From the NCBI GenBank assembly GCA_000505065.1, contig AWSN01000001.1, forward strand, positions 487,772-551,771: a stretch of DNA of 64,000 bases, in the 5' to 3' direction. This stretch comes from Parcubacteria bacterium RAAC4_OD1_1. GTDB taxonomy: Bacteria > Patescibacteriota > Minisyncoccia > Phycocordibacterales > UBA9973. Under the pieces are notes generated by a model. The model was not told where the DNA came from. It saw nothing but the letters and a program-made list of their open reading frames with translations, and ran no database searches. A program made the position numbers and the translations under genes. This document shows, piece after piece, positions 1 through 64,000 of the stretch. How positions within the stretch are numbered: the stretch's first letter is position 1; every line of letters starts with the position of its first letter.

Positions 1-360
1 AGCTGCGTCTTGATCTGGATTTTGGACTTCTATTATATCAAATTTTAAATCTTCAGGAATAGCAATATTCTTTTTCTTCATTTCTTTTATCAAATCATTC
101 TTTAACTTAATTGCTCCTTCTCCTGAACGACCAATAATCATACCTGGTCTACCTGTATGGATCATCACCCTTGTTTGTTTTGCATTTCTTTCAATTTCTA
201 CACGAGAAACATAAAAACCCCTTAATTTTTTTTCTAAAAACTCACGAACTATGATATCACTACCAAGAAAATCTTTGTATTTTTTATCACCAAACCAGCG
301 TGATTTCCAATCACGTAGTGTAACTAATCTATGAGCATACGGATGAACTACTTTTGACAT
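1..360 (-). CDS. rpsC: 30S ribosomal protein S3 (N-terminal part; gene runs off the window edge)
   Basis: The minus-strand ORF starting at 360 translates MSKVVHPYAHRLVTLRDWKSRWF..., an S3 KH-domain N-terminus. Its position after rplV matches the S10 operon order. Confidence 0.8.
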   Translation of the reverse strand, partial: MSKVVHPYAHRLVTLRDWKSRWFGDKKYKDFLGSDIIVREFLEKKLRGFYVSRVEIERNAKQTRVMIHTGRPGMIIGRSGEGAIKLKNDLIKEMKKKNIAIPEDLKFDIIEVQNPDQDAA

Positions 361-379
361 ATATTTTAATTAATGGGTT

Positions 380-778
380 CTATTTATCATTTTCTACTTT
401 CTCTGATTTCGACTTTTTTATTACTTTTTTAATTTCTTTTTTTAAAGAAACAACATTCTTTTCTTCGAGATTAATAAGAATATGACTTGTGCGTTTATTT
501 ATACGGGAAGCACTACCACGAGCACGAGGCATTGTTCTTTTCATTACGATACCCTTGTCTACTGTTATATTTTTAACATATAGATTTTCTGTTCCTACCC
601 CTTCTGCTTTTGCATTTGAAACTGCACTTTGAAGCAACTTAGAAACAGGTAAAGATGCTCTCTTTGGTAAAGATTTTAATAATACAAAAGCTTCGGTAAC
701 CCTTTTACCTTTGATAAGTCCAGCTACAAGGGAAACCTTGCGTGGGGACTGTCTGTAATTTTTAAGAAATGCTTTCAT
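380..778 (-). CDS. rplV: 50S ribosomal protein L22 with K-rich C-terminal extension
   Basis: 132 aa in the operon position between rpsS and rpsC, with the L22-like core. Confidence 0.8.
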   Translation of the reverse strand: MKAFLKNYRQSPRKVSLVAGLIKGKRVTEAFVLLKSLPKRASLPVSKLLQSAVSNAKAEGVGTENLYVKNITVDKGIVMKRTMPRARGSASRINKRTSHILINLEEKNVVSLKKEIKKVIKKSKSEKVENDK

Positions 779-797
779 TGTTTAAATTAAATTAAAA

Positions 798-1160
798 TTA
801 TTTTTTAGTATCTGTTGCGGATTTAGCTGCTTTAGCTGCTGATATTTCGGCTTCTTTCTTCTTTGCTTCTAATTCTTTCTGCATCTTACCTCCGTGTCTG
901 ACGAACTTTCTTGTAGGTGAGAATTCTCCGAGTCTGTGTCCCACCATATCTTCTGTAACAAGAACTTCTATATGATGCTTACCATTGTGAACACCAAAAA
1001 CAAATCCTACCATTTCAGGGGAAATAACACATGCACGAGACCAGGTTTTAATAATACCTGTTTCTATAGGCTTTTTCCCTTCTATCTTTTTTAGTAGTCT
1101 TTCGTCTACGTATGGTCCTTTTTTAAGTGATCTTGTCATATCTAAATTAAATAAGCTCAA
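798..1160 (-). CDS. rpsS: 30S ribosomal protein S19 with K/E-rich C-terminal tail
   Basis: The [13 protein letters not shown] and HNGKHHIEV...GHRLGEF motifs fit S19. Confidence 0.85.
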
Positions 1161-1260
1161 ACGAGCTGTTCGTCTATATTAGCAAATATAAAAATAAAGT
1201 CAAGCAGAAATCAAAAAACTCCCGTTGGGGAGTTTTTTGATTGATAGATATTCTTTATTT

Positions 1261-2112
1261 TTATTTATTACCTTTAGCTTTACCAACTTTTCGACGAGAA
1301 ACAATCCACATATTTGAATATTTCTTTGGTGTTCTTGTTTTTTGTCCTTTCCCTGTTGGTTTACCCCATAAGGATTTTGCTCTACGAAGACCACGTCCTT
1401 GGCGTCCTTCACCTCCACCGTGTGGGTGATCAACTGGGTTCATTACAGATCCACGAACAGTAGGGCGGATACCCTTCCATCGTGAGCGACCAGCCTTACC
1501 AAGATTTTGAAGTTTGTAATCTGAATTTGAAACTTCACCAATAGATGCCCAAGCACTCTCTGGAACTTTACGAACTTCAGTAGATGGCATTTTGATATTA
1601 GTATAACCAAGATCGTTTGCAACTACCTGGCCATAAGTCCCTGCACCACGGACAAGTTTTGCTCCATTTCCTGCTTTGATTTCAATATTGTAAACGAATG
1701 TTCCAACTGGAATCAAGCGAAGTGGAAGTCTGTTTCCAATAGTAAGAGGAGCTTTTTCACTAACGATAAAGGTATCTCCTGGCTTAACTGATTTTGGTAC
1801 AATCACATATTTCTTCACTCCATCTTTATAGACCGCAAGACCTATAAAAGCATTTCTATTTGGATCGTATTCAATAGAAGTTATTGTCGCAGGAATATCT
1901 TTTTTTGTATACATAAAGTCTACTTCACGATAAAGTCTTTTATGTCCACCACCTTTGTGTCTAGTTGTGATTCTACCTTGATTATTCCTTCCGACAGCTC
2001 TCTTGAACCCATAAGTCAAAGACTTTTCTGGCTTCTTTTTTGAGAGAACTCCACGGAAAGATACAGTGCTTTGATTTCTTCTTGATGGACTTGTAGGATT
2101 ATAAGTTTTCAT
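1261..2112 (-). CDS. rplB: 50S ribosomal protein L2
   Basis: 283 aa. The conserved MNPVDHPHGGGEG motif is present, with a K/R-rich C-terminus. Confidence 0.9.
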   Translation of the reverse strand: MKTYNPTSPSRRNQSTVSFRGVLSKKKPEKSLTYGFKRAVGRNNQGRITTRHKGGGHKRLYREVDFMYTKKDIPATITSIEYDPNRNAFIGLAVYKDGVKKYVIVPKSVKPGDTFIVSEKAPLTIGNRLPLRLIPVGTFVYNIEIKAGNGAKLVRGAGTYGQVVANDLGYTNIKMPSTEVRKVPESAWASIGEVSNSDYKLQNLGKAGRSRWKGIRPTVRGSVMNPVDHPHGGGEGRQGRGLRRAKSLWGKPTGKGQKTRTPKKYSNMWIVSRRKVGKAKGNK

Positions 2113-2113
2113 A

Positions 2114-2449
2114 TTATGCTAGTGTTATTTTATCTCCTTTCTTTAAATATACGACCGCTTTTTTACCACCTCTTTTTACTCCTACTTTTCCACGACGATA
2201 AACTTTTTTATCATTTATCTGTGTAATAGAAATTCTTTCTGGTGTAACGCCATAAACTTCTTTTATAGCTTTTTTTAATTCATTTTTATTTGCTTTATCT
2301 AAAACATTGAAAACATAAGCACCTTTTTCCGAAGAAAGAGCAGACTTCTCTGTTATTCTAGGACCCAAGATAAGTGGATGAGATTTCTTCTCTTCCTTTT
2401 CTTTGGTCACAACCTCTTTTGTATTCTTTTTTATTTTTGTGTTTGCCAT
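2114..2449 (-). CDS. rplW: 50S ribosomal protein L23
   Basis: 111 aa in the operon position between rplD and rplB. Confidence 0.75.
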   Translation of the reverse strand: MANTKIKKNTKEVVTKEKEEKKSHPLILGPRITEKSALSSEKGAYVFNVLDKANKNELKKAIKEVYGVTPERISITQINDKKVYRRGKVGVKRGGKKAVVYLKKGDKITLA

Positions 2450-2451
2450 AA

Positions 2452-3120
2452 TTATTTCTTTTCTATTTTACCACCAAGAAAAGCAATACTTTCTGTTGGT
2501 TGTGAAATTATAATATATTTATGTGATAATAAATCTACTGGACTTACATTTTTAATTTCATCTAATTTTATGTTTGGAATATTTGCAAAACTTTTTTTCA
2601 AGATTTCACTTTTAGCAGGAACAGTCATATAAGCATTTGGTTTTTTACCACCATTTATTTTCTCAAATCCTACTATTTTACTTAGATCAGAAAGTATAAC
2701 TTTTGCATCTTTTGTTTTGATATCTTTTATTGAAAGTTCTTCAACAAAAAGAATTTGTCCTTTGCGTAACTTTTCTGAAAAAACAGTAAAGAGTGCTTTT
2801 GATTTCATCTTTTTGTTTATTTTCTTTGCATAACTTTTCTCATTACGAGGACCATGTGCAATACCTCCACCCACCCAGATAGGTGAACGTGTAGATCCAT
2901 GACGAGCGCGTCCTGTTCCTTTTTGTCTCCAAGGCTTTTTCCCCCCTCCACTTATTTCACCTCTTGTTTTAGTGTGAGCGACAGGTGTACGAGCGTTAGC
3001 TTGCATACCTACAACTACTTGATGAACAAGGTCTCCATTCCAAGGAAGTCCAAATATGGATTCTGGTAAAGAAATTTTACCAACGGATTTTCCTTTTTGA
3101 TTGTATATTTGTGTTTCCAT
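2452..3120 (-). CDS. rplD: 50S ribosomal protein L4
   Basis: 222 aa with a GTGRARHGS-type L4 motif. Confidence 0.85.
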   Translation of the reverse strand: METQIYNQKGKSVGKISLPESIFGLPWNGDLVHQVVVGMQANARTPVAHTKTRGEISGGGKKPWRQKGTGRARHGSTRSPIWVGGGIAHGPRNEKSYAKKINKKMKSKALFTVFSEKLRKGQILFVEELSIKDIKTKDAKVILSDLSKIVGFEKINGGKKPNAYMTVPAKSEILKKSFANIPNIKLDEIKNVSPVDLLSHKYIIISQPTESIAFLGGKIEKK

Positions 3121-3121
3121 A

Positions 3122-3733
3122 TTAGCCTACTATTTCGACAAGTGTCCCACGACGACCCGGAACTGCGCCTTTTACTAATAATTGATTTTTTTCAATATCA
3201 ACTCCAACGATTTCCAAATTCTTAACAGTAATACGATCTCCACCCATACGGCCCCCCATACGCATTCCTTTTGGCACTTTATTACGGAGACCACCTCCGA
3301 TAGATCCATGCTCTCTTTCTGAATGTTTCTGACCGTGAGAACGAGGACCTCCGGCAAATCCGTGACGCTTCACAACACCTTGAAAACCTTTTGATTTTGA
3401 AAGTCCAGAAATCATCACCATATCTCCTTCTTTAAAAAGTGAAACAGTGATTTGATCTCCAACTTTAACTTCTTCAATATCTCTAAATTCTCTTAAGTGT
3501 TTAAAAGCTTTTCCTCCTGAAACAGAAGAAACATGCCCTAGATGTGCTTTATTTGCACGATTTTCTTTTTGATCTTCATAAGCAACCTGCACGGCTGTAT
3601 ATCCATCAGTGTCAGGACTTTTTACTTGAGTGACAAGAAGAGGACCAGCTTCGATAACTGTGGCTGGTACTGCTGTGCCATCTTTTTGAAAACACTGCAT
3701 CATATGCTGTTTTTTACCAAGAATAAATTTCAT
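3122..3733 (-). CDS. rplC: 50S ribosomal protein L3
   Basis: 203 aa with a glycine-rich L3 core, in the operon position after rpsJ. Confidence 0.85.
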   Translation of the reverse strand: MKFILGKKQHMMQCFQKDGTAVPATVIEAGPLLVTQVKSPDTDGYTAVQVAYEDQKENRANKAHLGHVSSVSGGKAFKHLREFRDIEEVKVGDQITVSLFKEGDMVMISGLSKSKGFQGVVKRHGFAGGPRSHGQKHSEREHGSIGGGLRNKVPKGMRMGGRMGGDRITVKNLEIVGVDIEKNQLLVKGAVPGRRGTLVEIVG

Positions 3734-3832
3734 ATATTTAGTTCATAAAGTTATAAGGTTATAAAGTTATAAAGTAAATCCAGAATGCTTTCGCTTTAAG
3801 AACTTTCAACTTTAAAAACTTTTAACTTGCTT
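3734..3832 (-). repeat. Copy A of duplicated ~95-bp intergenic leader (AAAGTNG repeats, AACTTTAT x4), upstream of rplC
   Basis: On the minus strand, alignment with 4205-4291 shows long identical blocks, for example cataaagttataaagt and gaagaactttc. Confidence 0.8.
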
Positions 3833-4204
3833 TTACATCATCTTCACATCTATATCAACCCCTGAAGGAAGTGATAAGTTTGTGAGAGCTTCTATTGTTT
3901 TTGGATTAGGATTCAATATGTCAATAACTCTTTTATGAATTCTAATTTCAAACTGTTCACGAGCATTTTTAAATACAAAAGATGCTCGATTTACTGTATA
4001 TTTCTTAATTTCTGTAGGAAGAGGAATTGGTCCAACGATTTTCGCATCATAACGCAGAGCGGTATCAATAATCTGCTTGACTGAATTATCAAGTATCTTA
4101 TTCTCATATGCTCTAACTCTGATACGAAGACAAGACGCAGTCTCATCCCCCTTTCCTTTCTTTGATTTTGTAACGCCTTTAGGCGATGTAGTCTTTGTTG
4201 TCAT
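3833..4204 (-). CDS. rpsJ: 30S ribosomal protein S10 with ~20-aa N-terminal extension
   Basis: An LRIRVRAYENKILD core follows a K-rich N-terminal extension. Confidence 0.85.
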   Translation of the reverse strand: MTTKTTSPKGVTKSKKGKGDETASCLRIRVRAYENKILDNSVKQIIDTALRYDAKIVGPIPLPTEIKKYTVNRASFVFKNAREQFEIRIHKRVIDILNPNPKTIEALTNLSLPSGVDIDVKMM

Positions 4205-4291
4205 AATAATTATTTATAAAGTTATAAAGTTCATAAAGTTATAAAGTAAATGCCTTTACTTGAAGAACTTTCCACTTTACAAACTTTCCAC
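4205..4291 (-). repeat. Copy B of duplicated intergenic leader, between tuf and rpsJ
   Basis: Same sequence family as 3734-3832; it contains the hairpin aagtaaaggcatttactt. Confidence 0.8.
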
Positions 4292-5491
4292 TTATTTAAT
4301 GATCTTTGTTACAACTCCGGCACCGACTGTCTTTCCTCCTTCACGGATAGCAAAGTGCATTTGATCTTCCATAGCGACTGGTGTAACAAGCTTGACTGAA
4401 AGATTTACTGTATCTCCCGGCATAACCATTTCTACTCCAGATGGAAGTGTAGCCTCACCTGTCACATCTGTTGTACGGATGTAAAATTGTGGCTTATAAC
4501 CTGTAAAGAATGGAGTGTGACGTCCTCCTTCTTCTTTTTTCAAAACATAAACATTACATTCAAATTCTGAATGAGGAGTAACTGATCCTGGCTTTGCAAG
4601 AACCTGCCCACGAGTGACATCTTCTTTCTTGATTCCACGAATAAGTATACCGGCATTATCTCCAGCCATACCCTCTTTTAAGTTTTTGTTGAACATTTCA
4701 ATACCAGTTACTGTTGTCTTTGCAGTATCTTTAATACCAACAATTTCAACATCTTCTCCAACTTTCACAATACCTCTTTCTATTTTACCTGTAACCACTG
4801 TTCCACGTCCTTCGATAGAGAATATGTCTTCGATAGGCATTAAGAATGGCTTTGTAACATCACGTTCTGGAACTGGGATATAAGTATCGAGTGCATTTGC
4901 AAGATCCATAATTTTCTTTGCCCATTCATCATCATTGTTTGCTGATTCTAGAGCTTTCAAAGCTGAACCTCTTATAACTGGTGCATTTACGCCATCAAAA
5001 CCTTGTTTTGTAAGAAGTTCACGAACTTCTTCTTCCACCAAATCAAGCATATCTGGGTCATCCACCATATCGCATTTGTTTAAGAAAACGATAATTTTAG
5101 GAACGTTAACCTGCTTTGCAAGGAGGATGTGCTCACGTGTTTGTGGCATAACTCCATCTGTAGCAGCAACAACAATAACAGCACCGTCCATTTGGGCAGC
5201 ACCCGTAATCATGTTCTTAATATAGTCAGCGTGACCTGGAGCATCAATGTGTGCGTAGTGACGTGTTGGTGTCCAGTATTCATTGTGAGAAAGCGCAATA
5301 GTAATACCACGAGCTTTTTCTTCTGGAGCTGAGTCAATTTGATCAACCCCTTTTATTTTAGCACCGTATTCACCTCCTTGACGAGCTAAAATACTCAAAA
5401 TAGCCGCAGTTAATGTGGTTTTTCCGTGGTCAACGTGACCAATTGTACCCACATTTACGTGTGGCTTGTCTCTGTTAAATTCTTCTGCCAT
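4292..5491 (-). CDS. tuf: Elongation factor Tu
   Basis: [10 protein letters not shown] and DAPGHADY GTPase motifs; 399 aa. Confidence 0.95.
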
Positions 5492-5635
5492 ATGTATTAT
5501 TGGTTGATAGTAAGAATAAAATATATATGAGAAACCATACTTTATTCAAATTACCAACATAAAATTATTAATAATTAATATAGACCATCATCTTATCAAA
5601 TATAAAAAGAAAGTCAACCCCCCACACTATATATT

Positions 5636-5662
5636 AAAACACTCACAATGTGTGAGTGTTTT
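5636..5662. terminator. Bidirectional rho-independent terminator (12-bp perfect stem)
   Basis: The sequence is aaaacactcacaatgtgtgagtgtttt. Confidence 0.7.
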
Positions 5663-5680
5663 AATATTTAAATTCAATTA

Positions 5681-8389
5681 TTAGTTTTCTATATAATCTG
5701 GATCTATTACCTTAACTAATTCATCGGGATCTGAGGAAACAGAACTTCCAGAATCATTAACACAGACCAATTCATAAGTTGTGTCTTCTATGGGGCTTAA
5801 AATATGGGTACCAGATGGGGGAAGCCCTGTAGCTACATTAACCAAAGTATTTGCATTTCTTATTAAACAAGAATTTGTTAAAGAAGAACTCCAAGTAGCC
5901 GTCGCATTAGCACCAATTATTATTCTATCTGTCACAATGAAACTTGAGATAGTTGGAACAGAATCATCTGTAGGAGTAGTAGGGGTAAATGTCGCGGTAC
6001 AAGTTTTATTTGCATCCATAGTCACTTGTCCACTTGCATTGCAATCTCCGCTCCAAGTTAAAGTGTCTGTAGAAGTTGTTGTTGGGAATAATACTACTGA
6101 TGTCCCCGAAGAATATGATTCTGTACAATCAGCAGTTGGACTTATATTACAGTTAATTCCAGTAGGATTTGATATTATAGTCCCATTACCAGAAACTATG
6201 ACACTTAAATTGTAAGACACTGGAGTTGTTGAATTAAACAAAGCTCTAATTGTTCTATTTCTATCTAGCAACAAATATGATGTTGGATTAGCTCCCCCAG
6301 AAACCCAACCAGACCAACCTGCAAAAACAGAACCAGTATCAGGAGTTGCACTTATTCTTACATAAGAACCACTTAAATAACTAGAAGTTACGGAAGTACA
6401 TGTTCCACCACAACTTTTAATTCCATCAGTTACAGTCCCTGTTCCGGTGCTTAATGTATTCTTAGCCATAGTTAATGTTACTGTCGAACTAGTATCCACA
6501 CAAGATCCACTTGCCCAAGTAGACCCAGTAGCACAAACAGCTTGTGCAGTTGCAGTACCAAGTTCTTGAGTATCGTTATAAAGATAAAAAGTCCTCATAC
6601 CTGTTGCTCCTGTTGAAAATGTAGCCGATCCAAAATTACCATTACCAACTACTACATTAATAGGGGTCGTCACTTGTGAAATTCCAACTGGATTTGTAGT
6701 TGACCAAGTAATAGGAATATTACAACTGGTGCCATTAAGTGGTATCGTGCAATTTGTTGCAGTTATCGTACCTATCATATTGCTTGTAGATTTACATGTA
6801 GAAGTTACAGAGTCCCAAGCAGTCCCACTTATACAAGTAGCTGTTGGGGTTTCTTGATCTAAAAGAACTCCGTTATTGTATAAATAAAATGTTCTTGTTG
6901 AATTATAATTGATTGTATATGTTGCACTACTATTATTTCCACTGCCTACAGTAATATTTGTAGGAGTTGTCACAGCAGAAGTTGCAACTGGATTTGTTGT
7001 TGTCCAAGAAAGTGATGTTGTACAAGAACTATTCCCAGCAGAAATTGTACAGTTAGATGTCGTTAGGGAACCAGACATAACGATATTTGACGTCCATATT
7101 GCATAAAGTATCACATTGGATGTACCCATTGTATAATTTGCTTGATCAGCATAGCTTGTCCCCGTTCCATTTGCTAATGTGTTCCACCCAGCAAAAATAT
7201 AATCTGTTCTTGTATATCCATTAGCATTTAAAGCTTTAGTTTCACCTTCAATAAATGTCTGCGTAGCAGTTGATCCACTAGTTGCTCCATTTCCATCAAA
7301 GGTCACGGTGTGAGTATATTTAAAAATCGCCTTGACTGTCTTTGATTTATCCATAGTGACAGCACATTTACCAATAGTATTATTACAATCATCACTAACC
7401 CACCCAGCAAAAACTGACCCAGAATCTGGAGTAGCAGTAAGTTCTACATAGGTTCCAGTTGTATAAGATTGATTACAATCAATTCCACAAGAAATACCTG
7501 TTGGATCTGATGTCACAGTTCCCGAGCCTTCTTTAGTGACAGTGAGAACGGCATTACCCGCCAAAGAATAAATCACATCTATGGTTTTATCTGTATTCAT
7601 TGTGACACTACAAGAAGCACCCACTCCGACAGCACCAGTAGCTGTACATCCATTAGAAATAGAAACAGAGTATCCACTAACCGCAGGAGCATTTATTGTC
7701 ACATCTGTTCCCAAAGTATATGATTCACTACAATCAGCACCACAACTAATACCTCCAGCTGGAGTAGAAGTGATTGTTGCACTATTTGAAGGATCTGTCT
7801 TTGTAACAGTAAGAACTGGATTAGCTGTAAATATCGCATTTGCTGTTTTAGTAGCATCCATAGTGACAGCACATTTACCTACAGTGTTTGTACAAGCACC
7901 ACTCCACCCAGCAAAAACTGACCCAGAAGCTGAAGTAGCAGTAAGTTCTACATAGGTATTAGAAGCATAAGATTCCTCACAATCAATTCCACAAGAAATA
8001 CCTGTTGGATCTGATGTCACAGTTCCCGAGCCTGTTCCTGTTTTAGTGACAGAGAGAGTATAATTAATAACATTTAATTTATAAAAACAAGCCTTAACTG
8101 CTTCTGGAAATGGATCCTCTACACCAACCCCGTCAGCAGTACATACACTACTAGGAAGAGGTGTATTGTTATAATTAAAAGAACTTAAACAGCCAAATGC
8201 AACATTATAACTTCCCGCAGGTAAATTGCTATAAGTTTCATTTTCATCAGCAAATTTTGTATACCCATCTGGTCCAGAATTACATTGTATATTTACTGTT
8301 GCTATATCATCGATTGCAAAAGCCTTGGAAAACATCCCAATGGAAAAAATTAAGACGAAGATAAATAAAAATATTTTTATGTTTTTCAT
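5681..8389 (-). CDS. Large secreted surface protein with several divergent InlB B-repeat-like domains (GWSGAC...GKCAVTMD) and one canonical List_Bact_rpt-like repeat (FDGNGATSG...YAIW)
   Basis: There is an N-terminal signal peptide and Thr/Ser/Gly-rich repeats of about 75 aa carrying the GxGxVxSxPxGISCG...C..SY and AGW motifs. Confidence 0.6.
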   Translation of the reverse strand: MKNIKIFLFIFVLIFSIGMFSKAFAIDDIATVNIQCNSGPDGYTKFADENETYSNLPAGSYNVAFGCLSSFNYNNTPLPSSVCTADGVGVEDPFPEAVKACFYKLNVINYTLSVTKTGTGSGTVTSDPTGISCGIDCEESYASNTYVELTATSASGSVFAGWSGACTNTVGKCAVTMDATKTANAIFTANPVLTVTKTDPSNSATITSTPAGGISCGADCSESYTLGTDVTINAPAVSGYSVSISNGCTATGAVGVGASCSVTMNTDKTIDVIYSLAGNAVLTVTKEGSGTVTSDPTGISCGIDCNQSYTTGTYVELTATPDSGSVFAGWVSDDCNNTIGKCAVTMDKSKTVKAIFKYTHTVTFDGNGATSGSTATQTFIEGETKALNANGYTRTDYIFAGWNTLANGTGTSYADQANYTMGTSNVILYAIWTSNIVMSGSLTTSNCTISAGNSSCTTSLSWTTTNPVATSAVTTPTNITVGSGNNSSATYTINYNSTRTFYLYNNGVLLDQETPTATCISGTAWDSVTSTCKSTSNMIGTITATNCTIPLNGTSCNIPITWSTTNPVGISQVTTPINVVVGNGNFGSATFSTGATGMRTFYLYNDTQELGTATAQAVCATGSTWASGSCVDTSSTVTLTMAKNTLSTGTGTVTDGIKSCGGTCTSVTSSYLSGSYVRISATPDTGSVFAGWSGWVSGGANPTSYLLLDRNRTIRALFNSTTPVSYNLSVIVSGNGTIISNPTGINCNISPTADCTESYSSGTSVVLFPTTTSTDTLTWSGDCNASGQVTMDANKTCTATFTPTTPTDDSVPTISSFIVTDRIIIGANATATWSSSLTNSCLIRNANTLVNVATGLPPSGTHILSPIEDTTYELVCVNDSGSSVSSDPDELVKVIDPDYIEN

Positions 8390-8425
8390 TTGTAAAGTTT
8401 TTAATTAAAAAATAATGCTACTTTA

Positions 8426-8435
8426 ATTATACCAC
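8426..8435 (-). promoter_or_regulatory. Extended -10 (GTGGTATAAT) promoter of InlB-repeat surface protein gene
   Basis: An identical ~19-nt promoter block (ctactttaattataccac) also precedes gene 9381-11672, at 11704-11722. Confidence 0.5.
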
Positions 8436-8518
8436 TTATATTAAAAAAATAAACAAAAAATAGTAAAATCTGAATTTTTACACCCAGAAAGTTATCCACA
8501 GGTTATCAACATTTACTA

Positions 8519-8548
8519 TTGACAACAGGCTATCATTTGTTTGATAAT
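8519..8548 (+). promoter_or_regulatory. Sigma70-like promoter (TTGACA-17-TGATAAT) for lipoprotein gene
   Basis: The sequence is ttgacaacaggctatcatttgtttgataat. Confidence 0.5.
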
Positions 8549-8693
8549 AAAATTAAATAGGGTAAACTATATTTTCTAGTTATCTTTATATAAGAAGACT
8601 GAAAAAATAGAACCTTTGATTCTTGAAACAAATAAGACAGGTATGAAAACAAATCTGTGTACCAAATCCTACAAGGTAGGAAGTTGGTCAAAA

Positions 8694-9335
8694 ATGATTT
8701 TCATCTTCATCCTGCTTTCAAATATCTTTTTTGGATGCATTGAAGATGATTTGGTTCCAATCACTGTGGAACCTGTTGATCCTGTGGTAAAGGTAAATGC
8801 TTATGCATTGCCCGAAAGCATAGAACACGCTGGCAATACCACGCTCTACTGGGAATCCAGTTACGCAGCTTCGGCTACGGCTAATGATATATCAATTCCT
8901 ACAAACGGTTCATGGCCAATTGAAGGACTTGTGTCTGACACAACTTTTATTTTTAAATTTATTGGTTTAAACAAGGAAGTTAAAACCGATACAGTTAGCA
9001 TAAAAGTTGCAGAACCAACGATGTACGATACAATATCCAGTCTTTACTGGGTGTTCCAAGTAAGTAAGGGCCTCGTCAATGGAGAATGGGTATTCGCTTA
9101 TTTTGATGAAGATAAAAGAACCAGAAAATGGTCTTATGAATTAAATAAGAAATACCAAATCTTTAAACAAGATGGTACTCGTGTTGGTAATGGGACATAT
9201 AAAATCAAACAAGATACTATAATATTAGACAATACTAATTGTTCTAAATTTATAATATCATTAGTTGATTCAACTATGACCATATACAATATGAACCTCA
9301 CCGTAATAACATACTATAAAGGTGTGCCGAAATAA
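8694..9335 (+). CDS. Hypothetical lipoprotein (alternative upstream start at 8616)
   Basis: The signal peptide ends in the lipobox-like FFGC. A GGAAG Shine-Dalgarno lies 12 nt upstream of 8694, with a sigma70-like promoter further upstream. Confidence 0.5.
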   Translation: MIFIFILLSNIFFGCIEDDLVPITVEPVDPVVKVNAYALPESIEHAGNTTLYWESSYAASATANDISIPTNGSWPIEGLVSDTTFIFKFIGLNKEVKTDTVSIKVAEPTMYDTISSLYWVFQVSKGLVNGEWVFAYFDEDKRTRKWSYELNKKYQIFKQDGTRVGNGTYKIKQDTIILDNTNCSKFIISLVDSTMTIYNMNLTVITYYKGVPK

Positions 9336-9368
9336 AAAAAAGTCGAGCTTTAGCTCGACTTTTTTATT
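9335..9368. terminator. Bidirectional terminator between convergent genes
   Basis: The sequence is aaaaaaaagtcgagctttagctcgacttttttatt. Confidence 0.7.
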
Positions 9369-9380
9369 TGTTATTTAATA

Positions 9381-11672
9381 TTATTGAGCATAACAACTAA
9401 CATCAAAAACTGTTGGCCTTAAAATTCCACTAATTAAAATATCCTCTTGAGTATTTAACCCGCTTCCACAATAACTAGGATCATTTGGATCAGGAGGGTT
9501 ACTTCCACAATCAATATTATTAGCACCATTTGTACATCGGCACTCACATACCATCCCCTCAGTATTTTGAGATGTCCAGCTCACAAATACACTATCCCCC
9601 GTACTTTTATTTATTGGCCCATCCACAGTATCTACTTTCACATCAACAATAGGCTCTGGATATATCATATTAAGAGTATCTCTCTCAAGAAGGGCTGGAT
9701 TGTAATTACTATAAAGAAGGTCGGGGTCTGTATTTCCATAATAATTAACAGCAAGAGTACTATCTGACTGCCATACTATTGAAGAGCTTGTTGGTGTGTC
9801 TTGTTTTGTAATCATCCAAAGAAAATGAATTTTATCAACACCACCAAAAGAAGTTGGTATGTTTTTATATATATTAAAGTCTGTAGTATAATCACCCCAA
9901 TAATTGGTCAACAAAGAAATATTTAATGGGATACTATTATTAAACCAATTCCAAAGTGCTGTCACCTTATCGTCGCGAAAATAATGATGTATGAGATTAT
10001 TATTATAATTTTCTAAAATATCAATATTTAAATATAAACCATAATAAAGACTGCAATTAGAGTATGATCCTGAAGTCCCACAATAAAAACCACCCCAAGG
10101 TTCTGCAATACCTCCAGGAGAACTATAATCTTTGTCACCTTCATAAGAATCTCCTGATATATTAAACCACAAAACAACAGGTATTGTTGTTGTAATAGTA
10201 TAAGTTGAACCACCAGCTGAAGGATTTTGAACATCATAAGGTATAAAATAACTAGTACCTGATGAAAGTAAATTATCAAAAGTTATTGTGTCTGCTTTAA
10301 CTGAATCTATTGGTATAAATAAAAATGAGGTAAATAGAAATAATAAAATAATTATACTGATATTATTCATATTATTATCAGTCTTATTTATATCTACTGA
10401 TTGTAAATTTTTCTTTTTCTTAAAATATAAGTAGGAAATAATAATGAGAAGAAGTAATATTAAAATAATAGCAATATTTGATATTGATATTTTAGAGACA
10501 GATGTTGTTTTAATATTGAAATCTTCTTGATCTAAGATATTGCCATCTTCATCTTTAAGAGTAATTAAAATACTAGGATTAAAACATTTTGAAGTTATTA
10601 ATGTTGGAAATTCTACCTTTATTGAAGTTTGATTACTTAAATCTTTAGTACTTGGTTCAGCACATAAATTACCTTTCCCATTTTTAATTTCCACTTCAGA
10701 CAATATTTTAACTGGTAATGCTGTCGAATACCTCCCCCTAAGAAAAACATCAATAGATGGAAAATATGCAAAAGAAATTAAAGCATTATCTCCTTTTTTA
10801 TAATAATCCTTATCTAAAAACAAACTATTAATTGTAGCATTTGAACCACGTATAACATAAAAAATGTTTATAATATTTGATTTTATATTTTCATTTCCTA
10901 AAGTGAAGTTCAAACTATAAGGATTGGGGACGGATGATTTGGGTAAAATAACAGAAAATTCTTTTGTTTTAAGTGGATCAATTACAATAGATTTATTATT
11001 TATATCAGATACTTCAGCGACATCACCAAAAGAAGAATTTATGTATGTTTTATAAGAAGGTTGTACAGAAATTACTGAATCACTAAAATTTTCTACAGTA
11101 CAAAAAAGATTTAAATTTTCGTCTGTTTTTATATCAACCCCTTGATTTAATTTATATTTTAAATTACTCTTCTCACCTTCAACTTTTAAATAACAAGTTT
11201 CAGGAAGAATTCTAATTCCTTTTAAAGAAGAAGTTAGATGAACTTTTTTAATAATATAATCTGCAAACGGAAGATTGTTACTATTTTTACTAGATAGAAC
11301 AATATTATATTCACCATCTAAATAATCTGGTGCAATATAATCAATAGACTTATCAGTTTTTGAATTTGGATTTAATGTCAAAAAATCATCATATATTTTT
11401 TCATCTAATAAATATTGTCCTTTATCTGTATTTTGAATTAGCCTAATCCCATATCTGACATCAGTTTGTAAACCTTGGCCATTTACAAGAGAAAAAAAGA
11501 TATTAAATTTATTATTTTCTTGAGAAACTATTTTTACATTTTCTAAATTTATTTCAGCAAGTGTTATACTTTTTACTTCTTTAGTATCAACCTTTTCTTC
11601 CGCAAAGATAGAAAAAGGTAAGACTAAAGAAAAAATCAAAAAAACGAAACTGGCTCTTAATATTTTTTTCAT
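9381..11672 (-). CDS. Hypothetical surface protein with two extracytoplasmic domains separated by a TM - KKKK loop - TM hairpin; Cys-rich C-terminus
   Basis: 763 aa. An N-terminal signal peptide is followed by an internal TM helix, a KKKK loop, and a second signal-peptide-like helix (MNNISIIILLFLF...). The C-terminal domain is W/Y/N-rich. Confidence 0.5.
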   Translation of the reverse strand: MKKILRASFVFLIFSLVLPFSIFAEEKVDTKEVKSITLAEINLENVKIVSQENNKFNIFFSLVNGQGLQTDVRYGIRLIQNTDKGQYLLDEKIYDDFLTLNPNSKTDKSIDYIAPDYLDGEYNIVLSSKNSNNLPFADYIIKKVHLTSSLKGIRILPETCYLKVEGEKSNLKYKLNQGVDIKTDENLNLFCTVENFSDSVISVQPSYKTYINSSFGDVAEVSDINNKSIVIDPLKTKEFSVILPKSSVPNPYSLNFTLGNENIKSNIINIFYVIRGSNATINSLFLDKDYYKKGDNALISFAYFPSIDVFLRGRYSTALPVKILSEVEIKNGKGNLCAEPSTKDLSNQTSIKVEFPTLITSKCFNPSILITLKDEDGNILDQEDFNIKTTSVSKISISNIAIILILLLLIIISYLYFKKKKNLQSVDINKTDNNMNNISIIILLFLFTSFLFIPIDSVKADTITFDNLLSSGTSYFIPYDVQNPSAGGSTYTITTTIPVVLWFNISGDSYEGDKDYSSPGGIAEPWGGFYCGTSGSYSNCSLYYGLYLNIDILENYNNNLIHHYFRDDKVTALWNWFNNSIPLNISLLTNYWGDYTTDFNIYKNIPTSFGGVDKIHFLWMITKQDTPTSSSIVWQSDSTLAVNYYGNTDPDLLYSNYNPALLERDTLNMIYPEPIVDVKVDTVDGPINKSTGDSVFVSWTSQNTEGMVCECRCTNGANNIDCGSNPPDPNDPSYCGSGLNTQEDILISGILRPTVFDVSCYAQ

Positions 11673-11712
11673 AGAAAATTTTTTAAATTATTATTTTTAA
11701 ATACTACTTTTA

Positions 11713-11722
11713 ATTATACCAC
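11713..11722 (-). promoter_or_regulatory. Extended -10 (GTGGTATAAT) promoter of gene 9381-11672
   Basis: The same block as at 8426, about 40 nt upstream of the ATG. Confidence 0.5.
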
Positions 11723-11753
11723 CTATCAATCAACAAAAGCAAAACACTTAACC

Positions 11754-12509
11754 CCAGATAGTGGTTTAACCACTATCTGGAAGATTTTCATCTTCTAGTA
11801 AGGAAACTTTTCCTCTTTCTTTTCTAATAATTTCTACAATTTCCTCTGAATGTTGTTTAAAATCTGAAATACCCTTAAAAACTTCAAGAATTCTTAAACC
11901 CTCTTCTTTCGAAACAATATTAAAATCATTATTTTCATATTCATTGTCACTAGCAAGAATAAGATCTTTTAAATCTTCTGGGATATCATGAACTTGATAA
12001 TTTTTATTTACATATCCAATAATTTTATTAAAATAATTTTCATTACCCATCAATTGAGACTTAAAAGTTCCCTGAAAAAGCGATCCGGAGCGAGAATTTT
12101 TTACATTAAAATAGTAAGTATAAGCTCCTTGTAATTTCTGCATAAATTTAGCTATTCCTCCATCTACATTTTGTTTCAAAACAAAATGAAAATGATTTGG
12201 ATTTAAACAATAAGCAACAACTAAAACTAATGGTTTATCCCCAGATAGTGGTTTAACCACTATCTGGGATTTTTTTGTCTTTCTTAAGTTTGACAAACTC
12301 ACTATTTTTTCTATTTTATTAAATTCTTTTATACTTTCAATAAATCTAAATAAATCACTCTTATCAGAAAAAATGTTTCTCTTGTCAACCCCCCTATTGT
12401 AAATATGGTAATATTCTCCATTTAATAAAGGTTGTTTTCTTAACATGTTCTTATTATATCATATAATCAAATCTACAGATAGTGGTTTAACCACTATCTG
12501 TAGATTTGA
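11754..12509 (-). mobile_element. RAYT paralog 1 unit bounded by P1 palindromes (ccagatagtggtttaaccactatctgg)
   Basis: P1 copies lie at 11754-11780 and 12241-12267 (internal), and an extended 43-nt perfect palindrome lies at 12467-12509. Confidence 0.6.
11766..12446 (-). CDS. IS200-like HuH tyrosine transposase, REP-associated (RAYT-like), paralog 1
   Basis: YHIYNRGV near the N-terminus and a HuH motif in CLNPNHFHFVL, then AYTYYF. The gene is flanked by palindrome P1 copies, one copy is internal, and P1 supplies the stop codon. Confidence 0.7.
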   Translation of the reverse strand: MLRKQPLLNGEYYHIYNRGVDKRNIFSDKSDLFRFIESIKEFNKIEKIVSLSNLRKTKKSQIVVKPLSGDKPLVLVVAYCLNPNHFHFVLKQNVDGGIAKFMQKLQGAYTYYFNVKNSRSGSLFQGTFKSQLMGNENYFNKIIGYVNKNYQVHDIPEDLKDLILASDNEYENNDFNIVSKEEGLRILEVFKGISDFKQHSEEIVEIIRKERGKVSLLEDENLPDSG

Positions 12510-12660
12510 TTAAGTATTGCATAAATTAGATTCTTATAGTAACATTCTATATGTAACAGTCCGTTTTCAAACCGGGCTTTTATTTTTCTTAAATGTCGAA
12601 TTTAAGAATAACAATTTAATAACAATTTAATAAAAAGGTCTCTTGTTTTTATTGTATTTT

Positions 12661-12692
12661 ACTAGAACATAAAAACTAGAACCTAGAACTTA
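12661..12692 (+). promoter_or_regulatory. ACTAG-repeat leader motif immediately upstream of the nusA start codon
   Basis: actagaacataaaaactagaacctagaacttaac ends 4 nt before the ATG. Confidence 0.5.
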
Positions 12693-12696
12693 ACAA

Positions 12697-13914
12697 ATGT
12701 TAGACCTAAAAACAATGAAGTCAGCACTGGAACAGCTTGAGCAAGAAAGAAAAATCCCTCGTGATAAAATCATAGATGCCATAGAACAAGCCTTAGCTGC
12801 TGCTTATAAAAAAGATTATGGTAAAAAAGGTCAAATAATCCGTGCCAAAATTGACATAGAAAATGGAGATATGGAATTCTACCAAGTCAAAATAGTAGTA
12901 GATGAATCTTTAGTCCGCATTCCTAAATTAGACGAAGAAGGAAATGAGGAAGAAGACGAAGAAATTGCAGAAGATGATGAAAGAGTTCGATATAATGAAG
13001 AACATCACATACTAATAGAAGATGCTAAAAAGATAAAAAACAACATAGTTTTAGAAGAAGAAATTATATTCCCATTAGAAAATAAAGACGATTTCGGAAG
13101 AATAGCAGCTCAGACAGCCAAGCAAGTTATAATTCAAAAAATTCGTGAAGCTGAAAGAGGGGCTATAATCGAAGAATATGGAAGTCGTGAAGGTGAAATC
13201 ATAAATGGTACAGTATCTAAAATAGAAAGAGGCGTCCTTTATATAGATTTCAATCGTGCGACAGGTATCATCCTCCCAGAAGAACAAATTCCAGGAGAAT
13301 TTTACAAGAGAGGAGATAGGATAAAAGCTTATTTATACTCTATAGAAGAAACCCCAAGAGGAGTAAATTTAAAACTTTCTCGTACTCACCCTGAATTTAT
13401 AGAAGGATTATTTGCAATGGAAGCTCCAGAAATATCAGGAGGAGTAGTAGAAATTAAATCCATAGCCAGAGAGCCGGGCTCACGTTCAAAAATATCTGTT
13501 TATTCCAATGATGAGCACATTGACCCAGTGGGATCTTGTGTCGGACAAAAAGGAGTCAGAGTTTCAACTGTTATGAGTGAGCTAGGTGGAGAAAAAATAG
13601 ACATAATACCTTGGTCACCTGATCCAGCTACATACATAAGTAGTGCTCTTTCTCCTGCTAATGTCTTAAATATTGAAACAGACGAAGAAGGACACAAAGC
13701 TACAATAGAAGTCGCCAATGATCAGCTTTCACTTGCTATTGGTAAAGGGGGGCAAAATGTCCGCCTTGCTGCAAAACTTACTGGATGGAGAATCGATATA
13801 AAAAGCATAGATAAGAACAATGAAACAGTTGGTGAAAACACAGAAGATGATAATATAGAAGAAGCTAGTGAAAACATCGATGACGGTATCATTGATGATG
13901 GCACAGAAGCATAA
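12697..13914 (+). CDS. nusA: Transcription termination/antitermination factor NusA
   Basis: The N-terminal domain is followed by S1 and KH domains (GQKGVRV, GKGGQNVRLAA) and an acidic tail. Confidence 0.9.
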   Translation: MLDLKTMKSALEQLEQERKIPRDKIIDAIEQALAAAYKKDYGKKGQIIRAKIDIENGDMEFYQVKIVVDESLVRIPKLDEEGNEEEDEEIAEDDERVRYNEEHHILIEDAKKIKNNIVLEEEIIFPLENKDDFGRIAAQTAKQVIIQKIREAERGAIIEEYGSREGEIINGTVSKIERGVLYIDFNRATGIILPEEQIPGEFYKRGDRIKAYLYSIEETPRGVNLKLSRTHPEFIEGLFAMEAPEISGGVVEIKSIAREPGSRSKISVYSNDEHIDPVGSCVGQKGVRVSTVMSELGGEKIDIIPWSPDPATYISSALSPANVLNIETDEEGHKATIEVANDQLSLAIGKGGQNVRLAAKLTGWRIDIKSIDKNNETVGENTEDDNIEEASENIDDGIIDDGTEA

Positions 13915-13968
13915 TTATTTGTATTAATTAAAGGTCATAAAAAATTATTATAAAAATTTATTAATTTA

Positions 13969-14001
13969 TACTAGTCACTAGAAACTAGTCACTAGAAACT
14001 A
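13969..14001 (+). promoter_or_regulatory. ACTAG-repeat leader motif upstream of hppA (tandem actagtcactagaaa x2), preceded by a TATACT -10-like box
   Basis: actagtcactagaaactagtcactagaaactaa ends 5 nt before the ATG. Confidence 0.55.
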
Positions 14002-14006
14002 ATTGT

Positions 14007-16037
14007 ATGAGTATATTTATCTGGTTTGCATTAGGGGCATCTGTTTTAGCAATCATTTATGGATTGTTCCTTATAAAAGTAGTATTGAGCAAAGACACGG
14101 GTGATGAGAAAATGAAATCTATCGCACTTGCTATCCAACAAGGAGCAAAAGCATATCTAAATCGCCAATATAAAACTATTGGAATTATTGCAATCATTCT
14201 TTTTCTTATAATTGGATTTGTTCCAATGTTAGGATGGATGATGGCGATAAGCTTCTTAGTCGGAGCGATACTTTCTGCTATTGCAGGATACATAGGTATG
14301 AACATTTCTGTTCGTGCTAACGTAAGAACAACCGAAGAAGCAAAAAAGGGTCTAAAAGAAGCTCTATCTCTTGCTTTTAAAGGAGGTTCTGTCACAGGAC
14401 TTCTTGTTGTTGGACTTGCTCTTTTAGGAGTCACATTATTTTATATAATTGCACAAAAATTTGTAGGGGCTCACGCTGTTAAATCTTTAGTGGGTCTTTC
14501 GTTTGGAGCATCACTTATTTCAGTTTTCGCTCGTCTTGGTGGAGGAATATTTACAAAAGCAGCTGATGTAGGAGCAGATCTTGTCGGTAAAATTGAAGCT
14601 GGTATCCCAGAAGACGACCCAAGAAACCCTGCCGTTATTGCTGATAATGTTGGAGACAATGTCGGAGACTGTGCAGGTATGGCTGCAGATTTATTTGAAA
14701 CTTATGCTGTAACATCTGTTGCAACTATGCTTTTAGGATCTCTAGTTTTCTCAGGTTTTGATAACGCAATAATATATCCCCTTGCAATTGGTGGAGTATC
14801 TATTATTTCTACAATCATCGGGACATGGTTTGTAAGACTTGGAAAAAAAGGAAATATAATGGGTGCACTTTACAAAGGGCTTATGGTGTCAGGATTACTT
14901 TCTGCTATTGCATTCTGGCCTATTACAAAATGGCTAATGACAGGTCAAGAAAAATATACAGTTGGTGGATTATATATAAGTGCACTTATTGGTATTATCG
15001 TTACTGCTCTTATAATTATCATTACAGAATATTATACTTCTACAAAATATTATCCAGTAAAATCTATAGCTCAAGCTTCCGTTTCAGGACATGGGACAAA
15101 TGTAATCCAAGGTCTTGCAATCTCTATGAAGTCAACAGCTCTTCCACTCATCGCGATCGTCGCAGGTATCTTAGCCTCTTATCATTTTGGTGAATTATAT
15201 GGTGTAGCAGTTGCTGCTATGTCTATGCTTTCTCTTACTGGTATCATTGTTGCAATTGATTCCTTTGGCCCTATTACAGATAATGCCGGTGGAATTGCTG
15301 AAATGGCTGAACTTCCAGAGTCCGTTCGTGCAGTCACAGATCCACTTGATGCAGTTGGAAACACCACAAAAGCAGTCACAAAAGGTTATGCTATCGGTTC
15401 AGCAGGACTTGCAGCACTTGTGCTCTTTTCATCTTACACACAAGAATTTGCAGATCTAGGAATTAATTTGAAATTTGATTTAGGAGATCCATTAGTTATC
15501 GTAGGACTTTTGATTGGAGGACTTCTTCCTTATTATTTCGGTGCACTTTCTATGGAAGCAGTAGGAAAAGCTGCGGGTAAAGTTGTAGAAGAAGTTAGAA
15601 GACAATTTAGAGAAATAAAAGGAATTATGGATGGAAGTGGTAAACCAGAATATGGCACATGTGTAGATATCGTCACAGGAAGTGCTATCAAACAAATGGT
15701 TGTCCCTGCTCTTATCCCAGTTCTTGCACCCATACTTGTAGGTATTATACTTGGACCAGAAGCTTTAGGTGGGCTTCTTGTCGGGTCAATAGTCACAGGA
15801 TTATTCGTTGCAATATCAATGACTTCCGGTGGTGGAGCATGGGATAATGCAAAGAAATATATTGAGCTTGGAAACTTTGGTGGAAAAGGATCAGATGCTC
15901 ACAAAGCAGCTGTCACAGGAGACACAGTTGGAGATCCTTACAAAGATACTGCTGGCCCAGCAATAAACCCAATGATAAAAATTCTAAACATTATTGCTCT
16001 TATTATCGTGCCTATATTAGTTGCAATTTGGTTTTAA
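14007..16037 (+). CDS. hppA: Membrane-bound proton-translocating pyrophosphatase
   Basis: The [19 protein letters not shown] and [17 protein letters not shown] motifs are present, and the 676-aa protein is polytopic. Confidence 0.9.
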
Positions 16038-16053
16038 AATTTAAAATAATCAC

Positions 16054-16091
16054 GCATCAAAAAATCCTCCGAATGGAGGATTTTTTGATGC
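16054..16091. terminator. Bidirectional terminator after hppA
   Basis: The sequence is gcatcaaaaaatcctccgaatggaggattttttgatgc. Confidence 0.7.
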
Positions 16092-16104
16092 GAACAACTT
16101 TATT

Positions 16105-16944
16105 TTAAATTTTATATATCTGATTTAATTTTTTAAATTCATCTAGATAGTCATTAATTCCTAAAATAGATTTTTCATATCTATCAATAAAAATATCCTT
16201 TTCCTCATCTGAATAATTTTCAGAAGCTTTAAAATCCTCCATACTTTTCTTTAGAACTTGATCTATGTATTTTTCAGAATTATTTATTAATTCTTCGGGT
16301 GTTCTATAATAACCAATTTTATGAGAGAAACTATTAATATTACCATTTCTATTCACAAATCTAATCAATGGAATAAAATCACCTTGCCCATCTACACTAT
16401 CACGACTTTTGATTGCTTTAAATTTTTTTTGAGCATCAAGTCTATTTTCAATTTCTGGAATACGTTCCTGAATTTCTTTTAATTTACCAGAAAGTAAATC
16501 AATCTGACTAGCAATTTCTGGATAGTCTTTTGATAAAACATCTCCTCCTTTATTTTGATCATCGTGGTATCCATAAATCTTAAATTTATTTTCAAGGTGA
16601 TCAATAGCTTCTTTTATCTGCCCATAAGCTTTCAATAAAGAATTTGGATCATTTTTTATGTTCTCGTCATCAAAATTTTCTAATTGCCAAGACATGTTGT
16701 TTAAATACATAGATCTAATCGTAAAGGATCCATCAGAAGATCTATTTTCTCTCTCCTTGTCGTATCTATTGTAAGGAATTCTTGCATCTTCAAGATTACT
16801 TAAAAGGTTCTTAGCGTCATCTCTTATATTTTGAATCATATCTCTAACTTCAATCAAACCATTTTGTAACTCTTTTGAAAATTCAGTATTATTTTCTTTT
16901 TTTTCAATTTCATTAGTTTTATTAAAAGATCCTTCTATTCCCAT
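16105..16944 (-). CDS. Hypothetical cytoplasmic protein (charged, coiled)
   Basis: A lone minus-strand 279-aa ORF with terminators on both sides. Confidence 0.5.
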   Translation of the reverse strand: MGIEGSFNKTNEIEKKENNTEFSKELQNGLIEVRDMIQNIRDDAKNLLSNLEDARIPYNRYDKERENRSSDGSFTIRSMYLNNMSWQLENFDDENIKNDPNSLLKAYGQIKEAIDHLENKFKIYGYHDDQNKGGDVLSKDYPEIASQIDLLSGKLKEIQERIPEIENRLDAQKKFKAIKSRDSVDGQGDFIPLIRFVNRNGNINSFSHKIGYYRTPEELINNSEKYIDQVLKKSMEDFKASENYSDEEKDIFIDRYEKSILGINDYLDEFKKLNQIYKI

Positions 16945-17103
16945 AAAATTTATTCGCTTTCGCGTAAGCTATTTATTAATACCCCAATTCTACCTTTTAT
17001 TAATATCTTTCGTCAAGAAACCAATTTAAAAATTAGGGTTTGTAAAATATCAATTTTTAGTATAAGATGTGAACGTTAGATTAATAGATTTAAAATCAAT
17101 AAT

Positions 17104-18186
17104 ATGAAAGTAAATATCAAAAAATTAGAAAAAAGTGAAGTGGAAATAGTGGGCACCATAGAAGCAGAGGAATTTATGAAATATGAAGAGAAAGCTCTCG
17201 AGAAGATAAACGAGCGTGTAGAGCTCCCTGGGTTTAGGAAAGGCAAAGCCCCTGTCGATATGATCAAAAGTTCAGTTCCTGAGATGGAGCTTCTAGAGGA
17301 AATGGCTGAAAAAGCACTTAGTGATAATTATGGAAAAATTTTAGAAGATAATAAAATTGATGCTATTGGTCGCCCACAAATTCAAATTACAAAAATCGGT
17401 AAAGGTTCTGATTTGGAATTCAAAATTTTAACTGCAGTTATTCCAGAAGTTAAATTAGGAGATTATAAAAAGATTGCAAAAACAGAAAATAGTAAAGAGG
17501 AAAATAAAAAAGAAATTGTTATTGAAGAAAAAGATGTTGAGAAAGTCATAGACGACCTTCGTAAAATGCGCGCAAATCAAAAGAACAATTCTCATGAAGG
17601 ACATGAGGAAATGACTGAGGAGGAACACGCACAAGCTCATGCAAATGAAACCGAGGTCCCAGAAAGTGAGTGGCCAGCTTTCGATGATGAGTTTGCAAAA
17701 AGTTTCGGCAATTTTAAAACTGCGGAAGAACTTAAAGAAAAAATTACATCAAATTTAAAAATAGAAAAAGAAACAGAAGCAAAAGACAAAGTACGGCTCG
17801 CAATCATAGAAGAGCTTGTGAAACAATCTGAAATAGAAATTCCAGAAATCCTTATCCAAAGTGAAACAGATAAAATCCTATACAAACTACAAGCAGACAT
17901 AACTAATGTCGGATTTAAATTCGAAGATTATTTAAAACAAATAAACAAAACCGAAGAAGATTTGAGGAAAGAATGGAGACCCGACGCCGAGAAACGTGCG
18001 AAACTCCAAATGATCATCCACGATATCTCTATAAAAGAAAACTTAAAACCAACAGAAGAAGAAATAGAAAATGACGTCGTCAAAATCACCGAGATGTATA
18101 AAGAAGCCGACCCCACCCGCGCCCGCGCCTATGTCGAACAAATGCTCGAAAATGAAAAAGTATTCACATTTCTTGAGAAACAATAG
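17104..18186 (+). CDS. tig: Trigger factor, short form apparently lacking the PPIase domain
   Basis: The N-terminal ribosome-binding motif ELPGFRKGKAP is present. At 360 aa the protein has an acidic linker where the FKBP domain would be. Confidence 0.7.
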   Translation: MKVNIKKLEKSEVEIVGTIEAEEFMKYEEKALEKINERVELPGFRKGKAPVDMIKSSVPEMELLEEMAEKALSDNYGKILEDNKIDAIGRPQIQITKIGKGSDLEFKILTAVIPEVKLGDYKKIAKTENSKEENKKEIVIEEKDVEKVIDDLRKMRANQKNNSHEGHEEMTEEEHAQAHANETEVPESEWPAFDDEFAKSFGNFKTAEELKEKITSNLKIEKETEAKDKVRLAIIEELVKQSEIEIPEILIQSETDKILYKLQADITNVGFKFEDYLKQINKTEEDLRKEWRPDAEKRAKLQMIIHDISIKENLKPTEEEIENDVVKITEMYKEADPTRARAYVEQMLENEKVFTFLEKQ

Positions 18187-18240
18187 AGTAAAAAATCTAA
18201 ACAAAAAAGAAGCCTAGTTTTTTAGGCTTCTTTTTGATTG

Positions 18241-18948
18241 TCATACAAACAACCGCTTTTTTTGTTCCCAAAGTAAGTTTAATTTTTTTGATAATGCCTT
18301 GTTATACAAAAAACCAATAATAATCATTGAGGCAAAGATTGATAAATCAACCAAAATAATTACTGCAACAGCTCTGTCGCGATCAATACTTGAAGCATAA
18401 TTTTGTATAGGTATTGATAAAACTTTAAAATAAGTAATTATTACAATAATAGATGTTAAGAAAAATAATATCCCAAGCCATTCTTTAATAGCTAAAATCC
18501 TATTCTCCTTATGACAAATTTTATCAATCATTTTTTCATCATCTTTTTTGGGTTCTTCATTCCATAATCCAAAAATACAAGTCAATAGCAATCCTAGCCC
18601 TTCTATAAGAGACAAAATGGCACCAGCTCGGAAAGAAGACTGTCTGGTTGATAGAGGACTTCCAAAATCAAAATCATCCCAATACTCCAAGCGCTTACGA
18701 TGAACACTCAGACTTTTATCTATACCGTCAAGGCTTGTCGCAATTCTAGCCGCAGACATCATTGACATTGATGATTGATGCAGGGAATTGATTTTTATCT
18801 CTCTTTCTTTTTCCAATTTTGTAATCATTAATAAATTGTTATTAACTCTTTTTTCAATGAATACATCACTAGAAATATTAGATAGAATGGCGGACACAAT
18901 AAGAAATAAAAAACCTGAAATTAAAAAAACTTTTTTCATAATACACAT
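18241..18948 (-). CDS. Hypothetical membrane protein
   Basis: 235 aa with several TM helices. Confidence 0.45.
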   Translation of the reverse strand: MCIMKKVFLISGFLFLIVSAILSNISSDVFIEKRVNNNLLMITKLEKEREIKINSLHQSSMSMMSAARIATSLDGIDKSLSVHRKRLEYWDDFDFGSPLSTRQSSFRAGAILSLIEGLGLLLTCIFGLWNEEPKKDDEKMIDKICHKENRILAIKEWLGILFFLTSIIVIITYFKVLSIPIQNYASSIDRDRAVAVIILVDLSIFASMIIIGFLYNKALSKKLNLLWEQKKRLFV

Positions 18949-19179
18949 TTTTTAAATTAATAATATAATTTTAATTCTCATCCCTAATATCTTTATTAAA
19001 ATACCAAAGACGAGAACTAAAATTCATTAACCAAAAAAATGAAAACTTTTATCAAAGAACTTAACCTCCTTTTTATATTATAGCATATTTAATACCATTT
19101 TGTCAAGGTATATAAAATCTCCATTTTTCCTGATATAATCACCATATTATCAGTAATTTCTCTAGTTGTTATTTTCTAA

Positions 19180-19207
19180 TCACTAGAAACTAGCCACTAG
19201 CAACTAA
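19180..19207 (+). promoter_or_regulatory. ACTAG-repeat leader motif upstream of clpP
   Basis: The sequence is tcactagaaactagccactagcaactaa. Confidence 0.55.
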
Positions 19208-19211
19208 TTTT

Positions 19212-19799
19212 ATGCTTATACCAACAGTTATAGAAAAAACAATGAATGGCGAGCGAGCTTACGACATATACTCTCGCCTTTTAAATGAACGAATAATATT
19301 TCTTGGAGGGCCGATCGATGATCACACAGCGAACCTCATCATCGCTCAGCTTCTTTACCTTGATCATGTTGATCCAAAGAAAGATATTAGTCTTTATATC
19401 AATTCCCCTGGTGGATCAGTCACCGCAGGTCTTGCGATTATCGACACGATGAATTTTATCAAAAGTGATGTCTCTACCATTTGCGTCGGCATCGCTGCTT
19501 CGATGGGGGCACTCATACTTTCTTCTGGTCAAAAAGGGAAACGTTTCACTCTTCCAAATTCTGAAGTTATGATCCACCAAGTGATGGGTGGAGCAGAAGG
19601 CCAAGCATCTGATATCGCCATCAATGCCAAGCACATTCTCCGCACAAAAGATACCTTGAACAAAATTCTTGCTCAAAATACAAATAAAAAAATGGAGCAA
19701 GTAGAAAAAGATTCCGACCGCGACTACTGGATGACAAGTGATGAAGCCAAAAAGTACGGCATCATCGATGAGATAATCTCAAAACCAAAAGGAAAATAA
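19212..19799 (+). CDS. clpP: ATP-dependent Clp protease proteolytic subunit
   Basis: The catalytic region has the motifs GIAASMGA and MIHQ. Confidence 0.9.
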
Positions 19800-19813
19800 A
19801 TTCCGGTAAATCA

Positions 19814-19849
19814 ATAGCCTCGCAAGCTTTGCTTGCGAGGCTATTTTTT
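19814..19849 (+). terminator. Terminator after clpP
   Basis: The sequence is atagcctcgcaagctttgcttgcgaggctatttttt. Confidence 0.7.
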
Positions 19850-20062
19850 AAATCCTAGACAAAAACTCATTTTTGGAGTATATTGAAAGTATCGAATTTT
19901 AAAAGTTTTTATTACATGTTCGCTTTCAAATACAGTCACGAAATATTTTTATTTATGAACCAAAAAGAAAACAATCGTTTCGTTCTAAATCAATCATACT
20001 TGTTTGTAAAACCCATAAATAACAAGGGTCTATCTGTGTTTTAAAGCGACATAAAAGTCGTT

Positions 20063-21586
20063 ATGTTAACAATAATAATTATATCAGCCACAGCCCTAGT
20101 AGTAGGAGCTCTCGTTGGTTATTATTTGCGTCTCATTATTTCTATGGGCAAGAAAGGCTCAATGGAGCTTGAGATTAAGCAAATAATGCTAAAGGCAAAA
20201 GAAGATGCACAAAAAGTAGTCGATGAGGGAAAAAAGAAAGCTGAAGAACACATAGAAGCTTCCAATAAAGAAACAAAGAAAAAAGAAGAGGAATGGAAGC
20301 AAACAGAGAATCGTCTTATCAAAAAGGAGGAAATGCTCGATAACCGTCAGCTTGATATAGACAAAGAAGTAGAAAGGATTAAGCAAAAGATAGAGGAGGT
20401 TAAAAAGGTTAAAGAAAGAGTAGATAATATGGATAAAGAAAAAGAGCAAGAATTAGAAAAGATTGCTCGTCTTTCTACTGATGACGCCAAAGAAATACTC
20501 TTTAAAAATATTGAAGAAAAATATGAGGAAGATCTTCTTGTTAGAATGCAAAAAATGGAAACATTAAATGCAGAAAAATTAGACAGAAGAGCCAAAGACA
20601 TCCTCTCTGCAAGTATAAATCGTCTTGCATCTTCAACCGCATCTGAAATGATGACAACCTCAATCAATATTCCAAATGATGAAATAAAAGGTAAAATCAT
20701 CGGTAAGGAAGGTAGGAATATCCGTGCATTTGAAAAATGTGCAGGAGTTGAACTTATTATCGATGAAACACCAGGAACAATAGTTATATCTTCTTTTGAT
20801 CCAGTAAGAAGACAAGTCGCAAGACTTGCACTTGAAAATCTCATTTTAGATGGCAGAATTCAACCAGCTAAAATCGAAGAAGTGGTAGCAAAAGCGGGGG
20901 AAGACATAAACAAAATTATAAAAGAAAAAGGAGATCAAGCAGTCTATGAGTGTGGAATCTTTAACTTAGACCCAAGGATAACAGCAATCGTAGGAAGACT
21001 TTATTTCAGAACTTCATATGGTCAAAATGTCCTCCAGCACTCTATAGAAATGGCTCACATTGCAGGAATGTTAGCCGAAGAACTTGGGGCAGATGTCCAA
21101 GTCGCAAAAGCTGGGGCATTAGTTCATGACATTGGTAAAGCTCTAGATCACGAAGTTCAAGGTACACATATAGATATAGGTATAAGGATACTTCAGAAAT
21201 TTAAAGCTGATCCTAGAATAATTACAGCAATGAAAAGTCATCATGACGATACTCCCCACGAATCTCTAGAAGCTGTAATCGTCCAAACTGCCGATATGAT
21301 ATCAGGAGGACGCCCAGGAGCAAGACGTGACAGTGTAGAAAATTATATAAAAAGACTTCAAGAATTAGAGGCTTTATCACAAAGCTTCAGTGGAGTTGAG
21401 AAAGCTTATGCTCTATCAGCCGGCCGTGAAATAAGGATATTTGTGACTCCAGATAAAGTGACAGACCTAGAAGCCAAAGAAATGGCCCATGATATTGCAA
21501 AGAAAATAGAACAAGAACTCACCTATCCAGGCGAAATAAAAGTTACAATGATTAGAGAAAATAGAATAGTGGAATACGCAAGATAA
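20063..21586 (+). CDS. rny: Ribonuclease Y
   Basis: An N-terminal TM helix and coiled coil are followed by a KH domain (GKIIGKEGRNIRAFE) and an HD domain (HDIGKA). Confidence 0.85.
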   Translation: MLTIIIISATALVVGALVGYYLRLIISMGKKGSMELEIKQIMLKAKEDAQKVVDEGKKKAEEHIEASNKETKKKEEEWKQTENRLIKKEEMLDNRQLDIDKEVERIKQKIEEVKKVKERVDNMDKEKEQELEKIARLSTDDAKEILFKNIEEKYEEDLLVRMQKMETLNAEKLDRRAKDILSASINRLASSTASEMMTTSINIPNDEIKGKIIGKEGRNIRAFEKCAGVELIIDETPGTIVISSFDPVRRQVARLALENLILDGRIQPAKIEEVVAKAGEDINKIIKEKGDQAVYECGIFNLDPRITAIVGRLYFRTSYGQNVLQHSIEMAHIAGMLAEELGADVQVAKAGALVHDIGKALDHEVQGTHIDIGIRILQKFKADPRIITAMKSHHDDTPHESLEAVIVQTADMISGGRPGARRDSVENYIKRLQELEALSQSFSGVEKAYALSAGREIRIFVTPDKVTDLEAKEMAHDIAKKIEQELTYPGEIKVTMIRENRIVEYAR

Positions 21587-21611
21587 TAAAAAACTCCCTT
21601 AGGGGAGTTTT
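21586..21611 (+). terminator. Terminator after rny
   Basis: The sequence is aaaaaactcccttaggggagtttttt. Confidence 0.65.
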
Positions 21612-21805
21612 TTAAATACAATAAATTATTTTTTTGTCAAACAGTATACCCCTTGTTTTAAAATTAGCTTGGTATATAATAACATTATACCTATTTTATT
21701 AGGGATCGTTTCAAACGGTCGAAATTATTCAGTAAGTTGTAGTTTTTAAATTTTTAATTCTTGTATTTTTTAGAATTTAAAATACAGAAACTATAAACTA
21801 ATCGT

Positions 21806-22078
21806 ATGAATAAACAAGCATTAGTGGAACTTGTTCATGAAAAATTAGGCGGTACAAAAGTACAAGCCGAAGAAATTGTGAACGCAATGTTTGATGCTAT
21901 CGTTGCTACTTTGAAAAAAGGAGACGAAGTATCAATCGCAGGTCTTGGAATCTTTTCAGTAAAGGCTCGTGCAGCTAGAATGGCTCGCAACCCTAAAACT
22001 GGAGAAACTGTTAAAGTCGCTGCAACTAAAGTACCAAAATTTAGAGCAGCAAAAGCTCTTAAAGACGCAGTTAAATAA
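21806..22078 (+). CDS. hup: DNA-binding protein HU
   Basis: 90 aa with the motifs GLGIFSV and ARNPKTGE. Confidence 0.9.
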   Translation: MNKQALVELVHEKLGGTKVQAEEIVNAMFDAIVATLKKGDEVSIAGLGIFSVKARAARMARNPKTGETVKVAATKVPKFRAAKALKDAVK

Positions 22079-22164
22079 TCTTTTCTTTTATAAAGAACTG
22101 ATTAAAGAAAAACCACTCTATTCTATCCGTGAGTGGTTTTTCTTATTGTAATTTATAAACGAAA

Positions 22165-22264
22165 ACAAATAATCTTATAAAAGGGGCTTTTGAGTGCGAC
22201 GGCACGAAAACTGAGCAAATTTCTAATAAGAAATTTGTGTACCCTTTTATAAGATTATTTGTTG
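22165..22264. repeat. ~100-bp intergenic element copy 1, bounded by a 22-bp inverted repeat (aacaaataatcttataaaagggg / cccttttataagattatttgtt)
   Basis: The core gcgacggcacga...gagcaaatttctaataagaaatttgtgt is shared with the copy at 30124-30226. Confidence 0.7.
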
Positions 22265-22286
22265 AAGTTATTTTTTAAAAAATATT

Positions 22287-23036
22287 TTATTCAAGCATCA
22301 ACAATGCCAACATTGAAATTATACCAAGAGAAATAATTAATATTTGAATTATTGAATGTTTTATATTTTTCGTCTTATGAAGTTCTGGGATAAGATCAGC
22401 AACAGCTATATAAATGAATCCTCCAGCCGCAATAGGCATAAACCAAATAGATACTCCTTCTATAATATTTCCAAAAATAAAAACAACAATAAGACCTAAA
22501 AAGGAAGCAGAAGCTGATAAAAAATTAAACATCAAAGCTTTTTTCTTTGAATAACCAGAATGAATGAGTACAGCAAAGTCCCCTATCTCTTGTGGAATCT
22601 CGTGAAGTATAACAGCCAGAGTTGTAGCAATACCAAGAGGAATACTTACAAGAAAGCTTGCTCCAATAATTGCTCCATCAATAAAATTATGAAACCCATC
22701 TGTAAAAAGTATCAACTTCCCTACCGGATGCACATGACCTTCTTCTTTGTCTTCGCCATGATGATGCCAATGTATAAATTTCTCTATTATAAAAAATAAT
22801 ATTATTCCGAAAATAATAAAAATACCGACAAGATCTATTTTTATATTACTCTCCATTATTTCTGGAATAATATGAATAAAAGCATCACCTAAAAGTGCCC
22901 CTATCGCAATACTAATAAAAAAACTAATATATTTTTTTAAAACATTTTCTTTTAAAGAAAGAAAAAGAATTCCAATAAGAGAAACAAGACTTACAAACAA
23001 AACAGCAATTGTTCCATATAAATAATTTATTGTCAT
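22287..23036 (-). CDS. ZIP family metal (zinc) transporter
   Basis: The HEIPQEIGDFAVL motif and His-rich loop HWHHHGEDKEEGHVH fit a ZIP transporter. Confidence 0.75.
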   Translation of the reverse strand: MTINYLYGTIAVLFVSLVSLIGILFLSLKENVLKKYISFFISIAIGALLGDAFIHIIPEIMESNIKIDLVGIFIIFGIILFFIIEKFIHWHHHGEDKEEGHVHPVGKLILFTDGFHNFIDGAIIGASFLVSIPLGIATTLAVILHEIPQEIGDFAVLIHSGYSKKKALMFNFLSASASFLGLIVVFIFGNIIEGVSIWFMPIAAGGFIYIAVADLIPELHKTKNIKHSIIQILIISLGIISMLALLMLE

Positions 23037-23097
23037 AATTTTATTATAACATATGAGTCAAGAAACAATTTGATATTGTTTTTGATAATTTTGTCGG

Positions 23098-23115
23098 GGT
23101 GCCGGGAATCTCGTC
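23098..23115 (-). repeat. Orphan duplicate of the tRNA-Pro 3' end (gtcggggtgccgggaatc)
   Basis: The 18-nt segment is identical to 23241-23258 of the tRNA-Pro gene and sits ~125 bp from the tRNA. The flanking region does not fold into a tRNA. Confidence 0.7.
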
Positions 23116-23237
23116 CTACGGTCGCGGGTGCTTTTCCATCTTTGATAAGGAAAAGCCTTTCGATTCCCGAACGCAAGAGAAGCAATTCTCTTGCTCACCA
23201 CAAATTAAAAAACTCTCTTCTGAGAGTTTTTTAATTT

Positions 23238-23310
23238 TGTCGGGGTGCCGGGAATCGAACCCGGCTCTCGTGTTCCCAAAACACGGATACTACCGATATA
23301 CTACACCCCG
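23238..23310 (-). tRNA. tRNA-Pro (anticodon TGG); CCA not encoded
   Basis: The cloverleaf was folded by eye: acceptor CGGGGTG/CACCCCG, anticodon loop TTTGGGA, T-loop TTCGATT. Confidence 0.8.
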
Positions 23311-23351
23311 AAACTAAACATACAAACAAAATAAAATCAGTAAACCTGATT

Positions 23352-23424
23352 TGTGCGGGATAAGGGAGTCGAACCCTTCACCACAGTTTGGAAAACTGTT
23401 ATTTTACCGATAAACTAATCCCGC
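23352..23424 (-). tRNA. tRNA-Trp (anticodon CCA); CCA end not encoded
   Basis: Acceptor GCGGGAT/ATCCCGC, anticodon loop TTCCAAA, T-arm GGGTTCGACTCCC. Confidence 0.8.
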
Positions 23425-23466
23425 AATCATCATACCAATATAACAAATTTTTACCTTTTTATCAAA

Positions 23467-23883
23467 TCACAATATTATATTTTCTACTACTTTTACTCTA
23501 CCTAGTTTTTTATGTATATCAATATAAACAACCAAAAGGTCAAATTGCCATTCCCTATTCCCTACTCTATTACTTATGAGATAAGTTTCTACTATTCTTC
23601 GAAGTCTTTGCATTTTCCAAATATGCATATTTTCTTCTGGTCTACCTGTTTCAAACCCCCACTGTCCAGGCCTTGCCTGGACAGTGGGGGTAAATGAGAA
23701 TTGTTTTGATTTTACTTCAACAAAATATATCTTATTATCTTTTATTGCAATTATATCTATTTCTCCCCACTTTCTAGTGTAATTTCTTTCTAAAACAAAA
23801 AATCCGTGTTTCATAAGAAACCTACAGGCTAAATCTTCCCCAATTTTACCTATTTTTTGTGAATTTGAAGTAAAACTTTTCAT
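23467..23883 (-). CDS. yraN: YraN (UPF0102) family endonuclease carrying an in-frame P2 palindrome insertion
   Basis: GEIDIIA and VEVKSK motifs; the peptide PTVQARPGQWG is encoded by the 35-nt palindrome at 23656-23690. Confidence 0.7.
   Translation of the reverse strand: MKSFTSNSQKIGKIGEDLACRFLMKHGFFVLERNYTRKWGEIDIIAIKDNKIYFVEVKSKQFSFTPTVQARPGQWGFETGRPEENMHIWKMQRLRRIVETYLISNRVGNREWQFDLLVVYIDIHKKLGRVKVVENIIL
23656..23690. repeat. P2 palindrome copy (cccccactgtccaggccttgcctggacagtggggg), inside yraN
   Basis: A perfect 16-bp stem with a 3-nt loop. It is GC-rich within AT-rich DNA and open in all six frames. Confidence 0.9.
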
Positions 23884-24120
23884 AGTGTTTCACGTGAAAC
23901 ATTTTTAGGTGTTAATAACGGACAAATTCACCTAAAAATTGTACTTTACTAATAAAACCTTATTTATCAAGCTTTTTTATATTTTAGATATAAATATTTG
24001 AATTACAAAGTTTGTCTTTTATAAACAATACACACATACTTATCCACATAATCTATATTTTTAAAGGGTTTTTGGTGTGTATAAAAGACTAATAAAAGTC
24101 ATAATCTATAGTAGTAATTT

Positions 24121-24194
24121 TGTGCACCTGGAGGGATTCGAACCCCCAACGACGGTTCCGAAGACCGGTATGATATCCATTTCACTACAGGTGC
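24121..24194 (-). tRNA. tRNA-Arg (anticodon TCG); CCA not encoded
   Basis: Acceptor GCACCTG/CAGGTGC, anticodon loop CTTCGGA, T-arm GGGGGTTCGAATCCC. Confidence 0.75.
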
Positions 24195-24290
24195 ATATTT
24201 TATATTATACAATAAAATAATAATTTAACAAAACAAATTGCTTTTTGATTTAAAAAATATTATAATAAAAAAGTTATAAAAAATAATTTA

Positions 24291-24363
24291 GCGGTGTTGG
24301 TTTAGTGGTAGAACACGTCCTTGCCAAGGATGAGACAGGAGTTCGATTCTCCTACGCCGCACA
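24291..24363 (+). tRNA. tRNA-Gly (anticodon GCC); CCA not encoded
   Basis: Acceptor GCGGTGT/ACGCCGC, anticodon loop TTGCCAA, T-arm GGAGTTCGATTCTCC. Confidence 0.8.
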
Positions 24364-24368
24364 AATAT

Positions 24369-25922
24369 ATGGCTGATAAGCCAATTATAAACAACTCAAA
24401 AATCCCAAAATATGTTACACGTGTAACAGAAACCCTCGAAAAAGCTGGTTTTGAAGCTTTTCTTGTGGGTGGATGCGTCCGAGATCTTATTATAGGCAGG
24501 GAACCAAAAGATTGGGATATTACAACAAATGCCAAACCAAAAGAGATAATTCCATTATTTGAGAAAACTATATATGAAAATAAATTTGGAACAGTCGGTG
24601 TCTGTATTCCTAAAGAAATCCCCAAACCTAGTTTGGATATTTCATGCGAAACGGGAGACAAGGCTGAATATCATATAATTGAAGTAACTCCATACAGAAT
24701 AGAGTCTAAATATGATGATTTTAGGCATCCAAATGAAGTTAAATTTAGTAAAAAAATAGAAGATGACCTTAAAAGAAGAGACTTTACAGTAAATGCAATA
24801 GCGTATAGTATTTCTAAAGGACAACTTATTGACCTTTATAAAGGACAAGAAGATATAAAAGACAAAGTTATTAGGGCAGTGGGGGATCCAAAAGATAGAT
24901 TTACCGAAGATGCCCTTCGAATGCTTCGTGCTATTAGATTTTCAGCAGAATTAGACTTTTCTGTTTCATATGAAACAATAAACGCTATTTATGAGAATAA
25001 GAATCTTATAAAAAATGTATCTTTTGAAAGAATTCGTGATGAATTTACTAAAATAATAATGTCTTCAAACTCAGTTTCTGGAATAGCTTTATTGCAAAAG
25101 CTTGAATTACTTAAACATATAATTCCAGAATTAGAAGAGGGAATTGGATGTATCCAGGGTGGAGCTCATAAATACGATGTCTGGGAGCATTTACTCCAAG
25201 CCCTTGATCATGCTACAAAAAAGAATTGGTCTTTAGAAATAAGACTTTCTGCCTTGTTTCACGATATTGGAAAACCTAGATCTAGAAGAAAAGGGGTTAA
25301 AAAAGCCTATACTTTTTATGGCCATGAAGTAATAGGGGAAAGAATGGTGAAACAAATTATGGAAAGAATGAGATATTCTAAAGAAATAAGCGAAAAAGTT
25401 ATTAGTTTCACGAGAAACCATATGTTCTTCTCTGATACTGAAAAAATAACACTTTCTGCTGTAAGGAGGATTATTCAACATGTTGGTAAAGAAAATATCT
25501 GGGATCTTATGAAAGTCCGTGAGTGTGATAGGGTGGGAATGGCAAAAGCTGAAGCTCCATATAGACTTCGTAAATATCACGCAATGATAGAAGAAGCTCT
25601 CCGTGACCCAATATCCGTCAGCCAGCTAGCCATAGATGGAAACTATATGATGGGGGAGTTACACGTGAAACCAGGCCCCCGAATGGGCTGGATACTAAAT
25701 GCTCTCCTTGAAGAAGTCCTAGATGATCCAACCAAAAACAACAAAGAGCACCTATCAGAACTCGTGAAATCCCTTGATATGCTGGGCGATGCTGAATTAA
25801 AGACATTGGGAGAAAGAGGAAAAGAGAAGAAAGATAAACTAGAGAAAGAAGAAATCAAAAGGTTACATGTGAAACATGGGGTGAGCTCGGGTAAGGGACC
25901 TGAGCGCAAGACCGGAGCCTGA
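24369..25922 (+). CDS. cca: CCA-adding tRNA nucleotidyltransferase with HD domain
   Basis: The polymerase beta-type head GGCVRDLIIG...DWDITT is followed by an HD motif (LFHDIGKP). The ATG at 24369 is 6 nt after tRNA-Gly. Confidence 0.8.
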   Translation: MADKPIINNSKIPKYVTRVTETLEKAGFEAFLVGGCVRDLIIGREPKDWDITTNAKPKEIIPLFEKTIYENKFGTVGVCIPKEIPKPSLDISCETGDKAEYHIIEVTPYRIESKYDDFRHPNEVKFSKKIEDDLKRRDFTVNAIAYSISKGQLIDLYKGQEDIKDKVIRAVGDPKDRFTEDALRMLRAIRFSAELDFSVSYETINAIYENKNLIKNVSFERIRDEFTKIIMSSNSVSGIALLQKLELLKHIIPELEEGIGCIQGGAHKYDVWEHLLQALDHATKKNWSLEIRLSALFHDIGKPRSRRKGVKKAYTFYGHEVIGERMVKQIMERMRYSKEISEKVISFTRNHMFFSDTEKITLSAVRRIIQHVGKENIWDLMKVRECDRVGMAKAEAPYRLRKYHAMIEEALRDPISVSQLAIDGNYMMGELHVKPGPRMGWILNALLEEVLDDPTKNNKEHLSELVKSLDMLGDAELKTLGERGKEKKDKLEKEEIKRLHVKHGVSSGKGPERKTGA

Positions 25923-26326
25923 CGAGGCGAGGTGGGCTCGCGAGATTTTTCAACAGAAAAATACTTGTGAGTAGAAAATAGGGAAGAAACAAAACTCTTG
26001 AGACTCTCGAGGCAAGGCCTAAAGAGTTTAAGGTATTAAAAAATAAAAGAAGCGGGAACCAGAGGATCCCCGTTTCAAAACTTAACCTAACTAAACCAAA
26101 TTATGATTAAAGAAAAAATAAATTGTTCAAGTCAACACAAGAACAATTTAAAAAAGTGATTACTTATATTATGAACTTCTTATAAAATAAGTCAAGAACA
26201 GAAAACCCCGGAATAAAAATCTCCGGGGTGAAAACAATTAAACAATGTCAGAAAACAGAAAACTAGAAACAAAATAATTAAACTGTGCAATAAAGAACAG
26301 TTTAATCATTATAATTATACCTACTT

Positions 26327-27124
26327 TTATACTTTTATGTCAATCATTATCGGGCAATGGTCTGAGCCCATATAGTCAGAGAGGGTTTTAAAACTTTTTA
26401 CATTTTTAATAAAAGATTTATTGGTAAAAAAGTAATCTATCCTCCAACCGACATTCCTATCACGTGCTCTTGTTTTCTGATCCCAATAAGTATAGACATC
26501 TTTTTGGTCGGGATTTAAATATCGAAAAATATCTATCCAATTATTTTTTATTAATTTATCCATCCAAGCTCTCTCGATAGGGAGAAAGCCTGTGTTGTTT
26601 ACATTCTCTTTTGGCCGAGCGAGGTCTATTTCATTATGAGCAGTATTTACATCTCCAGTAAAAATTACATTATATCCATTCTTTTCTAGTTTATTTATAA
26701 ATTTTAAAAAAGCGTCATAAAATTCTAATTTATATTTTAATCTTTCTGGTTTTATGCCAGCATTAGGAAAATAACAATTGATTAAAGCTAATTTCTTACC
26801 TTTCCCACCAATGGGACTTTTATAATACAAAACTAAAGTCCTACCTTCATCATCAAATTTTTTAATTCCCAAACCATACTCAACTCTTTCTGGTTTTACT
26901 TTTGTATAAATAGCTACACCACTATAACCCTTTCGAAGTTTTGAATATGAAAAATAAGAATAATAACCCTTTAAATTCCTGGATGCTTCATCAAGTTGCT
27001 CTGGCTCACATTTTGTTTCTTGAAAACAAACCATATCTGGATTATTAAAAGCAAACAGGGGAGTAAAGTGTCCTTGTTTTATCGTCGCCCGCAATCCATT
27101 TGTATTCCAACTTATAATTTTCAT
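26327..27124 (-). CDS. xth: Exodeoxyribonuclease III (AP endonuclease)
   Basis: MKIISWNTNGLRA, FQETKCE and a C-terminal SDHCP motif fit the EEP fold. Confidence 0.85.
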   Translation of the reverse strand: MKIISWNTNGLRATIKQGHFTPLFAFNNPDMVCFQETKCEPEQLDEASRNLKGYYSYFSYSKLRKGYSGVAIYTKVKPERVEYGLGIKKFDDEGRTLVLYYKSPIGGKGKKLALINCYFPNAGIKPERLKYKLEFYDAFLKFINKLEKNGYNVIFTGDVNTAHNEIDLARPKENVNNTGFLPIERAWMDKLIKNNWIDIFRYLNPDQKDVYTYWDQKTRARDRNVGWRIDYFFTNKSFIKNVKSFKTLSDYMGSDHCPIMIDIKV

Positions 27125-27147
27125 ATTAATTATTATATAACTATCTA

Positions 27148-27996
27148 TTAACTATTCATTTCCTTAAATAATTCTTCTGATTCTTTTTCGGTTATGTCTA
27201 TTTTTTTAGAAATTTCCCATATAACCTTAAACTGAGAAGCCACCATATCAGCAAATTCTTTACTTTCAAGAATAAAACCAAAATTATCCTTTGGAGAAGA
27301 AATGCAGGCAACCTTATTTTCATAAATCCAATAACCCATAGAAAAATCTATTCCCTCTGGGGCAACTCTTATTTCCCTGAGAAAAACTTCGCCAGTCCCC
27401 ATAAATGGATAATCATTCATATCAATAATATGCTTTTCTGGCCAAATAACATTCATATAAATATTTCTTTTCACTCTTTCAATATTAAATTGTTTAAAAA
27501 ATTCTTCTCCAAAAACTTCAATAACAAGTTTAATTGGAATATAAGCTTTAGCTTCCATATTTCTGTAAAGAAGTATGTCTCTTAAAATATTCTGAACTTC
27601 TTTTTTGCTTTCAAATATCTGAAAACGGGGAACAGAGGTTGGTTTTAAACCTTTTTGAATTTCCAAAAATGCTTTTGTTATGACATCCTTAGTATCATTA
27701 ATATTTTTTATCTGTTCATCCAAGACCATATTTATCTTTTCTGCACTAGAAACTAAAAAAGTTTTTACTCCATCTTTTTGAGAATGAACAACTAAACCTT
27801 TTTCTTGAAGATTCTTTAGATAACCATAAAGAGATGGGCGAGAAAGGCCAGTCTTTATTGCAATTTTTCCAGCTGTTTGTTCACCGTTTTCTAGTAAAAA
27901 TAGGAAAGTTTTTATTTCGTCTTCTTTAATACCTATATTTATAAGTTTCTGGCTGAGCATATTTAATATTATATTCCTTAGCTTTTCTGTTGTCAA
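27148..27996 (-). CDS. TrmB-like HTH transcriptional regulator
   Basis: The N-terminal winged helix GEQTAGKIAIKTGLSRPSLYGYLKNLQEKGLV matches the TrmB family. Confidence 0.55.
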   Translation of the reverse strand: MTTEKLRNIILNMLSQKLINIGIKEDEIKTFLFLLENGEQTAGKIAIKTGLSRPSLYGYLKNLQEKGLVVHSQKDGVKTFLVSSAEKINMVLDEQIKNINDTKDVITKAFLEIQKGLKPTSVPRFQIFESKKEVQNILRDILLYRNMEAKAYIPIKLVIEVFGEEFFKQFNIERVKRNIYMNVIWPEKHIIDMNDYPFMGTGEVFLREIRVAPEGIDFSMGYWIYENKVACISSPKDNFGFILESKEFADMVASQFKVIWEISKKIDITEKESEELFKEMNS

Positions 27997-28072
27997 GATT
28001 GTACAACACCATTTACAATAGTTGACATAAATGCTATACTATGTTTAAGTTAAACTTTTAAAAAAATAAATC

Positions 28073-28444
28073 ATGAAAAAGTTATTGTTCTTCGTAATGG
28101 TATTAATGTCAGTTTGTGCTAAAGCACAAATATCTGACAAGAAAAATCATTTCTCGTCTTTCTCAGGAGGAATGATCATTTCAGCAAATAATTCCATTTC
28201 ATTTATGGGGTTCGTGGGACCAAAAGTTTCTGTAACCCTTAATGTTGCGAAAAATTTTAAGGCTGAAGTTGGAGTAAATGCTTTCCCGGGATTAGTTTTA
28301 AAACCAGAATTAAAACCAGGATTAGCGCTGGGGTCAACTATTACTTTAAAAAATAACAATTGGAAATTAAAACCAGTTGTAGGTGTTGTTCTTATTAAAA
28401 CCAAGGAATGGCAACCAATGTTGGGCTTGGGTTTCGTCTTCTAG
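28073..28444 (+). CDS. Small secreted hypothetical protein
   Basis: 123 aa with a signal peptide; it reads like a beta-rich small protein. Confidence 0.45.
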   Translation: MKKLLFFVMVLMSVCAKAQISDKKNHFSSFSGGMIISANNSISFMGFVGPKVSVTLNVAKNFKAEVGVNAFPGLVLKPELKPGLALGSTITLKNNNWKLKPVVGVVLIKTKEWQPMLGLGFVF

Positions 28445-28571
28445 CCGAAGGTTAGAGGAATAAAAATGAAAAGCGGTCGCTATGCGATCGCTTTTTTTAA
28501 TTACTGTGAAATTTCTTGTGCACCCCAGTAGTAGAGCAAAGCTCACTACGGGGCAAGCATCTCTTATTTTA

Positions 28572-29570
28572 TCACGACTTACTATGATATTTCTTATGTA
28601 TATCTTTTAATTGACGATCTGTAATATGTGTATATATCTGAGTTGTAGCAATATTCGCATGGCCAAGCATCATTTGGACCGAGCGAATATCAGCCCCATT
28701 AGAAAGTAAATCTGTTGCAAAAGAGTGACGAATCACGTGGGGGGTCACCTTCTTAGAAATTCCTGCAATAATTGCATATTGGCGAACAATCCTTTCTATA
28801 GAGCGGGGGGTAATTCTTCCTCCGTTACTGTCCAGGCCTTGCCTGGACTTATTATTTTTGGAATACTGAATAAATAATGGCTCATCCATATCTTTTCTAT
28901 TTTTCAAATATTCTCTTATTGCATCCTTGGCGCTATCTGAAAGGAAAACGACACGAACTTTTTCACCCTTTCCACGGATAGAGAATTCATCTTTTGATAA
29001 ATCCAAGTCCCTATTGAGTGAGCAAAGTTCAGAAAGACGAAGCCCTGTCGAGAAAAAAAGCTCCAATATCGCTTTGTCTCGTAAAGATTTCAAATTCCCA
29101 TAGGTCGGACCTAGGGTCTTATTATTTTTACTTTTTGCCCCTAGGTCCGACCTAGGGGAATTTTCCAAAGGTGCTTTTAAAAGCCTATTTAATTCATCAA
29201 CAGAAATAAGATCCAAAGACCTTTCTTTTATCTTTGCAAGCTCTATCCGATCAGGTGGAAGGGAAGTGATACCTCTTTTCATAAGATATTTAAGGAAAGA
29301 ACGAAGAGCAATAAGATGATAATTCTGAGTATTCTTCTTAAGAGTTGCTGATTGTTGCCCACGAACCTTAACCCCAGGCTGACGATTAAGAAAAAGACGG
29401 AATTCACGAATCTTGTCATCATCAATATCTTTTGGATCTGTTATTTTGGAAAAATCAAAAAACCTACTTATATAATGATCATAATTATTGACCGTTTTTA
29501 GACTATTTCCTTTCTCTATTTCTACATGCTCAAGAAATTCTCTTTTCAATTGCTCTAAATAAGATGCCAT
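28572..29570 (-). CDS. xerC: Tyrosine recombinase XerC/XerD-like, carrying two in-frame palindrome insertions
   Basis: HVIRHSFAT...LGHANIATTQIYTH in the catalytic region. P2 encodes SRQGLDSNGG, and a P3 pair encodes PRSDLGAKSKNNKTLGPTYG. Confidence 0.8.
   Translation of the reverse strand: MASYLEQLKREFLEHVEIEKGNSLKTVNNYDHYISRFFDFSKITDPKDIDDDKIREFRLFLNRQPGVKVRGQQSATLKKNTQNYHLIALRSFLKYLMKRGITSLPPDRIELAKIKERSLDLISVDELNRLLKAPLENSPRSDLGAKSKNNKTLGPTYGNLKSLRDKAILELFFSTGLRLSELCSLNRDLDLSKDEFSIRGKGEKVRVVFLSDSAKDAIREYLKNRKDMDEPLFIQYSKNNKSRQGLDSNGGRITPRSIERIVRQYAIIAGISKKVTPHVIRHSFATDLLSNGADIRSVQMMLGHANIATTQIYTHITDRQLKDIHKKYHSKS
28826..28849. repeat. P2 palindrome copy inside xerC
   Basis: The sequence is actgtccaggccttgcctggact. 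Confidence 0.85.
29098..29157. repeat. Pair of P3 palindromes (cctaggtcSgacctagg) separated by 19 nt, in frame inside xerC
   Basis: ccataggtcggacctaggg ... cccctaggtccgacctagggg. The core gacctaggtc recurs in the rpsO terminator at 30071-30100. Confidence 0.8.
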
Positions 29571-29770
29571 CCAATCATTGTATCACATACTTTAATGTCG
29601 GAAAACAAAATACAGAAGAGAGTTATTTTGCCCGCACACTTAATTTGGTGTAGCTTTTTGGTTCTGCTGTTAAAGTAATTTTGTAATATTGATATATTTT
29701 ATAAACATAAAAGATATTATTATCTAAATATTCTGAAAAAGCAGAACAACACCAAATTAAGTGTGTGGGC

Positions 29771-29799
29771 TTGCATTTTTTTGTAATATGTGATACTAT
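29771..29799 (+). promoter_or_regulatory. rpsO promoter TTGCAT-17-TACTAT
   Basis: It is embedded in the right arm of the xerC-rpsO inverted repeat. Confidence 0.5.
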
Positions 29800-29808
29800 A
29801 TAAGGGTC

Positions 29809-30069
29809 ATGTTAACGACCAAGCAAAAACAAAATATTATAAAAAAGAATCAACTTCATGATAAAGATACAGGAAGTCCTGAAGTTCAGATTGCTATTAT
29901 CAGTAAAAAAATTGATGAATTAGCAAGTCACCTTAAGACTCATAAGAAAGATAATCACTCTCGTCGTGGTCTTATAAAGATGGTTGCTGATAGAAGAAAG
30001 CATTTAAAGTATCTAGAAAAGTCAGACAAGGAAAGATTTGATATCCAAGCAAAAAAAATAAAAGCTTAG
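29809..30069 (+). CDS. rpsO: 30S ribosomal protein S15
   Basis: 86 aa with the motifs [15 protein letters not shown]...RR. Confidence 0.9.
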
Positions 30070-30070
30070 T

Positions 30071-30100
30071 AAAACATTCCGACCTAGGTCGGAATGTTTT
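30071..30100 (+). terminator. Terminator after rpsO (contains P3 core)
   Basis: The sequence is aaaacattccgacctaggtcggaatgtttt. Confidence 0.7.
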
Positions 30101-30123
30101 AGTTTGATATAATTAATAACGTA

Positions 30124-30226
30124 AATAAAATAGTCTCTGAGAAATGCCTTGCGCAAGGCGACGGCCCGAGCAGAGCAAATTTCTAGTAAGAAATTATGTG
30201 TGCATTTCGAAGAGATCTATTTTATT
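30124..30226. repeat. ~100-bp intergenic element copy 2 (MITE-like or small RNA)
   Basis: gcgacggcccgagcagagcaaatttctagtaagaaattatgtgtg, with terminal inverted repeats aataaaatagtctct / agagatctattttatt. Confidence 0.65.
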
Positions 30227-30282
30227 GGAGTTACAAAAAAAAGGGGGGTCGATAATTTTATAAAAAATAATTTTTAATATAT

Positions 30283-30777
30283 ATGATAATTAAACACAAA
30301 GAACAAAGAGTAGGGGTTTTTATAGACACATCAAATCTATACCACTCCGCTAAAAATTTATATAAAAGAAAAGTAAACTTTGGACAAGTATTAAAAGATG
30401 CTGTAGCGGGGAGAAAACTCGTCCGAGCGATCGCCTATGTCATCACAAGTGAAAATGGTGAAGAAAAAAATTTCTTTGATGCACTAACCAAACTAGGAAT
30501 AGAAACAAAAACAAAAGATTTACAAATTTTCCCTGGGGGTGCAAAGAAGGGGGACTGGGATGTCGGTCTTGCTATTGATGCCCTAAAGATGGCACCACGT
30601 CTTGACGCAGTGGTACTCGTCACAGGTGACGGGGACCAAGTTCCACTTGTAGAATACTTAAAGACAACAAGCCAAGTAGAAGTCGTTTCATTTGATAAAT
30701 CAACTTCAACAAAGTTAATCGAAGTCGCAGATGACTTCCTAGACCTTTCCACAAATCCAAGAAAGTATTTAATATAA
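30283..30777 (+). CDS. NYN / LabA-like (PIN-like) domain protein
   Basis: The VGVFIDTSNLYHS, LVTGDGD and EVVSF motifs fit a NYN-domain protein. Confidence 0.6.
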   Translation: MIIKHKEQRVGVFIDTSNLYHSAKNLYKRKVNFGQVLKDAVAGRKLVRAIAYVITSENGEEKNFFDALTKLGIETKTKDLQIFPGGAKKGDWDVGLAIDALKMAPRLDAVVLVTGDGDQVPLVEYLKTTSQVEVVSFDKSTSTKLIEVADDFLDLSTNPRKYLI

Positions 30778-30926
30778 AAAAATAGATAGACAGCAGAAAT
30801 TCCCTCTTCCAAAAAGAGGGAATTTCTGCTATGCTTTTGGTATTAAGAGTTAACGAGCTAGTATTCAGACAATTAGAGTTGAAACTGCAAAAAGTTTCAA
30901 AACTAGAGTCTGGAGACTAACTCACA

Positions 30927-30960
30927 CCCCACTGTCCAGGCCTTGCCTGGACAGTGGGGG
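30927..30960. repeat. P2 palindrome copy, 5' UTR of pnp (12 nt before ATG)
   Basis: The sequence is ccccactgtccaggccttgcctggacagtggggg. Confidence 0.9.
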
Positions 30961-30971
30961 AAAAATAATTT

Positions 30972-33101
30972 ATGCAAAGTAAAGAATACGAAGTAGAAGT
31001 AGGTGGCAAGAAAATTGTCGCGATGTTTTCTGATTTAGCAGACCAAGCAAATGGATCTGTGATTTTAAAAAGTGAGGGGACGGTAGTCATGGCGACAGCT
31101 GTCATTTCTAAAGACGAAAGTAAGAGTCTTGGATTCTTTAATCTCACAGTAGAGTACTTGGAAAAATTTTATGCGACAGGTCGCATTTTAGGTGGGCAAT
31201 ATAACAAGAGAGAAGGTCGTCCAAGCGACCAAGCAATCCTTGCTGCAAGAATGATCGATAGAACCATTCGTCCACTTTTTGATCAGCATATAAAAAATGC
31301 TGTTCAGATCATCATCACAGTAATTGCAGTTGGGGAAATGGATCCAAAAGTTTTGGGTATCAACGGAGCATCACTGGCAATCTCTATGTCAGACATACCA
31401 TGGAATGGACCAGTTGGAGCAGTTCATATAAGTAGGACTAGCGGAGACAATAATATAAAAGTAAACAATTATGTTCCATCTTCTGATGAACCAGTTTATG
31501 AGCTTGATTTACTTGTTTGCGGTAAAGATAAAACTATCAATATGATAGAGGCGATGTCTTTTGAATTTTCTGAAGAAGAAATAGGAAAATGTTTTGATAT
31601 GGCATCTGTTGAAATTTCTAAATGGGAAGATTTCCAGAAAAAATTAATGAGTGAATTTGGTAAATCAAAATTAGTTTTTCCTAAACCACAAGTTGAAAAA
31701 GAAGATATCGAACTTTTCAATGAAAAAATAAAACCAATACTCGATGAAAAACTTCTTACAAAAGATAGTAAAAAGGTGGGGGCAAATGCTGAAAAAATAT
31801 GGGATGAGATTTTGGAAGAAAAATATGGTGAAAATGAAGAAAACATAACAAAGAAAAATGCAGCTCTTGATTACTTGCACAATCAATTAGATAAAATGTT
31901 TCACGAAGCTGCCCTTAAAGAAAATAAACGAGCTGATGGAAGAAAAATTGATGAAATTAGAAAATTATATGCAAAAGCTGGTGGAATTTCCAATGTGTTA
32001 CACGGTTCTGGAATATTTTACCGTGGCGAAACTCATGTACTTTCAGTTCTTGCTTTGGGTGGACCTGAAGATATGCAGACCATAGAAGGAATGGAATTTG
32101 AATCAAAAAAGCGTTTCATGCATCACTATAACTTCCCTCCATACTCAGGTGGAGAGACAGGACGCGTCGGCGGAATAAACAGAAGAGAGATGGGCCATGG
32201 CTTCCTCGCAGAGAAAGCTCTCACACCTGTAATACCAGAGAAAATAAATTTCCCTTATACAATTCGTGTTGTGTCAGAATCTACAGCATCAAATGGTTCT
32301 ACATCTCAAGCTTCTATCTGTGCAGCAACACTTGCTCTTATGGATGGAGGAGTGCCCATTAAAACTCCTGTTGCGGGAATTTCTATCGGATTGATGTCTA
32401 GTGAAACAGATGAAAATAAATATGTATTACTTTCTGACATACAAGGTCCAGAAGATCACTATGGTGATATGGATTTTAAAATTGCAGGAACCAAAGACGG
32501 AATCACTGCTATACAACTCGATGTAAAAGTAGGAGGTATAAAAATAAATATTTTAAAAGAAGCACTAATCCGTGCTAAAAATGCGAGACTAGAAATACTC
32601 GATGTAATCACCAAAGAAATTTCTTCTCCAAGACCAAACATCTCAGACAGAGCACCAAAGATACTTACAACTAAAATAAAAAAAGATCAGATCGGTATGG
32701 TTATTGGTCCAGGTGGTAAAAACATAAATGCAATTAGAGAAAAAACTGGAGTAGAAATAACAATAGAAGAAGATGGCACAGTAATAGTCACAGGTAAAAA
32801 TGGAGGAGCTGAAGAAGCTATAAAAATAATCGAAAATATGACTCATGAATACAAAGTGGGTGACACAGCCGAAGGGGTAGTAGTAAAAATTATGGAGTTT
32901 GGAGCTTTTGTAAAAATAGGATATGACACCGAAGCACTTGTGCACATATCTGAGCTTGCACCATTCCGTGTTGCCAAAGTTTCTGATATTATTAAGGAGG
33001 GAGACAGTGTCCCAGTGAAAGTCATCAAACTAGATGAAAAAGGAAGATTGAGTCTTTCTATAAAAGAAGCAGATCCAACATTCTTCAAAAAAGAAAATTA
33101 A
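30972..33101 (+). CDS. pnp: Polynucleotide phosphorylase
   Basis: 709 aa with two RNase PH-like domains followed by KH and S1 domains. A P2 palindrome lies in its 5' UTR. Confidence 0.9.
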   Translation: MQSKEYEVEVGGKKIVAMFSDLADQANGSVILKSEGTVVMATAVISKDESKSLGFFNLTVEYLEKFYATGRILGGQYNKREGRPSDQAILAARMIDRTIRPLFDQHIKNAVQIIITVIAVGEMDPKVLGINGASLAISMSDIPWNGPVGAVHISRTSGDNNIKVNNYVPSSDEPVYELDLLVCGKDKTINMIEAMSFEFSEEEIGKCFDMASVEISKWEDFQKKLMSEFGKSKLVFPKPQVEKEDIELFNEKIKPILDEKLLTKDSKKVGANAEKIWDEILEEKYGENEENITKKNAALDYLHNQLDKMFHEAALKENKRADGRKIDEIRKLYAKAGGISNVLHGSGIFYRGETHVLSVLALGGPEDMQTIEGMEFESKKRFMHHYNFPPYSGGETGRVGGINRREMGHGFLAEKALTPVIPEKINFPYTIRVVSESTASNGSTSQASICAATLALMDGGVPIKTPVAGISIGLMSSETDENKYVLLSDIQGPEDHYGDMDFKIAGTKDGITAIQLDVKVGGIKINILKEALIRAKNARLEILDVITKEISSPRPNISDRAPKILTTKIKKDQIGMVIGPGGKNINAIREKTGVEITIEEDGTVIVTGKNGGAEEAIKIIENMTHEYKVGDTAEGVVVKIMEFGAFVKIGYDTEALVHISELAPFRVAKVSDIIKEGDSVPVKVIKLDEKGRLSLSIKEADPTFFKKEN

Positions 33102-33112
33102 AAAAACAAAAT

Positions 33113-34000
33113 ATGCAAGAAGAAAATACAGTAAAAAAAAATATAGAAAAAATAATTAGAACATATACTTCTGATATGGCTCGTGTTATGAAAGAAAAAG
33201 AAACTTCTGTAATAAAAATTGCTGTTGCTCAAAAAGAAAAAGAAGGTGCTGGAATAATAAAAATAGGGAAAAATACAATTGATAAAAAAAATAAAGATTC
33301 GTCAAAAATTTTATTTGTTATTGGAGGTGTAATTCTTATTATAATTGCTGTTTTTGGTTTTTATTATTTAAAAGAAAAAAAACTTGAAATAGATAATCCA
33401 ATAATAGAAAACACAGACCCAGAAACTAAAATATCTTATGATGTGAAATCATATCTCACAATCTCAAACATAACGACTATTTCTGATATCGTAAACTTTA
33501 TAACAACAGAAAAAACAAAAACAGAAAAAGAAAGATCGATAAAATCAATCTTTATAAACAGAATAACAGAAGAAAGTGGAGAGCTCTCCAACATAAAAAC
33601 TCTTGATTTTCTATCTATTATAAAAACATCAGCTCCTTCTCCACTTCTTAGGTCTTTATCAGATAATTTTATGACTGGTATATTTTACAAAACAAATAGC
33701 CAACATCTATTTATAATATTAGAAACAACAAATTATAATCAAGCATATGCCTCAATGTTATCTTGGGAAAAAACATTACTTGATGATATGATAAATCTTT
33801 TTAATATTAAAATAGAAAATAAAAAGATTCTTGAAAACAAATGGAAAGATGTGATCATAAACAATAAAGATGTAAGAATAATCCACGGGGAAGATGGGCA
33901 AGGGATTCTATATTATCTATTTTTAGATAAAACAACTCTATTAATCACAGATGATGTGGATACAATCAAAGAAATAATTACAAGGTTTCAAATAAAATAA
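33113..34000 (+). CDS. Hypothetical single-pass membrane protein
   Basis: 295 aa with one TM helix. Confidence 0.45.
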   Translation: MQEENTVKKNIEKIIRTYTSDMARVMKEKETSVIKIAVAQKEKEGAGIIKIGKNTIDKKNKDSSKILFVIGGVILIIIAVFGFYYLKEKKLEIDNPIIENTDPETKISYDVKSYLTISNITTISDIVNFITTEKTKTEKERSIKSIFINRITEESGELSNIKTLDFLSIIKTSAPSPLLRSLSDNFMTGIFYKTNSQHLFIILETTNYNQAYASMLSWEKTLLDDMINLFNIKIENKKILENKWKDVIINNKDVRIIHGEDGQGILYYLFLDKTTLLITDDVDTIKEIITRFQIK

Positions 34001-34039
34001 CTTGGTCGTTTAAAAGATAAATGCTAAAATAAAATCATT

Positions 34040-34405
34040 ATGATGGATACAAATATTTACAAAAAAAAATTAGAGGAAGAAAAAAAAGTTTTATTAGAAG
34101 AATTAGGAGGAATCGGTAAGGTAGACAAAAATGGAGATTGGGATGCAGTCCCAGAAGGAGAAATGTCTTCTCAAGAAGTTCAAGATGAAGCTGACATGGC
34201 AGACAAAGCCGAAGACTATGAAAAAAGATCTAGCATTCTAAATTCTTTAGAAAAAAGACTCGCTGATATAAACAATGCTTTAAAAAAAATAGAAAACAGT
34301 ACTTATGGTGCTTGTGAAGTTTGTGGAAATGAAATAGAAGAAGACAGGCTAGAAGTAAATCCTTCTGCGAAAACATGTAAGATTTGTATAGATAAAAAAG
34401 ATTAA
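34040..34405 (+). CDS. DksA/TraR-family C4 zinc-finger protein
   Basis: A C-terminal CEVCGNEIEEDRLEVNPSAKTCKIC motif. Confidence 0.65.
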   Translation: MMDTNIYKKKLEEEKKVLLEELGGIGKVDKNGDWDAVPEGEMSSQEVQDEADMADKAEDYEKRSSILNSLEKRLADINNALKKIENSTYGACEVCGNEIEEDRLEVNPSAKTCKICIDKKD

Positions 34406-34443
34406 CAAAAAATAAAGGCCCTTTTTAGGGTCTTTATAATTAT

Positions 34444-36009
34444 ATGTCATTTGGAAAAGTATATGGTGCTCAAACGCACTTACTAAAAGGGAAAATAGTG
34501 ACAATTGAAGTTGATATCACAAAAGGTACACTTCATGCCTTTACTCTTGTGGGTCTTCCTGATAAAGCTGTCGATGAGTCTAAAGATAGAATGAGCTCAG
34601 CTCTCAAGAACTCTGGATATAATTCTCCTAAAAACCAAAACCAGAAAATAGTTATATCACTTTCACCAGCCGATCTTAAAAAAGAAGGACCGTATTTTGA
34701 TCTTCCTATTGCTTTAGCATATTTACTTTCGGCAGAAGAAATAAATTTTGACCCTGAGGGTAAGATATTTCTAGGTGAGCTTTCTTTGAATGGAGAACTG
34801 AAGCCCATAAAAGGATCTCTTCCTTTAGTCCAAGAAGCAAAGAAAATGGGTTTTAAAGAAATATTTCTACCTAAAGATAATGAAAAAGAAGCAGCCCTTG
34901 TAGATGGAGTAGATATATATGGTGCAAAAAATTTAAAAGAAGTAATAGATCATATTAATACACCTAAAATTAAAAAAGGTGAAAAAGAAAATAATCTAAA
35001 AAATAAAATACAAAAAGCAAATAAAACAGAAATTATCAAAAAGAAAAAAGAAGGTGGAATAGATTTCTCTGACATCAAAGGCCAAGAGGGTGCCAAGCGT
35101 GGGCTTATGATCGCAGCTTCTGGTGGGCACAATATCGCTATGTATGGGCCCCCAGGGACTGGGAAGACAATGCTCGCTAGAGTATTTTCAAATATCTTAC
35201 CAGACTTAGATTTGGATGATTGCCTTGAGATAACAGGAATACATTCTATATCTGGAATATTAGAAGATGAAATAATTACCGAGCCACCATTCCGCTCGCC
35301 ACATCACACTGCAAGCTATGTATCACTCATCGGTGGAGGAGCAAATATAAAACCAGGAGAAGTTACTCTTGCTCATAAAGGAGTACTCTTCTTAGATGAA
35401 TTCCCTGAGTTTGAAAAAAGAGTTTTAGAGTCACTTCGTCAACCACTTGAAGACAATATAGTTTCTATCTCTCGTGCTAAAGGCTCAGCAACATTTCCAT
35501 CAAATTTTATTTTAATTGCCGCGATGAATCCTTGCCCGTGTGGCAACAAAGGAAGTAAGCAAAAGCAATGCATCTGCAAACCAAGTGACCTAGATAGATA
35601 CAAAAGGAAATTATCAGGCCCTATAATGGACCGCATAGATATATGGGTCAATGTATCTAATGTTGATTATGATAAATTGGCAGATGATAATGGTGAAGGA
35701 GAGAAGACAGAAATGATAAAACAAAAAGTTTTAAAAGCGAGAGAAATACAGAATAAAAGATTTAGTGGTACCCAAAGAAAAATAAAAACAAACAGTGATA
35801 TAAATGTAAAAGAATTAAATATTTATGCTCCCCTTGATGAAGAAACAAGAAAAATTTTAAATCAAAGTGCCGAGAGATTACAACTTTCTGCTCGTGCATA
35901 CCACAGGACGATAAAGCTCGCCCGAACCATAGCAGATTTAGAGGGAGAGGATAACATAAAAGCATCACATATACTAGAAGCTTTGCAATACAGACCAAGA
36001 GAAATATAA
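34444..36009 (+). CDS. YifB/ComM family Mg-chelatase-like AAA+ ATPase
   Basis: A ChlI-like N-terminal domain is followed by Walker A (GPPGTGKT) and a C-terminal Mg-chelatase helical domain. Confidence 0.75.
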   Translation: MSFGKVYGAQTHLLKGKIVTIEVDITKGTLHAFTLVGLPDKAVDESKDRMSSALKNSGYNSPKNQNQKIVISLSPADLKKEGPYFDLPIALAYLLSAEEINFDPEGKIFLGELSLNGELKPIKGSLPLVQEAKKMGFKEIFLPKDNEKEAALVDGVDIYGAKNLKEVIDHINTPKIKKGEKENNLKNKIQKANKTEIIKKKKEGGIDFSDIKGQEGAKRGLMIAASGGHNIAMYGPPGTGKTMLARVFSNILPDLDLDDCLEITGIHSISGILEDEIITEPPFRSPHHTASYVSLIGGGANIKPGEVTLAHKGVLFLDEFPEFEKRVLESLRQPLEDNIVSISRAKGSATFPSNFILIAAMNPCPCGNKGSKQKQCICKPSDLDRYKRKLSGPIMDRIDIWVNVSNVDYDKLADDNGEGEKTEMIKQKVLKAREIQNKRFSGTQRKIKTNSDINVKELNIYAPLDEETRKILNQSAERLQLSARAYHRTIKLARTIADLEGEDNIKASHILEALQYRPREI

Positions 36010-36032
36010 AAATACCTAATATAAAATGATAA

Positions 36033-36077
36033 GAGCCGGAAAGTTCTGTTAAGAACTTTCCGGCTCGGTTTCTTTTT
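36033..36077 (+). terminator. Terminator after yifB/comM
   Basis: The sequence is gagccggaaagttctgttaagaactttccggctcggtttcttttt. Confidence 0.7.
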
Positions 36078-36259
36078 CTTTGCTTTCTTCTTCGATTAAT
36101 TCCATACATCTTGGACTTCGCACAGTATTCATTGATATTTTAGGAAACATCAACGGATATCCCCCAATAAAAAACACAAAGGTTTTAAACAGATTTTTCA
36201 TACGATACTTGTTTTAAAGTTTCCCTGATTTTACTTATTTCCCCAATAAAGTCAAATGA

Positions 36260-36292
36260 TAAAGCCCCGCTCGTACTCGAGCGGGGCTTTTA
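36260..36292 (-). terminator. Terminator after LysM/M23 peptidase gene
   Basis: The sequence is aaagccccgctcgtactcgagcggggcttttag. Confidence 0.7.
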
Positions 36293-36309
36293 GTTTATTT
36301 AAATATTTT

Positions 36310-37479
36310 TTAATAAACCGGTGGCTTCATCGTAGAACCATTACTCTTTATTACCTCAAAGTGTAAGTGTGGACCAGTTGATCTTCCTGTGTTGCCTATT
36401 GTTCCAATCTTTTCTCCTTGGGAAACAGTTGCCCCGAGAGAGACACTGACACTCTGCAAGTGAGCATACTTTGTCTTCATTCCATTTGGATGATCTATCA
36501 CAATATAATTTCCATATCTTCCTCCACAAGAAGAAGCACCTTCTTTACAATAATTTACAACCTTAGTGACCACTCCTGAGGCAGAAGCGACGATTGGAGT
36601 ACCTCTTTTATTACCAATATCAACTCCATAATGGAATGAACCCCATCTTGATCCATAAGGAGAAGTGATAGGCCCTGTTGCTGGACGGATAAAGTATCCA
36701 GAAGGAGCAGAACTTGAAGATGAAGAAGATGAGCTACTAAATGATGGCTTTGTAGATGATGAAGAAACGGCTGAAGGTTTCGTTCCGTTTGGAACATATA
36801 TTATATCTCCTACAGCAAGAGCAGAATCCTTAGAAAGCCCATTATAAACGAGCATATCTTCTAAATCTGCATCGTAAATACTGGCTATCTTTCCTAAACT
36901 ATCACCTTTCTTTACAGTATGTCTAACTCCAGTCACTGGCAAAATATTCAATTTCTGACCGACTTTTATGGTACTTCCTGATAAATTGTTCTCCCATCTA
37001 ATCGTATTTTGAGAAACATCGAAATCTTCAGCTATTTGAGAGAGAGTATCACCTTCTTTTACTATATATTCTGTCATTTGACCATTAGAAACACTCTCTA
37101 TACCACTGCCAAAAAGTGCTCCATTTGAAGAAAGTGCTTCACCTTCAATGATAGACATTTGTGAGCCATCATTAGCATTCTTCATATCTGGGACAGTGGA
37201 TTCAAGTAGGGGCATATTTTGAGTATTGGAAATAAAAAAATCAGTTCCGTATTCATCATTCTCAGCTGCTTGAGTACTTTTACCTATAATTCCTGTCATC
37301 ATATCAGATAAAAAGCTGGCATTTGCCTCAAATGGTATTCCAGCTATCATAGAAAATACAAACAAAGAATAAACAACCTTTCCAAGAAAAGGCTTATAAA
37401 TTAAAGATATTTTCATCTTTTGGTTATCTGTAGAAACAGATTGGCCTAAAGAATCTTCATTGGTTTGTTCTAATTGCAT
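36310..37479 (-). CDS. LysM-domain M23 family metallopeptidase (cell-wall hydrolase)
   Basis: Two LysM modules, a Ser-rich linker, and the M23 motifs HYGVDIG and HLHFEV. Confidence 0.85.
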   Translation of the reverse strand: MQLEQTNEDSLGQSVSTDNQKMKISLIYKPFLGKVVYSLFVFSMIAGIPFEANASFLSDMMTGIIGKSTQAAENDEYGTDFFISNTQNMPLLESTVPDMKNANDGSQMSIIEGEALSSNGALFGSGIESVSNGQMTEYIVKEGDTLSQIAEDFDVSQNTIRWENNLSGSTIKVGQKLNILPVTGVRHTVKKGDSLGKIASIYDADLEDMLVYNGLSKDSALAVGDIIYVPNGTKPSAVSSSSTKPSFSSSSSSSSSSAPSGYFIRPATGPITSPYGSRWGSFHYGVDIGNKRGTPIVASASGVVTKVVNYCKEGASSCGGRYGNYIVIDHPNGMKTKYAHLQSVSVSLGATVSQGEKIGTIGNTGRSTGPHLHFEVIKSNGSTMKPPVY

Positions 37480-37622
37480 AAATAAGTTGGCATCTCTGTA
37501 AAGCTTCTCATAAAAGCTAAGCTTCCTTTCAGGAACTGTGGGATAAAACCGAAACGAACCCCACTACCTATAAGGGTACCCCATCTGGGGGAGCCAGTCA
37601 ACAGAGTTATACACAGGGCAAA

Positions 37623-37651
37623 ACTATACATCACTCCACCATATTTGACAA
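37623..37651 (-). promoter_or_regulatory. Divergent promoter TTGTCA-17-TATAGT for LysM/M23 peptidase with ~150-nt GC-rich structured leader (37480-37620)
   Basis: Back-to-back with the plus-strand promoter; the -35 boxes overlap. Confidence 0.5.
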
Positions 37652-37660
37652 GATTAGGTA

Positions 37661-37690
37661 TTGACAAAATGCCATAAAATATGCTATAAT
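37661..37690 (+). promoter_or_regulatory. Consensus sigma70 promoter TTGACA-18-TATAAT driving ~110-nt structured leader of lipoprotein gene 37800
   Basis: The sequence is ttgacaaaatgccataaaatatgctataat. Confidence 0.6.
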
Positions 37691-37799
37691 ATAATTAGAG
37701 GTGAAATAAGCAAGCTAGTATCTAGGAATTGGTCCTACGGGAGCCAATCGGATGACTAGCCCTTGATTTCGCTCAATGTACTTTTAAATTCATATAAAC

Positions 37800-38504
37800 A
37801 TGAAAAAGTTATTTTTTTCTTTTTTAGGTGTTTTAATCGTGGTAATTCTTACCACCAGTTGTAACCAGAAAAGTCACCGCCTGCAGCCGGACATAAAAAT
37901 TTCACTGAAGGCTGATACGTTGATTTACCAAAAGATTCCAGTAACTGCCCCGCGCTATTCCTGCGAAACAGGAGATAGGTTGTCTCAGGACAAACTTGTA
38001 GCCATAGATAGTGTTCCAGTGATAATATCACTGAGTAAGGACACTGTAATTTCAGGGAAAAATTTGCCGGCGGTAGTTCCACCGGTAAAACCTGTTAAAA
38101 CAAAAAAATCAGGTGCTGGGTTTAATTTTGATTGGTTTTGGCCAATTATTAATTCTATTTTAGCTGCACTTCTGATTCTTCTGGCTTTAGGTTTGCTTGC
38201 TTATTTAGTTTTATGGTTACTGAAACAACTCAGAAACCAAACTGAGGACAATAATCCCAATGGGAGAGCTGGACACGCAACACAAGTTATCCCAGTAGTT
38301 CCTGTTACTCCCGGTGGTGGACAAAATCAACAACAAGTTGCTCAACCAAACCAAACTAATGTTTTTAATCATCAGATTTCAATGGCTGAAGGATTGATTG
38401 GAAATCAAAAAATCCACCGTATCATTCAAAAGTCAGAAGGTAGTGCTGATGGTAGCTGGAGATCTGAGATTACGATTGAAACAAAAAATGAACAGGAAAA
38501 ATAA
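37800..38504 (+). CDS. Hypothetical lipoprotein / membrane protein
   Basis: An LTTSC lipobox, a TM helix, and a Q/N-rich C-terminus. Confidence 0.45.
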   Translation: MKKLFFSFLGVLIVVILTTSCNQKSHRLQPDIKISLKADTLIYQKIPVTAPRYSCETGDRLSQDKLVAIDSVPVIISLSKDTVISGKNLPAVVPPVKPVKTKKSGAGFNFDWFWPIINSILAALLILLALGLLAYLVLWLLKQLRNQTEDNNPNGRAGHATQVIPVVPVTPGGGQNQQQVAQPNQTNVFNHQISMAEGLIGNQKIHRIIQKSEGSADGSWRSEITIETKNEQEK

Positions 38505-38627
38505 ACCTGTATGAGCCGTTGCGACGAAAGTTGCACGGCTCTTTCTTTTTATTCCTTTATTATTAGAGTTGTGCTAATATTTACATATAAAGTTTCTAAT
38601 TAATAACTATCTAAAAACACAAAAGAT

Positions 38628-41600
38628 ATGGAAAAAATAAATGAACCAAAATCAGCTAAACTAGAAACAGAAGATAAAGATTTAAAAAGATTTAAAGAAA
38701 AATTGTCTAAAATTCGCATAGATGAATCTTTTATTAAAGAAAGAAAAAGCCAATTGCTCACAAAAGGATACGGTGATGAAGAATCAAGAATTATATCTTC
38801 CAAAGAAGCTATGATTAAAGCAGATAACGATAGGATTGAATTATTAAAAGAATATCCTGATTTTAAAGATGGAGAAAAAAGAATAAATGAAATTTTAATA
38901 AAAAGAGACACAAACCAAAAAGAAATAAATGAGCTTTTAAAAAAAGATAAGAAAGAGGAAGAAGAAAACAAAAACATAAAATCAAACAGGCAACTACTTA
39001 GAGAGGCAGAAGATAAATTAAGAAATATGTCTGTTGATATGGGTATTATCAAAAAAGAGAAATCCGATCTTTTGGGAGAGGGGTATCCTTTTGAATTTTC
39101 TGAAAAGCTTTCTAGTCTAAATGGAGAAATAAGACTTCTTCAAAATAAAATTCAAATACTAATAGAAAATCCAAAAATAGAAAATGGAATAAAACTTAGA
39201 AAAAATCTTGAAGAAAAATTAAGTAAACTTGAAAAGGAAAGAAATATTTTATTGACTTCAAAACCAGAACCAATAAAAAACGAAACTACAAAAAATGAAG
39301 TTGTTGAAAAAAATGAGAAACCGGTAGTAGATGAATATGATGAAGCAGAAATAGATAAAGAAATAAAAAACTTTGTTCCAAAAAAAGAAGAACAAACTTC
39401 CAAGAAAATAAATTGGGGTAAACTTAATCCTTTTTCTTGGTTTAAGAAAGATAAAAAAGAAAATGATAATTCTTCGACAGAGGGGGAATTGTTGGATAAA
39501 AAGAGAATGATTTTAAGTCACACAGGGGCGGCTCCAGCTTCTTATGAGGATAAAATTGAGAATGAGGAAAAAAAAGAAGAAAACATAAATGAAATTTTAG
39601 ATAAAAAAATAAATGCGGAAAAAAATAAAGTACTTCTGAGTCACACTGGAGCTGCTCCTGCTTTTTATGAGGATAAAATTGAAGTAGGAGAAAAAAAGGA
39701 AGTTAAAAATGAAAAAAAGAAAACTTTATATACAAAAGAACAGCAAAAAGAATTTTTTGATGGTCTTAAAGAAAAATTAAAAAATGGGGAAATAAGTGAA
39801 ATAGATTTTAAAGATGCAATTTTAAAAAGAACTGAGGAAATCCATAATTTTGAAAAAGGATCTGTCTATAAAGCGATGGACAAGTGGGACAACTGGGGGA
39901 AGAATGGCGGTGTAGGTAAATATGCCAAAATGGCAATAAACATTGCTATGATTGCTGGAGTATCATCTCTTACAGTAAATGGAATGGCTGGATTAACAGA
40001 AAGAGTTGTAAGTAGAACCCTCATAGGAACGGCAGCAGGAACTGGATTAGGTGGCCTTATGACTTGGCTTGATAAATTACCCCCAGAGAAAAAATCCAAA
40101 GTTCAAAAAATTATAAAAGGTATTCTTATAGGAGGATCCGCTATCTTCACAATTGGAACAGGTGGAATAGTACCGGGATTAGCCATAGGAGCATCTACGG
40201 CTTTTGGATATGGAATATCTAGATATTATAAAAATTGGAACGAAAGAGCAATGCGTTCAGAAAATATTGAAAATTTAAAAGAAATACCTATTGATCTAGA
40301 AAATCTAGATAAAAATACTACCTTAATGGAGTTTAAAATGAAAAAAATGTTAAAGTCAGCCGATAGGACAAAAGTACTAGCAAAAATAGCTAGTGCGGGT
40401 ATGGCTATGGCTTTAAGTATTGGTACACTAGAAGTTTCTGGATTAGTTCATGATCATTTAAATGATACATCAAGTACAGAAAATGTTGATGACAATACGA
40501 ACAAAGAAAAGATTGAGGATAGTAAAAATAATGAAGTAGCCCAAGAAGCTGAAGATGAAAAAACTAATGGAGCAGAGAAAAATGATGATACTAAAGTAAA
40601 CAACGAAAAAGAAAATAATAATACCCAAACAGAAGATAATAAAAAAATAGAAGATAATAAAAAATCTTATGTGGGGGAAAAAGAAATTGGAGCTGTCGCA
40701 AATAAAGGTCAAGGTGCTATATCTACAATAAAAGAACTTAAAGAAAGTTTAGAAAAAACTTACGAAAATGTTCCAGAAAAAGATATTCCAGAAAATGTAA
40801 AACATATAATAGACACAGATGCACATGACTTAGCAAAAGAGTACGGTATGTATCGCCCAGGGGAAGAAGCAGAAAGTGCAAAAGTATTTTCTGGTGACAA
40901 AATAATTTTCGATCAAGAAACAGGTGAAGTAAAATTCCATCAAGAAAAAACCGGCGAAGATGTTGTTCTTGAAAAAGGAAAAGAGTTCGGTGGAGACATG
41001 TTTGATTCTGGGAAATTTAAGGCACCAGTGGAAAATTTAGAAACTGAAATAAAAGGAGATGAAACTTCTCAATTTGAAAAAGATTACCCACAAACATCAC
41101 CAGAAAATGAAGAATTTGAAATGGGTACAAAAACTGAAAATTCAAATATTATTATAGATGGAGAAGAGATAAAAGCTCCAGAAATTTCTGAAAAAGAATT
41201 ATTAGAAAATAAAAAGTTGGCGGAATCATACGGAGTAGATTCTGAAAGATACAGAGGTGAAACAGATAGTGAATACTTAAATAGAATGAAAGAAGAAATA
41301 GCTGAAGAAAAAGAATCTCTGAAGCAAGAACTAGCCTCAAGTGAAAAAATGAGTTTAGATAAAACTCTCAAGATGGTCCATGGAGAAAAATTAGAAATAG
41401 AAAAATTAAAAGACTTAAAAGAAATAACGAGAGGTTATGAAGGTGCAACAAATCAGTCATCACTCAAAGACATAATGGAAAAAATTAAAGAGCAAGGACT
41501 TAAAGCAATCATAACCAAAGACATAGGTGAAAATCCGACAGATGCTCAAGTCTCTATAAATGAAAAAATGCGTTTGGTTGAGAAATCACTAAGTGGACAA

Positions 41601-41681
41601 AAAGGATATAATTATGAATTTGCACAGAAGCTACCAGATGGTAATGTAAAAATATTACATATTAAATTATTTAAAGAATAA
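38628..41681 (+). CDS. Giant hypothetical protein: K/E-rich coiled coils flanking a glycine-rich multi-TM core
   Basis: 1017 aa. A duplicated peptide LSHTGAAPA(S/F)YEDKIE is followed by TM helices between about residues 430 and 600. Confidence 0.5.
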   Translation: MEKINEPKSAKLETEDKDLKRFKEKLSKIRIDESFIKERKSQLLTKGYGDEESRIISSKEAMIKADNDRIELLKEYPDFKDGEKRINEILIKRDTNQKEINELLKKDKKEEEENKNIKSNRQLLREAEDKLRNMSVDMGIIKKEKSDLLGEGYPFEFSEKLSSLNGEIRLLQNKIQILIENPKIENGIKLRKNLEEKLSKLEKERNILLTSKPEPIKNETTKNEVVEKNEKPVVDEYDEAEIDKEIKNFVPKKEEQTSKKINWGKLNPFSWFKKDKKENDNSSTEGELLDKKRMILSHTGAAPASYEDKIENEEKKEENINEILDKKINAEKNKVLLSHTGAAPAFYEDKIEVGEKKEVKNEKKKTLYTKEQQKEFFDGLKEKLKNGEISEIDFKDAILKRTEEIHNFEKGSVYKAMDKWDNWGKNGGVGKYAKMAINIAMIAGVSSLTVNGMAGLTERVVSRTLIGTAAGTGLGGLMTWLDKLPPEKKSKVQKIIKGILIGGSAIFTIGTGGIVPGLAIGASTAFGYGISRYYKNWNERAMRSENIENLKEIPIDLENLDKNTTLMEFKMKKMLKSADRTKVLAKIASAGMAMALSIGTLEVSGLVHDHLNDTSSTENVDDNTNKEKIEDSKNNEVAQEAEDEKTNGAEKNDDTKVNNEKENNNTQTEDNKKIEDNKKSYVGEKEIGAVANKGQGAISTIKELKESLEKTYENVPEKDIPENVKHIIDTDAHDLAKEYGMYRPGEEAESAKVFSGDKIIFDQETGEVKFHQEKTGEDVVLEKGKEFGGDMFDSGKFKAPVENLETEIKGDETSQFEKDYPQTSPENEEFEMGTKTENSNIIIDGEEIKAPEISEKELLENKKLAESYGVDSERYRGETDSEYLNRMKEEIAEEKESLKQELASSEKMSLDKTLKMVHGEKLEIEKLKDLKEITRGYEGATNQSSLKDIMEKIKEQGLKAIITKDIGENPTDAQVSINEKMRLVEKSLSGQKGYNYEFAQKLPDGNVKILHIKLFKE

Positions 41682-41733
41682 AAATTATTAATTAACTATT
41701 TGCTAAAGTGAAAAGCTAAAGCAAAAAAAATAT

Positions 41734-42042
41734 ATGGCAATAATGAAAAAAGATTTAATAGATATGTTTGAGTTAGACAAACTCCCAGGAGATAAAACAG
41801 AAGAAATGGTGGAACGACTTGGTAGGCTCATTTTCCAAGCAACACTTGTAAGATCAATACCACTTTTAAGTGAAGAAAACCAAAAAGAATATGAAAAATT
41901 AATTGATTCTGAAAAAGGTGGGGATGAAATGTTTAAATTCTTGCAAGAAAAAGTTCCGGGATTTGAAAATATACTAAAAGAAGAATCGGAAGCTTTAAGA
42001 CTTCAAATGTCAGAAGGTTTTAGTGAGTCTGGTTTAGAATAA
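41734..42042 (+). CDS. Hypothetical protein
   Basis: 102 aa and acidic. Confidence 0.4.
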   Translation: MAIMKKDLIDMFELDKLPGDKTEEMVERLGRLIFQATLVRSIPLLSEENQKEYEKLIDSEKGGDEMFKFLQEKVPGFENILKEESEALRLQMSEGFSESGLE

Positions 42043-42053
42043 AAAATATAAAA

Positions 42054-42088
42054 CAAAAACTCCCTCTTTAAAAGAGGGAGTTTTTGTT
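42054..42088 (+). terminator. Terminator before uvrD
   Basis: The sequence is aaaaactccctctttaaaagagggagtttttgttt. Confidence 0.65.
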
Positions 42089-42109
42089 TAAAAATGGTAA
42101 AATGATTTA

Positions 42110-44071
42110 ATGGATTATTTAGATTCCCTAAACGAAAAACAAAAAGAGGCGGTCCTTTATACAAATGGGCCTCTTTTAATTGTAGCAGGAGCCGGAGCAG
42201 GTAAAACAAAGACGATAACTCACAGAATCATTCATCTTATACACAAAGGGATAGATCCAGAAACTATTCTTGCTATTACTTTTACAAATAAGGCTGCCAA
42301 AGAAATGAAAGAAAGGGTAATGAATATGCTTGAAAAAAAAGAGCACGGGGATATTGTGGGGGATAATTTGGCACGCCCCGGATTTCGTCGGGGCGTGCCT
42401 TTCATTTCTACTTTTCACTCACTTGGAGTCTATATAATAAAAGAGAATGCTCACCTGATAGGCCTTACAAAACATTTCTCAATTATAGATGAAAGTGATG
42501 CTCTTTCTATTATAAAAAACATAATGAAAGAACGTGATATTGACCCAAAACAGCACGAGCCAAGAAAAATAAAAGGAATTATCTCTAGATCAAAAGGAGA
42601 TTTTATAGATGTAGAAGAATTTTCTAAAAATGTTGGTAACGCTATCCAAAGTATAGTAGCAATAATTTGGCGTGATTATGAGAGAGAACTAAAAAAGCAA
42701 AAAGCTTTAGACTTTGATGATCTCCTTATAGAATCTGTAAAAATTTTAAAAAACAACAAAAACATAAAAGAAAAATATCAAAACAAGTGGCGGTATCTTC
42801 ATATTGATGAATACCAAGACACAAACGAAGTTCAATACGAAATGGTTAAACTTTTAGTTGATAAAGAGAACAATCTTTGTGTAGTGGGGGACACAGATCA
42901 AAACATTTATTCTTGGCGTGGAGCAAATATAAAGAACATGCTTCATTTTGAGAAAGATTTTCCAGATGCAAAAATTGTTATGCTTGAGCAGAATTATCGC
43001 TCAACGAAAAACATAATAGAAGCCGCAAATAATGTTATTAAAAAAAATGAATACCGAGTTCCTAAAAATTTATTTACAGAAAACAAAGAAGGTGAATCTA
43101 TAAGCATCTGCGAAACATATGATGAGCTTACAGAAGCAAATCATATAGCTGAAACAATAGATATATTACTTAGAGAAGAAGAAGCCGAAAATATTGCAGT
43201 ACTTTATCGTGCAAACTTCCAATCAAGAGTTTTAGAAGAAGCAATGCTCGCAAAGCAAATTCCTTACCAGGTTTTAGGGGTAAAATTTTTTGAAAGAAAA
43301 GAAATAAAAGATTTGCTTTCATATATAAAAGCAAGTTTAAATAAAGAAAGTTTGATTGATATAAAAAGGATTATAAATGTCCCAACTCGCGGTATAGGCA
43401 AAACAACAATCACTAAACTTTTCGCAAATCAATTTACAGAAATTCCAAAAGCTACCCAAGAAAAAATAAATAATTTTTACAATCTCTTAGATAATATAAA
43501 TGAATTTATATCTACTCATAAAGTATCAGAATCCATCAAATATATAATAGAAAAAACAGGACTCGAAGAAAAATATAAACACGGATCCACAGATGAACAA
43601 GAAGATCTTGAAAATATGAAAGAGCTTGTATCTCTCGCCCTAAAATATGATGAATTAGAAGATGGAATTGAAAAGCTTCTAGAAGACGCATCACTTTCAA
43701 GCGATCAAGACACCCTAATATATGAGGAGGACAAGAAAGGGAACAAAAAGGGTGTAAGACTTATGACCGTCCATGCTTCAAAAGGACTGGAATTTAAGTA
43801 TGTCTTCATAACTGGCCTCGAACAAGATCTTTTTCCTCATATAAAAGATGGTAAAAAATCTAAAGAAGACAACGAAGAAGAAAGAAGACTTTTTTATGTT
43901 GCTATTACAAGAGCAAAACATAAGCTTTATTTATCTTATGCGACCCTTCGAACTATCTTTGGAATGAAACAAGTAAATTCTCCAAGTGAATTTATATATG
44001 ATATCCCCGAACATTTAACATCTTTTGAACAAAAATATTCCCAATCTGGCAATAGAGTAGTATATCTATAA
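42110..44071 (+). CDS. UvrD/PcrA-family ATP-dependent DNA helicase with in-frame GC-rich palindrome
   Basis: Walker A GAGAGKT, TFTNKAAKEM, and DEYQDTN motifs. The palindrome at 42370-42399 encodes ARPGFRRGVP, just before TFHSLG. Confidence 0.85.
   Translation: MDYLDSLNEKQKEAVLYTNGPLLIVAGAGAGKTKTITHRIIHLIHKGIDPETILAITFTNKAAKEMKERVMNMLEKKEHGDIVGDNLARPGFRRGVPFISTFHSLGVYIIKENAHLIGLTKHFSIIDESDALSIIKNIMKERDIDPKQHEPRKIKGIISRSKGDFIDVEEFSKNVGNAIQSIVAIIWRDYERELKKQKALDFDDLLIESVKILKNNKNIKEKYQNKWRYLHIDEYQDTNEVQYEMVKLLVDKENNLCVVGDTDQNIYSWRGANIKNMLHFEKDFPDAKIVMLEQNYRSTKNIIEAANNVIKKNEYRVPKNLFTENKEGESISICETYDELTEANHIAETIDILLREEEAENIAVLYRANFQSRVLEEAMLAKQIPYQVLGVKFFERKEIKDLLSYIKASLNKESLIDIKRIINVPTRGIGKTTITKLFANQFTEIPKATQEKINNFYNLLDNINEFISTHKVSESIKYIIEKTGLEEKYKHGSTDEQEDLENMKELVSLALKYDELEDGIEKLLEDASLSSDQDTLIYEEDKKGNKKGVRLMTVHASKGLEFKYVFITGLEQDLFPHIKDGKKSKEDNEEERRLFYVAITRAKHKLYLSYATLRTIFGMKQVNSPSEFIYDIPEHLTSFEQKYSQSGNRVVYL
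42370..42399. repeat. P4 GC-rich hairpin (ggcacgccccg-gatttcgtc-ggggcgtgcc) in frame inside uvrD
   Basis: A 10-bp perfect stem, the only such GC-rich patch in the gene. Confidence 0.7.
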
Positions 44072-44088
44072 ATTTTTTCACAAAACCT

Positions 44089-44859
44089 ACTGTCCAGGCC
44101 TTGCCTGGACAATATTTAATATATATAATAGATAATATGTCTATTAGACCTATCAAATTCGCACCAAATGAAAATTACCACATATACAATCGTGGTGTAA
44201 ATAAAATGAATATTTTTATAGATCATAATGATTATGATCGTTTTATGAAATTAATGTATGTATCAAATTCTACTACCAATAAAAAATTTACCGACATAGA
44301 AACAAGTCCAGGCAAGGCCTGGACACTAGAAAAAGATAGTGATTTGGTAGATATTGTTAGTTATTGTCTTATGCCTAATCATTTTCATTTTATTCTTAGA
44401 GAAAAAATTGAAAATGGCATAAGTATATTTATGCACAGACTCTCTACTTCTTACTCTATGTATTTTAATAAAAAATACGATCGTAATGGAGCACTTTTCC
44501 AAGGAAAATTTAAGTCAGAACATATAAATAATGACAATTATTTTAAATATCTATTTTCATATATTCACTTAAATCCAATAAAACTTATACAAAAAGACTG
44601 GAAAGAAATTGGAATAAAAAATATTGATGTAGCACAAAAATATCTTTTAAAATATCCCTATTCTAGTTTTTTGGATATAATAGAAAAAATTAACAGAATA
44701 GAGTCAAAAATAATAAATAAACTAAGTATTCCTAATTATTTTGGTTCTCCTGAAAATTTTAAAAAGGAAATTTTTGATTGGTTGATAGTTAAAATATGAA
44801 TATTAATAAAAATAAATTTAATAGTGTTAGGAATACTGTCCAGGCAAGGCCTGGACAGT
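44089..44859 (+). mobile_element. RAYT paralog 2 unit bounded by P2 palindromes
   Basis: P2 copies lie at 44089-44111, 44306-44324 (internal, encoding SPGKAWT) and 44835-44859. Confidence 0.55.
44136..44799 (+). CDS. IS200-like HuH tyrosine transposase, REP-associated (RAYT-like), paralog 2 (ORF track starts at TTG 44101)
   Basis: YHIYNRGV near the N-terminus, HuH in CLMPNHFHFIL, then YIHLNPIK and YPYSSF. P2 copies lie upstream, internally and downstream. Confidence 0.7.
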
Positions 44860-45767
44860 GGAAATATAAAGCCAAAAAGCATCTGGGGCAAAACTTTTTA
44901 AAATCTAAAGAAGCAATTAAAACTATATGTGATGCTGGAAAAGTAGAAAAAGAAGATATTATCTTGGAAATTGGCCCCGGGAAAGGGGTTCTCACTGAGG
45001 AGTTGCTAAAAAGAGGGGCAAAAATTCTAGCAATTGAAAAAGACAATGATTTAATTAATTTTTTAATAGAAAAATTTGAATCTTTTCTTCCGTCCACACC
45101 GGGTATGGACATAGATACAAAAAGGTTAAATATAATAAATGAAGATATTTTGGATTTTGATATTTCAAAATATGGACTTTTAGATAAAAAATACAAAATA
45201 ATTGCAAATATTCCATATAATATAACAGGGGCAATAATAAAGAAATTCTTAAGTGAGATCAAAAATAAGCCTATTTTAATGGCTATTTTGGTGCAAAAAG
45301 AGGTTGCGGAAAGAATTGTTGCAAAAAACAGAAAAATAAATAAGCAAAAAACAGAAGCTGTCCAGGCCTTGCCTGGACAGTCCAGGCCTTGCCTGGACAG
45401 TGGGGGGAAGGAGAGTATATTGTCATTGAGTGTGAAAGCTTATGGAGATCCTAAATATATAATGAAAGTATCAAAAAAATATTTCTCACCAGCCCCAAAA
45501 GTGGACTCCGCGATAATACTTATAGATAATATTTCCGATAAAAATTTTAAAAACAATGATGAGGAAAAAACCTTTTTTGATCTAGTTCATGCTGGATTTA
45601 GTCATAAAAGAAAATTATTTATAAAAAACATAGAAAATTTAGATTACCAAAAAGAAAAAATTAAAAAAATGTTTGAAATATTAGAAATTGATAAAAAAAT
45701 AAGAGCAGAAGATATACCTTTTTATAAATGGATAGAAATGAAAGATTTTTTAACTACAAAAAACTAG
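44796..45767 (+). CDS. rsmA: 16S rRNA (adenine1518/1519-N6)-dimethyltransferase RsmA/KsgA carrying three in-frame P2 palindromes
   Basis: LGQNFL and EIGPGKGVLT motifs. The start ATG overlaps the RAYT stop (ATGA). One P2 copy sits in the N-terminal extension (TVQARPGQW), and a tandem pair sits mid-gene (AVQALPGQSRPCLDSGG). Confidence 0.8.
   Translation: MNINKNKFNSVRNTVQARPGQWKYKAKKHLGQNFLKSKEAIKTICDAGKVEKEDIILEIGPGKGVLTEELLKRGAKILAIEKDNDLINFLIEKFESFLPSTPGMDIDTKRLNIINEDILDFDISKYGLLDKKYKIIANIPYNITGAIIKKFLSEIKNKPILMAILVQKEVAERIVAKNRKINKQKTEAVQALPGQSRPCLDSGGKESILSLSVKAYGDPKYIMKVSKKYFSPAPKVDSAIILIDNISDKNFKNNDEEKTFFDLVHAGFSHKRKLFIKNIENLDYQKEKIKKMFEILEIDKKIRAEDIPFYKWIEMKDFLTTKN
45358..45407. repeat. 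Tandem double P2 palindrome inside rsmA
   Basis: ctgtccaggccttgcctggacag is followed immediately by tccaggccttgcctggacagtgggggg. Confidence 0.9.
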
Positions 45768-45803
45768 AATTTCTTATAAAAAAGTTATATAATAAAACCA
45801 TAA

Positions 45804-46682
45804 ATGAATAAAAATTTTCTTCCAAGTAAACAATTTGTCTCAAGAGTAATTAGTCTTGTTATTATTGCTATTGTTATCTTTGGTGGATATAAACTTTTTG
45901 GAATCATAAGTAATAAAATAAAAGACAGAAGTAATAAAGAAGTGGCTGTCACTATAAAAAAATCTGTCCAAAAAGATAGTAATGATAATGATATCCCCGA
46001 TTGGGAAGAATCTCTTTGGGGTCTTAACCCAAGGAAAAATGGTGAAGAAAACAAAGAATTTATTTTGGCAAAAAGAAAATTAATGATTCAAAATATTTCA
46101 AAAGAATCAAATGAAAGCATCTCTGAAAATGATGAGCTCACAAAAGCTTTTTTTTCTGTAATTATGTCACTTCAACAAACGGGTGATTTAGATGAAACAG
46201 CAGTAAATGCAATATCAGATACATATAGTGAAAAAATAGAAGCAACTCCAATAGAAGACTCATATATTTTAAAAGATTTAAATATTGTTCCCGATACAGA
46301 AGAAAATACAACAAAATACTATACTGATATGCAAAATACTATAAATAAATATAAAGAAAGTGGCATAGGTGAAGAATTGGGATTGATAGTTCAAGCAATC
46401 GCTTATAACGATCCGCAAGTCCTATACGCGGTTCAAACAATAGCATTATCATATAGAGATTTTGGCCAAGATCTAAGAAAAATTCAAGTGCCAAGCTTTT
46501 TATCTGAAATACACTTATCTTTAATAAATAATTGTGAGAAAAATGCTGTATCACTACACGATATGACTATGCTTTTTGATGATCCAATGATTGCAATGAA
46601 GGGAATTATAAATTATAAAAAATACAACGAGATACTTTCAATTAATTTAGGATCTCTATCCTATATCTTTGGGACAGAATAA
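45804..46682 (+). CDS. Hypothetical protein with N-terminal TM anchor
   Basis: 292 aa. Confidence 0.45.
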   Translation: MNKNFLPSKQFVSRVISLVIIAIVIFGGYKLFGIISNKIKDRSNKEVAVTIKKSVQKDSNDNDIPDWEESLWGLNPRKNGEENKEFILAKRKLMIQNISKESNESISENDELTKAFFSVIMSLQQTGDLDETAVNAISDTYSEKIEATPIEDSYILKDLNIVPDTEENTTKYYTDMQNTINKYKESGIGEELGLIVQAIAYNDPQVLYAVQTIALSYRDFGQDLRKIQVPSFLSEIHLSLINNCEKNAVSLHDMTMLFDDPMIAMKGIINYKKYNEILSINLGSLSYIFGTE

Positions 46683-46705
46683 ATGATATAATAAAATGAT
46701 TTATT

Positions 46706-49591
46706 ATGATAAATAAATTTATCAAAAACTACATACTGATCTCCTTAATTGTTTTAATGCAAATTATCACGCCATTAACATCAAGAGCTAGTGTTAATTT
46801 AAATTGGGACAATCCAAATAGTGGTAGAAATCCATATAAATTTAAATTATCTGACTATTTAAATTCAAATATGATGATGCAGGTTGTTGGTTGTACTGGA
46901 GTAGTAGATAAAGTAACACTTTCTATTGGTGATCTTGCTAGTGGAGATCTAGAAAGTCTACAAGACAGATGGACTAGCATTAAAAGAAAAACTGAAGAAG
47001 TAAAAAAATTAGTTATTGAAACAAATAAAGCATTGAGTGTAGCAATGGTACCCAAAGATCCTGGACCAGCCTTAACAGATATAGCTACAGACAGAATAAA
47101 TGAAACAGTTAATACCAAAAACGAAGAACTTCAAAATGCAGTACAAAAACTAAAAGATCAAAATAAATCTGTAAAGATGAGAGAGGAGTGCCTTAATGGT
47201 ATCGCTTATACTCTAGCAAAAAACCAACTTGTAGCAATGACAAAAAGTACTATGAACTGGGTAGCAACGGGGTTTGATGGTGATCCAATGTATGTAAGAA
47301 ATATGCAATTATTTGTCGGAGATATTGAGAGTAGAATAATGAATGCTGAATTAGAATATTTTCAAAATGCAAATCCAAGCAGATACCCATATGGTAGAGA
47401 CTTCGCTAGGTATTACTACGGAGCATACAATTCTGAAAAAAATTTTAGAGATTCAATGTCTCAAACATTAACTAGGCACCTAACTAATGGAAAATCAATC
47501 GAAGATTATACTTATGATTTTTCTGCTGGTGGGTGGGATGCTTGGCTTGGACTTACCCAAGAATCACAAAACAATCCTATAGGATATGCGATAGAAACAA
47601 GTAATTACATATCTAATAAACAACAAGAAGAAATTGAAAATACAAAACAAGAACTAACTCAAAATAATGGGATTATTTCTCAAAGGGTTTGCAAGGTGAC
47701 AAGTGCCACTAAAAAACTAGCTCAAAAAGAAATAAACAAACGAGAAGCTAATCAATACGTTATAGATGCTCAGAATAAAGTTGATGAGGCAGAATATTAT
47801 TATGAGCAAGCAGGTGGTAATGGAAATGACACAGAAGAACTCCAAGATGCAGCAGAAATACTAGCAAATGCAAGAATAGATCTTGAAAAAGCTTTGGCTT
47901 ACCAAGCATCGCTCGATGCAGAAAGTACTGATGCTGCAGAAGGTTGTGATGAATGGGAAATTGTTACTCCAGGAAGTTTTATACAAGATAAAATAAGCAC
48001 ATATCTAAATACACCAGAAACACAATTAGAAATGGCTGACACAATCAATGATGTCTTAAATGTTGTATTTGCAAAATTAATAGATAAATTAAGAATTGAT
48101 GGACTCACCGGGCTTGGATATAGCGCTGTATCAAATAGTAATTATGACTGGCCAACTTCAGTAAATATATCTGGATATGATAGTTCTGGAAACCAGTATG
48201 GTGGAGAAGGAATAAGTACTAGAAATTTTGATTTAACAAAAGATCTAGGTAATACTTACAATCATTCAGATACAACAAATTTAGGAACATGGGATGCTTC
48301 CATAAATAAAGCTATCAAAATAAAAGACAATACAACGACATCCCTTGTTCCTGGAAAGGGTCAAACAAATAGTTATTATACTGTCACAGTAGCTGGTAAA
48401 ACAAAACTTTTTGACGATGATTTAGGTTGGGAAGTTGGAGATAGAGCATTCTTTAATGGTATCTCTTGGCAAAATTGGAAAAAAGATCAAACTAGCCCAA
48501 TAATAAACAGAGGGATAATACAAATACAGCAAGATTACTTAGTTGTAGCAAAAGAACTTTTAAAAATATTACCAGGTGTAATGCCAGCACTTGGTGAACT
48601 TGATTATTGTATACCAGGACCAAATCCAAATTGGGAAATAAATATGAGTGACAACAGTGTAGCTTTCTTTGATTTTGTATCTGAATTAAAAACCACATAT
48701 AAACAAGCAGATGATTGGTTTGAAAAAGATTCTGTTGACATAACATGGGCAGGGGAAGACGCAAATAGTGATGCTTATAAAAATTATCGTAGTATATTTG
48801 CAAACTCTTATTTATCTGGATGGAAAGATAATTGGACTAGCTGGAGCTTAGCTATGAATACAAAAATTATGAATTATATAGATGTTCTTGCTAATGGCGA
48901 AGACTGGACAGGAGAAAAAGGGGTAGCTGAAGCAGAAGAAGAAATAGGAGAATTGATAAGTAATATTGTTGAAAGTTTTTCAATGTTCAAAGATGAATAT
49001 GGTAAAACAATAAGTGATACTTATGGAACGATTCAACAAGAATATTTCTTGAATGAAAAGACAAACACCAAAACTCCAAATAATGCTTATATACCTATGG
49101 CAAAAGAAGGTCTTACTTTAACTAAAAAAATTACAGATTATAATAATGAGGTTTCAGATTCAATACAAGATCTTAAAAATACAATGGGTGAAACAGATTC
49201 AACGATATCTAAATTAGAAAAAATAAGAAGTGAGGTTGGAAAAATAATAAAAGCAGCTCAAGATAGAAGAGATGAAACTATAACAATAGCATTAAATGCA
49301 AAAGGAGAAAATTTTACTACAAATACTGCCTATAAAATTAAATACCAGGTATGTCTAAATGAAGAAAATATAGATTATCTAAAAGACTATGATCTTACAC
49401 AAGAAGAAGAAAATAGGTGTGATGACAGAATAGATAATGATTTCGATGGACTCATAGACTCAAAAGACCCAGATTGTTCAGGATCAGGAAACACCAACAC
49501 AGAAAGAGACAGAAGAAGTGGTGGTAATAGTATTTATAATGATTACTATGAAAGTGATCAACCTTATATAAACACAGATCGAGGATATTAA
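46706..49591 (+). CDS. Large secreted hypothetical protein with C-terminal Cys-bracketed DxDxDG calcium-binding-like loop
   Basis: 961 aa with a signal peptide. The C-terminal motif CDDRIDNDFDGLIDSKDPDC follows a coiled-coil region. Confidence 0.5.
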   Translation: MINKFIKNYILISLIVLMQIITPLTSRASVNLNWDNPNSGRNPYKFKLSDYLNSNMMMQVVGCTGVVDKVTLSIGDLASGDLESLQDRWTSIKRKTEEVKKLVIETNKALSVAMVPKDPGPALTDIATDRINETVNTKNEELQNAVQKLKDQNKSVKMREECLNGIAYTLAKNQLVAMTKSTMNWVATGFDGDPMYVRNMQLFVGDIESRIMNAELEYFQNANPSRYPYGRDFARYYYGAYNSEKNFRDSMSQTLTRHLTNGKSIEDYTYDFSAGGWDAWLGLTQESQNNPIGYAIETSNYISNKQQEEIENTKQELTQNNGIISQRVCKVTSATKKLAQKEINKREANQYVIDAQNKVDEAEYYYEQAGGNGNDTEELQDAAEILANARIDLEKALAYQASLDAESTDAAEGCDEWEIVTPGSFIQDKISTYLNTPETQLEMADTINDVLNVVFAKLIDKLRIDGLTGLGYSAVSNSNYDWPTSVNISGYDSSGNQYGGEGISTRNFDLTKDLGNTYNHSDTTNLGTWDASINKAIKIKDNTTTSLVPGKGQTNSYYTVTVAGKTKLFDDDLGWEVGDRAFFNGISWQNWKKDQTSPIINRGIIQIQQDYLVVAKELLKILPGVMPALGELDYCIPGPNPNWEINMSDNSVAFFDFVSELKTTYKQADDWFEKDSVDITWAGEDANSDAYKNYRSIFANSYLSGWKDNWTSWSLAMNTKIMNYIDVLANGEDWTGEKGVAEAEEEIGELISNIVESFSMFKDEYGKTISDTYGTIQQEYFLNEKTNTKTPNNAYIPMAKEGLTLTKKITDYNNEVSDSIQDLKNTMGETDSTISKLEKIRSEVGKIIKAAQDRRDETITIALNAKGENFTTNTAYKIKYQVCLNEENIDYLKDYDLTQEEENRCDDRIDNDFDGLIDSKDPDCSGSGNTNTERDRRSGGNSIYNDYYESDQPYINTDRGY

Positions 49592-49605
49592 TTAATAAAT
49601 TATTT

Positions 49606-51696
49606 ATGGAAAACAAACCTAAAAAAAGTAAAGCGTTCATAATAACATTTATACTAGTACTAATAATACTTTTGGTGGGTTATTTATTATTTAAAAATAA
49701 AAATGGAATCTTTCAAATAAATAGTACAGAAAATACAAACAAAACTTTTGAATCTCTTTCGGAAACAAAAGAAGTAAAAGATTTGGGATATATAGACGTA
49801 GATACTGCAAATGAATGTATCTCTATTTCTGTAATTGCTGAAGAGGATATTTTTAAAGGTGAAGCAGTGTATGTATCCGGAGTAGGAGCAAACAAAGAAC
49901 CATTAGCAAAGAAAGCTATAGCAAATGATGAAACAAAATCAAAAGTAATTGGTGTCGCTATGGCAAATATTTTAGCTGGTACTACAGGAATAATAGCAAA
50001 TGATTGTATTGTGACAGGATTAAATACAGACAGAAATGAGGAGACTGTATGGCAAATAGGAGATATCCTCTACTTAAGTGATACAATATCAGGAGCTCTT
50101 ACAAAAAACCCTCCATCAAACAAAATAATAGTAGGAGTAGTAAAAACAGTTAATGCAATTGATGGATCTATTAAAGTGGGAGGAGCTGGAACAAATATTT
50201 TTGACTTATCGCAAGCTATTAAAGATGCAGGGATAGACACCAGCAAAGGAATAGTTTACGCAATAGAAAAATTGAAAAAACTGTTTGGAAATATTTTTGG
50301 ATATGAATACAATGGAGGAGAGTTTGATGCTAATGGACTAGGTGAGTGGGTTTGGGATGAAGAATATGGTGGATTTGTTTGGAAATGGAAAGGTGGTACA
50401 GGCGGATTTACTGGGCCAGATTTTCCAGATTTTGGATTTGAAAAAGCTTGTAGTAATGAAAACGATGATGACGGGGACGGATTTACAGATATAAATGATC
50501 CACAATGTCATATCGATGGAATTATTACAAATGAATATGTGCCTACACATTATTCAGAAGAGATAAATGCCATAAATCCAAATTTATATGCTTGCAGCAA
50601 TACACTTGATGATGATAACGATGAATTAATAGATATAAATGATCCACAATGTCATATCGATGGAATTATTACAAACGAATATGTGCCTACACATTATTCA
50701 GAAGAAATAAATGCTCCAAATTCAGATATAATACCGACACCAGATAGTGTTTGTGAAAATGGTATGTCCAACTATCCACTTTGTACAATTAACGAAAATG
50801 GAAATTGTGGAAATGGTGCGATAAACCCACCAATATGTACAGAATTTAGTAATGAAGATGAAACAGATCCAACAGGTGAAAATACTGAAACAAATATGTG
50901 TGCAGTTTTTGATGAACATCCTCTTGAATTTACAGAGAGTGAAAAAGCACAGCTTGCAGAACTTCTTCGAGAATTTTATTTAATTGCTCCTACTCTCAAA
51001 ACAGAAGATGATATAGATGCTCTATATACTGAAATAAATAGATATGAGCAATTAATAGATCAGTCAAAAAAACTTACCAAACAGTGTTATCTTGAATCTG
51101 CATATAGTGCACAATGGGAATATAATGATCCAACATGGACATATGCAGGGGCTGGATCATTCTGTGCAAGAAATCCAGAATACTGTAGTAAAAAGGGTGT
51201 CACGAGTCAAACAAATTGTGATCTTTATGGATGCGCAGATGGAGTAGATGTATTTAATGATAAATACACAGGCCCTACAAAAAGAGGAGGGAACCCTTGG
51301 TTTAGGTCAATAACAATAGGTGGATATGTAGATAACACAAAATACAGCACACCAAAGATAAATACTGACGTAAATTATGTTATGAAAAGTCACGGCAATG
51401 ATAGACCAGAAAGCTCAAAACATTCACAAGAAGTACTAGAGAGTGGGTGGTGGACTTATGCAACGCCTATTTTTGGTGTGTTTACAACATTTAAAGCTTT
51501 TGATGAAAAAAATATGGTGCCTGATTATTATTTTACAATACCAAATACAATATATACTCCACTAATTACAAAACTACCTGCATCTCAAAATGGTAGAAAC
51601 TTTCAACAAGATTGGGAATTCTATTTTGATTTTGATTTAAACAAGGTTATGTTGGAAAGACTTAAAGAGTTTGAGTTGTTACTTTATATCTGGTAA
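49606..51696 (+). CDS. Hypothetical membrane-anchored extracellular protein with duplicated DDDGDG...DPQC calcium-binding-like repeats
   Basis: 696 aa with an N-terminal TM helix. A ~55-aa repeat occurs twice, encoded by a near-identical ~85-bp direct repeat. Confidence 0.5.
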   Translation: MENKPKKSKAFIITFILVLIILLVGYLLFKNKNGIFQINSTENTNKTFESLSETKEVKDLGYIDVDTANECISISVIAEEDIFKGEAVYVSGVGANKEPLAKKAIANDETKSKVIGVAMANILAGTTGIIANDCIVTGLNTDRNEETVWQIGDILYLSDTISGALTKNPPSNKIIVGVVKTVNAIDGSIKVGGAGTNIFDLSQAIKDAGIDTSKGIVYAIEKLKKLFGNIFGYEYNGGEFDANGLGEWVWDEEYGGFVWKWKGGTGGFTGPDFPDFGFEKACSNENDDDGDGFTDINDPQCHIDGIITNEYVPTHYSEEINAINPNLYACSNTLDDDNDELIDINDPQCHIDGIITNEYVPTHYSEEINAPNSDIIPTPDSVCENGMSNYPLCTINENGNCGNGAINPPICTEFSNEDETDPTGENTETNMCAVFDEHPLEFTESEKAQLAELLREFYLIAPTLKTEDDIDALYTEINRYEQLIDQSKKLTKQCYLESAYSAQWEYNDPTWTYAGAGSFCARNPEYCSKKGVTSQTNCDLYGCADGVDVFNDKYTGPTKRGGNPWFRSITIGGYVDNTKYSTPKINTDVNYVMKSHGNDRPESSKHSQEVLESGWWTYATPIFGVFTTFKAFDEKNMVPDYYFTIPNTIYTPLITKLPASQNGRNFQQDWEFYFDFDLNKVMLERLKEFELLLYIW

Positions 51697-51779
51697 TTTA
51701 AGAGATTTTGTTTTTAGAATTTGGTATAATAAAATAAGTTTTGTTAAAAAAGATAAATGAAACCTGTTAGAAATAAAAA

Positions 51780-54464
51780 ATGAAGAAGTTTTTTTCCTAC
51801 ATTTTAATATCAATAGTTATGGTGGCCAACCTCCTCGCGCCTTTTAGTATGAAATTGGGGAGTAATTATTTGCCAAGAATTGAAAAAAATGAAGCGAGTG
51901 CAGATGCAAAGCAAATAACAATGACAACAACAGCGAAGGGAACAACAATAAACGCAACAGTAACAGCTGTATTTACGGGTGAAGCTAATCAAATAAATTT
52001 TGCTTCTGTTTTTCTATATGATCAATACCCATATGATGAAAACAATAAACCAGCTGAAATAGATTCTATTGATAGTAGAGATGTTTTTGGAGAATTTAAA
52101 ATTTTAAACAATGATGAGGATATAACCAAAACAGCAACCGTGTCATTTGACAATCTAACTCCTGAAAAAACATATTATTTGGTAGCAGTAGGTGGTACAA
52201 AAAGTATCTTTAAAGCTTTAATTAATTTAAACACACTAAGATTTAATAAACTTTTTGAGTCAACAAGTAAAACTGGTTATACAAATGCAATACCACAAGA
52301 AACAGGAATGAAAGACTCCCAAGTTTTAATCCAAGGATCTGGAACAGCATCTGCTTTTAATGCAGACGCGGCTCTACCTTCTTGTAAGGCAACAGATGCA
52401 ACTACTTGGGTTCGAGGTTGTGTAGTTAGACTTATTTATTATATTATTTTTGTGCCAACATCTTTTTTCTTTGCATTAACTGGAATGTTTCTTGATTCAA
52501 CATTTGCTTATACAGTAGATAGTGCTTCATATCAAACTCAATTCATAACCCAAAGTTGGGGAATAGTTAGAGACCTTTGTAATATGTTCTTTATATTTGT
52601 ACTTCTATATATTGCTTTTTCAACAATACTCGAAATACATGGATTTAATACAAAAAAGACAATTATTAATGTAATAATCATTGGTCTTTTAATAAATTTC
52701 AGTTTATTTGCTGTGAGAATTATGGTGGATGCATCAAACATACTAGCTAGGGTTTTCTATAACTCAGATACAATAAAAATTACTAACGTCTCAGCCTTAA
52801 ATATCAGTAATATGGTAGATAAACCAAACGAAAATGGAGTAATTTCTATCTCGGCTGCTATTGTAAACAAAATAAACCCACAAGTTTTAATATTAAAAGC
52901 AAATGGCAATGAACAAGCTGGAATGGGTGGTTTCTCAACTATCTCTTATGTTGTTATTGTGTTACTTGCTTCTATTGTAAATATAGTGGGCATAATAGTA
53001 TTCCTATCTACAGGATTACTTTTTGTGACAAGAGTCATAGGGCTTTGGATAGCGATGATACTTTCTCCACTTGCATTTTTTACCTATATAATTCCATCTT
53101 GGAGTAAACAAAAAATGATAGGATGGGAAAACTGGTGGCCAGACACTCTAAAAATGGCTTTCCTTGCTCCTATTTTTATTTTCTTTATGTATATAATTCT
53201 TCAATTTATGGATACAGGACTTGGGCTTTTTGATGCAGCAGAAGAAGAAGGAATGACATTAATATTAGCAATAGTTATTCCTTTCATATTTATAATGATA
53301 CTTCTCTGGCAAGCGAAAAAAATTGCAAGCGATATGTCTGGAGAAATGGGACAATCTATAACTAAAGGTGTCGCTGCTGTCGGTGGCCTTGCTCTCGGTG
53401 GGGCAGCTTTGGGAGTAGCAGGATTGGGTAGAAAGTTTATAGGTGGAACAATGGCAAAAGCCTCTAGTGGAAATACTGCAACTCAAAAATATCTGGCAGC
53501 ACAAGGAGACCCTAATGCTATGGCTAAATTAAGCAAATGGGAACAAATGAAAGGTAGAATGGGGGCAAGAGTTGGTATGGATAAAGTTTACGGGAGGGTT
53601 GGAACAGATGCAAATGGAAATAAAGTTATTACCGGAGGGGTTGGAAAATATGTAAACGATAAACAAAAACATGTTGGTAATATAGATCATGCGAGACATG
53701 AAATGGATGAAACTAAAAAAGCAGCTGGGCTTACTGGGGTTACAAACTTAACCGGGGAAGATGAGAAGAAGCTTGAATCAACTTTTGCAAAAAATAAAAG
53801 ATCTGAAGTTGAAGCTAATGTAAGAAGAGGAACGGATAATAAAAAAGATATTGCATTAAAAGATAATGATGGTAATGCACTATTAGATGGACAGGGAAAT
53901 GAAATTAAGGGTGAAGATGCTTGGAAAAAAGAAAAGAGAAGTGAAATTGAAACTAATTACATAAATGATCCTAATAATAATATAAAAAGTGTAGAAGATC
54001 TAACAGATAAAGATAAGAAAAATATTGAAAATGAATTAAATAAACAATTTAACCTTGTTCTTAAAAATACAACAGAAAAAGAAATTAAAAGTTTATTTGA
54101 AGATATTAAGAAAGAGGCAAATACAAAAGTTGGTTCTCTTGATAGAGTAACAGCAACAGCAAACAAAAGAAGCTTTGACATAAGAAACATTTCAGATGTT
54201 AATAAAACAGACAAAAGAGATGGTTTTATGACAAAAACAGCTGCATTTTTGGCTTCTACTGTCGCACTTGGTGTGAGGACAGGATTTAAAACTTCAGGAA
54301 TTAACATTGGAACAAGTCAAAGGGATTTTATTTTGGATTTAAAAAATACAATTACTGAAGCATTTAAAAATGTAAAAATTGAAGTCCCTAAAGCTTCTGG
54401 TGGAGGAGATCATGGGGGTGGGGGACACGGAGGAGGCGATCACGGAGGTGGGGGACACCATTAA
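51780..54464 (+). CDS. Large polytopic membrane protein, possible VirB6/TrbL-like T4SS channel component, with Gly/His-rich C-terminal tail
   Basis: The signal peptide and ectodomain are followed by at least 6 TM helices, a coiled C-terminal domain, and a GGGDHGGGGHGGGDHGGGGHH tail. Confidence 0.35.
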   Translation: MKKFFSYILISIVMVANLLAPFSMKLGSNYLPRIEKNEASADAKQITMTTTAKGTTINATVTAVFTGEANQINFASVFLYDQYPYDENNKPAEIDSIDSRDVFGEFKILNNDEDITKTATVSFDNLTPEKTYYLVAVGGTKSIFKALINLNTLRFNKLFESTSKTGYTNAIPQETGMKDSQVLIQGSGTASAFNADAALPSCKATDATTWVRGCVVRLIYYIIFVPTSFFFALTGMFLDSTFAYTVDSASYQTQFITQSWGIVRDLCNMFFIFVLLYIAFSTILEIHGFNTKKTIINVIIIGLLINFSLFAVRIMVDASNILARVFYNSDTIKITNVSALNISNMVDKPNENGVISISAAIVNKINPQVLILKANGNEQAGMGGFSTISYVVIVLLASIVNIVGIIVFLSTGLLFVTRVIGLWIAMILSPLAFFTYIIPSWSKQKMIGWENWWPDTLKMAFLAPIFIFFMYIILQFMDTGLGLFDAAEEEGMTLILAIVIPFIFIMILLWQAKKIASDMSGEMGQSITKGVAAVGGLALGGAALGVAGLGRKFIGGTMAKASSGNTATQKYLAAQGDPNAMAKLSKWEQMKGRMGARVGMDKVYGRVGTDANGNKVITGGVGKYVNDKQKHVGNIDHARHEMDETKKAAGLTGVTNLTGEDEKKLESTFAKNKRSEVEANVRRGTDNKKDIALKDNDGNALLDGQGNEIKGEDAWKKEKRSEIETNYINDPNNNIKSVEDLTDKDKKNIENELNKQFNLVLKNTTEKEIKSLFEDIKKEANTKVGSLDRVTATANKRSFDIRNISDVNKTDKRDGFMTKTAAFLASTVALGVRTGFKTSGINIGTSQRDFILDLKNTITEAFKNVKIEVPKASGGGDHGGGGHGGGDHGGGGHH

Positions 54465-54492
54465 TTAGTGATTAGTAACTAGTGACTAGTGA
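54464..54492 (+). promoter_or_regulatory. ACTAG-repeat motif (reverse orientation) upstream of gene 54514
   Basis: ttagtgattagtaactagtgactagtgat is followed by an AAGGA Shine-Dalgarno. Confidence 0.45.
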
Positions 54493-54513
54493 TAAGGAAA
54501 ATAAAAAATTAAA

Positions 54514-55437
54514 ATGCAAAACCAAGAATTACAACAAAAAATAGGAGAATTCTATGTAAGACTTCCAGAAGATTTAAAAAGTGTGTTTTCTGATATGAGT
54601 TGGATGGAAAAAGTTCGGACAATTGGTGTAAAAAATTATTTAAATGATAGACAAAAAGAAATTCTAATTACAGAAACAACCTTAGTCCTTCTTGGAATAA
54701 TAAATACTTATGATTATGAATCAAACCTTACAAACGAGCTTGGTCTTTCTGTTGAACCTCTCACTAAACTCATAAAAGATTTGGATGAATCTATTTTTGT
54801 GGGTATAAAAGAAAAACTAAATGATGTATTTACAAACAACGTAGATTATTTAATGACTTCAAAATATGGTAGTTTAGATAAAATAAAGGAAGAATTTACA
54901 AAACTCCCAGAAGAAATACAAGAATGGATAGATAATTCAAATTATCAATCAAAAATATATGAAATAGGTGAAAAATATAAACTTACTGCGACCCAAATGC
55001 TAGATATTGAAGGAATCATCTCAAGAGTTATGATGGGTAATTTACCTTTTCTTAAATATGAAGAAGAAATCAAATTAAAACTTGGTGATGGTTTTCCAAA
55101 AATAAATCCAATTTTATATGAAATAAAAGAAAACATATTAAAAGAAGCGGAAGAAAAATTAAACAAATTGACAGTTCTAAATAAAATAGGAGCAACAAAA
55201 ATAGAGATAAATAAAGGAGAAGATGTTGTACCAAGACCTCCATATGCTCAAATGATCACAAATAATTATGATCTTAAGGGAGAAAGGGTAAACAATGTTA
55301 GAAGTTCTATTTTAGTATCAAAACCAGCCCCTAAAAATGAAAAAGAAATATACACAAATTCGGGAATAGAAATAGTTGAACACCAAGAAGAAACTCAATC
55401 TAAACCAAAAATAGACCCTTATCACGAGGAAATATAA
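54514..55437 (+). CDS. Hypothetical cytoplasmic protein
   Basis: 307 aa. An ACTAG-repeat motif lies upstream. Confidence 0.45.
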   Translation: MQNQELQQKIGEFYVRLPEDLKSVFSDMSWMEKVRTIGVKNYLNDRQKEILITETTLVLLGIINTYDYESNLTNELGLSVEPLTKLIKDLDESIFVGIKEKLNDVFTNNVDYLMTSKYGSLDKIKEEFTKLPEEIQEWIDNSNYQSKIYEIGEKYKLTATQMLDIEGIISRVMMGNLPFLKYEEEIKLKLGDGFPKINPILYEIKENILKEAEEKLNKLTVLNKIGATKIEINKGEDVVPRPPYAQMITNNYDLKGERVNNVRSSILVSKPAPKNEKEIYTNSGIEIVEHQEETQSKPKIDPYHEEI

Positions 55438-55497
55438 ATTATTAATTAAATTGTTTTGTGATATAATACTAATATAAGTTAATTAGTAATTATTGAA

Positions 55498-56013
55498 ATG
55501 CAATTTAGAGTTCCACAATTTATAGACATAGAAGACAAACTTTTTGGACCGTTTACGTTTCGGCAATTTGTATATCTCACTGGTGGAGCAGGGGGAGTTT
55601 TTGTACTATATAAAATTTTACCATTTTGGCTAGCAATTATTTTTATAATACCCGTCATTTCACTAACTCTACTTCTCACTTTTTATAAAATTAATGAGAA
55701 ACCATTTATATATTACCTAGAAGCAGGTCTTGGTTATTTTATATCAAACAAATTATATCTCTGGAAACAAAGAAAAGTTAAAAAAAATACAGAGGAAATA
55801 AATACTTCTGTTAATATTACTTCTGTAATCCCAATGTCAACAGGGAGTAATAGGCTTGGTGATTTATCTTTCAAATTAGATACAGAAGGAGAAAATACAA
55901 ATATCTCGGCTTATAAACAAATGAAAAAAGATAATGCTCAAAAAATAGATCTAAACATTACAGAAGAAGATATAGTAAAAGATATTTCAAATTATGATAC
56001 AATAAACAAATAA
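55498..56013 (+). CDS. Small two-TM membrane protein, VirB3-like (position immediately upstream of VirB4-like genes)
   Basis: A hairpin of two TM helices (VYLTGGAGGVFVLYKILPFWLAIIFIIPVISLTLLL) sits immediately upstream of the VirB4-like ORFs. Confidence 0.35.
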   Translation: MQFRVPQFIDIEDKLFGPFTFRQFVYLTGGAGGVFVLYKILPFWLAIIFIIPVISLTLLLTFYKINEKPFIYYLEAGLGYFISNKLYLWKQRKVKKNTEEINTSVNITSVIPMSTGSNRLGDLSFKLDTEGENTNISAYKQMKKDNAQKIDLNITEEDIVKDISNYDTINK

Positions 56014-56019
56014 ACAAAT

Positions 56020-56667
56020 ATGGCAATCAACGCAAAAAGTTCACAAGATTTTGTACCAATAAAAGAAGTGAGAGATGGGGTTATCATTCTTAAAGATGGA
56101 GGCCTTCGTTCTGTTCTTATTGCTTCATCTATAAATTTGTCACTTAAATCAAACGATGAACAACTTGCAATAATAAATCAGTTTCAATCATTCTTAAATG
56201 GTCTTGATTTTCAAACACAAATTGTCGTCCAATCAAGAAGACTAGACATAAGACCATATTTAATGACACTTGAAGAAAGATTTAAAGAGCAAGTAGAGCC
56301 ACTTCTTAAAATTCAAACCAAAGAATACATAGAGTTTATAACTCGGTTTACTGATGAAGTAAACATAATGAGAAAAACTTTCTTTGTTGTTGTACCTTAT
56401 AATTCAAACATTATAAAATCTAGTGAAAAAATAGTGGATAAAATTATAGGTGGAGGATCATCAGCACCCAAAAATCCAAACAAAAGTATAGATACAGCTT
56501 CGTTTGAGGAAAAGAGAACTCAGCTAGACCAAAGAGTAAATGTTATAATTTCTGAATTAAGTAGACTTGGTATAAGATGTACAGAACTCAAATCAGATGA
56601 AGTAATAGAGCTATTTTATAAAACTTTCAATCCTGGAGATATTAGTAGTGGAATAAAATTAGAATAA
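56020..56667 (+). CDS. VirB4/TrbE/CagE N-terminal domain-like protein (first half of a split VirB4)
   Basis: DGVIILKDGGLRSVLIASSINLSLKSNDEQLAIINQFQSFL aligns with the VirB4 N-terminal region DHIVLLEDGSIMAMFHLHGLPFELAPNEERNARIEALNMLL, which I recalled from A. tumefaciens VirB4. Confidence 0.45.
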   Translation: MAINAKSSQDFVPIKEVRDGVIILKDGGLRSVLIASSINLSLKSNDEQLAIINQFQSFLNGLDFQTQIVVQSRRLDIRPYLMTLEERFKEQVEPLLKIQTKEYIEFITRFTDEVNIMRKTFFVVVPYNSNIIKSSEKIVDKIIGGGSSAPKNPNKSIDTASFEEKRTQLDQRVNVIISELSRLGIRCTELKSDEVIELFYKTFNPGDISSGIKLE

Positions 56668-56674
56668 TATTATT

Positions 56675-58504
56675 ATGGGAATTTTTTCATCATTATTTAA
56701 TAAAAAAAACGATAATACAAAGAGTAGCAAAACTCCGATCCTTCCAGATGAGGTCTATAAAGCTGCTGAACTCGAACTCCAAGACATAGTAGCCCCATCA
56801 GCGCTTCAAATAACCCCCAAATCATTAAATTTAGGAGATAAGATAGCCAGAACATTTTTTGTTATCTCATATCCTAGATACCTTACAGATAATTGGTTTT
56901 CTCCGGTTATAAACCTAGATAAAGTTTTTGATGTTTCTATTTTTATACATCCTATTGAAACCGCTGAAATATTAAGATCTTTCCAAAAGAAAGTTGCTGA
57001 AGTGCAAAGTCAGATATCTATCAGGGAATCAAAAGGTTTAGTTCGAGACCCAATGCTAGACACAGCCTATCATGACTTAGAAGAATTGAGGGACAACCTT
57101 ATGCAAGCCCAAGAAAGGATGTTTAATGTGGGCCTTTATATAACGGTCTATGCAGATAATGAAAATGATTTATTTAAAATAGAAAATGAAATTAAATCTA
57201 TTTTGGAATCCAAGCTTGTTTATTTAAAACCTGCTCTTTTCCAACAAGTAGAAGGTTTTAAAAGTGTAATTCCACTCGGTACAGATATGCTTGCTGTTCA
57301 TCAAAAATTAAACACTGAGCCACTTTCTAGTATTTTTCCATTTGTATCTTTTGATCTTACTTCAGATAATGGAATACTTTATGGTGTAAACAGACATAAT
57401 TCTAGTTTGATTATTTTTGACAGATTTTCACTTCCAAACTATAACTCTATTACTTTTGCTACTTCTGGTGCTGGTAAATCATATGCCACTAAACTAGAAA
57501 TTCTTAGAACTTTAATGTTTGACACAGAAGTAATAGTTATAGACCCAGAAAGAGAGTATGAATACCTTGCAGAAGCAGCAGGAGGAAGGTATTTTAATAT
57601 TGCACTTTCTTCAGAACACCATATAAATCCTTTTGATCTACCAATTCCTACCAAAGACGAAACGGGAGCTGATGTTCTTCGAGGGAACATTATAAACCTT
57701 GTCGGTCTTTTTAGAATAATGCTAGGAGGTTTAACACCTGAAGAAGATTCAATAATAGACAGGGCAATAACTGAAACATATGCTTTAAAAGACATTACAG
57801 CAGAATCAAATTTCTCAAATATCGAGCCACCATTATTATCTGATTTTGAAATGGTCCTAGCTGGTATGGAGGGAAGTGAATCATTAATGCAAAGACTCAC
57901 CAAATACACCAAAGGATCTTGGGCATCTTTCTTAAACCAACCATCAAATATAAACATAAATCATAAGTTTATAGTTTTTTCTGTGAGAGATATGGAAGAT
58001 GAGCTCAAACCAATTGCAATGTATATTGTTACACATTATATTTGGAATTCTGTCAGAAAAAATATAAAGAAAAGACTACTTGTGGTAGATGAAGCCTGGT
58101 GGATGATGAAATCAGAAGATACAGCTTCCTTCTTATATTCTATAGCTAAAAGAGGCCGTAAATACTATTTAGGGCTAGCTACAATTACTCAGGATGTGGG
58201 TGACTTTATGAAAAGTAATTATGGTATTCCTATTATTACAAACTCTTCAATACAACTCCTACTAAAACAATCTCCTTCAACAATAGACGCTCTTCAAAAT
58301 ACTTTTAATCTCACAGATGAAGAAAAGTATCTACTTCTTGAAGCAAACACAGGGGAAGGAATATTTTTTGCTGGACTCAAACACGTAGCTGTAAAAGTAA
58401 TCTCTTCTTATACTGAGGACCAAATTATAACATCAGACCCATCTCAAATACTCTCAATTCAAAAAGCCAAAGAAGAGTTTCTTGCCTCAGGTGGCAACAA
58501 ATAA
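56675..58504 (+). CDS. VirB4-like type IV secretion ATPase, C-terminal ATPase part
   Basis: Walker A TSGAGKSY, Walker B LLVVDEAWWMM, and a downstream ATITQDVGDF motif. Confidence 0.6.
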   Translation: MGIFSSLFNKKNDNTKSSKTPILPDEVYKAAELELQDIVAPSALQITPKSLNLGDKIARTFFVISYPRYLTDNWFSPVINLDKVFDVSIFIHPIETAEILRSFQKKVAEVQSQISIRESKGLVRDPMLDTAYHDLEELRDNLMQAQERMFNVGLYITVYADNENDLFKIENEIKSILESKLVYLKPALFQQVEGFKSVIPLGTDMLAVHQKLNTEPLSSIFPFVSFDLTSDNGILYGVNRHNSSLIIFDRFSLPNYNSITFATSGAGKSYATKLEILRTLMFDTEVIVIDPEREYEYLAEAAGGRYFNIALSSEHHINPFDLPIPTKDETGADVLRGNIINLVGLFRIMLGGLTPEEDSIIDRAITETYALKDITAESNFSNIEPPLLSDFEMVLAGMEGSESLMQRLTKYTKGSWASFLNQPSNININHKFIVFSVRDMEDELKPIAMYIVTHYIWNSVRKNIKKRLLVVDEAWWMMKSEDTASFLYSIAKRGRKYYLGLATITQDVGDFMKSNYGIPIITNSSIQLLLKQSPSTIDALQNTFNLTDEEKYLLLEANTGEGIFFAGLKHVAVKVISSYTEDQIITSDPSQILSIQKAKEEFLASGGNK

Positions 58505-58548
58505 ATAGGGTTGTTTCATATTCAAAGTTATCATATAATATAAGAGTA

Positions 58549-59544
58549 ATGAGCCTAAAGACAAAAATTTTTTTATTAATTTCTATTATTGTTGGTGTTT
58601 TTACCATATCAAATTTTTCTAACGCAGAACAAGAAATTATGGTTCTTGAAAGTGATATAAATGTAGAAACTATTCCAGAAAACCCAGAACCATATCAAGA
58701 TATCACTATTATACTCAAAAGTTATGCTACTGATTTAAACAAAGCCAAAATAGAGTGGCTTATGGGTTCAAGTGTGGTCCTTTCTGGAATAGGAAAAACC
58801 AAATACTCTTTTACGGCACCAGGTCCAAATGAAACAACAACTTTTAGTGTTTCTATAACTCCACAAAATTCAATATCTAATATCTTAAAAAAAATATCAA
58901 TAAACCCATCAGAAATAGAGCTTATATGGGAAGCAGTAGATAGCTACACCCCTCCTTTCTATAAAGGAAAATCTTTTGCGAGTAGAGAGGGGAAAATAAA
59001 AGTTGTCGCAATCCCAAACACCAATACTATAAAATCTGGAAAGGGGAGTGTCTCATATACTTGGAAATATGGTGAGGGGGAGAACACAGACCAAAATGCT
59101 TCTGGCTATGGTAAGGATTATTTTATAATTAAAAACAAAGCTTTAAATACAAAAGAATATGTAAAAATTATAGCTTCTTCTGTTGATGGTAAATATAATG
59201 CAACAAAGAAAATTGAAATTCCACTGGTAAATTCAAAAATACTTTTTTACAAAAAATCTCCAACAGAAGGAGTGCTTTATAGTGAAGCAATAAAAGATGA
59301 TTCTTATTTAGAGGAAGATGAAATCACCCTCGTCGCAGAACCATACTTTTTTTCTATAGAAAATCCAAAATCAATTGTTTATAACTGGAAAGTAAACAAT
59401 AAAAGCATAGATACACCAAGTAAAAAAACTGAAGTGACTCTTCGTCCCGCTTCTCGAGGTGGGTACGCCACAATAGGGCTCACAATGGAAGATATGAGTG
59501 CCCTTTTTCAAAAAGTTACTAGTAGTATAAAAATAAATTTATAA
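58549..59544 (+). CDS. Secreted hypothetical protein
   Basis: 331 aa with a signal peptide. Confidence 0.45.
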   Translation: MSLKTKIFLLISIIVGVFTISNFSNAEQEIMVLESDINVETIPENPEPYQDITIILKSYATDLNKAKIEWLMGSSVVLSGIGKTKYSFTAPGPNETTTFSVSITPQNSISNILKKISINPSEIELIWEAVDSYTPPFYKGKSFASREGKIKVVAIPNTNTIKSGKGSVSYTWKYGEGENTDQNASGYGKDYFIIKNKALNTKEYVKIIASSVDGKYNATKKIEIPLVNSKILFYKKSPTEGVLYSEAIKDDSYLEEDEITLVAEPYFFSIENPKSIVYNWKVNNKSIDTPSKKTEVTLRPASRGGYATIGLTMEDMSALFQKVTSSIKINL

Positions 59545-59545
59545 A

Positions 59546-60955
59546 ATGAATAAAAAAATATTTTTTAAAATTCTAATATCATCAATTATCGTATTAAATA
59601 CAATAATGCCATTTAATATATCTGTTGCAAATAGTAAAAATATTGAAATAACAGTAAATCCAGATGATACTAATAATTTAGGAATAAATATTGATGGAGT
59701 TTTTAGGGTAAATGAAGAAATTTCTTCTGGTATGGTTATATATTCTATAAGTAAAAACCCTGATGATTATGCAACAAAAACAGTATTTAATGAGGAACTT
59801 AATACTAATGGTAAAGAAAGTAGTGGAATATGGTCATATAGTTTTGGACAAAAATTATATCAATACTCAAATGGTGGAAATGATCTTTTGGGTGTAGTTA
59901 AAGGGGATAAATACTATGCTACCGTAATCATAATAACTTCAGCAACATCACAACATTCTGAATATAAATATGTAAGCAATACAGTTTTGTTTACAGCTGG
60001 AACTCCATCTGAAACTCCTCCACTAGGTGGAGGTCAAATCGAAGATGAACCAATAGACATAGAAACAAGAAATAATATTGGAAATGTAAATTTAAATGAA
60101 TACCAACCTCTTGCTCCAATTCCAGGATTTACAGATGAAACAGTAAGTACTAACAACATAGGCCAATACTTCAATGTTATATTTAAATTTGCAATTGGAC
60201 TTGCTGGGGCACTTGCTGTGATAATGATAATAATAGGTGGAATTCAATATATGGGAGATGAATCAATTTTTGGAAAAACTGAGGCTAAAAAAAGAATTTT
60301 TTCTGCTATACTTGGGCTTCTTATTGCACTTGGCTCGTGGGCAATACTAAACACAATAGATCCAAATTTACTAGGAACTAAAGGATTAAAAGTAAAACAA
60401 GTTAGTTTTGAAATAGTTAACCTTCCAGATGCTGGTGATAATACTATAGACCCAGATTTTAACACTGGTTCTGGTAGTTATTCTGTAGGAACTGTTTCTC
60501 CTAGTGTCGCAAATGCAGTAACAAAATTAAAACAAGGATGGGAAATTGATGCTTTTAGAGTTTACCCTAGCAACAACAGAATGGTAATTTCATTAAAAAA
60601 AGGAAGTGAGGTAGATAATACAAATCTAATAACAATATCTCCAGGAGAAAATGGATATGCTGAAATTGGAAAAGGTGTCGTTAGGGATGGTAAAACACCA
60701 AAGGGTGAATGGAAAATATTGAGCATAAGAAAATCAAAAGATAATCAACCTGTATACAGTGCCGAAGGGGCAAATATGGGAGCAACTTTTTGGTTATTAA
60801 GTCCTACAAATAATGGAGAAAGGGGGATAGGGATGCATGGTAATAAAAATGGGACCTTGGGCGAAACAGCAGGATGTTTAAGATTAACAAATGCAGACCT
60901 ATTAGCATTATTACCATATGTAAAAACAGGAATATCTGTTAATATTAAAGATTAA
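59546..60955 (+). CDS. Secreted protein with internal VirB2/TrbC pilin-like two-helix hairpin and C-terminal L,D-transpeptidase (YkuD)-like domain
   Basis: The hydrophobic pair is FKFAIGLAGALAVIMIIIGGIQY...RIFSAILGLLIALGSWAILN. The C-terminal motif is GMHGNKNGTLGETAGCLRL. Confidence 0.45.
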   Translation: MNKKIFFKILISSIIVLNTIMPFNISVANSKNIEITVNPDDTNNLGINIDGVFRVNEEISSGMVIYSISKNPDDYATKTVFNEELNTNGKESSGIWSYSFGQKLYQYSNGGNDLLGVVKGDKYYATVIIITSATSQHSEYKYVSNTVLFTAGTPSETPPLGGGQIEDEPIDIETRNNIGNVNLNEYQPLAPIPGFTDETVSTNNIGQYFNVIFKFAIGLAGALAVIMIIIGGIQYMGDESIFGKTEAKKRIFSAILGLLIALGSWAILNTIDPNLLGTKGLKVKQVSFEIVNLPDAGDNTIDPDFNTGSGSYSVGTVSPSVANAVTKLKQGWEIDAFRVYPSNNRMVISLKKGSEVDNTNLITISPGENGYAEIGKGVVRDGKTPKGEWKILSIRKSKDNQPVYSAEGANMGATFWLLSPTNNGERGIGMHGNKNGTLGETAGCLRLTNADLLALLPYVKTGISVNIKD

Positions 60956-60958
60956 TCT

Positions 60959-62419
60959 ATGCAATCAACAAATAATAAAAAAATAATATATTTGATAATA
61001 GGGATAGTAATATTATCTGTTGCTCTTGGTTTTTATTTCTTTAAAAATAGAAATACCAACGTAGAAAAAAATGGGGATGATACAAACTATCAAAATTTTA
61101 ATCCATTTGGAAGCGGAAAAGAAACGGATGGAAATAATATAAAAGAAAATGATATAGAAAATACTAGCAATCTAGAAGAAAATTCAAAATTTAAAAAATT
61201 AACTGATTTTGCTGTGGCTGGAATAACAATCTTTGAATACGACAGACCACTTGATGGATCAAAAGTAGTAGAACCAATAAAAATTTTAATTGATTCATCT
61301 ACAAAAGATGGTAAAAAAGAAATTCAGACTTTTTTAAATAAAGAATTAAGTTTAAATCCTGCTCTTAAAATAGATGGAGTATTGGGTAAAGCTTCAATCT
61401 CTGCAATAAAATCATTCCAAAAAACAAAAACACTTCCAGAAACAGGAATGATAGACGAGGAAACAAATAAATATTTTTATAAATTAGATAATTCAAACAT
61501 ACAACAAACAGAAAAAGTAGAAGCTGTTAAATATGTAGAAAAAGCTACTGGACACATATACCAAATAGATTTAGACAAAAACACACAAAACAAAGTTTCA
61601 AATTCTACAATACCTCAAATTAATGAAGTCTTGTTTAGTGATAATGCAAAAAGTATCATTTATAGATATTTATCTGAAGATAAAACAATAAGTTCTTATC
61701 TAGCAACAATGGGGGCAACAAGTGGAAATTTTCTACCTTCAAATATTATTGAAATAGCAACATCACCAACTAAAGATAAGGTTTTTTATCTTGTTAAAAA
61801 TGAAGATGGTGTTTATGGAACTATTAGAAATTTTATAGACGGTAGAACAAATTCATTTTTTAATTCATCTTTTACAGAATGGCTTATAGATTGGGATAGG
61901 GAAGACCAAATACTCCTTACAACAAAGCCATCGTGGTCTGTAAATGGAAGCTTATTTGCTTTAAACATAAACACGGGAACTATGACAAAAATATTGGGTG
62001 GAATAAAAGGATTTACTACCACATCAAACAAAGATAATTCTTTGATTTTATATAGTTCTTCAACAAACAATGGTCCAAAATTAAATATTTTTAATATAGA
62101 CAAACATACATCTCTTGATTTAGACACTTATGGATTAGCAGACAAATGTGTATGGAGTAATGATGGTGTAAATATTTATTGTGCAATTCCTAGTAAAATA
62201 GTAGGAAATGAATATCCAGATGCTTGGTATCAAGGACTTGTTTCTTTTGATGATTTTTTTGTAAAAATAAATAGTGAAACAGGAGAGAAAGAAACCTTAG
62301 CAAATAGTATAAATAAAATAAGCTTAGATGGTGTTAATTTGTTATTAAATAAAGATGAAAGTAAAATCTTTTTTATAAATAAAAAAGATAATACATTTTG
62401 GAGTTTAGATCTTAAATAA
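60959..62419 (+). CDS. Membrane-anchored protein with peptidoglycan-binding domain (PG_binding_1-like) and C-terminal beta-rich domain
   Basis: KIDGVLGKASISAIKSFQKTKTLPETGMIDEETNKYF matches a PG-binding domain. There is an N-terminal TM helix. Confidence 0.5.
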   Translation: MQSTNNKKIIYLIIGIVILSVALGFYFFKNRNTNVEKNGDDTNYQNFNPFGSGKETDGNNIKENDIENTSNLEENSKFKKLTDFAVAGITIFEYDRPLDGSKVVEPIKILIDSSTKDGKKEIQTFLNKELSLNPALKIDGVLGKASISAIKSFQKTKTLPETGMIDEETNKYFYKLDNSNIQQTEKVEAVKYVEKATGHIYQIDLDKNTQNKVSNSTIPQINEVLFSDNAKSIIYRYLSEDKTISSYLATMGATSGNFLPSNIIEIATSPTKDKVFYLVKNEDGVYGTIRNFIDGRTNSFFNSSFTEWLIDWDREDQILLTTKPSWSVNGSLFALNINTGTMTKILGGIKGFTTTSNKDNSLILYSSSTNNGPKLNIFNIDKHTSLDLDTYGLADKCVWSNDGVNIYCAIPSKIVGNEYPDAWYQGLVSFDDFFVKINSETGEKETLANSINKISLDGVNLLLNKDESKIFFINKKDNTFWSLDLK

Positions 62420-62429
62420 ATTTAAAAAA

Positions 62430-62459
62430 TAAAACACCCGAATGGGTGTTTTATTTTTT
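62430..62459. terminator. Bidirectional terminator between gene 60959-62419 and jag
   Basis: The sequence is aaaacacccgaatgggtgttttatttttt. Confidence 0.65.
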
Positions 62460-62925
62460 AAATATTATCATTTCCTATATATTTTATTACAACTCTTCTA
62501 TTGGCTCCAAAACCCTCTGATTCAGTTTTTATATCTTTAGCTCCTTCCAAATACATATGTATTATTTTTCTTTCATATGCAGGCATTGGATCAACCTCAA
62601 TATTGCTTTTAAAGTACCTAGCACGTTCTGCCATCATATGTGCTATTGTTTTTAAATTATCAAACTTTTTCTTATTATATCCATTTATATCTATAAATAA
62701 ACCTTGAAAATCCTCATCATCTTTTTCTTTATCTACAATTTTTTGTACTATATGATTAAGTGATTTTAATGTTTCACCTTCTCTCCCTATCATAAATTTT
62801 GAATCTGGTGTCTCAATCATACACCAAAGTATTCCATTGTCTTCTGAAAACTCACAACTAGTTAAAGAACAAGCTGTATGTGTAAAAATTTTCTCAATTA
62901 TATCTTTTATTTTATCTTTATCCAT
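62458..62925 (-). CDS. jag: Jag/KhpB-like RNA-binding protein (KH + R3H)
   Basis: The R3H motif ERKIIHMYLE...GANRRVVIKY is present, in the position after yidC. Confidence 0.7.
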   Translation of the reverse strand: MDKDKIKDIIEKIFTHTACSLTSCEFSEDNGILWCMIETPDSKFMIGREGETLKSLNHIVQKIVDKEKDDEDFQGLFIDINGYNKKKFDNLKTIAHMMAERARYFKSNIEVDPMPAYERKIIHMYLEGAKDIKTESEGFGANRRVVIKYIGNDNI

Positions 62926-62937
62926 AATATATATTTA

Positions 62938-63666
62938 TTAACTATTTTTTAGTTTTCGACGAATATGCCACTCCTGTACAATAGTAAATACATTACTTGT
63001 AATCCAATACAATGCGACCGCCGCAGATGTCTGGTACGCAACAAAAGCAATAAATACAGGGAGTATGTATTTTATATTGGTTTGCATACTGTTTGAAAGT
63101 GCTTCCTGAAAATCTGGTTGTTTTTTTTCTTTTTCCTCGTTTGGTTCTTTATTTTTTAGTGGAATAGAAAGATAGCCTTGAACAAACTGACTGAGCCCAG
63201 TTAATATTGCAAGGGGAATATTCTTACTACTCATTTCTATTAAATTTAAAAATTTGGTATGACTTATTTCTGGAATATTTATAAATGAATAAATCAAGCT
63301 CTGATCTACTGTTATTCCTTTATAAAAAACATAATAAAGAGCAAAAATAACTGGCAATTGAATAAGTATTACCAAACACCCAGAGAATGGGTTTGTTCCA
63401 TATTTTTTATATAAATCAAAAGTTTTTTTAGCTTGTTCTTCTTTATTTGGATAATCTTTTTTAATTTGTTTTAATTCTGGCTCCATCTTTTTCATAAGAA
63501 TTTGACTCCTTATAGACTTTCTTGTAAGGGGGGCGAGAATTAACTTTACAATAATAGTGAGTAATATAATAGCGAAACCAATATCACCAAAAGTGACCTT
63601 ATCCATAATAAAGATAAGGGCATTATATATAGGTTGATAAAAAATTGTAGTCCAAAATGTATGCAT
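62938..63666 (-). CDS. yidC: Membrane protein insertase YidC (short form)
   Basis: 242 aa with the motif KYGTNPFSGCLVILIQLPVIFALY, adjacent to yidD. Confidence 0.8.
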   Translation of the reverse strand: MHTFWTTIFYQPIYNALIFIMDKVTFGDIGFAIILLTIIVKLILAPLTRKSIRSQILMKKMEPELKQIKKDYPNKEEQAKKTFDLYKKYGTNPFSGCLVILIQLPVIFALYYVFYKGITVDQSLIYSFINIPEISHTKFLNLIEMSSKNIPLAILTGLSQFVQGYLSIPLKNKEPNEEKEKKQPDFQEALSNSMQTNIKYILPVFIAFVAYQTSAAVALYWITSNVFTIVQEWHIRRKLKNS

Positions 63667-63709
63667 TTTTCTATTGTATCTTAAAATTCAAAAATACCAA
63701 AATTTATAT

Positions 63710-63916
63710 TCATAAAAGTGGGTCATACCTATTTTTTTGCCAAGGATGACACCTAATAATCCTTTTAATTCCTAAATAAATACCCTTCAAGGAACCATAC
63801 TTTAATATGGCCTCTTTTGTATATTCTGAGCAAGTTGGAATAAAAACACAAGAATAATGTGATTTTAAAGGTATTTTTTGATATATTTTTATTAAAAAAA
63901 CCAGAAAATCTTTCAT
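63710..63916 (-). CDS. yidD: Membrane protein insertion efficiency factor YidD
   Basis: IPTCSEY...RIIRCHPW...YDP signature; 68 aa. Confidence 0.8.
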   Translation of the reverse strand: MKDFLVFLIKIYQKIPLKSHYSCVFIPTCSEYTKEAILKYGSLKGIYLGIKRIIRCHPWQKNRYDPLL

Positions 63917-63928
63917 AATTAAAGCTTT

Positions 63929-64000
63929 TTTACTTTTTTTAATATTTTTATAATATCATCCTTTAAAATATTAGTTTCAACTAAAACACCGTCTTTTTTA
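63929..64000 (-). CDS. rnpA: C-terminal fragment of upstream gene, probably RNase P protein component
   Basis: The open frame ends KKDGVLVETNILKDDIIKILKKVKKL and its stop overlaps the yidD start. The rnpA identity rests on conserved gene order only. Confidence 0.35.

What the first reader, a model, noticed from the sequence alone, without database searches (positions are those of the whole stretch)
23656..45407. GC-rich palindromic element family (P2) inserted in frame inside housekeeping genes, like Rickettsia palindromic elements
The 35-nt perfect palindrome cccccactgtccaggccttgcctggacagtggggg and its shorter variants occur at least 8 times in 22 kb. The copies are at 23656, 28826, 30927, 44089, 44306, 44835, 45358 and 45381. 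Six copies lie inside open reading frames without breaking them. yraN gains PTVQARPGQWG, xerC gains SRQGLDSNGG, rsmA gains TVQARPGQW and then AVQALPGQSRPCLDSGG, and RAYT paralog 2 gains SPGKAWT. Two more copies sit in the pnp 5' UTR and just upstream of RAYT paralog 2. I translated the element in all six frames and found no stop codon in either orientation. That explains how it persists inside essential genes. The element is about 65% GC in a roughly 30% GC genome. The only known parallel I can name is the in-frame RPE elements of Rickettsia. Together with the associated RAYT genes, this looks like a REP/RAYT system that has colonised coding sequence.
Basis: partly seen in the sequence, partly recalled or inferred. 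Interest (0 to 1): 0.85.

Follow-up and report, generated by a model that had tools for sequence, protein, structure and literature searches.

The report
Hairpin repeats inside Nomurabacteria housekeeping genes
A 17-35-base GC-rich hairpin repeat, partnered with its own RAYT-type transposase gene, sits in frame inside several housekeeping genes of a tiny groundwater (CPR) bacterium; it is a known kind of element (REP/RAYT) behaving in an unusually gene-invasive way in a lineage where it had not been described.

Summary
The P2 palindrome (core TCCAGGC-CTT/AAG-GCCTGGA, up to 35 nt) occurs 8 times between 23.6 and 45.4 kb, against 0 expected by chance. Six copies lie in intact ORFs: yraN, xerC, a RAYT-like gene and rsmA (three copies).

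The window is from a Candidatus Nomurabacteria (CPR) genome. P2 is the cognate hairpin of RAYT2, a single-copy HUH/Y1 transposase whose model best matches E. coli TnpA-REP (4ER8). The unit uvrD-[P2]-RAYT2-[P2]-rsmA is conserved in two related species.

Three close relatives differ:
- One has no RAYT at this locus and no palindromes in rsmA.
- One has a different RAYT, with its own palindrome (P5) at the same rsmA sites.
- The window has P2 plus a decayed P5 relic.

Filled and empty sites show recent gains (pnp 5'UTR, rsmA loop), an old conserved copy (xerC) and a deletion footprint (yraN). In the RsmA model the inserts fall in the only low-confidence stretches.

The kind is known: intragenic REPs were described in 2013. 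New here are the phylum, the lack of a GTAG/CGTC tag, the mostly in-gene location, recurrent hits at one rsmA codon junction, and a cognate hairpin inside most RAYT reading frames. Mobilisation by the RAYT and translation of the inserts are inferred.

The parts
23655..23691 (.). P2 full-length copy (17-bp stem, loop CTT on + strand) inside yraN (23467-23883, -). It encodes PTVQARPGQWG in a hypervariable loop.
   Evidence: The orthologous copy in L020 has a flipped loop and the L035 copy is partly decayed. The closest relative, L032, lacks it but keeps a TGGGGG footprint.
28826..28850 (.). P2 short copy inside xerC/xerD (28572-29570, -). It encodes SRQGLDS in a loop of variable length before the conserved LTPRS segment.
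   Evidence: It is present at the same codons in L020 and L035. Third codon positions match at 8/8 and 7/8, against 55% gene-wide.
30927..30961 (.). P2 copy in the pnp 5'UTR, 11 nt before the ATG at 30972. This is a recent insertion.
   Evidence: The site is empty in L020 and L035 while the flanking leader sequence is conserved.
44088..44114 (.). P2 copy forming the 5' flank of the RAYT2 unit, between the uvrD stop (44071) and the RAYT2 start (44137).
   Evidence: Equivalent flank copies exist in L023 and L027.
44137..44799 (+). RAYT2, a 220-aa HUH/Y1 transposase. The HUH motif is NHFH at residue 81 and the tyrosine motif is SYIHLNP. It is the presumed mobilising enzyme for P2.
   Evidence: Pfam Y1_Tnp scores 36.4 bits against a cut-off of 23. 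NCBIfam REP_Tyr_transpos scores 44 bits, below its cut-off of 80. The AF2 model has pLDDT 90.8, and its best PDB match is 4ER8, E 3.3e-6. Syntenic orthologues have 78% and 66% identity by search.
44306..44324 (.). P2 core copy inside the RAYT2 reading frame (SPGKAWT), in the loop 16-24 codons before the HUH motif.
   Evidence: The DNA is identical in L023. In L027 the DNA has decayed but the peptide is kept.
44835..44859 (.). P2 copy (loop AAG) forming the 3' flank of the RAYT2 unit. It lies inside the rsmA N-terminal extension (TVQARPGQW).
   Evidence: It is present in L023 and L027 in the same frame and absent in L030 and L031. There is no alternative start codon between it and the conserved KKxLGQNFL motif (sequence read).
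45330..45404 (+). A 75-nt in-frame insertion in the rsmA interdomain loop. It is a 27-nt A-rich stretch followed by two head-to-tail P2 units with a 20-nt period (45358-45407). It encodes RKINKQKTEAVQALPGQSRPCLDSG.
   Evidence: The site is empty in L030, L023 and L027. L031 has P5 and L038 has P6 at the same junction. pLDDT is below 50 for residues 181-202.
45088..45110 (.). Decayed relic of another palindrome family (P5) in rsmA (FLPSTPGMDID).
   Evidence: The window reads TTCCGTCCACACCGGGTATGGAC. L031 has the intact TTCCGTCCAAACCGGGTTTGGACGGAA at the same codons.
44796..45767 (+). rsmA (ksgA), 323 aa against about 265 aa for insert-free homologues. It carries four palindrome-derived segments.
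11753..12511 (-). Second, independent unit: RAYT1 (11766-12446, -) with its own palindrome P1. P1 lies at the 5' flank (12465-12511), inside the CDS at the same loop (12240-12268) and over the stop codon (11753-11781).
   Evidence: The orthologue L044b (70% identity) has its own variant at all three positions.
29097..29158 (.). P3 palindromes (CCCCTAGGTCCGACCTAGGGG plus a degenerate copy) inside xerC, in the interdomain loop.
   Evidence: They are partly decayed in L020 and unrecognisable in L035.
42370..42399 (.). P4, a GC-rich palindrome (GGCACGCCCCGGATTTCGTCGGGGCGTGCC) inside uvrD, in a loop that differs among three species.
   Evidence: It is single-copy in the window and its family status is unproven.

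Best explanation
P2 is a REP-type single-hairpin repeat. It is the cognate substrate of RAYT2, a single-copy, largely vertically inherited HUH/Y1 (RAYT-like) transposase encoded between uvrD and rsmA in a Candidatus Nomurabacteria genome.

Proposed mechanism, by analogy with TnpA-REP and IS200/IS605 enzymes. The enzyme recognises the hairpin as single-stranded DNA at replication forks. It cuts and rejoins at the hairpin foot, which spreads the hairpin or re-homogenises existing copies, preferentially near its own gene. About 89% of this genome is coding and the spacers are tiny, so most landing sites are in genes. The survivors are copies that are in frame, free of stops (easy for GC-rich DNA) and located in disordered surface loops or N-terminal extensions. 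There they are translated as short, neutral peptide loops. When the cognate RAYT is replaced or lost, copies decay or are deleted.

Shown here: the repeat itself, its in-frame positions, filled versus empty orthologous sites, linkage of palindrome family to RAYT type, and the RAYT fold.

Inferred: catalysis by RAYT2, the single-stranded DNA mechanism, translation of the inserts, and their neutrality.
For: 1. There are 8 copies against 0 expected by chance, and they recur in independent assemblies.

2. The hairpin-RAYT-hairpin layout at uvrD-rsmA is conserved in L023 and L027, where UvrD is 77% and 74% identical. In L023 both flank copies share a paired substitution, TGTCCAGG/CCTGGACA to TGCCCAGG/CCTGGGCA.

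3. Three close relatives (UvrD 93-95% identical) form a natural experiment. L030 has no RAYT and no palindrome in rsmA. L031 has a different RAYT (55% identity) flanked by P5, with P5 at two rsmA sites. The window has RAYT2/P2, with P2 in rsmA and a decayed P5 relic.

4. Clean empty sites exist for the pnp 5'UTR (L020, L035) and the rsmA loop (L030, L023, L027). A TGGGGG deletion footprint remains in yraN of L032.

5. All three reading frames of P2 are used, and copies also sit in non-coding DNA, so no particular peptide is being selected.

6. The RAYT2 model (pLDDT 90.8) best matches 4ER8, TnpA-REP bound to a REP hairpin, followed by the ISDra2 and IS608 transposases. It has HUH and Tyr motifs, and Pfam Y1_Tnp is above its cut-off.

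7. In the RsmA model the only segments with pLDDT below 50 are residues 1-26 and 181-202. These contain the P2 segments. The rest of the fold is above 90. The KsgA structure alignment places the insert between the two domains.

8. A second unit, RAYT1/P1, has the same layout in the same genome.
Against: 1. No transposition or cleavage has been observed, so mobilisation by RAYT2 is inferred from linkage only.

2. P2 lacks the 5' GTAG/GTGG or CGTC tag of classical REPs (sequence read; definitions). RAYT2 is below the NCBIfam RAYT cut-off, 44 bits against 80. Neither a sequence nor a profile search against PDB found 4ER8.

3. The xerC copy is conserved at synonymous sites across three species. 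The RAYT-internal copy is also conserved. This could mean selection on the DNA or RNA hairpin rather than neutrality.

4. Independent hits by P2, P5 and P6 at exactly the same rsmA codon junction need either target specificity or overwriting of an existing hairpin. The simple model of random landing plus selection does not predict this.

5. Only 84 kb of an approximately 0.69-Mb genome was seen. Genome-wide copy number and the fraction in CDS are unknown.

6. A formal covariation test on 17 copies was not significant.
Confidence: 0.7

Rival explanations
1. The hairpins are host-beneficial cis-elements kept by selection at particular sites rather than selfish mobile DNA. Possible roles are mRNA stabilisers or processing sites, translation-pausing signals, terminators of antisense transcription, or protein-binding sites. 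The RAYT would only maintain them.
For: - The xerC copy is identical at 8/8 and 7/8 third codon positions, against 55% gene-wide, across three species.
- Paired substitutions keep the stem in L023 and in the L035 yraN copy, and one U-G wobble is compatible with the sense RNA.
- The stems are very stable, -19 to -35 kcal/mol.
- Three in-gene copies (xerC, RAYT2 internal, rsmA loop) score as hairpin plus T-tract terminators on the antisense strand. The 5' flank copy scores on both strands.
- The RAYT-internal copy tracks the flank sequence in several lineages.
Against: - Presence or absence differs among very close relatives, with no sign that the genes need the hairpin (L030 rsmA, L032 yraN, L020 and L035 pnp leader).
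- Different, unrelated palindromes occupy the same site in different species.
- Copies decay once the cognate RAYT is gone, as with the P5 relic.
- Orientation relative to transcription is mixed.
- Covariation is not significant overall.
Confidence: 0.15
2. The palindromes spread and are homogenised without any transposase. Candidate routes are hairpin-promoted template switching, slipped-strand repair or gene conversion between copies. The RAYT genes would be bystanders that happen to have collected copies.
For: - Hairpin loops flip between orthologous copies (CTT and AAG in yraN and the rsmA N-terminus). This is typical of intramolecular template switching.
- The rsmA copy is a 20-nt tandem duplication.
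- The yraN copy in L032 was lost leaving only a short footprint.
- No target-site duplication or conserved target motif was seen.
Against: - The palindrome family follows the RAYT type in close relatives: P2 with RAYT2, P5 with the L031 RAYT, P6 with the L038 RAYT, P1 and P1' with the RAYT1 clade, and none where there is no RAYT.
- Template switching cannot by itself place an identical 35-mer at unlinked loci.
Confidence: 0.1
3. RAYT2 with its flanking hairpins is an ordinary autonomous IS200/IS605-type insertion sequence, and the scattered P2 copies are solo ends left by its movements.
For: - It has the Y1_Tnp domain.
- It has hairpins at both ends.
- Its fold is also similar to the ISDra2 and IS608 transposases.
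- The RAYT at the locus differs between close relatives: it is absent in L030 and replaced in L031.
Against: - RAYT2 is single-copy in 84 kb. The only paralogue is 34-36% identical and has a different hairpin.
- The gene sits at the same syntenic position in species with 74-77% UvrD identity. This is the pattern of domesticated RAYTs rather than of an active IS.
- The two ends are the same palindrome rather than distinct left and right ends.
- No tnpB was seen among the called genes next to it.
- The best structural match is TnpA-REP.
Confidence: 0.04
4. The P2-encoded peptides are themselves a selected protein module, for example a PGQW-type motif, and the DNA palindrome is incidental.
For: The peptide IPGKAWT is kept in the L027 RAYT although its palindrome has decayed. 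The RAYT2 model is confident (pLDDT about 90) across that segment.
Against: - The same DNA is read in three different frames, giving unrelated peptides (VQA[R/L]PGQW, SR[Q/P][G/C]LDS, SPGKAWT), and it also occurs in two non-coding sites.
- The segments are low-confidence, probably disordered, in RsmA.
Confidence: 0.01

Closest known systems
REP/RAYT systems (REPtrons): E. coli TnpA-REP with REP/BIME, and Pseudomonas REPIN-RAYT
   Same: - A short GC-rich hairpin repeat family linked to one Y1/HUH transposase gene that is flanked by the same hairpins.
- The transposase is single-copy and held at a syntenic locus across species.
- Several RAYT and repeat pairs can exist in one genome.
- The RAYT2 fold is closest to 4ER8 (PMC3733652 and PMC8266576 read).
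   Different: - P2 has no 5' GTAG/GTGG or CGTC tag.
- The elements are single, near-perfect palindromes rather than REPIN doublets, apart from one head-to-tail dimer.
- Six of 8 copies are inside ORFs rather than extragenic.
- A cognate copy lies inside the RAYT reading frame.
- RAYT2 does not reach the NCBIfam RAYT cut-off.
- The host is a CPR bacterium with a genome of about 0.7 Mb and 32% GC.
Intragenic REPs of Opitutus terrae, Thauera, Xanthomonas and others (Di Nocera et al. 2013, PMC3733652)
   Same: REP units of 20-40 nt are inserted in frame in genes, often as dimers that encode 20-30 residues. The hosts are often DNA replication, repair or RNA-related genes, including uvrD. Some sit at N-termini, and in Xanthomonas recB different REPs lie at the same site.
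   Different: In those genomes the intragenic copies are a minority of a mostly extragenic family and carry GTAG or CGTC tags. Here the in-gene copies are the majority of those seen. The genome is AT-rich and highly reduced. The link between RAYT type and the palindrome family found in the neighbouring gene can be followed among close relatives.
Rickettsia palindromic elements (RPE-1 and relatives)
   Same: Palindromic repeats are inserted in frame in housekeeping genes of a reduced genome. They are tolerated in surface-exposed segments and are found in both coding and non-coding DNA (and my own knowledge of Ogata et al. 2000-2002).
   Different: RPE-1 elements are about 100-150 bp and have no known dedicated transposase. 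P2 is 17-35 nt and is physically linked to a RAYT-like gene. There is no sequence relationship, and the phylum is different.
IS200/IS605 family insertion sequences (IS608, ISDra2)
   Same: They have a Y1 HUH transposase that recognises subterminal DNA hairpins on single-stranded DNA and makes no target duplication. The RAYT2 model aligns to these enzymes.
   Different: Those are autonomous, multi-copy elements with distinct left and right ends, often carrying tnpB. RAYT2 is single-copy, syntenic, and bounded by one palindrome type.
Mobile GC clusters and double-hairpin elements of AT-rich fungal mitochondrial genomes (analogy only, from my own knowledge)
   Same: GC-rich palindromes spread in a very AT-rich, compact genome and occasionally sit in frame in protein genes, for example in yeast var1.
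   Different: These are organellar elements with no associated HUH transposase, so the mechanism is unrelated. I did not test this comparison here.

Membership tests
REP/RAYT (REPtron) system | Encodes a Y1/HUH tyrosine transposase of the RAYT (TnpA-REP) type. | tested here: inconclusive
   - Pfam Y1_Tnp scores 36.4 bits, above its cut-off of 23.
- HUH (NHFH) and YIHLNP motifs are present.
- The best fold match is 4ER8 TnpA-REP, E 3.3e-6, TM 0.68 normalised on the target.
- The NCBIfam equivalog REP_Tyr_transpos scores 44.2 bits, below its cut-off of 80.
- Sequence and profile searches against PDB find nothing.
REP/RAYT (REPtron) system | The transposase gene is flanked by copies of the repeat family found elsewhere in the genome. 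| tested here: met
   P2 lies at 44088-44114 and 44835-44859 around RAYT2, and P1 lies around RAYT1. The same holds in L023, L027, L031, L038 and L044.
REP/RAYT (REPtron) system | The RAYT is single-copy and vertically inherited at a syntenic locus. | tested here: inconclusive
   There is one RAYT2 and one RAYT1 (34-36% identical) in the 84 kb seen. RAYT2 orthologues occupy the same uvrD-rsmA locus in L023 and L027. However, the gene is absent in L030 and replaced in L031. The whole genome was not available.
REP/RAYT (REPtron) system | The repeat carries a conserved 5' tetranucleotide (GTAG/GTGG, or CGTC) at the foot of the hairpin. | tested here: not met
   The aligned copies show CCCCCACTG...CAGTGGGGG symmetric ends. 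There is no GTAG, CGTC or 5' GTGG. The definitions come from PMC3733652 and PMC6006769.
REP/RAYT (REPtron) system | The repeats are predominantly extragenic and high in copy number. | tested here: not met
   Six of 8 copies are in ORFs. Coding DNA is about 89% of the window, so placement is close to random with respect to genes. Only 8 copies were found in 84 kb, and the genome-wide number is unknown.
REP/RAYT (REPtron) system | The RAYT binds and cleaves its REP as single-stranded DNA. | not testable with these tools
   This needs biochemistry with RAYT2 and P2 oligonucleotides.
Rickettsia palindromic elements (RPE) | A palindromic repeat inserted in frame in protein genes, in tolerated surface segments. 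| tested here: met
   In the RsmA model, pLDDT is below 50 only in the two stretches that contain the P2 segments.
Rickettsia palindromic elements (RPE) | Element length of about 100-150 bp (RPE-1), rickettsial sequence families, and no linked transposase. | tested here: not met
   P2 is 17-35 nt and is linked to RAYT2. The host is Nomurabacteria.
IS200/IS605 autonomous insertion sequence | Multiple near-identical copies, each bounded by distinct left-end and right-end hairpins. | tested here: not met
   RAYT2 is single-copy, both its ends carry the same palindrome, and it is syntenic across species.
MITE | Terminal inverted repeats of a parent IS, target-site duplications, and a length of 70-300 bp. 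| tested here: not met
   P2 is a single 17-35-nt hairpin. No duplication is visible when the filled pnp and rsmA sites are compared with the empty ones.
Rfam RNA families | A match to any curated structured RNA. | tested here: not met
   Only 4 tRNAs pass the gathering thresholds in the window.

The most novel reading that the evidence does not exclude
Nomurabacterial RAYT units are three-hairpin modules: a 5' flank copy, a 3' flank copy and a copy inside the RAYT reading frame at a fixed loop before the HUH motif. The three copies, and copies at fixed hot-spot codons in neighbouring essential genes such as the VA[RK][ND]|GKESIL junction of rsmA, are repeatedly overwritten by whichever hairpin the resident RAYT currently recognises.

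This would mean the RAYT performs site-directed replacement or homing at pre-existing hairpin sites, and probably regulates itself through the internal hairpin. It would not be simple random transposition. It would also make the peptide sequence of housekeeping proteins a read-out of transposase specificity across a large part of the CPR.
Probability: 0.3. Interest if true: 0.75.

Novelty: new variant of a known kind. Interest (0 to 1): 0.6.

Why it matters
How REPs spread is still unresolved. As I recall the literature, transposition by TnpA-REP has never been shown in vivo. Here close relatives differ in three ways: whether a RAYT is present, which RAYT it is, and which hairpin occupies identical codon positions in an adjacent essential gene. 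That gives a natural series of filled, empty, replaced and decaying sites, from which the rules of insertion, replacement and loss could be read directly.

The system also shows that in ultra-compact CPR genomes selfish hairpins can persist mainly inside proteins. In RsmA this accounts for much of the roughly 58 extra residues, about 18% of the protein. This matters for annotation, for alignment-based phylogenomics of CPR marker proteins, and for structure prediction.

The cognate hairpin inside the transposase reading frame suggests a possible self-regulatory or self-targeting feature. The REP/RAYT papers I could search do not describe one.

Tried and rejected
- Genome collection. Scanning the species-representative genomes for the P2 core gave only 5 chance palindromes in high-GC genomes.
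- Metagenome collection. The scan gave 13 loci, of which only L018 (the window itself) and L020 were real.
- Viral contigs. There were 0 hits, so nothing points to a phage origin.
- Rfam. Nothing matched except tRNAs.
- PDB by sequence. Neither RAYT2 nor a 23-sequence RAYT profile found anything. Only the fold search linked RAYT2 to 4ER8.
- Covariation. The test on 17 P2 copies was no better than shuffles. The core never varies and the outer stem is simply truncated in many copies, so the two paired substitutions I cite are anecdotes rather than statistics.
- Six-frame openness as an adaptation. Rejected, because 28-45% of matched shuffles are also stop-free.
- Target motif or target duplication. 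I looked at the P2 flanks and found none that convinces.
- Orientation bias. The loop is CTT on the + strand at 6 sites and AAG at 2, and orientation is mixed relative to host-gene sense. There are too few copies to interpret.
- Intrinsic terminators. Only some copies have T-tracts, and for the in-gene copies these are on the antisense strand.
- xerC. Only distant homologues (55% identity or less) were available beyond the three P2-bearing species, so no empty site could be shown for the xerC copy.
- Strain comparison. The four assemblies of the source organism showed no presence/absence polymorphism for P2.

Full report

Yes. The 23-nt core with up to 3 mismatches, and the 17-nt pattern TCCAGGCNNNGCCTGGA, both find the same 8 sites, centred at 23673, 28839, 30943, 44101, 44315, 44847, 45369 and 45389. 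Dinucleotide-preserving shuffles gave 0.00-0.01 expected matches. The window is 32.5% GC and the element is 66-70% GC.

Six copies lie in intact ORFs:
- YraN/UPF0102, 23467-23883 (-)
- a XerC/D recombinase, 28572-29570 (-)
- a Y1_Tnp protein, 44137-44799 (+)
- RsmA/KsgA, 44796-45767 (+), which holds three copies

The quoted peptides are correct. The 35-mer is open in all six frames. So are 28% of composition-matched shuffles and 45% of palindromic shuffles, so this openness follows from GC-richness and is not an adaptation.

The sequence is identical in independent assemblies from Rifle sediment and groundwater metagenomes and in an NCBI MAG. It is therefore not an assembly artefact. Source names place the organism in Candidatus Nomurabacteria, within CPR/Patescibacteria. 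The 10 kb beyond each end of the window adds no further P2 copy.

**2. What is around it?**

P2 flanks the Y1 gene, which I call RAYT2, on both sides. One copy lies at 44088-44114, between the uvrD stop and the RAYT2 start. The other lies at 44835-44859, 36 nt past the RAYT2 stop and inside the N-terminal extension of rsmA. The rsmA ATG overlaps the RAYT2 stop. A third copy sits inside the RAYT2 reading frame at 44306-44324.

RAYT2 has the HUH motif (NHFH) and a YIHLNP tyrosine motif. It passes Pfam Y1_Tnp but not the NCBIfam RAYT equivalog, scoring 44 bits against a cut-off of 80. An AlphaFold model built on 23 homologues has pLDDT 90.8. Its best match among solved structures is 4ER8, the E. 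coli REP-associated tyrosine transposase bound to a REP hairpin (E 3.3e-6), ahead of the ISDra2 and IS608 transposases.

A second paralogue, RAYT1 (11766-12446, -; 34-36% identical by alignment), has its own palindrome, P1 (CCCAGATAGTGGTTTAACCACTATCTGGG). P1 occupies the three equivalent positions: the 5' flank at 12465-12511, an internal site at 12240-12268, and a site over the stop codon at 11753-11781.

**3. Related genomes**

(a) Conserved unit. L023 and L027 have UvrD 77% and 74% identical to the window. Both carry RAYT2 orthologues (78% and 66% identical by search) at the same uvrD-rsmA locus, again flanked by P2. In L023 both flank copies share a paired change, TGTCCAGG...CCTGGACA to TGCCCAGG...CCTGGGCA, while the internal copy keeps the original sequence.

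(b) Three very close relatives (UvrD 93-95% identical) differ at this locus:
- In L030, uvrD abuts rsmA directly. There is no RAYT, and rsmA has no palindrome at any of the three sites.
- L031 has a different RAYT (55% identical to RAYT2) flanked by another palindrome, P5 (TCCGTCCAAACC[C/G]GGTTTGGACGGA). P5 copies lie inside rsmA at two sites.
- The window has RAYT2 with P2. Its rsmA carries P2 at the N-terminus, a P2 dimer in the interdomain loop, and a decayed P5 relic (45088-45110) exactly where L031 has an intact P5.

(c) A more distant genome. L038 repeats the pattern with a third palindrome, P6 (ATCCTCACACC[C/G]GGTGTGGGAAT). P6 lies at the RAYT 5' flank, inside the RAYT, at the rsmA N-terminus and at the same rsmA loop junction.

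**4. Are the in-gene copies insertions?**

The rsmA loop copy is a clean 75-nt, lineage-specific insertion at 45330-45404. L030, L023 and L027 read VA[RK][ND]|GKESIL without it. Alignment to the B. subtilis KsgA structure puts it between the two domains.

The pnp 5'UTR copy is absent from L020 and L035, although the surrounding leader is conserved. It is therefore a recent gain.

The xerC copy is present at the same codons in the window, L020 and L035. Its third codon positions are identical at 8/8 and 7/8, against 55% for the gene as a whole. More distant XerC homologues have a loop of variable length at that position, so I could not show an empty site.

The yraN copy lies in a loop that is hypervariable in all Nomurabacteria. 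L020 has it with a flipped hairpin loop and L035 has it partly decayed. The closest relative, L032 (82% nucleotide identity), lacks it but keeps TGGGGG at the spot, which looks like a deletion footprint.

The RAYT2 internal copy is old. SPGKAWT, or a near variant, is conserved in the RAYT2 clade down to about 56% identity.

In the AlphaFold model of RsmA, pLDDT is below 50 only for residues 1-26 and 181-202. These are the two stretches that contain the P2-encoded residues. The rest of the fold is above 90.

P2 is read in all three frames in different hosts and also occurs in non-coding DNA, so no particular peptide is being selected.

**5. Mechanism**

The best-supported reading is a REP/RAYT system. 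In this reading, a domesticated HUH/Y1 enzyme recognises its cognate hairpin on single-stranded DNA and spreads or renews copies. In a genome that is about 89% coding, the copies that persist are those that fall in frame in disordered loops.

What is shown: the linkage of palindrome family to RAYT type, the filled, empty, replaced and decaying sites, the RAYT fold, and the loop positions.

What is inferred: catalysis by the RAYT, the single-stranded DNA route, translation of the inserts, and their neutrality.

Three observations go beyond a simple model of random landing followed by selection.

First, the same rsmA codon junction has been hit by P2, P5 and P6. In total, 15 of the 114 RsmA homologues that could be parsed carry an insert there, with GC-rich-codon peptides such as QALPGH, HTGCGNF and SKPGLD.

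Second, 5 of the 8 RAYT genes examined, plus one relic, carry their own flank hairpin inside the reading frame at the same loop. That internal copy tracks the flanks between orthologues. For example, RAYT1 of the window carries P1, while L044b (70% identical) carries P1' at all three positions. L044a lacks an internal copy, so the feature is common but not universal.

Third, all 8 P2 copies lie within about 21 kb of RAYT2, out of the 84 kb examined.

Together these suggest action in cis, plus either target specificity or overwriting of existing hairpins.

**6. Rivals**

A host-selected regulatory hairpin is supported by the synonymous-site conservation in xerC, by two paired substitutions, by the stable stems (-19 to -35 kcal/mol) and by the terminator-like score of several copies on the antisense strand. 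It is undercut by the presence/absence differences among close relatives, by unrelated palindromes occupying the same site, by the decay of the P5 relic, and by a non-significant covariation test.

Spread without a transposase, through template switching or gene conversion, would explain the loop flips and the 20-nt tandem dimer. It does not explain why the palindrome family follows the RAYT type.

An ordinary IS200/IS605 element is unlikely. RAYT2 is single-copy and syntenic, and both its ends carry the same palindrome.

**7. Comparison with what is known**

The closest match is the REP/RAYT (REPtron) class. In-frame intragenic REPs have already been described in Opitutus terrae, Thauera, Xanthomonas and Rickettsia conorii (RPE-4 and RPE-6), including in uvrD and other repair genes (PMC3733652).

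The differences are:
- P2 has no GTAG/GTGG or CGTC tag.
- The elements are single, near-perfect hairpins.
- Most of the copies seen are in genes.
- A copy sits inside the RAYT reading frame.
- RAYT2 scores below the RAYT equivalog cut-off.
- The host is a CPR bacterium.

RPE-1 elements are much longer and have no linked transposase.

Full-text searches found no paper that links RAYT or REP elements to CPR, Patescibacteria or Nomurabacteria. The REP/RAYT papers I could search do not mention a REP inside a RAYT reading frame. The library is incomplete, so this is absence of evidence only.

**8. Verdict**

I rate it a new variant of a known kind. Interest is moderate to high. The system offers an unusually clear natural series for working out how REPs spread and are replaced. 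It also shows a hidden source of insertions in CPR marker proteins.

Noticed in passing
window 11753-12511 (RAYT1 unit); L040 18992-19026: A second RAYT paralogue carries its own palindrome, P1, at the 5' flank, inside the CDS and over the stop codon. One more full-length P1 (TCCCCCAGATAGTGGTTAAACCACTATCTGGGGGA) lies in an intergenic spacer about 8.6 kb beyond the left end of the window. P1 and P2 share the outermost stem CCCCCA...TGGGGG.
   Followed up: partly
RAYT genes in the window, L023, L027, L031, L038 and L044: In 5 of 8 RAYT genes, plus one decayed relic, the cognate flank hairpin also lies inside the RAYT reading frame, in the loop 16-24 codons before the HUH motif. It changes together with the flanks between orthologues. 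L044a lacks it.
   Followed up: partly
window 45330-45404 and the same junction in L031, L038 and other RsmA homologues: The rsmA junction VA[RK][ND]|GKESIL is a recurrent insertion hot spot. Fifteen of 114 parsed homologues carry inserts there, with peptides typical of GC-rich palindromes (QALPGH, HTGCGNF, SKPGLD, HVGHGH and others).
   Followed up: partly
window 29097-29158 (in xerC) and 42370-42399 (in uvrD): Further GC-rich palindromes lie inside genes: P3 (two copies in the xerC interdomain loop, decaying in relatives) and P4 (in a variable uvrD loop). No cognate RAYT for either was seen in the 84 kb examined.
   Followed up: partly
window 23673 against L020 1816; window 44847 against L023 10707 and L027 10716: The 3-nt hairpin loop is flipped (CTT and AAG) between orthologous copies at the same site, changing one residue (R to L or the reverse). 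This could be a small loop inversion or a re-insertion in the opposite orientation.
   Followed up: no
window 28830-28848, 44306-44324, 45358-45380, 44088-44114: Several P2 copies score as a hairpin plus T-tract terminator. For the three in-gene copies this is on the strand antisense to the host gene. The 27-nt A-rich stretch inserted with the rsmA dimer supplies the T-tract on the antisense strand.
   Followed up: no
window about 30860-30925; L020 about 8600-8670; L035 (reverse strand) about 2950-3020: A conserved leader sequence upstream of pnp (GACAATTAGAGTTGAAG...TTTCAAAACTAGAGTCTGGAG) is shared by three species. It may be a pnp regulatory structure. The P2 insertion sits between it and the start codon.
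   Followed up: no
window 50480-50714 (in ORF 49606-51696); L007: A strain-level difference. The NCBI MAG lacks 69 nt (window 50480-50548) within a region of 90-nt segments repeated 144 nt apart, about 96% identical. In the NCBI record the large ORF is called as two genes (297 and 337 aa).
   Followed up: no
XerC homologues P0361, P0372, P0378, P0392 and others: Several XerC representatives are 650-760 aa long, and the match is split into two stretches. This suggests a large insertion, perhaps an intein or an extra domain, in the recombinase of other lineages.
   Followed up: no
L042 7783-9957 (just beyond the right end of the window): The genes dnaA, dnaN, rpmH, rnpA, yidD and yidC lie immediately right of the window, so the replication origin is probably within a few kb of position 64000. 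The window also holds a type IV secretion or conjugation-like gene set (PrgI, TraC-like, TraG P-loop) at about 55.5-58.5 kb.
   Followed up: no
window 30792-30830: A 17-20-bp AT-rich perfect hairpin with T-tracts on both strands lies after the NYN-domain gene. It looks like a bidirectional terminator and is unrelated to P2.
   Followed up: no

Follow-up and report, generated by a model that had tools for sequence, protein, structure and literature searches.

Palindromes in a xerC-like recombinase gene

The xerC-like gene lies at positions 28572–29570, on the minus strand, of the window (the whole 64,000-nt stretch of DNA analysed here, about 90% of it coding), which comes from a tiny uncultured bacterium of the Candidatus Nomurabacteria (CPR). 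Its 332-aa product is a Xer-type tyrosine recombinase. A Pfam search found a Phage_integrase domain (137 bits) and a SAM-like N-domain, and the alignment placed the catalytic residues R178, K201, H278, R281, H304 and Y313 all in invariant columns; this R-K-H-R-H-Y set and the two domains together identify the product as XerC/XerD-type. Matches to the NCBIfam XerA, XerC and XerD models were also obtained, of which only the XerA-type is above its cut-off (222.9 vs. 220). The gene is host to palindromic DNA at two places, one encoding part of the linker between the core-binding and catalytic domains and the other a loop of the catalytic domain. We placed these positions by alignment to solved Xer structures, as an AlphaFold model of the protein (51 close homologues, pLDDT 53) was too poor for locating inserts.

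The linker contains a double-hairpin (REPIN-like) element (29092–29163, minus strand), with arms at 29139–29163 and 29092–29116 and a spacer, A-rich on the coding strand, at 29117–29138. The stretch carrying its two CCTAGGTCSGACCTAGG palindromes reads PRSDLGAKSKNNKTLGPTYG in ORF 28572–29570 (minus), and the whole element is translated as ..NSPRSDLGAKSKNNKTLGPTYGNL... Sequence reading and a pattern search both found CCTAGGTCCGACCTAGG at 29140–29156, a perfect palindrome, and CATAGGTCGGACCTAGG at 29099–29115, with one mismatch; these were the two matches of the CCTAGG-type pattern in the window, compared with 0.02 expected, and two matches were reached by none of 100 shuffles. With the extra C/G pairs counted in, the palindromes are CCCCTAGGTCCGACCTAGGGG (29138–29158, perfect) and CCCATAGGTCGGACCTAGGG (29097–29116, imperfect), both strand-neutral. 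A CCTAGG arm is stop-free only when read PRSDLG, which is how the perfect arm is read here, and the one departure from perfect palindromy within the doublet is, on the coding strand, a TAT (Tyr) codon, where a perfect palindrome would place a TAG stop. The preliminary description had reported a pair of palindromes 19 nt apart and translated between the two domains; the pair and its translation hold, with coordinates shifted by 1–2 nt, while the gap measures 21–24 nt.

As read from the sequence, this ‘pair’ is a single inverted-doublet unit with a 22-nt AT-rich spacer, REPIN-like in form. One arm is centred on G and the other on C, AAATTCC pairs with GGAATTT in the outer flanks, and the minimum-energy fold is a single, very stable 24-bp hairpin (−44 kcal/mol, z = −8.9); inverted REPs, a short linker and the capacity to form one long hairpin are the features of REPINs and BIMEs. 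Complementarity between arms is also kept in L028, L058 and at site 2 of L051. About 89% of cells pair under either model, two separate hairpins or one long hairpin; under the long-hairpin model covariation, judged from only eight related sequences, was greater than in all 500 shuffles and greater than under the two-hairpin model. A dif-like Xer site was ruled out by inspection, since a Xer central region is longer than the 1–3-nt centre found here, and an Rfam scan of the whole window returned four tRNAs only, with no family for the palindromes. The rpsO intrinsic terminator (30070–30101, plus strand) had been assigned the same core. That core, GACCTAGGTC, is present at 30081–30090, and the terminator shares an 11-mer with the xerC element, but chance alone would give 0.6 matches to a 10-mer of this kind when one mismatch is tolerated, and the terminator falls outside the palindrome family since it is an orthologous hairpin whose stem differs in each relative and covaries between them.

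The second palindrome of xerC had been described as a copy of the P2 family, correctly so (28830–28848, strand-neutral, core GTCCAGGCCTTGCCTGGAC). Its stem is 8 bp and its loop 3 nt long; it is translated SRQGLD and sits at a 9-residue gap relative to P. abyssi XerA. This 19-nt palindrome has eight exact copies in the 64-kb window (0 expected), six of them in frame inside ORFs and three far from the transposase gene RAYT-1 described below. Being free of stops in six of six frames, it is translated in five frames within the window. Besides the copies in and around RAYT-1, there is a tandem pair in RsmA (45358–45401, strand-neutral, in frame as VQALPGQSRPCLDSG), which sits in a 25-aa insertion that two orthologues do not have, a full-length 37-nt palindrome in the YraN/UPF0102 gene (23655–23691, strand-neutral, in frame as PTVQARPGQWG), and a full-length, strand-neutral palindrome in the intergenic DNA directly upstream of pnp (30927–30959). 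The flanks of the eight copies are (C/T)ACT, ACAA, AGCT or GACA, and their irregular spacing rules out a CRISPR array. A 12-mer, AAAAATAATAAG, adjoins both xerC elements; half of it is ancestral coding sequence. The earlier claim that insertions of separate families met in one gene is borne out in that their DNA is found again at other, unrelated sites both in genes and between them, although the ‘pair’ counts as one doublet.

RAYT-like transposase genes and the spread of the palindromes

Two RAYT-like Y1 (HUH) transposase genes occur in the window: RAYT-1 (44137–44799, plus strand), with the motifs LMPNHFHFIL and YIHLNP, and RAYT-2 (11766–12446, minus strand), whose product is 41% identical to that of RAYT-1. 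Both exceed the Pfam Y1_Tnp cut-off of 23 (35.9 and 32.8 bits, respectively), and the LMPNHFH and YIHLNP motifs fall in alignment columns that show little or no variation, as is characteristic of Y1 HUH transposases. The sole NCBIfam match of RAYT-1 is REP_Tyr_transpos, at 44 bits and hence below the equivalog cut-off of 80. Its AF2 model (pLDDT 92) has as its best PDB fold match 4ER8, the E. coli TnpA_REP with a REP hairpin (E 6e-6, target TM 0.65), which ranks above the IS200/IS605 transposases of ISDra2 and IS608. A phmmer search with RAYT-1 gave no match among PDB sequences, and a profile of 43 of its homologues gave marginal PDB matches only (E 0.18–0.5), to solved RAYT and IS200 structures alike.

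RAYT-1 is bordered by P2 on both sides, at 44091–44111 (CTT loop) and 44835–44859 (AAG loop; in frame at the RsmA N-terminus as TVQARPGQW), and contains a third copy in frame (44306–44324, SPGKAWT), all three strand-neutral. The loops of the two bordering palindromes, at 44092 and 44838, are inverted relative to each other, as they are in the syntenic loci L133 and L134, with which the window shares the gene order UvrD-RAYT-RsmA (78% and 66% identity, respectively). RAYT-1 is in this respect a single-locus, vertically inherited gene; the window nonetheless has two divergent RAYT-like genes. RAYT-2 has a family of its own, P3 (CCAGATAGTGGTT-T-AACCACTATCTGG on the plus strand), found upstream (12464–12512), inside the gene in frame (12240–12268) and at 11754–11780, where the palindrome provides the RAYT-2 stop codon; the 64-kb window holds no P3 copies away from this gene. 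In the sister genomes L017 and L047, the CCTAGGTC palindrome, which is of the xerC doublet type, flanks and sits inside a RAYT-like gene of orthologous type, 45–48% identical. Borders of cognate palindromes were thus found for P2 with RAYT-1, P3 with RAYT-2, and CCTAGGTC with the L017 and L047 genes, and from these positions we infer that the families are associated with RAYT-like genes, a connection missing from the preliminary description. No RAYT-like gene with CCTAGGTC flanks occurs in the window.

The doublet family is itself dispersed. The preliminary description had proposed a search of the genome for family members; in 185,579 species genomes the 17-mer turned up in 45 stretches, 41 of which belong to CPR MAGs, where a genome holds several copies at loci unrelated to one another. 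Some MAGs have five or six exact copies of the CCTAGGTC 17-mer, as opposed to only two on the 704-kb contig of a close relative that has the xerC doublet; in this relative the copy in xerC may be orphaned. Among loci that had not been chosen for their palindromes, the P2-type family had 10 of its 15 copies in genes and the AGGTCNGACCT family four of its six; for the exact-17-mer CPR sites the genic share is roughly a quarter by our own count from ORF lengths. The hosts of in-frame palindromes are XerC, YraN, RsmA, the RAYT-like genes and, in relatives, CysRS- and UvrC-like ORFs, the last two named by local peptide motifs.

Variation among recombinase homologues and the origin of the inserts

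Comparison with close and distant Xer homologues supports the view, put forward earlier, that both xerC segments are lineage-specific inserts. The inter-domain linker is 28 aa long, as against 7 aa in distant Xer relatives and in E. coli XerD. Among 120 XerC homologues (78–100% identity) lengths range from 308 to 341 aa, and both sites are indel hotspots that contain many alternative inserts or none, the palindrome-encoding ones being of six kinds or more; where palindromes are absent the linkers are unrelated. In L051 a doublet of about 62 nt including its spacer occupies both sites of one recombinase gene, and a shorter doublet with the spacer GGGAGCACT is found in L059 (site 1) and in L058, L132 and L136 (site 2). 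Doublets also occur in intergenic DNA (L035, L058, L028). Every genic doublet has TAT in place of TAG in its second arm, whereas the intergenic doublet of L035 retains TAG. A neighbour-joining tree of the xerC homologues was too poorly resolved for counting independent insertions.

The explanation we consider probable is that the xerC palindromes are REP/REPIN-like elements of RAYT-type systems, which permissive loops of the protein have accommodated in frame. The RAYT systems of Nomurabacteria and related CPR bacteria would be the source of several short GC-rich REP-like families, the xerC doublet representing two oppositely oriented CCTAGGTCSGACCTAGG repeats and the P2 copy a singlet of a second family whose putative transposase gene lies 15 kb away, within the window. 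The Y1 transposase would bind the single-stranded hairpin, cut it and rejoin it at new sites; that RAYT-like enzymes move the repeats is something we infer. In so gene-dense a genome many landings would be in genes, and the surviving copies would be only those that kept the frame, were stop-free and lay in surface loops. Two loops of the recombinase, the inter-domain linker and the catalytic-domain loop, would qualify and be hit repeatedly, the hotspots presumably reflecting tolerance of the loop and not target preference. Inserted copies would then be translated and vertically inherited.

The hairpins could instead be selected in xerC as nucleic-acid structures whatever their origin, either as mRNA structure setting expression or as a protein-bound DNA site. 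Counting only identical amino acids, third codon positions are 82% identical in arm 1, 93% in the spacer and 100% in arm 2, compared with 54% in xerC outside the element, and in four orthologues a CTA-to-ATA change (L to I) restores pairing with the TAT codon. The high stability of the fold points the same way, as does the scarcity of other copies on the relative's 704-kb contig that could homogenize the one in xerC. This DNA-level constraint, with the covariation of the long hairpin, also counts in favour of the REP/REPIN-like reading. Synonymous conservation this strong is not what would be predicted of passive selfish DNA. However, many close homologues have no palindrome at these sites or have one of another family, so that xerC function does not depend on any one structure; identical palindromes also occur in unrelated genes and in spacers, and no Rfam family was matched. 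We consider this account unlikely.

Less likely still is that the elements are dispersed but spread by other means, such as homologous recombination or gene conversion or another transposase, with the copies next to Y1 genes being the ends of IS200/IS605-like insertion sequences. The alleles that can be compared do resemble patch replacements: between L136 and L137, a filled and an empty allele, 45 nt stand in place of 15 nt with no target duplication and no clean insertion boundary. These two alleles differ by 6.6% in DNA, and the replacement is therefore not recent. Loops are flipped at orthologous sites, suggesting recombination within palindromes, and P3 is confined to its own transposase gene as an insertion sequence would be. 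Against this, RAYT-1 has kept its place between UvrD and RsmA in relatives and is thus not a hopping IS, its predicted fold is nearest to TnpA_REP, target duplications are likewise absent from IS200/IS605-type transposition, and three families are each paired with a Y1 gene of their own.

That the extra peptides were selected for recombinase function, the palindromic DNA being a by-product, seems very improbable and is already largely refuted. PRSDLG...GPTYG is indeed retained in about 17 of the closest homologues, but these peptide-keeping homologues also retain the palindromic DNA, synonymous positions are conserved, and the amino acid changes (L to I) where pairing is restored. The same DNA, moreover, is present between genes, within the coding sequence of unrelated proteins and on the borders of transposase genes, and homologues 99% identical outside the loop differ in whether they have the insert at all. 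The refuting condition named in the preliminary description, conservation of the segments as protein in homologues without palindromic DNA, is not borne out. Finally, replication template switching can generate perfect local inverted repeats, but we give hardly any credence to hairpins made on the spot, or to assembly artefacts, ideas refuted by the identical copies dispersed over many unlinked sites in many genomes; the exact xerC gene is, in addition, present in three independent assemblies, two of which share one sequencing run.

Relation to known repeat systems

If the xerC palindromes are REP/REPIN-like elements, as we favour, they depart from the classical ones, which are extragenic by definition and whose hairpins have the tetranucleotide GTAG or CGTC at their foot (PMC3333891, PMC3116915, PMC5581495, PMC8266576). 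The likeness to REPtrons (REP/REPIN/BIME with a RAYT) lies in the short GC-rich palindromes that occur as singlets and as inverted doublets with a short linker, in the single-locus, vertically inherited Y1/HUH gene bordered by cognate palindromes, in the presence of different families with different RAYT genes in one genome, and in the modelled fold of RAYT-1, nearest to E. coli TnpA_REP. The geometry of P2 is that of S. maltophilia REPs. In contrast to REPtrons, most copies here lie within ORFs and are translated (six of eight P2 copies and both doublet arms are genic), each genome has from a few to about ten copies instead of hundreds, and a palindrome copy is often found inside the transposase gene. 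The host is a CPR bacterium, and the enzyme is from a distinct clade of about 220 aa whose NCBIfam RAYT score is under the cut-off. Neither the P2 copies nor the doublet arms have a GTAG or CGTC tag, the arms carrying CTAG inside the stem.

IS200/IS605 elements such as IS608 and ISDra2 likewise combine a Y1 HUH gene with subterminal hairpins, single-strand chemistry and no target duplication. Unlike them, RAYT-1 holds a fixed syntenic place among relatives, and copies of its palindromes are scattered at sites where the gene is not present; the product is also longer, at about 220 aa, than a typical TnpA of 130–150 aa. RAYT-2 with P3 may be a true IS. Among organelles, the AT-rich mitochondrial genomes of fungi have GC-rich palindromic clusters and double-hairpin elements, and nematomorph mitochondria have coding palindromes. 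These GC-rich hairpins, like ours, have spread in AT-rich genomes and are in some cases translated, although they are organellar, and we know of no RAYT in such systems.

The RPEs of Rickettsia, according to the 2000 and 2002 work as related in PMC10969869, are about 100–150 bp long, each with its own conserved peptide, and that account mentions no linked transposase. As far as it goes, it describes in-frame palindromic repeats in housekeeping genes that have no relation to one another, in a genome that is small, AT-rich and dense in genes, and extra translated segments at positions compatible with the fold, as in our window. The units here differ from those so described in being 19–72 nt long, in belonging to several families that adjoin candidate mobilizing enzymes, and in their CPR host. 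Full-text literature searches yielded no paper in which REP/RAYT systems were connected with CPR bacteria.

Two phenomena are joined at this locus, in that hairpin repeats of the kind bordering RAYT-like genes lie mostly within ORFs, are read in up to five frames and recur, in many relatives, at the same two loops of a recombinase that is essential; ‘extragenic’ REP elements here appear to settle in frame inside genes. A bolder proposal, which we advance only tentatively, is that CPR RAYT-type transposases regularly seed REP hairpins into coding sequence and that some of the translated hairpins are then kept by nucleotide-level selection. If this is true, the selected hairpins would be functional DNA or RNA structures within genes, the transposase gene included, RAYT seeding would generate loop diversity in essential proteins, and an enzyme-linked model would be at hand for the Rickettsia RPEs and other coding palindromes, for which one is missing. 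The finding, if upheld, would offer a testable enzyme–substrate pair for the spread of coding palindromes and would explain part of the protein length variation of CPR bacteria, some of whose ‘lineage-specific insertions’ would then be mobile DNA and not adaptations.

Palindromic inserts in the xerC-like gene

The xerC-like gene (28572–29570, minus strand) encodes a Xer-type tyrosine recombinase of 332 aa with Pfam Phage_integrase and SAM-like N-domain matches. In an NCBIfam scan the XerA, XerC and XerD models scored highest, only the XerA-type model passing its cut-off, and the catalytic residues are invariant in the homologue alignment. Three assemblies, two of them from one sequencing run, assemble the gene identically. 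A pair of palindromes claimed for this gene in the preliminary description was recovered by pattern search within 1–2 nt of the positions first reported, as CATAGGTCGGACCTAGG (29099–29115) and CCTAGGTCCGACCTAGG (29140–29156); the pair encodes PRSDLGAKSKNNKTLGPTYG, and the pattern has two matches in the window (~33% GC) against 0.02 expected. The copy of P2, a second palindrome family, is likewise present, with its core GTCCAGGCCTTGCCTGGAC at 28830–28848; this core has eight exact copies in the window, where none are expected.

Alignment to solved Xer structures places the double palindrome (the ‘doublet’, 29092–29163) between the two recombinase domains (site 1) and P2 in a catalytic-domain loop (site 2), at a 9-residue gap relative to Pyrococcus abyssi XerA. 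The inter-domain linker is 28 aa long here versus 7 aa (LLxAPxGxDxKxLRDKA) in relatives at 60–70% identity, and 7 aa also in E. coli XerD. Among 120 homologues (78–100% identity; 308–341 aa, mode 311) both sites are hypervariable and their states combine freely. Site 1 holds a long doublet (PRSDLGAKSK..GPTYG), a single arm (PRSDLGAK), a short doublet (ERSDLKGSRGPTSG), a PKQGLG type or no palindrome, while site 2 holds P2 (SRQGLD), a short or long doublet, PKQGLG, ISGSPTSRN, LSAQAG, other types or, without insert, a plain GAKGN loop. Two proteins that are 99% identical elsewhere differ in the presence of a short doublet at site 2. A ~62-nt unit, spacer included, is found at both sites of one gene (locus L051), and the short doublet with spacer GGGAGCACT is the site 1 insert of L059 and the site 2 insert of L058, L132 and L136; thus the same units occupy non-homologous positions. 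The preliminary description had read the extra segments as palindromic insertions, a view that homologues conserving the peptide without palindromic DNA would have contradicted; every orthologue with the extra peptide retains palindromic DNA.

The 12-mer CTTATTATTTTT (coding strand AAAAATAATAAG) occurs only twice in the window (28848–28859 and 29118–29129), each time directly adjoining one of the xerC palindromes. Together with its palindrome, each 12-mer reads on the plus strand as a hairpin followed by a T-run, terminator-like and antisense to xerC.

The terminator of the neighbouring rpsO gene had been thought to share the element core. Its hairpin (30070–30101) does contain GACCTAGGTC, with an 11-mer in common with one doublet arm, but in relatives the terminator found at this position has other stems, which covary, and we reject it as an element copy in favour of an ordinary intrinsic terminator. 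The AT-rich divergent xerC–rpsO region also holds a 22-nt inverted repeat, unique in the window (29630–29651 and 29749–29770; 95% complementary, arms 97 nt apart), which could represent a MITE-like, regulatory or origin-related element. The minimum of the cumulative GC skew falls at ~26000–30000, where gene orientation turns from mostly minus to mostly plus, and a replication origin may adjoin xerC.

Structure and constraint of the doublet

The xerC palindrome pair is one unit. Its arms are oppositely oriented (centre G versus C), their outer flanks can pair with each other (AAATTCC with GGAATTT), and the 76-nt stretch is predicted to fold into a single 24-bp hairpin with a 22-nt loop, the folding energy being −44.4 kcal/mol for RNA (z = −8.9) and −26.2 kcal/mol for DNA. 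Across eight copies, two-hairpin and long-hairpin models each pair ~89% of cells; under the long-hairpin model five pairs have changed on both sides, with a covariation score matched in none of 500 shuffles, albeit in a small sample of eight related sequences. In the intergenic doublets of L028 and L058 each arm is an imperfect palindrome, yet the arms are exact inverted copies of each other, the arrangement described for REPINs and BIMEs (PMC3116915, PMC3333891).

PRSDLG is the only reading of the arm that avoids a stop codon. With the arms offset by 41 nt, the second arm is read in another frame, in which a perfect arm would contain TAG. The sole mismatch of the window doublet makes this codon TAT, as at the same position in all genic doublets; the intergenic doublet of L035 has TAG in both arms. 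Four orthologues have a second change, at the partner base (CTA to ATA, Leu to Ile), which restores a perfect stem. Among seven orthologues, third-codon-position identity, counted where the amino acid is the same, is 82% in arm 1, 93% in the spacer and 100% (125/125) in arm 2, versus 54% in the remainder of xerC, which argues that constraint on the doublet acts at the level of the DNA rather than the peptide.

Palindrome families and RAYT-like genes

The full form of P2 is a 35–37-nt palindrome (CCCCCACTGTCCAGGCCTTGCCTGGACAGTGGGGG) with no stop codon in any of the six frames, five of which are seen translated in the window. Six of the eight copies lie in frame within ORFs: one each in XerC, YraN/UPF0102 and a transposase-like gene, and three in RsmA, where a tandem pair falls within a 25-aa insertion missing from two orthologues. 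In both YraN and RsmA, genomes differ at the orthologous position in the orientation of the loop (QARPGQ versus QALPGQ; window 23655–23691 versus L129 13363–13397, and window 44835–44859 versus L133), so the palindrome was either inverted in place or inserted twice in opposite orientations. Palindromes with P2's apex (GC-CTT-GC/GC-AAG-GC) on other stems (ACTTGGAGGCCTTGCCTCCAAGT, TTACCGAAGCAAGGCTTCGGTAA) were located in L135 (10661–10683, 14926–14948) and at site 2 in L056, pointing to a superfamily in which the loop region is conserved and the stems co-vary.

The transposase-like gene, RAYT-1 (44137–44799, plus strand), encodes a Y1/HUH protein (Pfam Y1_Tnp, 35.9 bits, cut-off 23) with the motifs LMPNHFH and YIHLNP, whose sole NCBIfam match, REP_Tyr_transpos, falls below its cut-off (44 versus 80 bits). 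The top PDB fold match of its AlphaFold model (pLDDT 92) is E. coli TnpA_REP with bound REP hairpin (4ER8, E 6e-6), the ISDra2, IS608 and IS200 transposases ranking lower. P2 copies stand just upstream (44092, CTT loop) and, inverted as its AAG loop indicates, just downstream (44838), and a third, inside the gene (44306–44324), encodes SPGKAWT. The UvrD–RAYT–RsmA order and flanking P2-type palindromes are retained in two relatives (78% and 66% identity), one syntenic relative having the compensated stem variant GCCCAGGC..GCCTGGGC in both flanking copies. In two Nomurabacteria MAGs (L017, L047) the palindrome CCTAGGTCSGACCTAGG flanks a RAYT-like gene (45–48% identity) and recurs once in frame just past the HUH motif. 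RAYT-2 (11766–12446, minus strand; 41% identical to RAYT-1) has three palindrome copies arranged as at RAYT-1, here of a third family, CCAGATAGTGGTT-T-AACCACTATCTGG (plus strand; 27–49 nt, within 11754–12512): the first lies upstream, the second is read in frame within the gene and the third provides the TAA stop codon. This family has no further copies elsewhere in the window, and RAYT-2 with its palindromes may be either a young REPtron or a unit of the IS200 type. The RAYT-like protein family exceeds 7,600 members; among the matches listed the sources are mostly CPR taxa, some naming it RayT.

At the SPGKAWT position, RAYT-1 homologues (P0122–P0174) down to ~55% identity have SPGRTW, RPGLAW or TPGLIW, the K/L swaps corresponding to the AAG/CTT loop flip; the segment is no longer than the same region of homologues without one. 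An internal copy of the gene's own palindrome occurs in five of seven RAYT-like genes examined.

Exact matches to the palindromic 17-mer of the doublet, sought across 185,579 species with one genome per species, occur in 45 stretches, 41 of them in CPR MAGs, where a rough hand estimate predicts ~1 by chance. The CPR hosts are Nomurabacteria, Paceibacteria, Parcubacteria and Saccharibacteria, frequently with several copies per genome at unrelated loci. About one-quarter of the CPR sites, by hand count from ORF lengths, are in frame within genes (among them XerC, and ORFs resembling CysRS and UvrC by local peptide motifs only); the remainder, most of them between genes, have extended stems plus T-runs. 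GC-rich perfect palindromes number 131 in 1.13 Mb of CPR loci versus 8 in shuffles, and 30 of 86 lie inside ORFs in loci not selected for carrying a palindrome.

Exact CCTAGGTCSGACCTAGG palindromes were also seen, mostly intergenic, in several MAGs of Saccharibacteria, a different CPR class (L004, L005, L013, L018–L020, L024, L027, L029–L031, L036, L041, L043, L045, L046, L048). A palindrome at 42370–42399, GGCACGCCCCGGATTTCGTCGGGGCGTGCC (11-bp stem, arms 91% GC), is read in frame (ARPGFRRGV) in a UvrD/PcrA-like gene; at this point both orthologues compared are shorter and unrelated in sequence. It may represent a further family.

Origin of the inserts

The xerC palindromes are probably REP/REPIN-like elements of RAYT systems, which they resemble in layout, predicted enzyme fold and doublet structure. 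Classical REPs, however, are extragenic by definition and have a GTAG tag as a defining feature, whereas the elements here lie in genes too and lack the tag; the enzyme clade is also distinct. Rickettsia RPEs (PMC10969869) affect proteins similarly, but the units here are shorter and adjoin a candidate enzyme. Full-text searches found no paper joining REP/RAYT systems and CPR bacteria. From palindrome position and the known behaviour of TnpA_REP (PMC3333891, PMC8266576), we infer that Y1 enzymes would mobilize the elements.

A simple landing of RAYT-mobilized elements is weakened by several observations: filled and empty alleles revealed neither a clean insertion boundary nor a target duplication, no GTAG tag was found at the palindromes, copy numbers are low and the window has no cognate transposase gene for the doublet. 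IS200-type chemistry likewise yields no target duplication. The simple landing is weakened further by synonymous conservation stronger than passive selfish DNA predicts, which speaks for hairpins that function in xerC, an alternative we nevertheless consider unlikely. The dispersed identical copies make a purely protein-level origin of the extra peptides highly improbable and exclude local template switching and an assembly artefact. Under the favoured reading, that of REP/REPIN-like elements, the palindromes would land in coding DNA and would survive in genes where the reading frame is kept, no stop codon arises and the receiving loop is permissive.

Follow-up and report, generated by a model that had tools for sequence, protein, structure and literature searches.

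The leaders of Escherichia coli ompA and Bacillus subtilis aprE/ermC are 5'-terminal stabiliser stem-loops, and cell-wall hydrolase genes are classic targets of the ydaO-yuaA (c-di-AMP) riboswitch. The link between ydaO and cell-wall hydrolases is echoed by Weinberg et al. (2017; PMC5737381), where the orphan motifs lysM-TM7, lysM-Actino, lysM-Prevotella, and M23 appear as conserved candidates for cis-regulation, located in the 5' UTRs of LysM or M23 genes. At the DNA level, a DnaA box lies between the E. coli promoters dnaAp1 and dnaAp2, and DnaA controls division genes (PMC8203912).

Here, a window of 64,000 nucleotides from Parcubacteria bacterium RAAC4_OD1_1 (the whole stretch of DNA that was analysed) was examined around an intergenic region between two divergent genes. 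The genes and the features of the DNA between them were as follows:

36310..37479, minus strand: gene for a secreted metallopeptidase of 389 aa with two LysM domains and an M23 domain (Pfam LysM x2, Peptidase_M23)
37573..37601, minus strand: conserved promoter P_down, with -35 TTGACT (37601-37596), a 17-nt spacer, and -10 TACCCT (37578-37573); predicted transcription start at ~37565
37607..37615, plus strand: DnaA-box-like 9-mer TTATACACA (gene strand TGTGTATAA), an exact match to TTATNCACA; candidate operator
37623..37651, minus strand: promoter P_up, TTGTCA-17-TATAGT (TTGTCA 37651-37646, TATAGT 37628-37623), 10/12 match; predicted transcription start at ~37616
37661..37690, plus strand: sigma70-type promoter TTGACA-18-TG-n-TATAAT of the divergent gene, 12/12 match with TG
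37714..37760, plus strand: long leader hairpin GCUAGU..UUGGUCC-UACG-GGAGCCAA..ACUAGC
37800..38504, plus strand: divergent gene for a lipoprotein-like hypothetical protein of 234 aa, with no Pfam match and one homologue family only

The sequence of the 389-aa peptidase was identical (100%) to that of an M23 family peptidase from Candidatus Nomurabacteria, and this LysM/M23 endopeptidase is probably a division or host-interaction enzyme. We hold, with moderate confidence, that the minus-strand half of the intergenic region is a conserved control region of the M23/LysM peptidoglycan endopeptidase gene of Paceibacteria (CPR), acting at a DNA level and an RNA level. The DNA level consists of a promoter with a DnaA-box-like site, for which DnaA is a putative binding factor; the RNA level is a conserved leader of two hairpins that fits no Rfam family.

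A sequence-only reading of this region had proposed back-to-back divergent promoters with overlapping -35 boxes. Both sites were present as described, and they were the top two promoter-like sites in a promoter scan of 36000-39000 (each hexamer at least 4/6), in which the number of promoter-like sites overall (13, with 10.0 +/- 3.7 expected) was not above chance. The -35 hexamers, however, are 9 bp apart; the sole minus-strand site overlapping the plus-strand -35 is a second, weaker TTGTCA (37667-37662, paired with TATGGT). The minus-strand leader was indeed GC-rich (48% at 37500-37650 versus ~30% in the flanks). Against a proposed length of about 150 nt, the leader measures ~137 nt from P_up and ~87 nt from P_down, the promoter that is in fact conserved.

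On the plus strand, an ordinary strong promoter precedes a leader hairpin that is specific to the lineage. The promoter hexamers (TTGACA 37661-37666 and TATAAT 37685-37690, the latter as TGcTATAAT) have an equivalent, TTGACT-17-TGcTATAAT, in the only homologous locus, L101. The extended stem GCUAGU...ACUAGC of this leader, also named earlier, proved to be real: the minimum free energy (MFE) of the hairpin at 37714-37760 beat that of shuffled sequences (z -2.73, 2/200), and in L101 its apical 19 nt are identical, with a flanking pair changed from A:U to G:C. This comparison comprises two sequences, the window and L101, which are the sole ones known. The hairpin had no Rfam match in the search of 37380-37900.

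The minus-strand region recurred upstream of the M23/LysM orthologue in ~80 Paceibacteria loci. It contains a DNA module of 44 nt (37616-37573, minus strand) consisting of TGTG-N-AT-W-A, TTGAC-N, exactly 17 nt, and TACCCT. In the form CTGTG-K-AT-W-AC-N4-TTGAC-N18-TACCCT, the module was found upstream of the orthologue at 32 genome loci and ~51 metagenome loci, invariably on the gene strand and in one copy per locus; the distant M23 paralogues L036-L042 were without it. P_down, which lies in the module, agrees with the sigma70-type pattern of a TTGACA-like -35 and a TAnnnT -10 at a spacing of 17 +/- 1 bp. Its spacer was exactly 17 nt long in 68/68 distinct leaders of clade 1, although the 5' half of the spacer varied in sequence, and in 9/9 promoters of clade 2. 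TACCCT agrees with the -10 consensus just at T-12, A-11, and T-7, and its score of 3/6 is too low for the threshold of the scan tool. That the CCC of TACCCT is invariant in clade 1 may reflect a second constraint, for example on RNA from P_up transcripts or by a factor over the -10.

Clade 2 (L076 and L104-L111) consists of syntenic loci with ComM and DksA/TraR neighbours in common. It retains the box, TTGACN, 17 nt, and TAnnnT alone, with neither of the leader hairpins P3 and P4 described below. The -10 hexamers of this clade were TAAATT (twice), TACATT, TAAACT, TAGATT, TAATTT, TAACCT, TAGAAT, and TACCCT; TGn precedes the -10 in 8/9, and the gene starts 10-52 nt after it, with one start call falling inside the -10 itself. 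P_down evolves as a promoter does: its key positions are fixed, the remaining -10 positions and the spacer vary freely in sequence, and the gene follows closely. Since clade 2 keeps the module alone, with a -10 drifting within TAnnnT and a gene start 10-52 nt further on, P_down is, judged by its sequence, a conserved sigma70-type promoter with an upstream candidate operator. The 44-nt stretch, which is GC-rich and the most conserved, is better understood as DNA (an operator with -35 and -10 elements) than as RNA. P_up, 50 bp upstream of P_down, appears to be a lineage-variable, real-looking promoter; a similarly placed, well-positioned promoter was detected in 12/67 relatives versus 1.9 expected from shuffles.

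Analysis of the minus-strand region as RNA gave the following features:

37492..37619, minus strand: extent of the family match to the covariance model R1 (51.2 bits, E 4.4e-9)
37538..37564, minus strand: hairpin P3, GUGGGGU-13 nt-AUCCCAC, 5'-terminal in the predicted P_down transcript; strong covariation
37523..37535, minus strand: small hairpin UUCCU-GAA-AGGAA, with two bases in common with P4; present in the window sequence, part of it paired differently in the MFE structure
37500..37525, minus strand: hairpin P4, GAAGCUU-12 nt-AAGCUUU, in model R1 and in the MFE structure of the window

Model R1, built from 20 relatives, matched only once in the 64-kb window and, over 648 kb of related loci, at most once in each. 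It was used instead of the raw MAFFT alignment of 31 leaders, whose poor quality in the variable stems left RNAalifold with zero pairs. The comparison among relatives that the sequence-only reading had called for supports both P3 and P4, and on this covariation a conserved structured leader does stand ahead of the LysM/M23 peptidase gene. The top four mutual information (MI) pairs of the family alignment are all in P3, where 92% of cells are paired and all five core pairs change on both sides; in L002, the GUG/CAC of the window becomes GUA/UAC. The P3 extension is 80% paired. In P4, 85.3% of cells are paired, and 4/6 pairs change on both sides, including a change from U:A to C:G in 10 sequences. 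The joint covariation score of P3 and P4 was 0.413, compared with 0.215 for shuffled and at most 0.152 for slid controls. The small hairpin replaces an A-rich linker of the relatives, in which it is not conserved as a helix. The folding of the minus leader showed no excess over shuffles, whether from P_up (z -1.37) or from P_down (z -0.59).

Three minus-strand stems had been named from the sequence, and all of them are present in it, but the comparison backs only GUGGG...CCCAC, which is helix P3. For CUGUG...CACAG, the 5' side is invariant and the partner is not conserved. CCCCA-GA-UGGGG (P2) was 79.0% paired, versus 75.3% in shuffles, and falls within the spacer of P_down. Within the 44-nt module, no helix had solid support, and MI-APC found none. 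Several other pairings were rejected: a hairpin inside the 18-nt spacer gave no consistent fold, and between the spacer and the P3 loop (AUACC/UAUCA and UGGUA) the best column pair was Watson-Crick in only 50%. The long-range pairings of the 5' block (CUGUG with CACAG/UACAG, KAUAA with UUAUM after P3, GGAUU with AAUCC, and CCUGU with AUAGG) lacked conserved partners or required register shifts, and none of them was among the top MI pairs. A 65-aa ORF (37470-37667, minus strand) was also discarded; it had no Pfam match, and the relatives, in which lengths vary and the stems show compensatory changes, argue against coding.

Most relatives have a longer leader, in which the gene lies 230-290 nt from CTGTG, compared with 136-163 nt where the extra module is missing. 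This module, located between P4 and the start codon, has a 12-bp hairpin (92.9% paired, with U:A/U:G alternation) and a near-invariant stretch GCGGUCGUAC. It goes together with the loss of a canonical start codon in 11 distinct leaders, and it ends at a conserved AUU/AUA codon, which seems to serve as the start codon. A helix of GAUUGUAAC with UUACAAU in the long leaders was rejected by eye, its frequent U-to-C change being compensated only in L008 and L011, and readings of the long module as a group I/II intron, a ribozyme, 6S, or SRP RNA found no Rfam matches. Elsewhere in the long leaders, AT-rich conserved blocks mimic promoters (TTGTAA-17..20-TAYAAT) at variable spacing; as these blocks illustrate, promoter likeness can arise by chance.

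The setting of the leader had suggested a riboswitch, with ydaO-yuaA as the first guess. In favour of it is the gene association only, and the window leader resembles ydaO-yuaA leaders in lying upstream of a cell-wall hydrolase gene and in being GC-richer within an AT-rich genome. However, RF00379 was unmatched, as was every other Rfam family, in the whole window at the gathering score, in 37380-37900 (521 nt) at E<=10, and in the leaders of 10 orthologous loci at E<=1; the searches of 37380-37900 and of the orthologous leaders comprised all 4227 families. The supported structure consists of two separate simple hairpins and not of the pseudo-two-fold ydaO fold with two three-helix junctions and a closing long-range helix: RNAalifold and covariation show P3 and P4 only, with no long-range helix, and no expression platform is present. 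Thus, the ydaO identity is refuted at the level of both sequence and structure, and we give it practically no weight. As to a riboswitch in general, the scan found no terminator-like site between 37480 and 37620 (minus strand) after the hairpins, and the AUG with its preceding 20 nt is unpaired in the MFE and centroid structures, that is, the start codon of the window leader is not sequestered. A different form of the idea takes the whole of 37619-37480 as one P_up leader RNA that senses a small molecule and represents a new riboswitch class, in which CUGUG.AU.AC, UUGAC, and UACCCU would make up the binding core and P3 and P4 the peripheral helices. The conservation of the sequence, which is deeper than that of the stems and persists between orthologues of only 50-60% protein identity, speaks for it, as do the predicted start of P_up right at CUGUG in the window and some relatives, the 79% pairing of P2, a Y-rich/G-rich mini-hairpin with a stem of 3 bp, and the fact that LysM/M23 hydrolases are often riboswitch-controlled, orphan lysM and M23 motifs being known (PMC5737381). 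We nevertheless consider this reading very improbable. P3 and P4 covary, but the invariant nucleotides sit in the 5' 44 nt, which have no solidly covarying helix and are promoter-like in clade 2; a 17-nt stretch of fixed length whose 5' half varies is characteristic of promoters; clade 2 has the module without hairpins, its UACCCU drifting to TAnnnT and the gene beginning a few nt further on; no more than 12/67 relatives have a well-positioned P_up; and the window has neither a terminator, nor start-codon sequestration, nor Rfam matches. The orphan motifs share the setting of the window element, and lysM-TM7 likewise comes from a CPR phylum, but the Rfam models of lysM-TM7, M23, lysM-Actino, and lysM-Prevotella match neither here nor in the relatives, and the window element is confined to Paceibacteria orthologues, with a good part of its conservation in promoter/operator DNA. 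The RNA layer could also be the main regulator and not a passive stabiliser, if the leader hairpins bound a protein or regulated translation initiation (autoregulation, an RNase site, or a translation-control element). The extra module of most relatives and its co-occurrence with canonical start loss point in this direction, as does the conservation of the loops of P3 (YUGGUAU) and P4 in many lineages. In the window itself, however, the extra module is missing and the gene begins with a plain, unpaired AUG; the P3 loop is not shared by all relatives, and the sequence names no partner protein or mechanism. We regard this alternative as rather unlikely.

The preferred reading of the upstream part of the 44-nt stretch is that of an operator. 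On the gene strand, the 9-mer of the module is the reverse complement of a DnaA box; it occupies about -49..-41 of P_down, 5 bp upstream of the -35. It fits TTATNCACA in 39/68 distinct leaders, whereas 28/68 bear TAATNCACA, departing from this strict pattern. In 61/68 distinct relatives, it is exactly one mismatch from TTATCCACA, the DnaA-box consensus according to PMC8203912, which may not be this lineage's own. The perfect consensus was present in 6/10 clade-2 loci (the module being present in 9), and the spacing between box and -35 is fixed in 64/68 clade-1 leaders and 8/9 clade-2 loci. A comparable arrangement is the E. coli dnaA p1-box-p2 region, where a TTATNCACA 9-mer likewise lies between tandem sigma70-type promoters, just upstream of the downstream -35 (PMC8203912). 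Other DnaA-regulated promoters (nrdAB; Caulobacter ftsZ/gcrA/podJ; B. subtilis ftsL) resemble the window in having targets tied to the cell cycle or division (PMC8203912). In contrast to the known examples, the candidate box of the window belongs to a CPR/Paceibacteria host and an M23/LysM peptidase target, is single, keeps a fixed spacing to the -35 across two large clades, and is one mismatch off the consensus in nearly every clade-1 copy.

It is also conceivable, although rather unlikely in our view, that P_down is as described and something other than DnaA recognises the 9-mer, such as an OmpR/WalR-type response regulator or an RNAP alpha-subunit contact, with a coincidental likeness to a DnaA box. 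DnaA boxes often, though not always, come in close pairs or clusters. The box is single in the window and most relatives, outside any cluster, and DnaA boxes were not enriched in the window (6 versus 3.7 expected); the invariant flanks (a C before TGTG and a C after the 9-mer) lie outside the DnaA consensus. A tandem copy with an 11-bp period, confined to the clade of L010/L020/L066/L090, is also typical of response-regulator sites, and in one clade-2 locus (L111) a response-regulator gene adjoins the peptidase gene. On the other hand, the variable position of the 9-mer is the N of TTATNCACA, and clade 2 mostly has the perfect TTATCCACA. To our knowledge, DnaA is universal and CPR genomes have few other regulators, which likewise counts against a different factor. 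As a separate matter, an origin of replication at this site was rejected: the local skew minimum at ~37.6 kb reflects the divergent genes, the window-wide minimum being broad (~27-29 kb); DnaA boxes are not enriched; and no dnaA gene is present in the window or the related loci.

Under the preferred reading, control would operate at two levels. The first, in DNA, would be P_down, with the geometry and conservation observed above; DnaA, or another factor reading the 9-mer, would set transcription, and the GC-rich -10 of P_down probably makes the promoter dependent on that factor. Because P_up lies 50 bp upstream, the box falls at its +2..+10, so a factor bound there could block P_up while acting on P_down. 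At the RNA level, the P_down transcript, with its 5' UTR of 87 nt, would begin directly with P3, followed by P4 and ~20 unpaired nt before the AUG. As a 5'-terminal stem-loop, P3 may protect the mRNA from 5'-end-dependent decay. The ompA and aprE/ermC stabilisers likewise have a hairpin within 1-3 nt of the transcript 5' end; for P3, such a role is suggested by position, with a predicted start at ~37565 and the hairpin from 37564. The leader would tune stability or translation and not sense a ligand. A more far-reaching interpretation, which we consider unlikely, would make the clade-1 5' UTR (P3, P4, and mostly the extra module) a CPR regulatory RNA of a new class that controls a cell-wall hydrolase. 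It would act on top of a DnaA-box promoter coupling this hydrolase to replication, and it might permit translation to start at a non-canonical codon or respond to a ligand or a protein.

These results are of interest for the CPR/Patescibacteria, whose genomes are tiny and have few recognisable regulators, and in which almost no gene control has been characterised. They call for caution as well, since a GC-rich "structured" core with the appearance of an aptamer was largely promoter/operator DNA. The leader hairpins and the long-leader variant with its apparent AUU/AUA start constitute a conserved RNA element that is missing from Rfam. For a secreted LysM/M23 endopeptidase, the locus offers a control element whose conservation extends over two large Paceibacteria clades. 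Should the 9-mer function as a DnaA box, replication status would be linked directly to cell-wall cleavage, in organisms without most known cell-cycle regulators.

The 320-nt gap that holds the finding separates two divergent genes, one of which encodes a peptidase identical to an M23 family peptidase of Candidatus Nomurabacteria. The GC content climbs to 48% at 37500-37650, in agreement with the GC-rich minus-strand leader described in the sequence-only reading. The features of the region are as follows.

36310-37479, minus strand: gene for a 389-aa protein, Pfam domains LysM (two copies) and Peptidase_M23
37492-37619, minus strand: covariance-model match of the leader (51.2 bits, E 4.4e-9)
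37525-37519 with 37506-37500, minus strand: leader hairpin P4, GAAGCUU/AAGCUUU (covariation)
37564-37558 with 37544-37538, minus strand: leader hairpin P3, GUGGGGU/AUCCCAC (covariation)
37601-37573, minus strand: putative promoter P_down, TTGACT-17-TACCCT (homology with the clade-2 module)
37607-37615, plus strand: DnaA-box-like 9-mer TTATACACA (consensus match)
37651-37623, minus strand: candidate promoter P_up, TTGTCA-17-TATAGT (scan score 10/12)
37661-37690, plus strand: candidate promoter TTGACA-18-TGcTATAAT (scan score 12/12)
37800-38504, plus strand: gene for a 234-aa lipoprotein-like protein, no Pfam match

The stretch that separates the peptidase gene from the convergent ComM/Mg-chelatase gene contains two strong terminator-like hairpins (36033-36066 and 36261-36290), one of which is perfect over 15 bp and bidirectional. 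A 1017-aa ORF (38628-41681) located 3' of the 234-aa gene has a low-complexity, Lys/Glu-rich composition and hydrophobic segments in its central part, and it gave no match in Pfam.

The peptidase has hundreds of orthologues with 50-85% identity, for which 41 genome loci were gathered. BLASTN and nhmmer searches with the intergenic query from the window gave matches at a shared upstream position, on the gene strand, in most of them. A common core, CTGTG-K-AT-W-AC-N4-TTGAC-N18-TACCCT, occurred in 32/34 loci with a full-length orthologue and once in the window (37616-37573). Scanning metagenomes with this pattern yielded 58 loci, about 51 of which had an M23/LysM orthologue downstream; seven were chance matches in unrelated and mostly GC-rich contexts. 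After removal of duplicates, about 70 distinct leaders remained.

Among the distinct leaders, no helix with solid covariation was found in the 44-nt core. The gap between TTGACN and TANCCT was exactly 17 nt in all 68 distinct leaders, with a variable sequence in its 5' half, and TTGAC-N followed by 17 nt and T-A-n-n-n-T matches the sigma70 geometry. The preceding TGTG-K-AT-W-A is a DnaA box in reverse complement (consensus from PMC8203912): the 9-mer fits TTATNCACA in 39/68 leaders, and 61/68 are exactly one mismatch away from TTATCCACA, a pattern that also accounts for the K-W correlation in MI. Together, these properties point away from RNA, and the core is best read from its sequence as a promoter/operator module acting at the DNA level. 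DnaA-box matches also occur elsewhere in the window, where TTATCCACA (plus) and TTATACACA (minus) lie 36 bp apart at 24040-24084 within a four-tRNA cluster (23240-24361). The window-wide GC skew switches sign between ~12 and 30 kb, and this box pair might lie near a replication origin.

We consider the comparison with locus L076 the decisive sequence-level test of a DNA-level core. This distant M23/LysM gene (33% identity) matched the DNA pattern, P3 and P4 were absent, and its protein marks a second large clade, with Staskawiczbacteria among its members. Nine further clade-2 loci were sampled; these loci show synteny with the window, with ComM/Mg-chelatase and DksA/TraR zinc-finger genes as common neighbours, and the peptidase gene usually diverges from a ksgA-like methyltransferase gene across only ~90-210 nt. 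The module was found in eight of the nine, in addition to L076. Its 9-mer, mostly a perfect DnaA-box consensus, was TGTGGATAA in six loci, TGGGGATAA in two, and TGTGTATAA in one, and lies 4 nt (15 nt in L109) from a -35 element TTGAC(A/T/C), after which come exactly 17 nt whose last three are TGn (TAG in L076). The last hexamer varied (TAAATT twice, TACATT, TAAACT, TAGATT, TAATTT, TAACCT, TAGAAT, TACCCT) with T, A, and the final T fixed and is therefore taken as the -10 element, so that the clade-2 block reads as a promoter with an extended -10. No structured leader was found in the clade-2 loci, where annotated starts fall 10-52 nt past the -10 hexamer (inside it in L111).

Several other features of clade 2 were observed. 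In L104-L110, the annotated start is a TTG within a conserved TTGTTTACATTTTTT, 10-19 nt past the -10 hexamer and, in several loci (L104-L106, L110), only ~13 nt past it; thus, the mRNA would begin with almost no leader before a UUG start codon, provided that translation does not in fact start further downstream. AT-rich palindromes just 5' of the box (L104:600-645, L106:600-640, L107:580-610), of which that in L104, CTGTGATTATATCACAG, resembles TGTGA-N6-TCACA, may represent either a further operator or an element of the divergent ksgA-like promoter. The RNase Y gene adjoins the peptidase gene in some loci (L106:2022-2627, L107:1820-2459) and may, by proximity alone, be relevant to leader processing.

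By homology, P_down is probably the conserved promoter of the window peptidase gene, with the box 5 bp 5' of its -35. Its predicted start is at ~37565, and the transcript would therefore open with P3. The two divergent promoters proposed in the sequence-only reading were recovered as the top two sites within 3 kb (12/12 and 10/12), in a stretch whose total of promoter-like sites was not above chance expectation; the -35 hexamers, said to overlap, sit 9 bp apart. A P_up-like sigma70 site (TTG-containing -35, proper -10, end 3-9 nt 5' of CTGTG) was found in 12/67 distinct relatives, compared with an average of 1.9 and a maximum of 6 in shuffles. Thus, P_up is plausible but apparently lineage-variable, in contrast to P_down. 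Where P_up is present, its predicted start coincides with the box, and such loci have the same promoter-box-promoter layout as dnaAp1-box-dnaAp2 of E. coli (PMC8203912). The L010/L020/L066/L090 clade carries a tandem box copy, TGTGGATTAC-C-TGTGGATTAC, with an 11-bp period (L010:2245-2275), and its upstream -10 lies 5' of the extra copy, 22-31 nt from CTGTG versus the usual 4-7 nt.

The proposal that the minus-strand leader is a riboswitch, with ydaO as the first guess, was not supported. At gathering score, four tRNAs were the sole Rfam matches across the 64-kb window; in 37380-37900, a scan relaxed to E<=10 returned noise alone without ydaO, and ten orthologous loci scanned at E<=1 gave no leader match. 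Therefore, the leader was not assigned to ydaO, to the lysM-TM7/M23 motifs (Weinberg et al., 2017; PMC5737381), whose Rfam models fail to match it, or to another Rfam family. No terminator-like site was detected in it by the promoter/terminator scan, the start region of the peptidase mRNA was unpaired in the predicted fold, and the minus-strand leader folded no better than shuffled sequence (z -1.37).

The comparative data nevertheless supported two hairpins. Because RNAalifold found no structure on the raw alignment, a covariance model was built from 20 length-matched leaders in which P3 and P4 had been identified by hand; it gave at most one match per locus over 648 kb. In MI-APC over all column pairs, the four strongest pairs fell in P3 and the one ranked after them in P4. 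P3, which is the proposed GUGGG...CCCAC stem, was paired in 92% of cells, with 5/5 core pairs varying on both sides and a compensatory change in the closest relative (GUAGGGU/AUCCUAC); for P4, the values were 85% and 4/6. Their joint covariation score was 0.413 versus 0.215 in shuffles (0/500) and <=0.152 with slid partners. On the covariance-model alignment, RNAalifold lengthened P3 to nine pairs (AUAGG.../...CUUAU), an extension that was 80% paired with modest covariation. The other proposed stems fared differently: CUGUG...CACAG was not conserved, its invariant 5' strand facing ACUG, GCUG, CCUG, etc. in most relatives, and CCCCA-GA-UGGGG corresponds to a 3-bp candidate stem that was paired in 79.0% versus 75.3% in shuffles. 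A 13-codon upstream ORF (37470-37511, minus strand; MRSFTEMPTYLCN) has its AUG inside the P4 loop, AGGA 12 nt 5' of it, and a UAG stop overlapping the main ORF just past its start codon; it is retained in the closest relative L002 (MKSFPETPTYLCN) and absent from more distant short-type leaders.

In most clade-1 loci, the gene lies 230-290 nt from CTGTG versus 136-163 nt in the window type, because an extra conserved module, absent from the window, separates P4 from the gene. At the centre of this module, AAUUACAG...CUGURRUU encloses UCGC-loop-GCGG, with a bulged UCGUA, in a 12-bp hairpin; together with the near-invariant GCGGUCGUAC, this hairpin lies ~165-230 nt past CTGTG (L004-L100, alignment A5). 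The hairpin was 92.9% paired versus <=50% when slid, with U:A/U:G alternation and a few compensatory changes; no Rfam family matched the module in the scanned orthologous loci. In this long type (e.g., L010:2264-2570, L008:2244-2510, L019:275-570), the open frame extends 5' of the signal peptide (MKISLF...) by 63-93 nt in most loci and by up to 228 nt in a few, back to a stop just before the conserved x-R-L-I-Q/K-...-D-S. Eleven distinct long leaders lack ATG/GTG/TTG in this frame, and all keep ATT/ATA at the conserved I, two codons 3' of the ATG of the window type. This suggests that the long type may use a conserved non-canonical start codon, co-occurring with the extra module.

The plus-strand leader hairpin, proposed as an extended stem, is real (z -2.73). 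Homologues of the 234-aa protein form one family, represented by locus L101, which keeps the divergent arrangement, a promoter TTGACT-17-TGcTATAAT, and the 19-nt hairpin apex (UUGGUCCUACGGGAGCCAA), with a flanking A:U pair replaced by G:C; two sequences are too few to establish covariation.

Overall, the sequence-only reading was confirmed in part, and its riboswitch and ydaO interpretation was not supported. A minority possibility is that the leader RNA, above all in the long type, represents a new kind of regulatory RNA. P_down, whose GC-rich -10 may need help opening, would be tuned by a factor that recognises the 9-mer, with DnaA as the simplest candidate, and the bound factor may occlude P_up. 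The CCC of TACCCT is invariant throughout clade 1. At the 5' end of the transcript, the P3 stem-loop would stabilise the mRNA. The region combines a deeply conserved promoter/operator module with a structured 5' UTR, specific to the clade, downstream of it.
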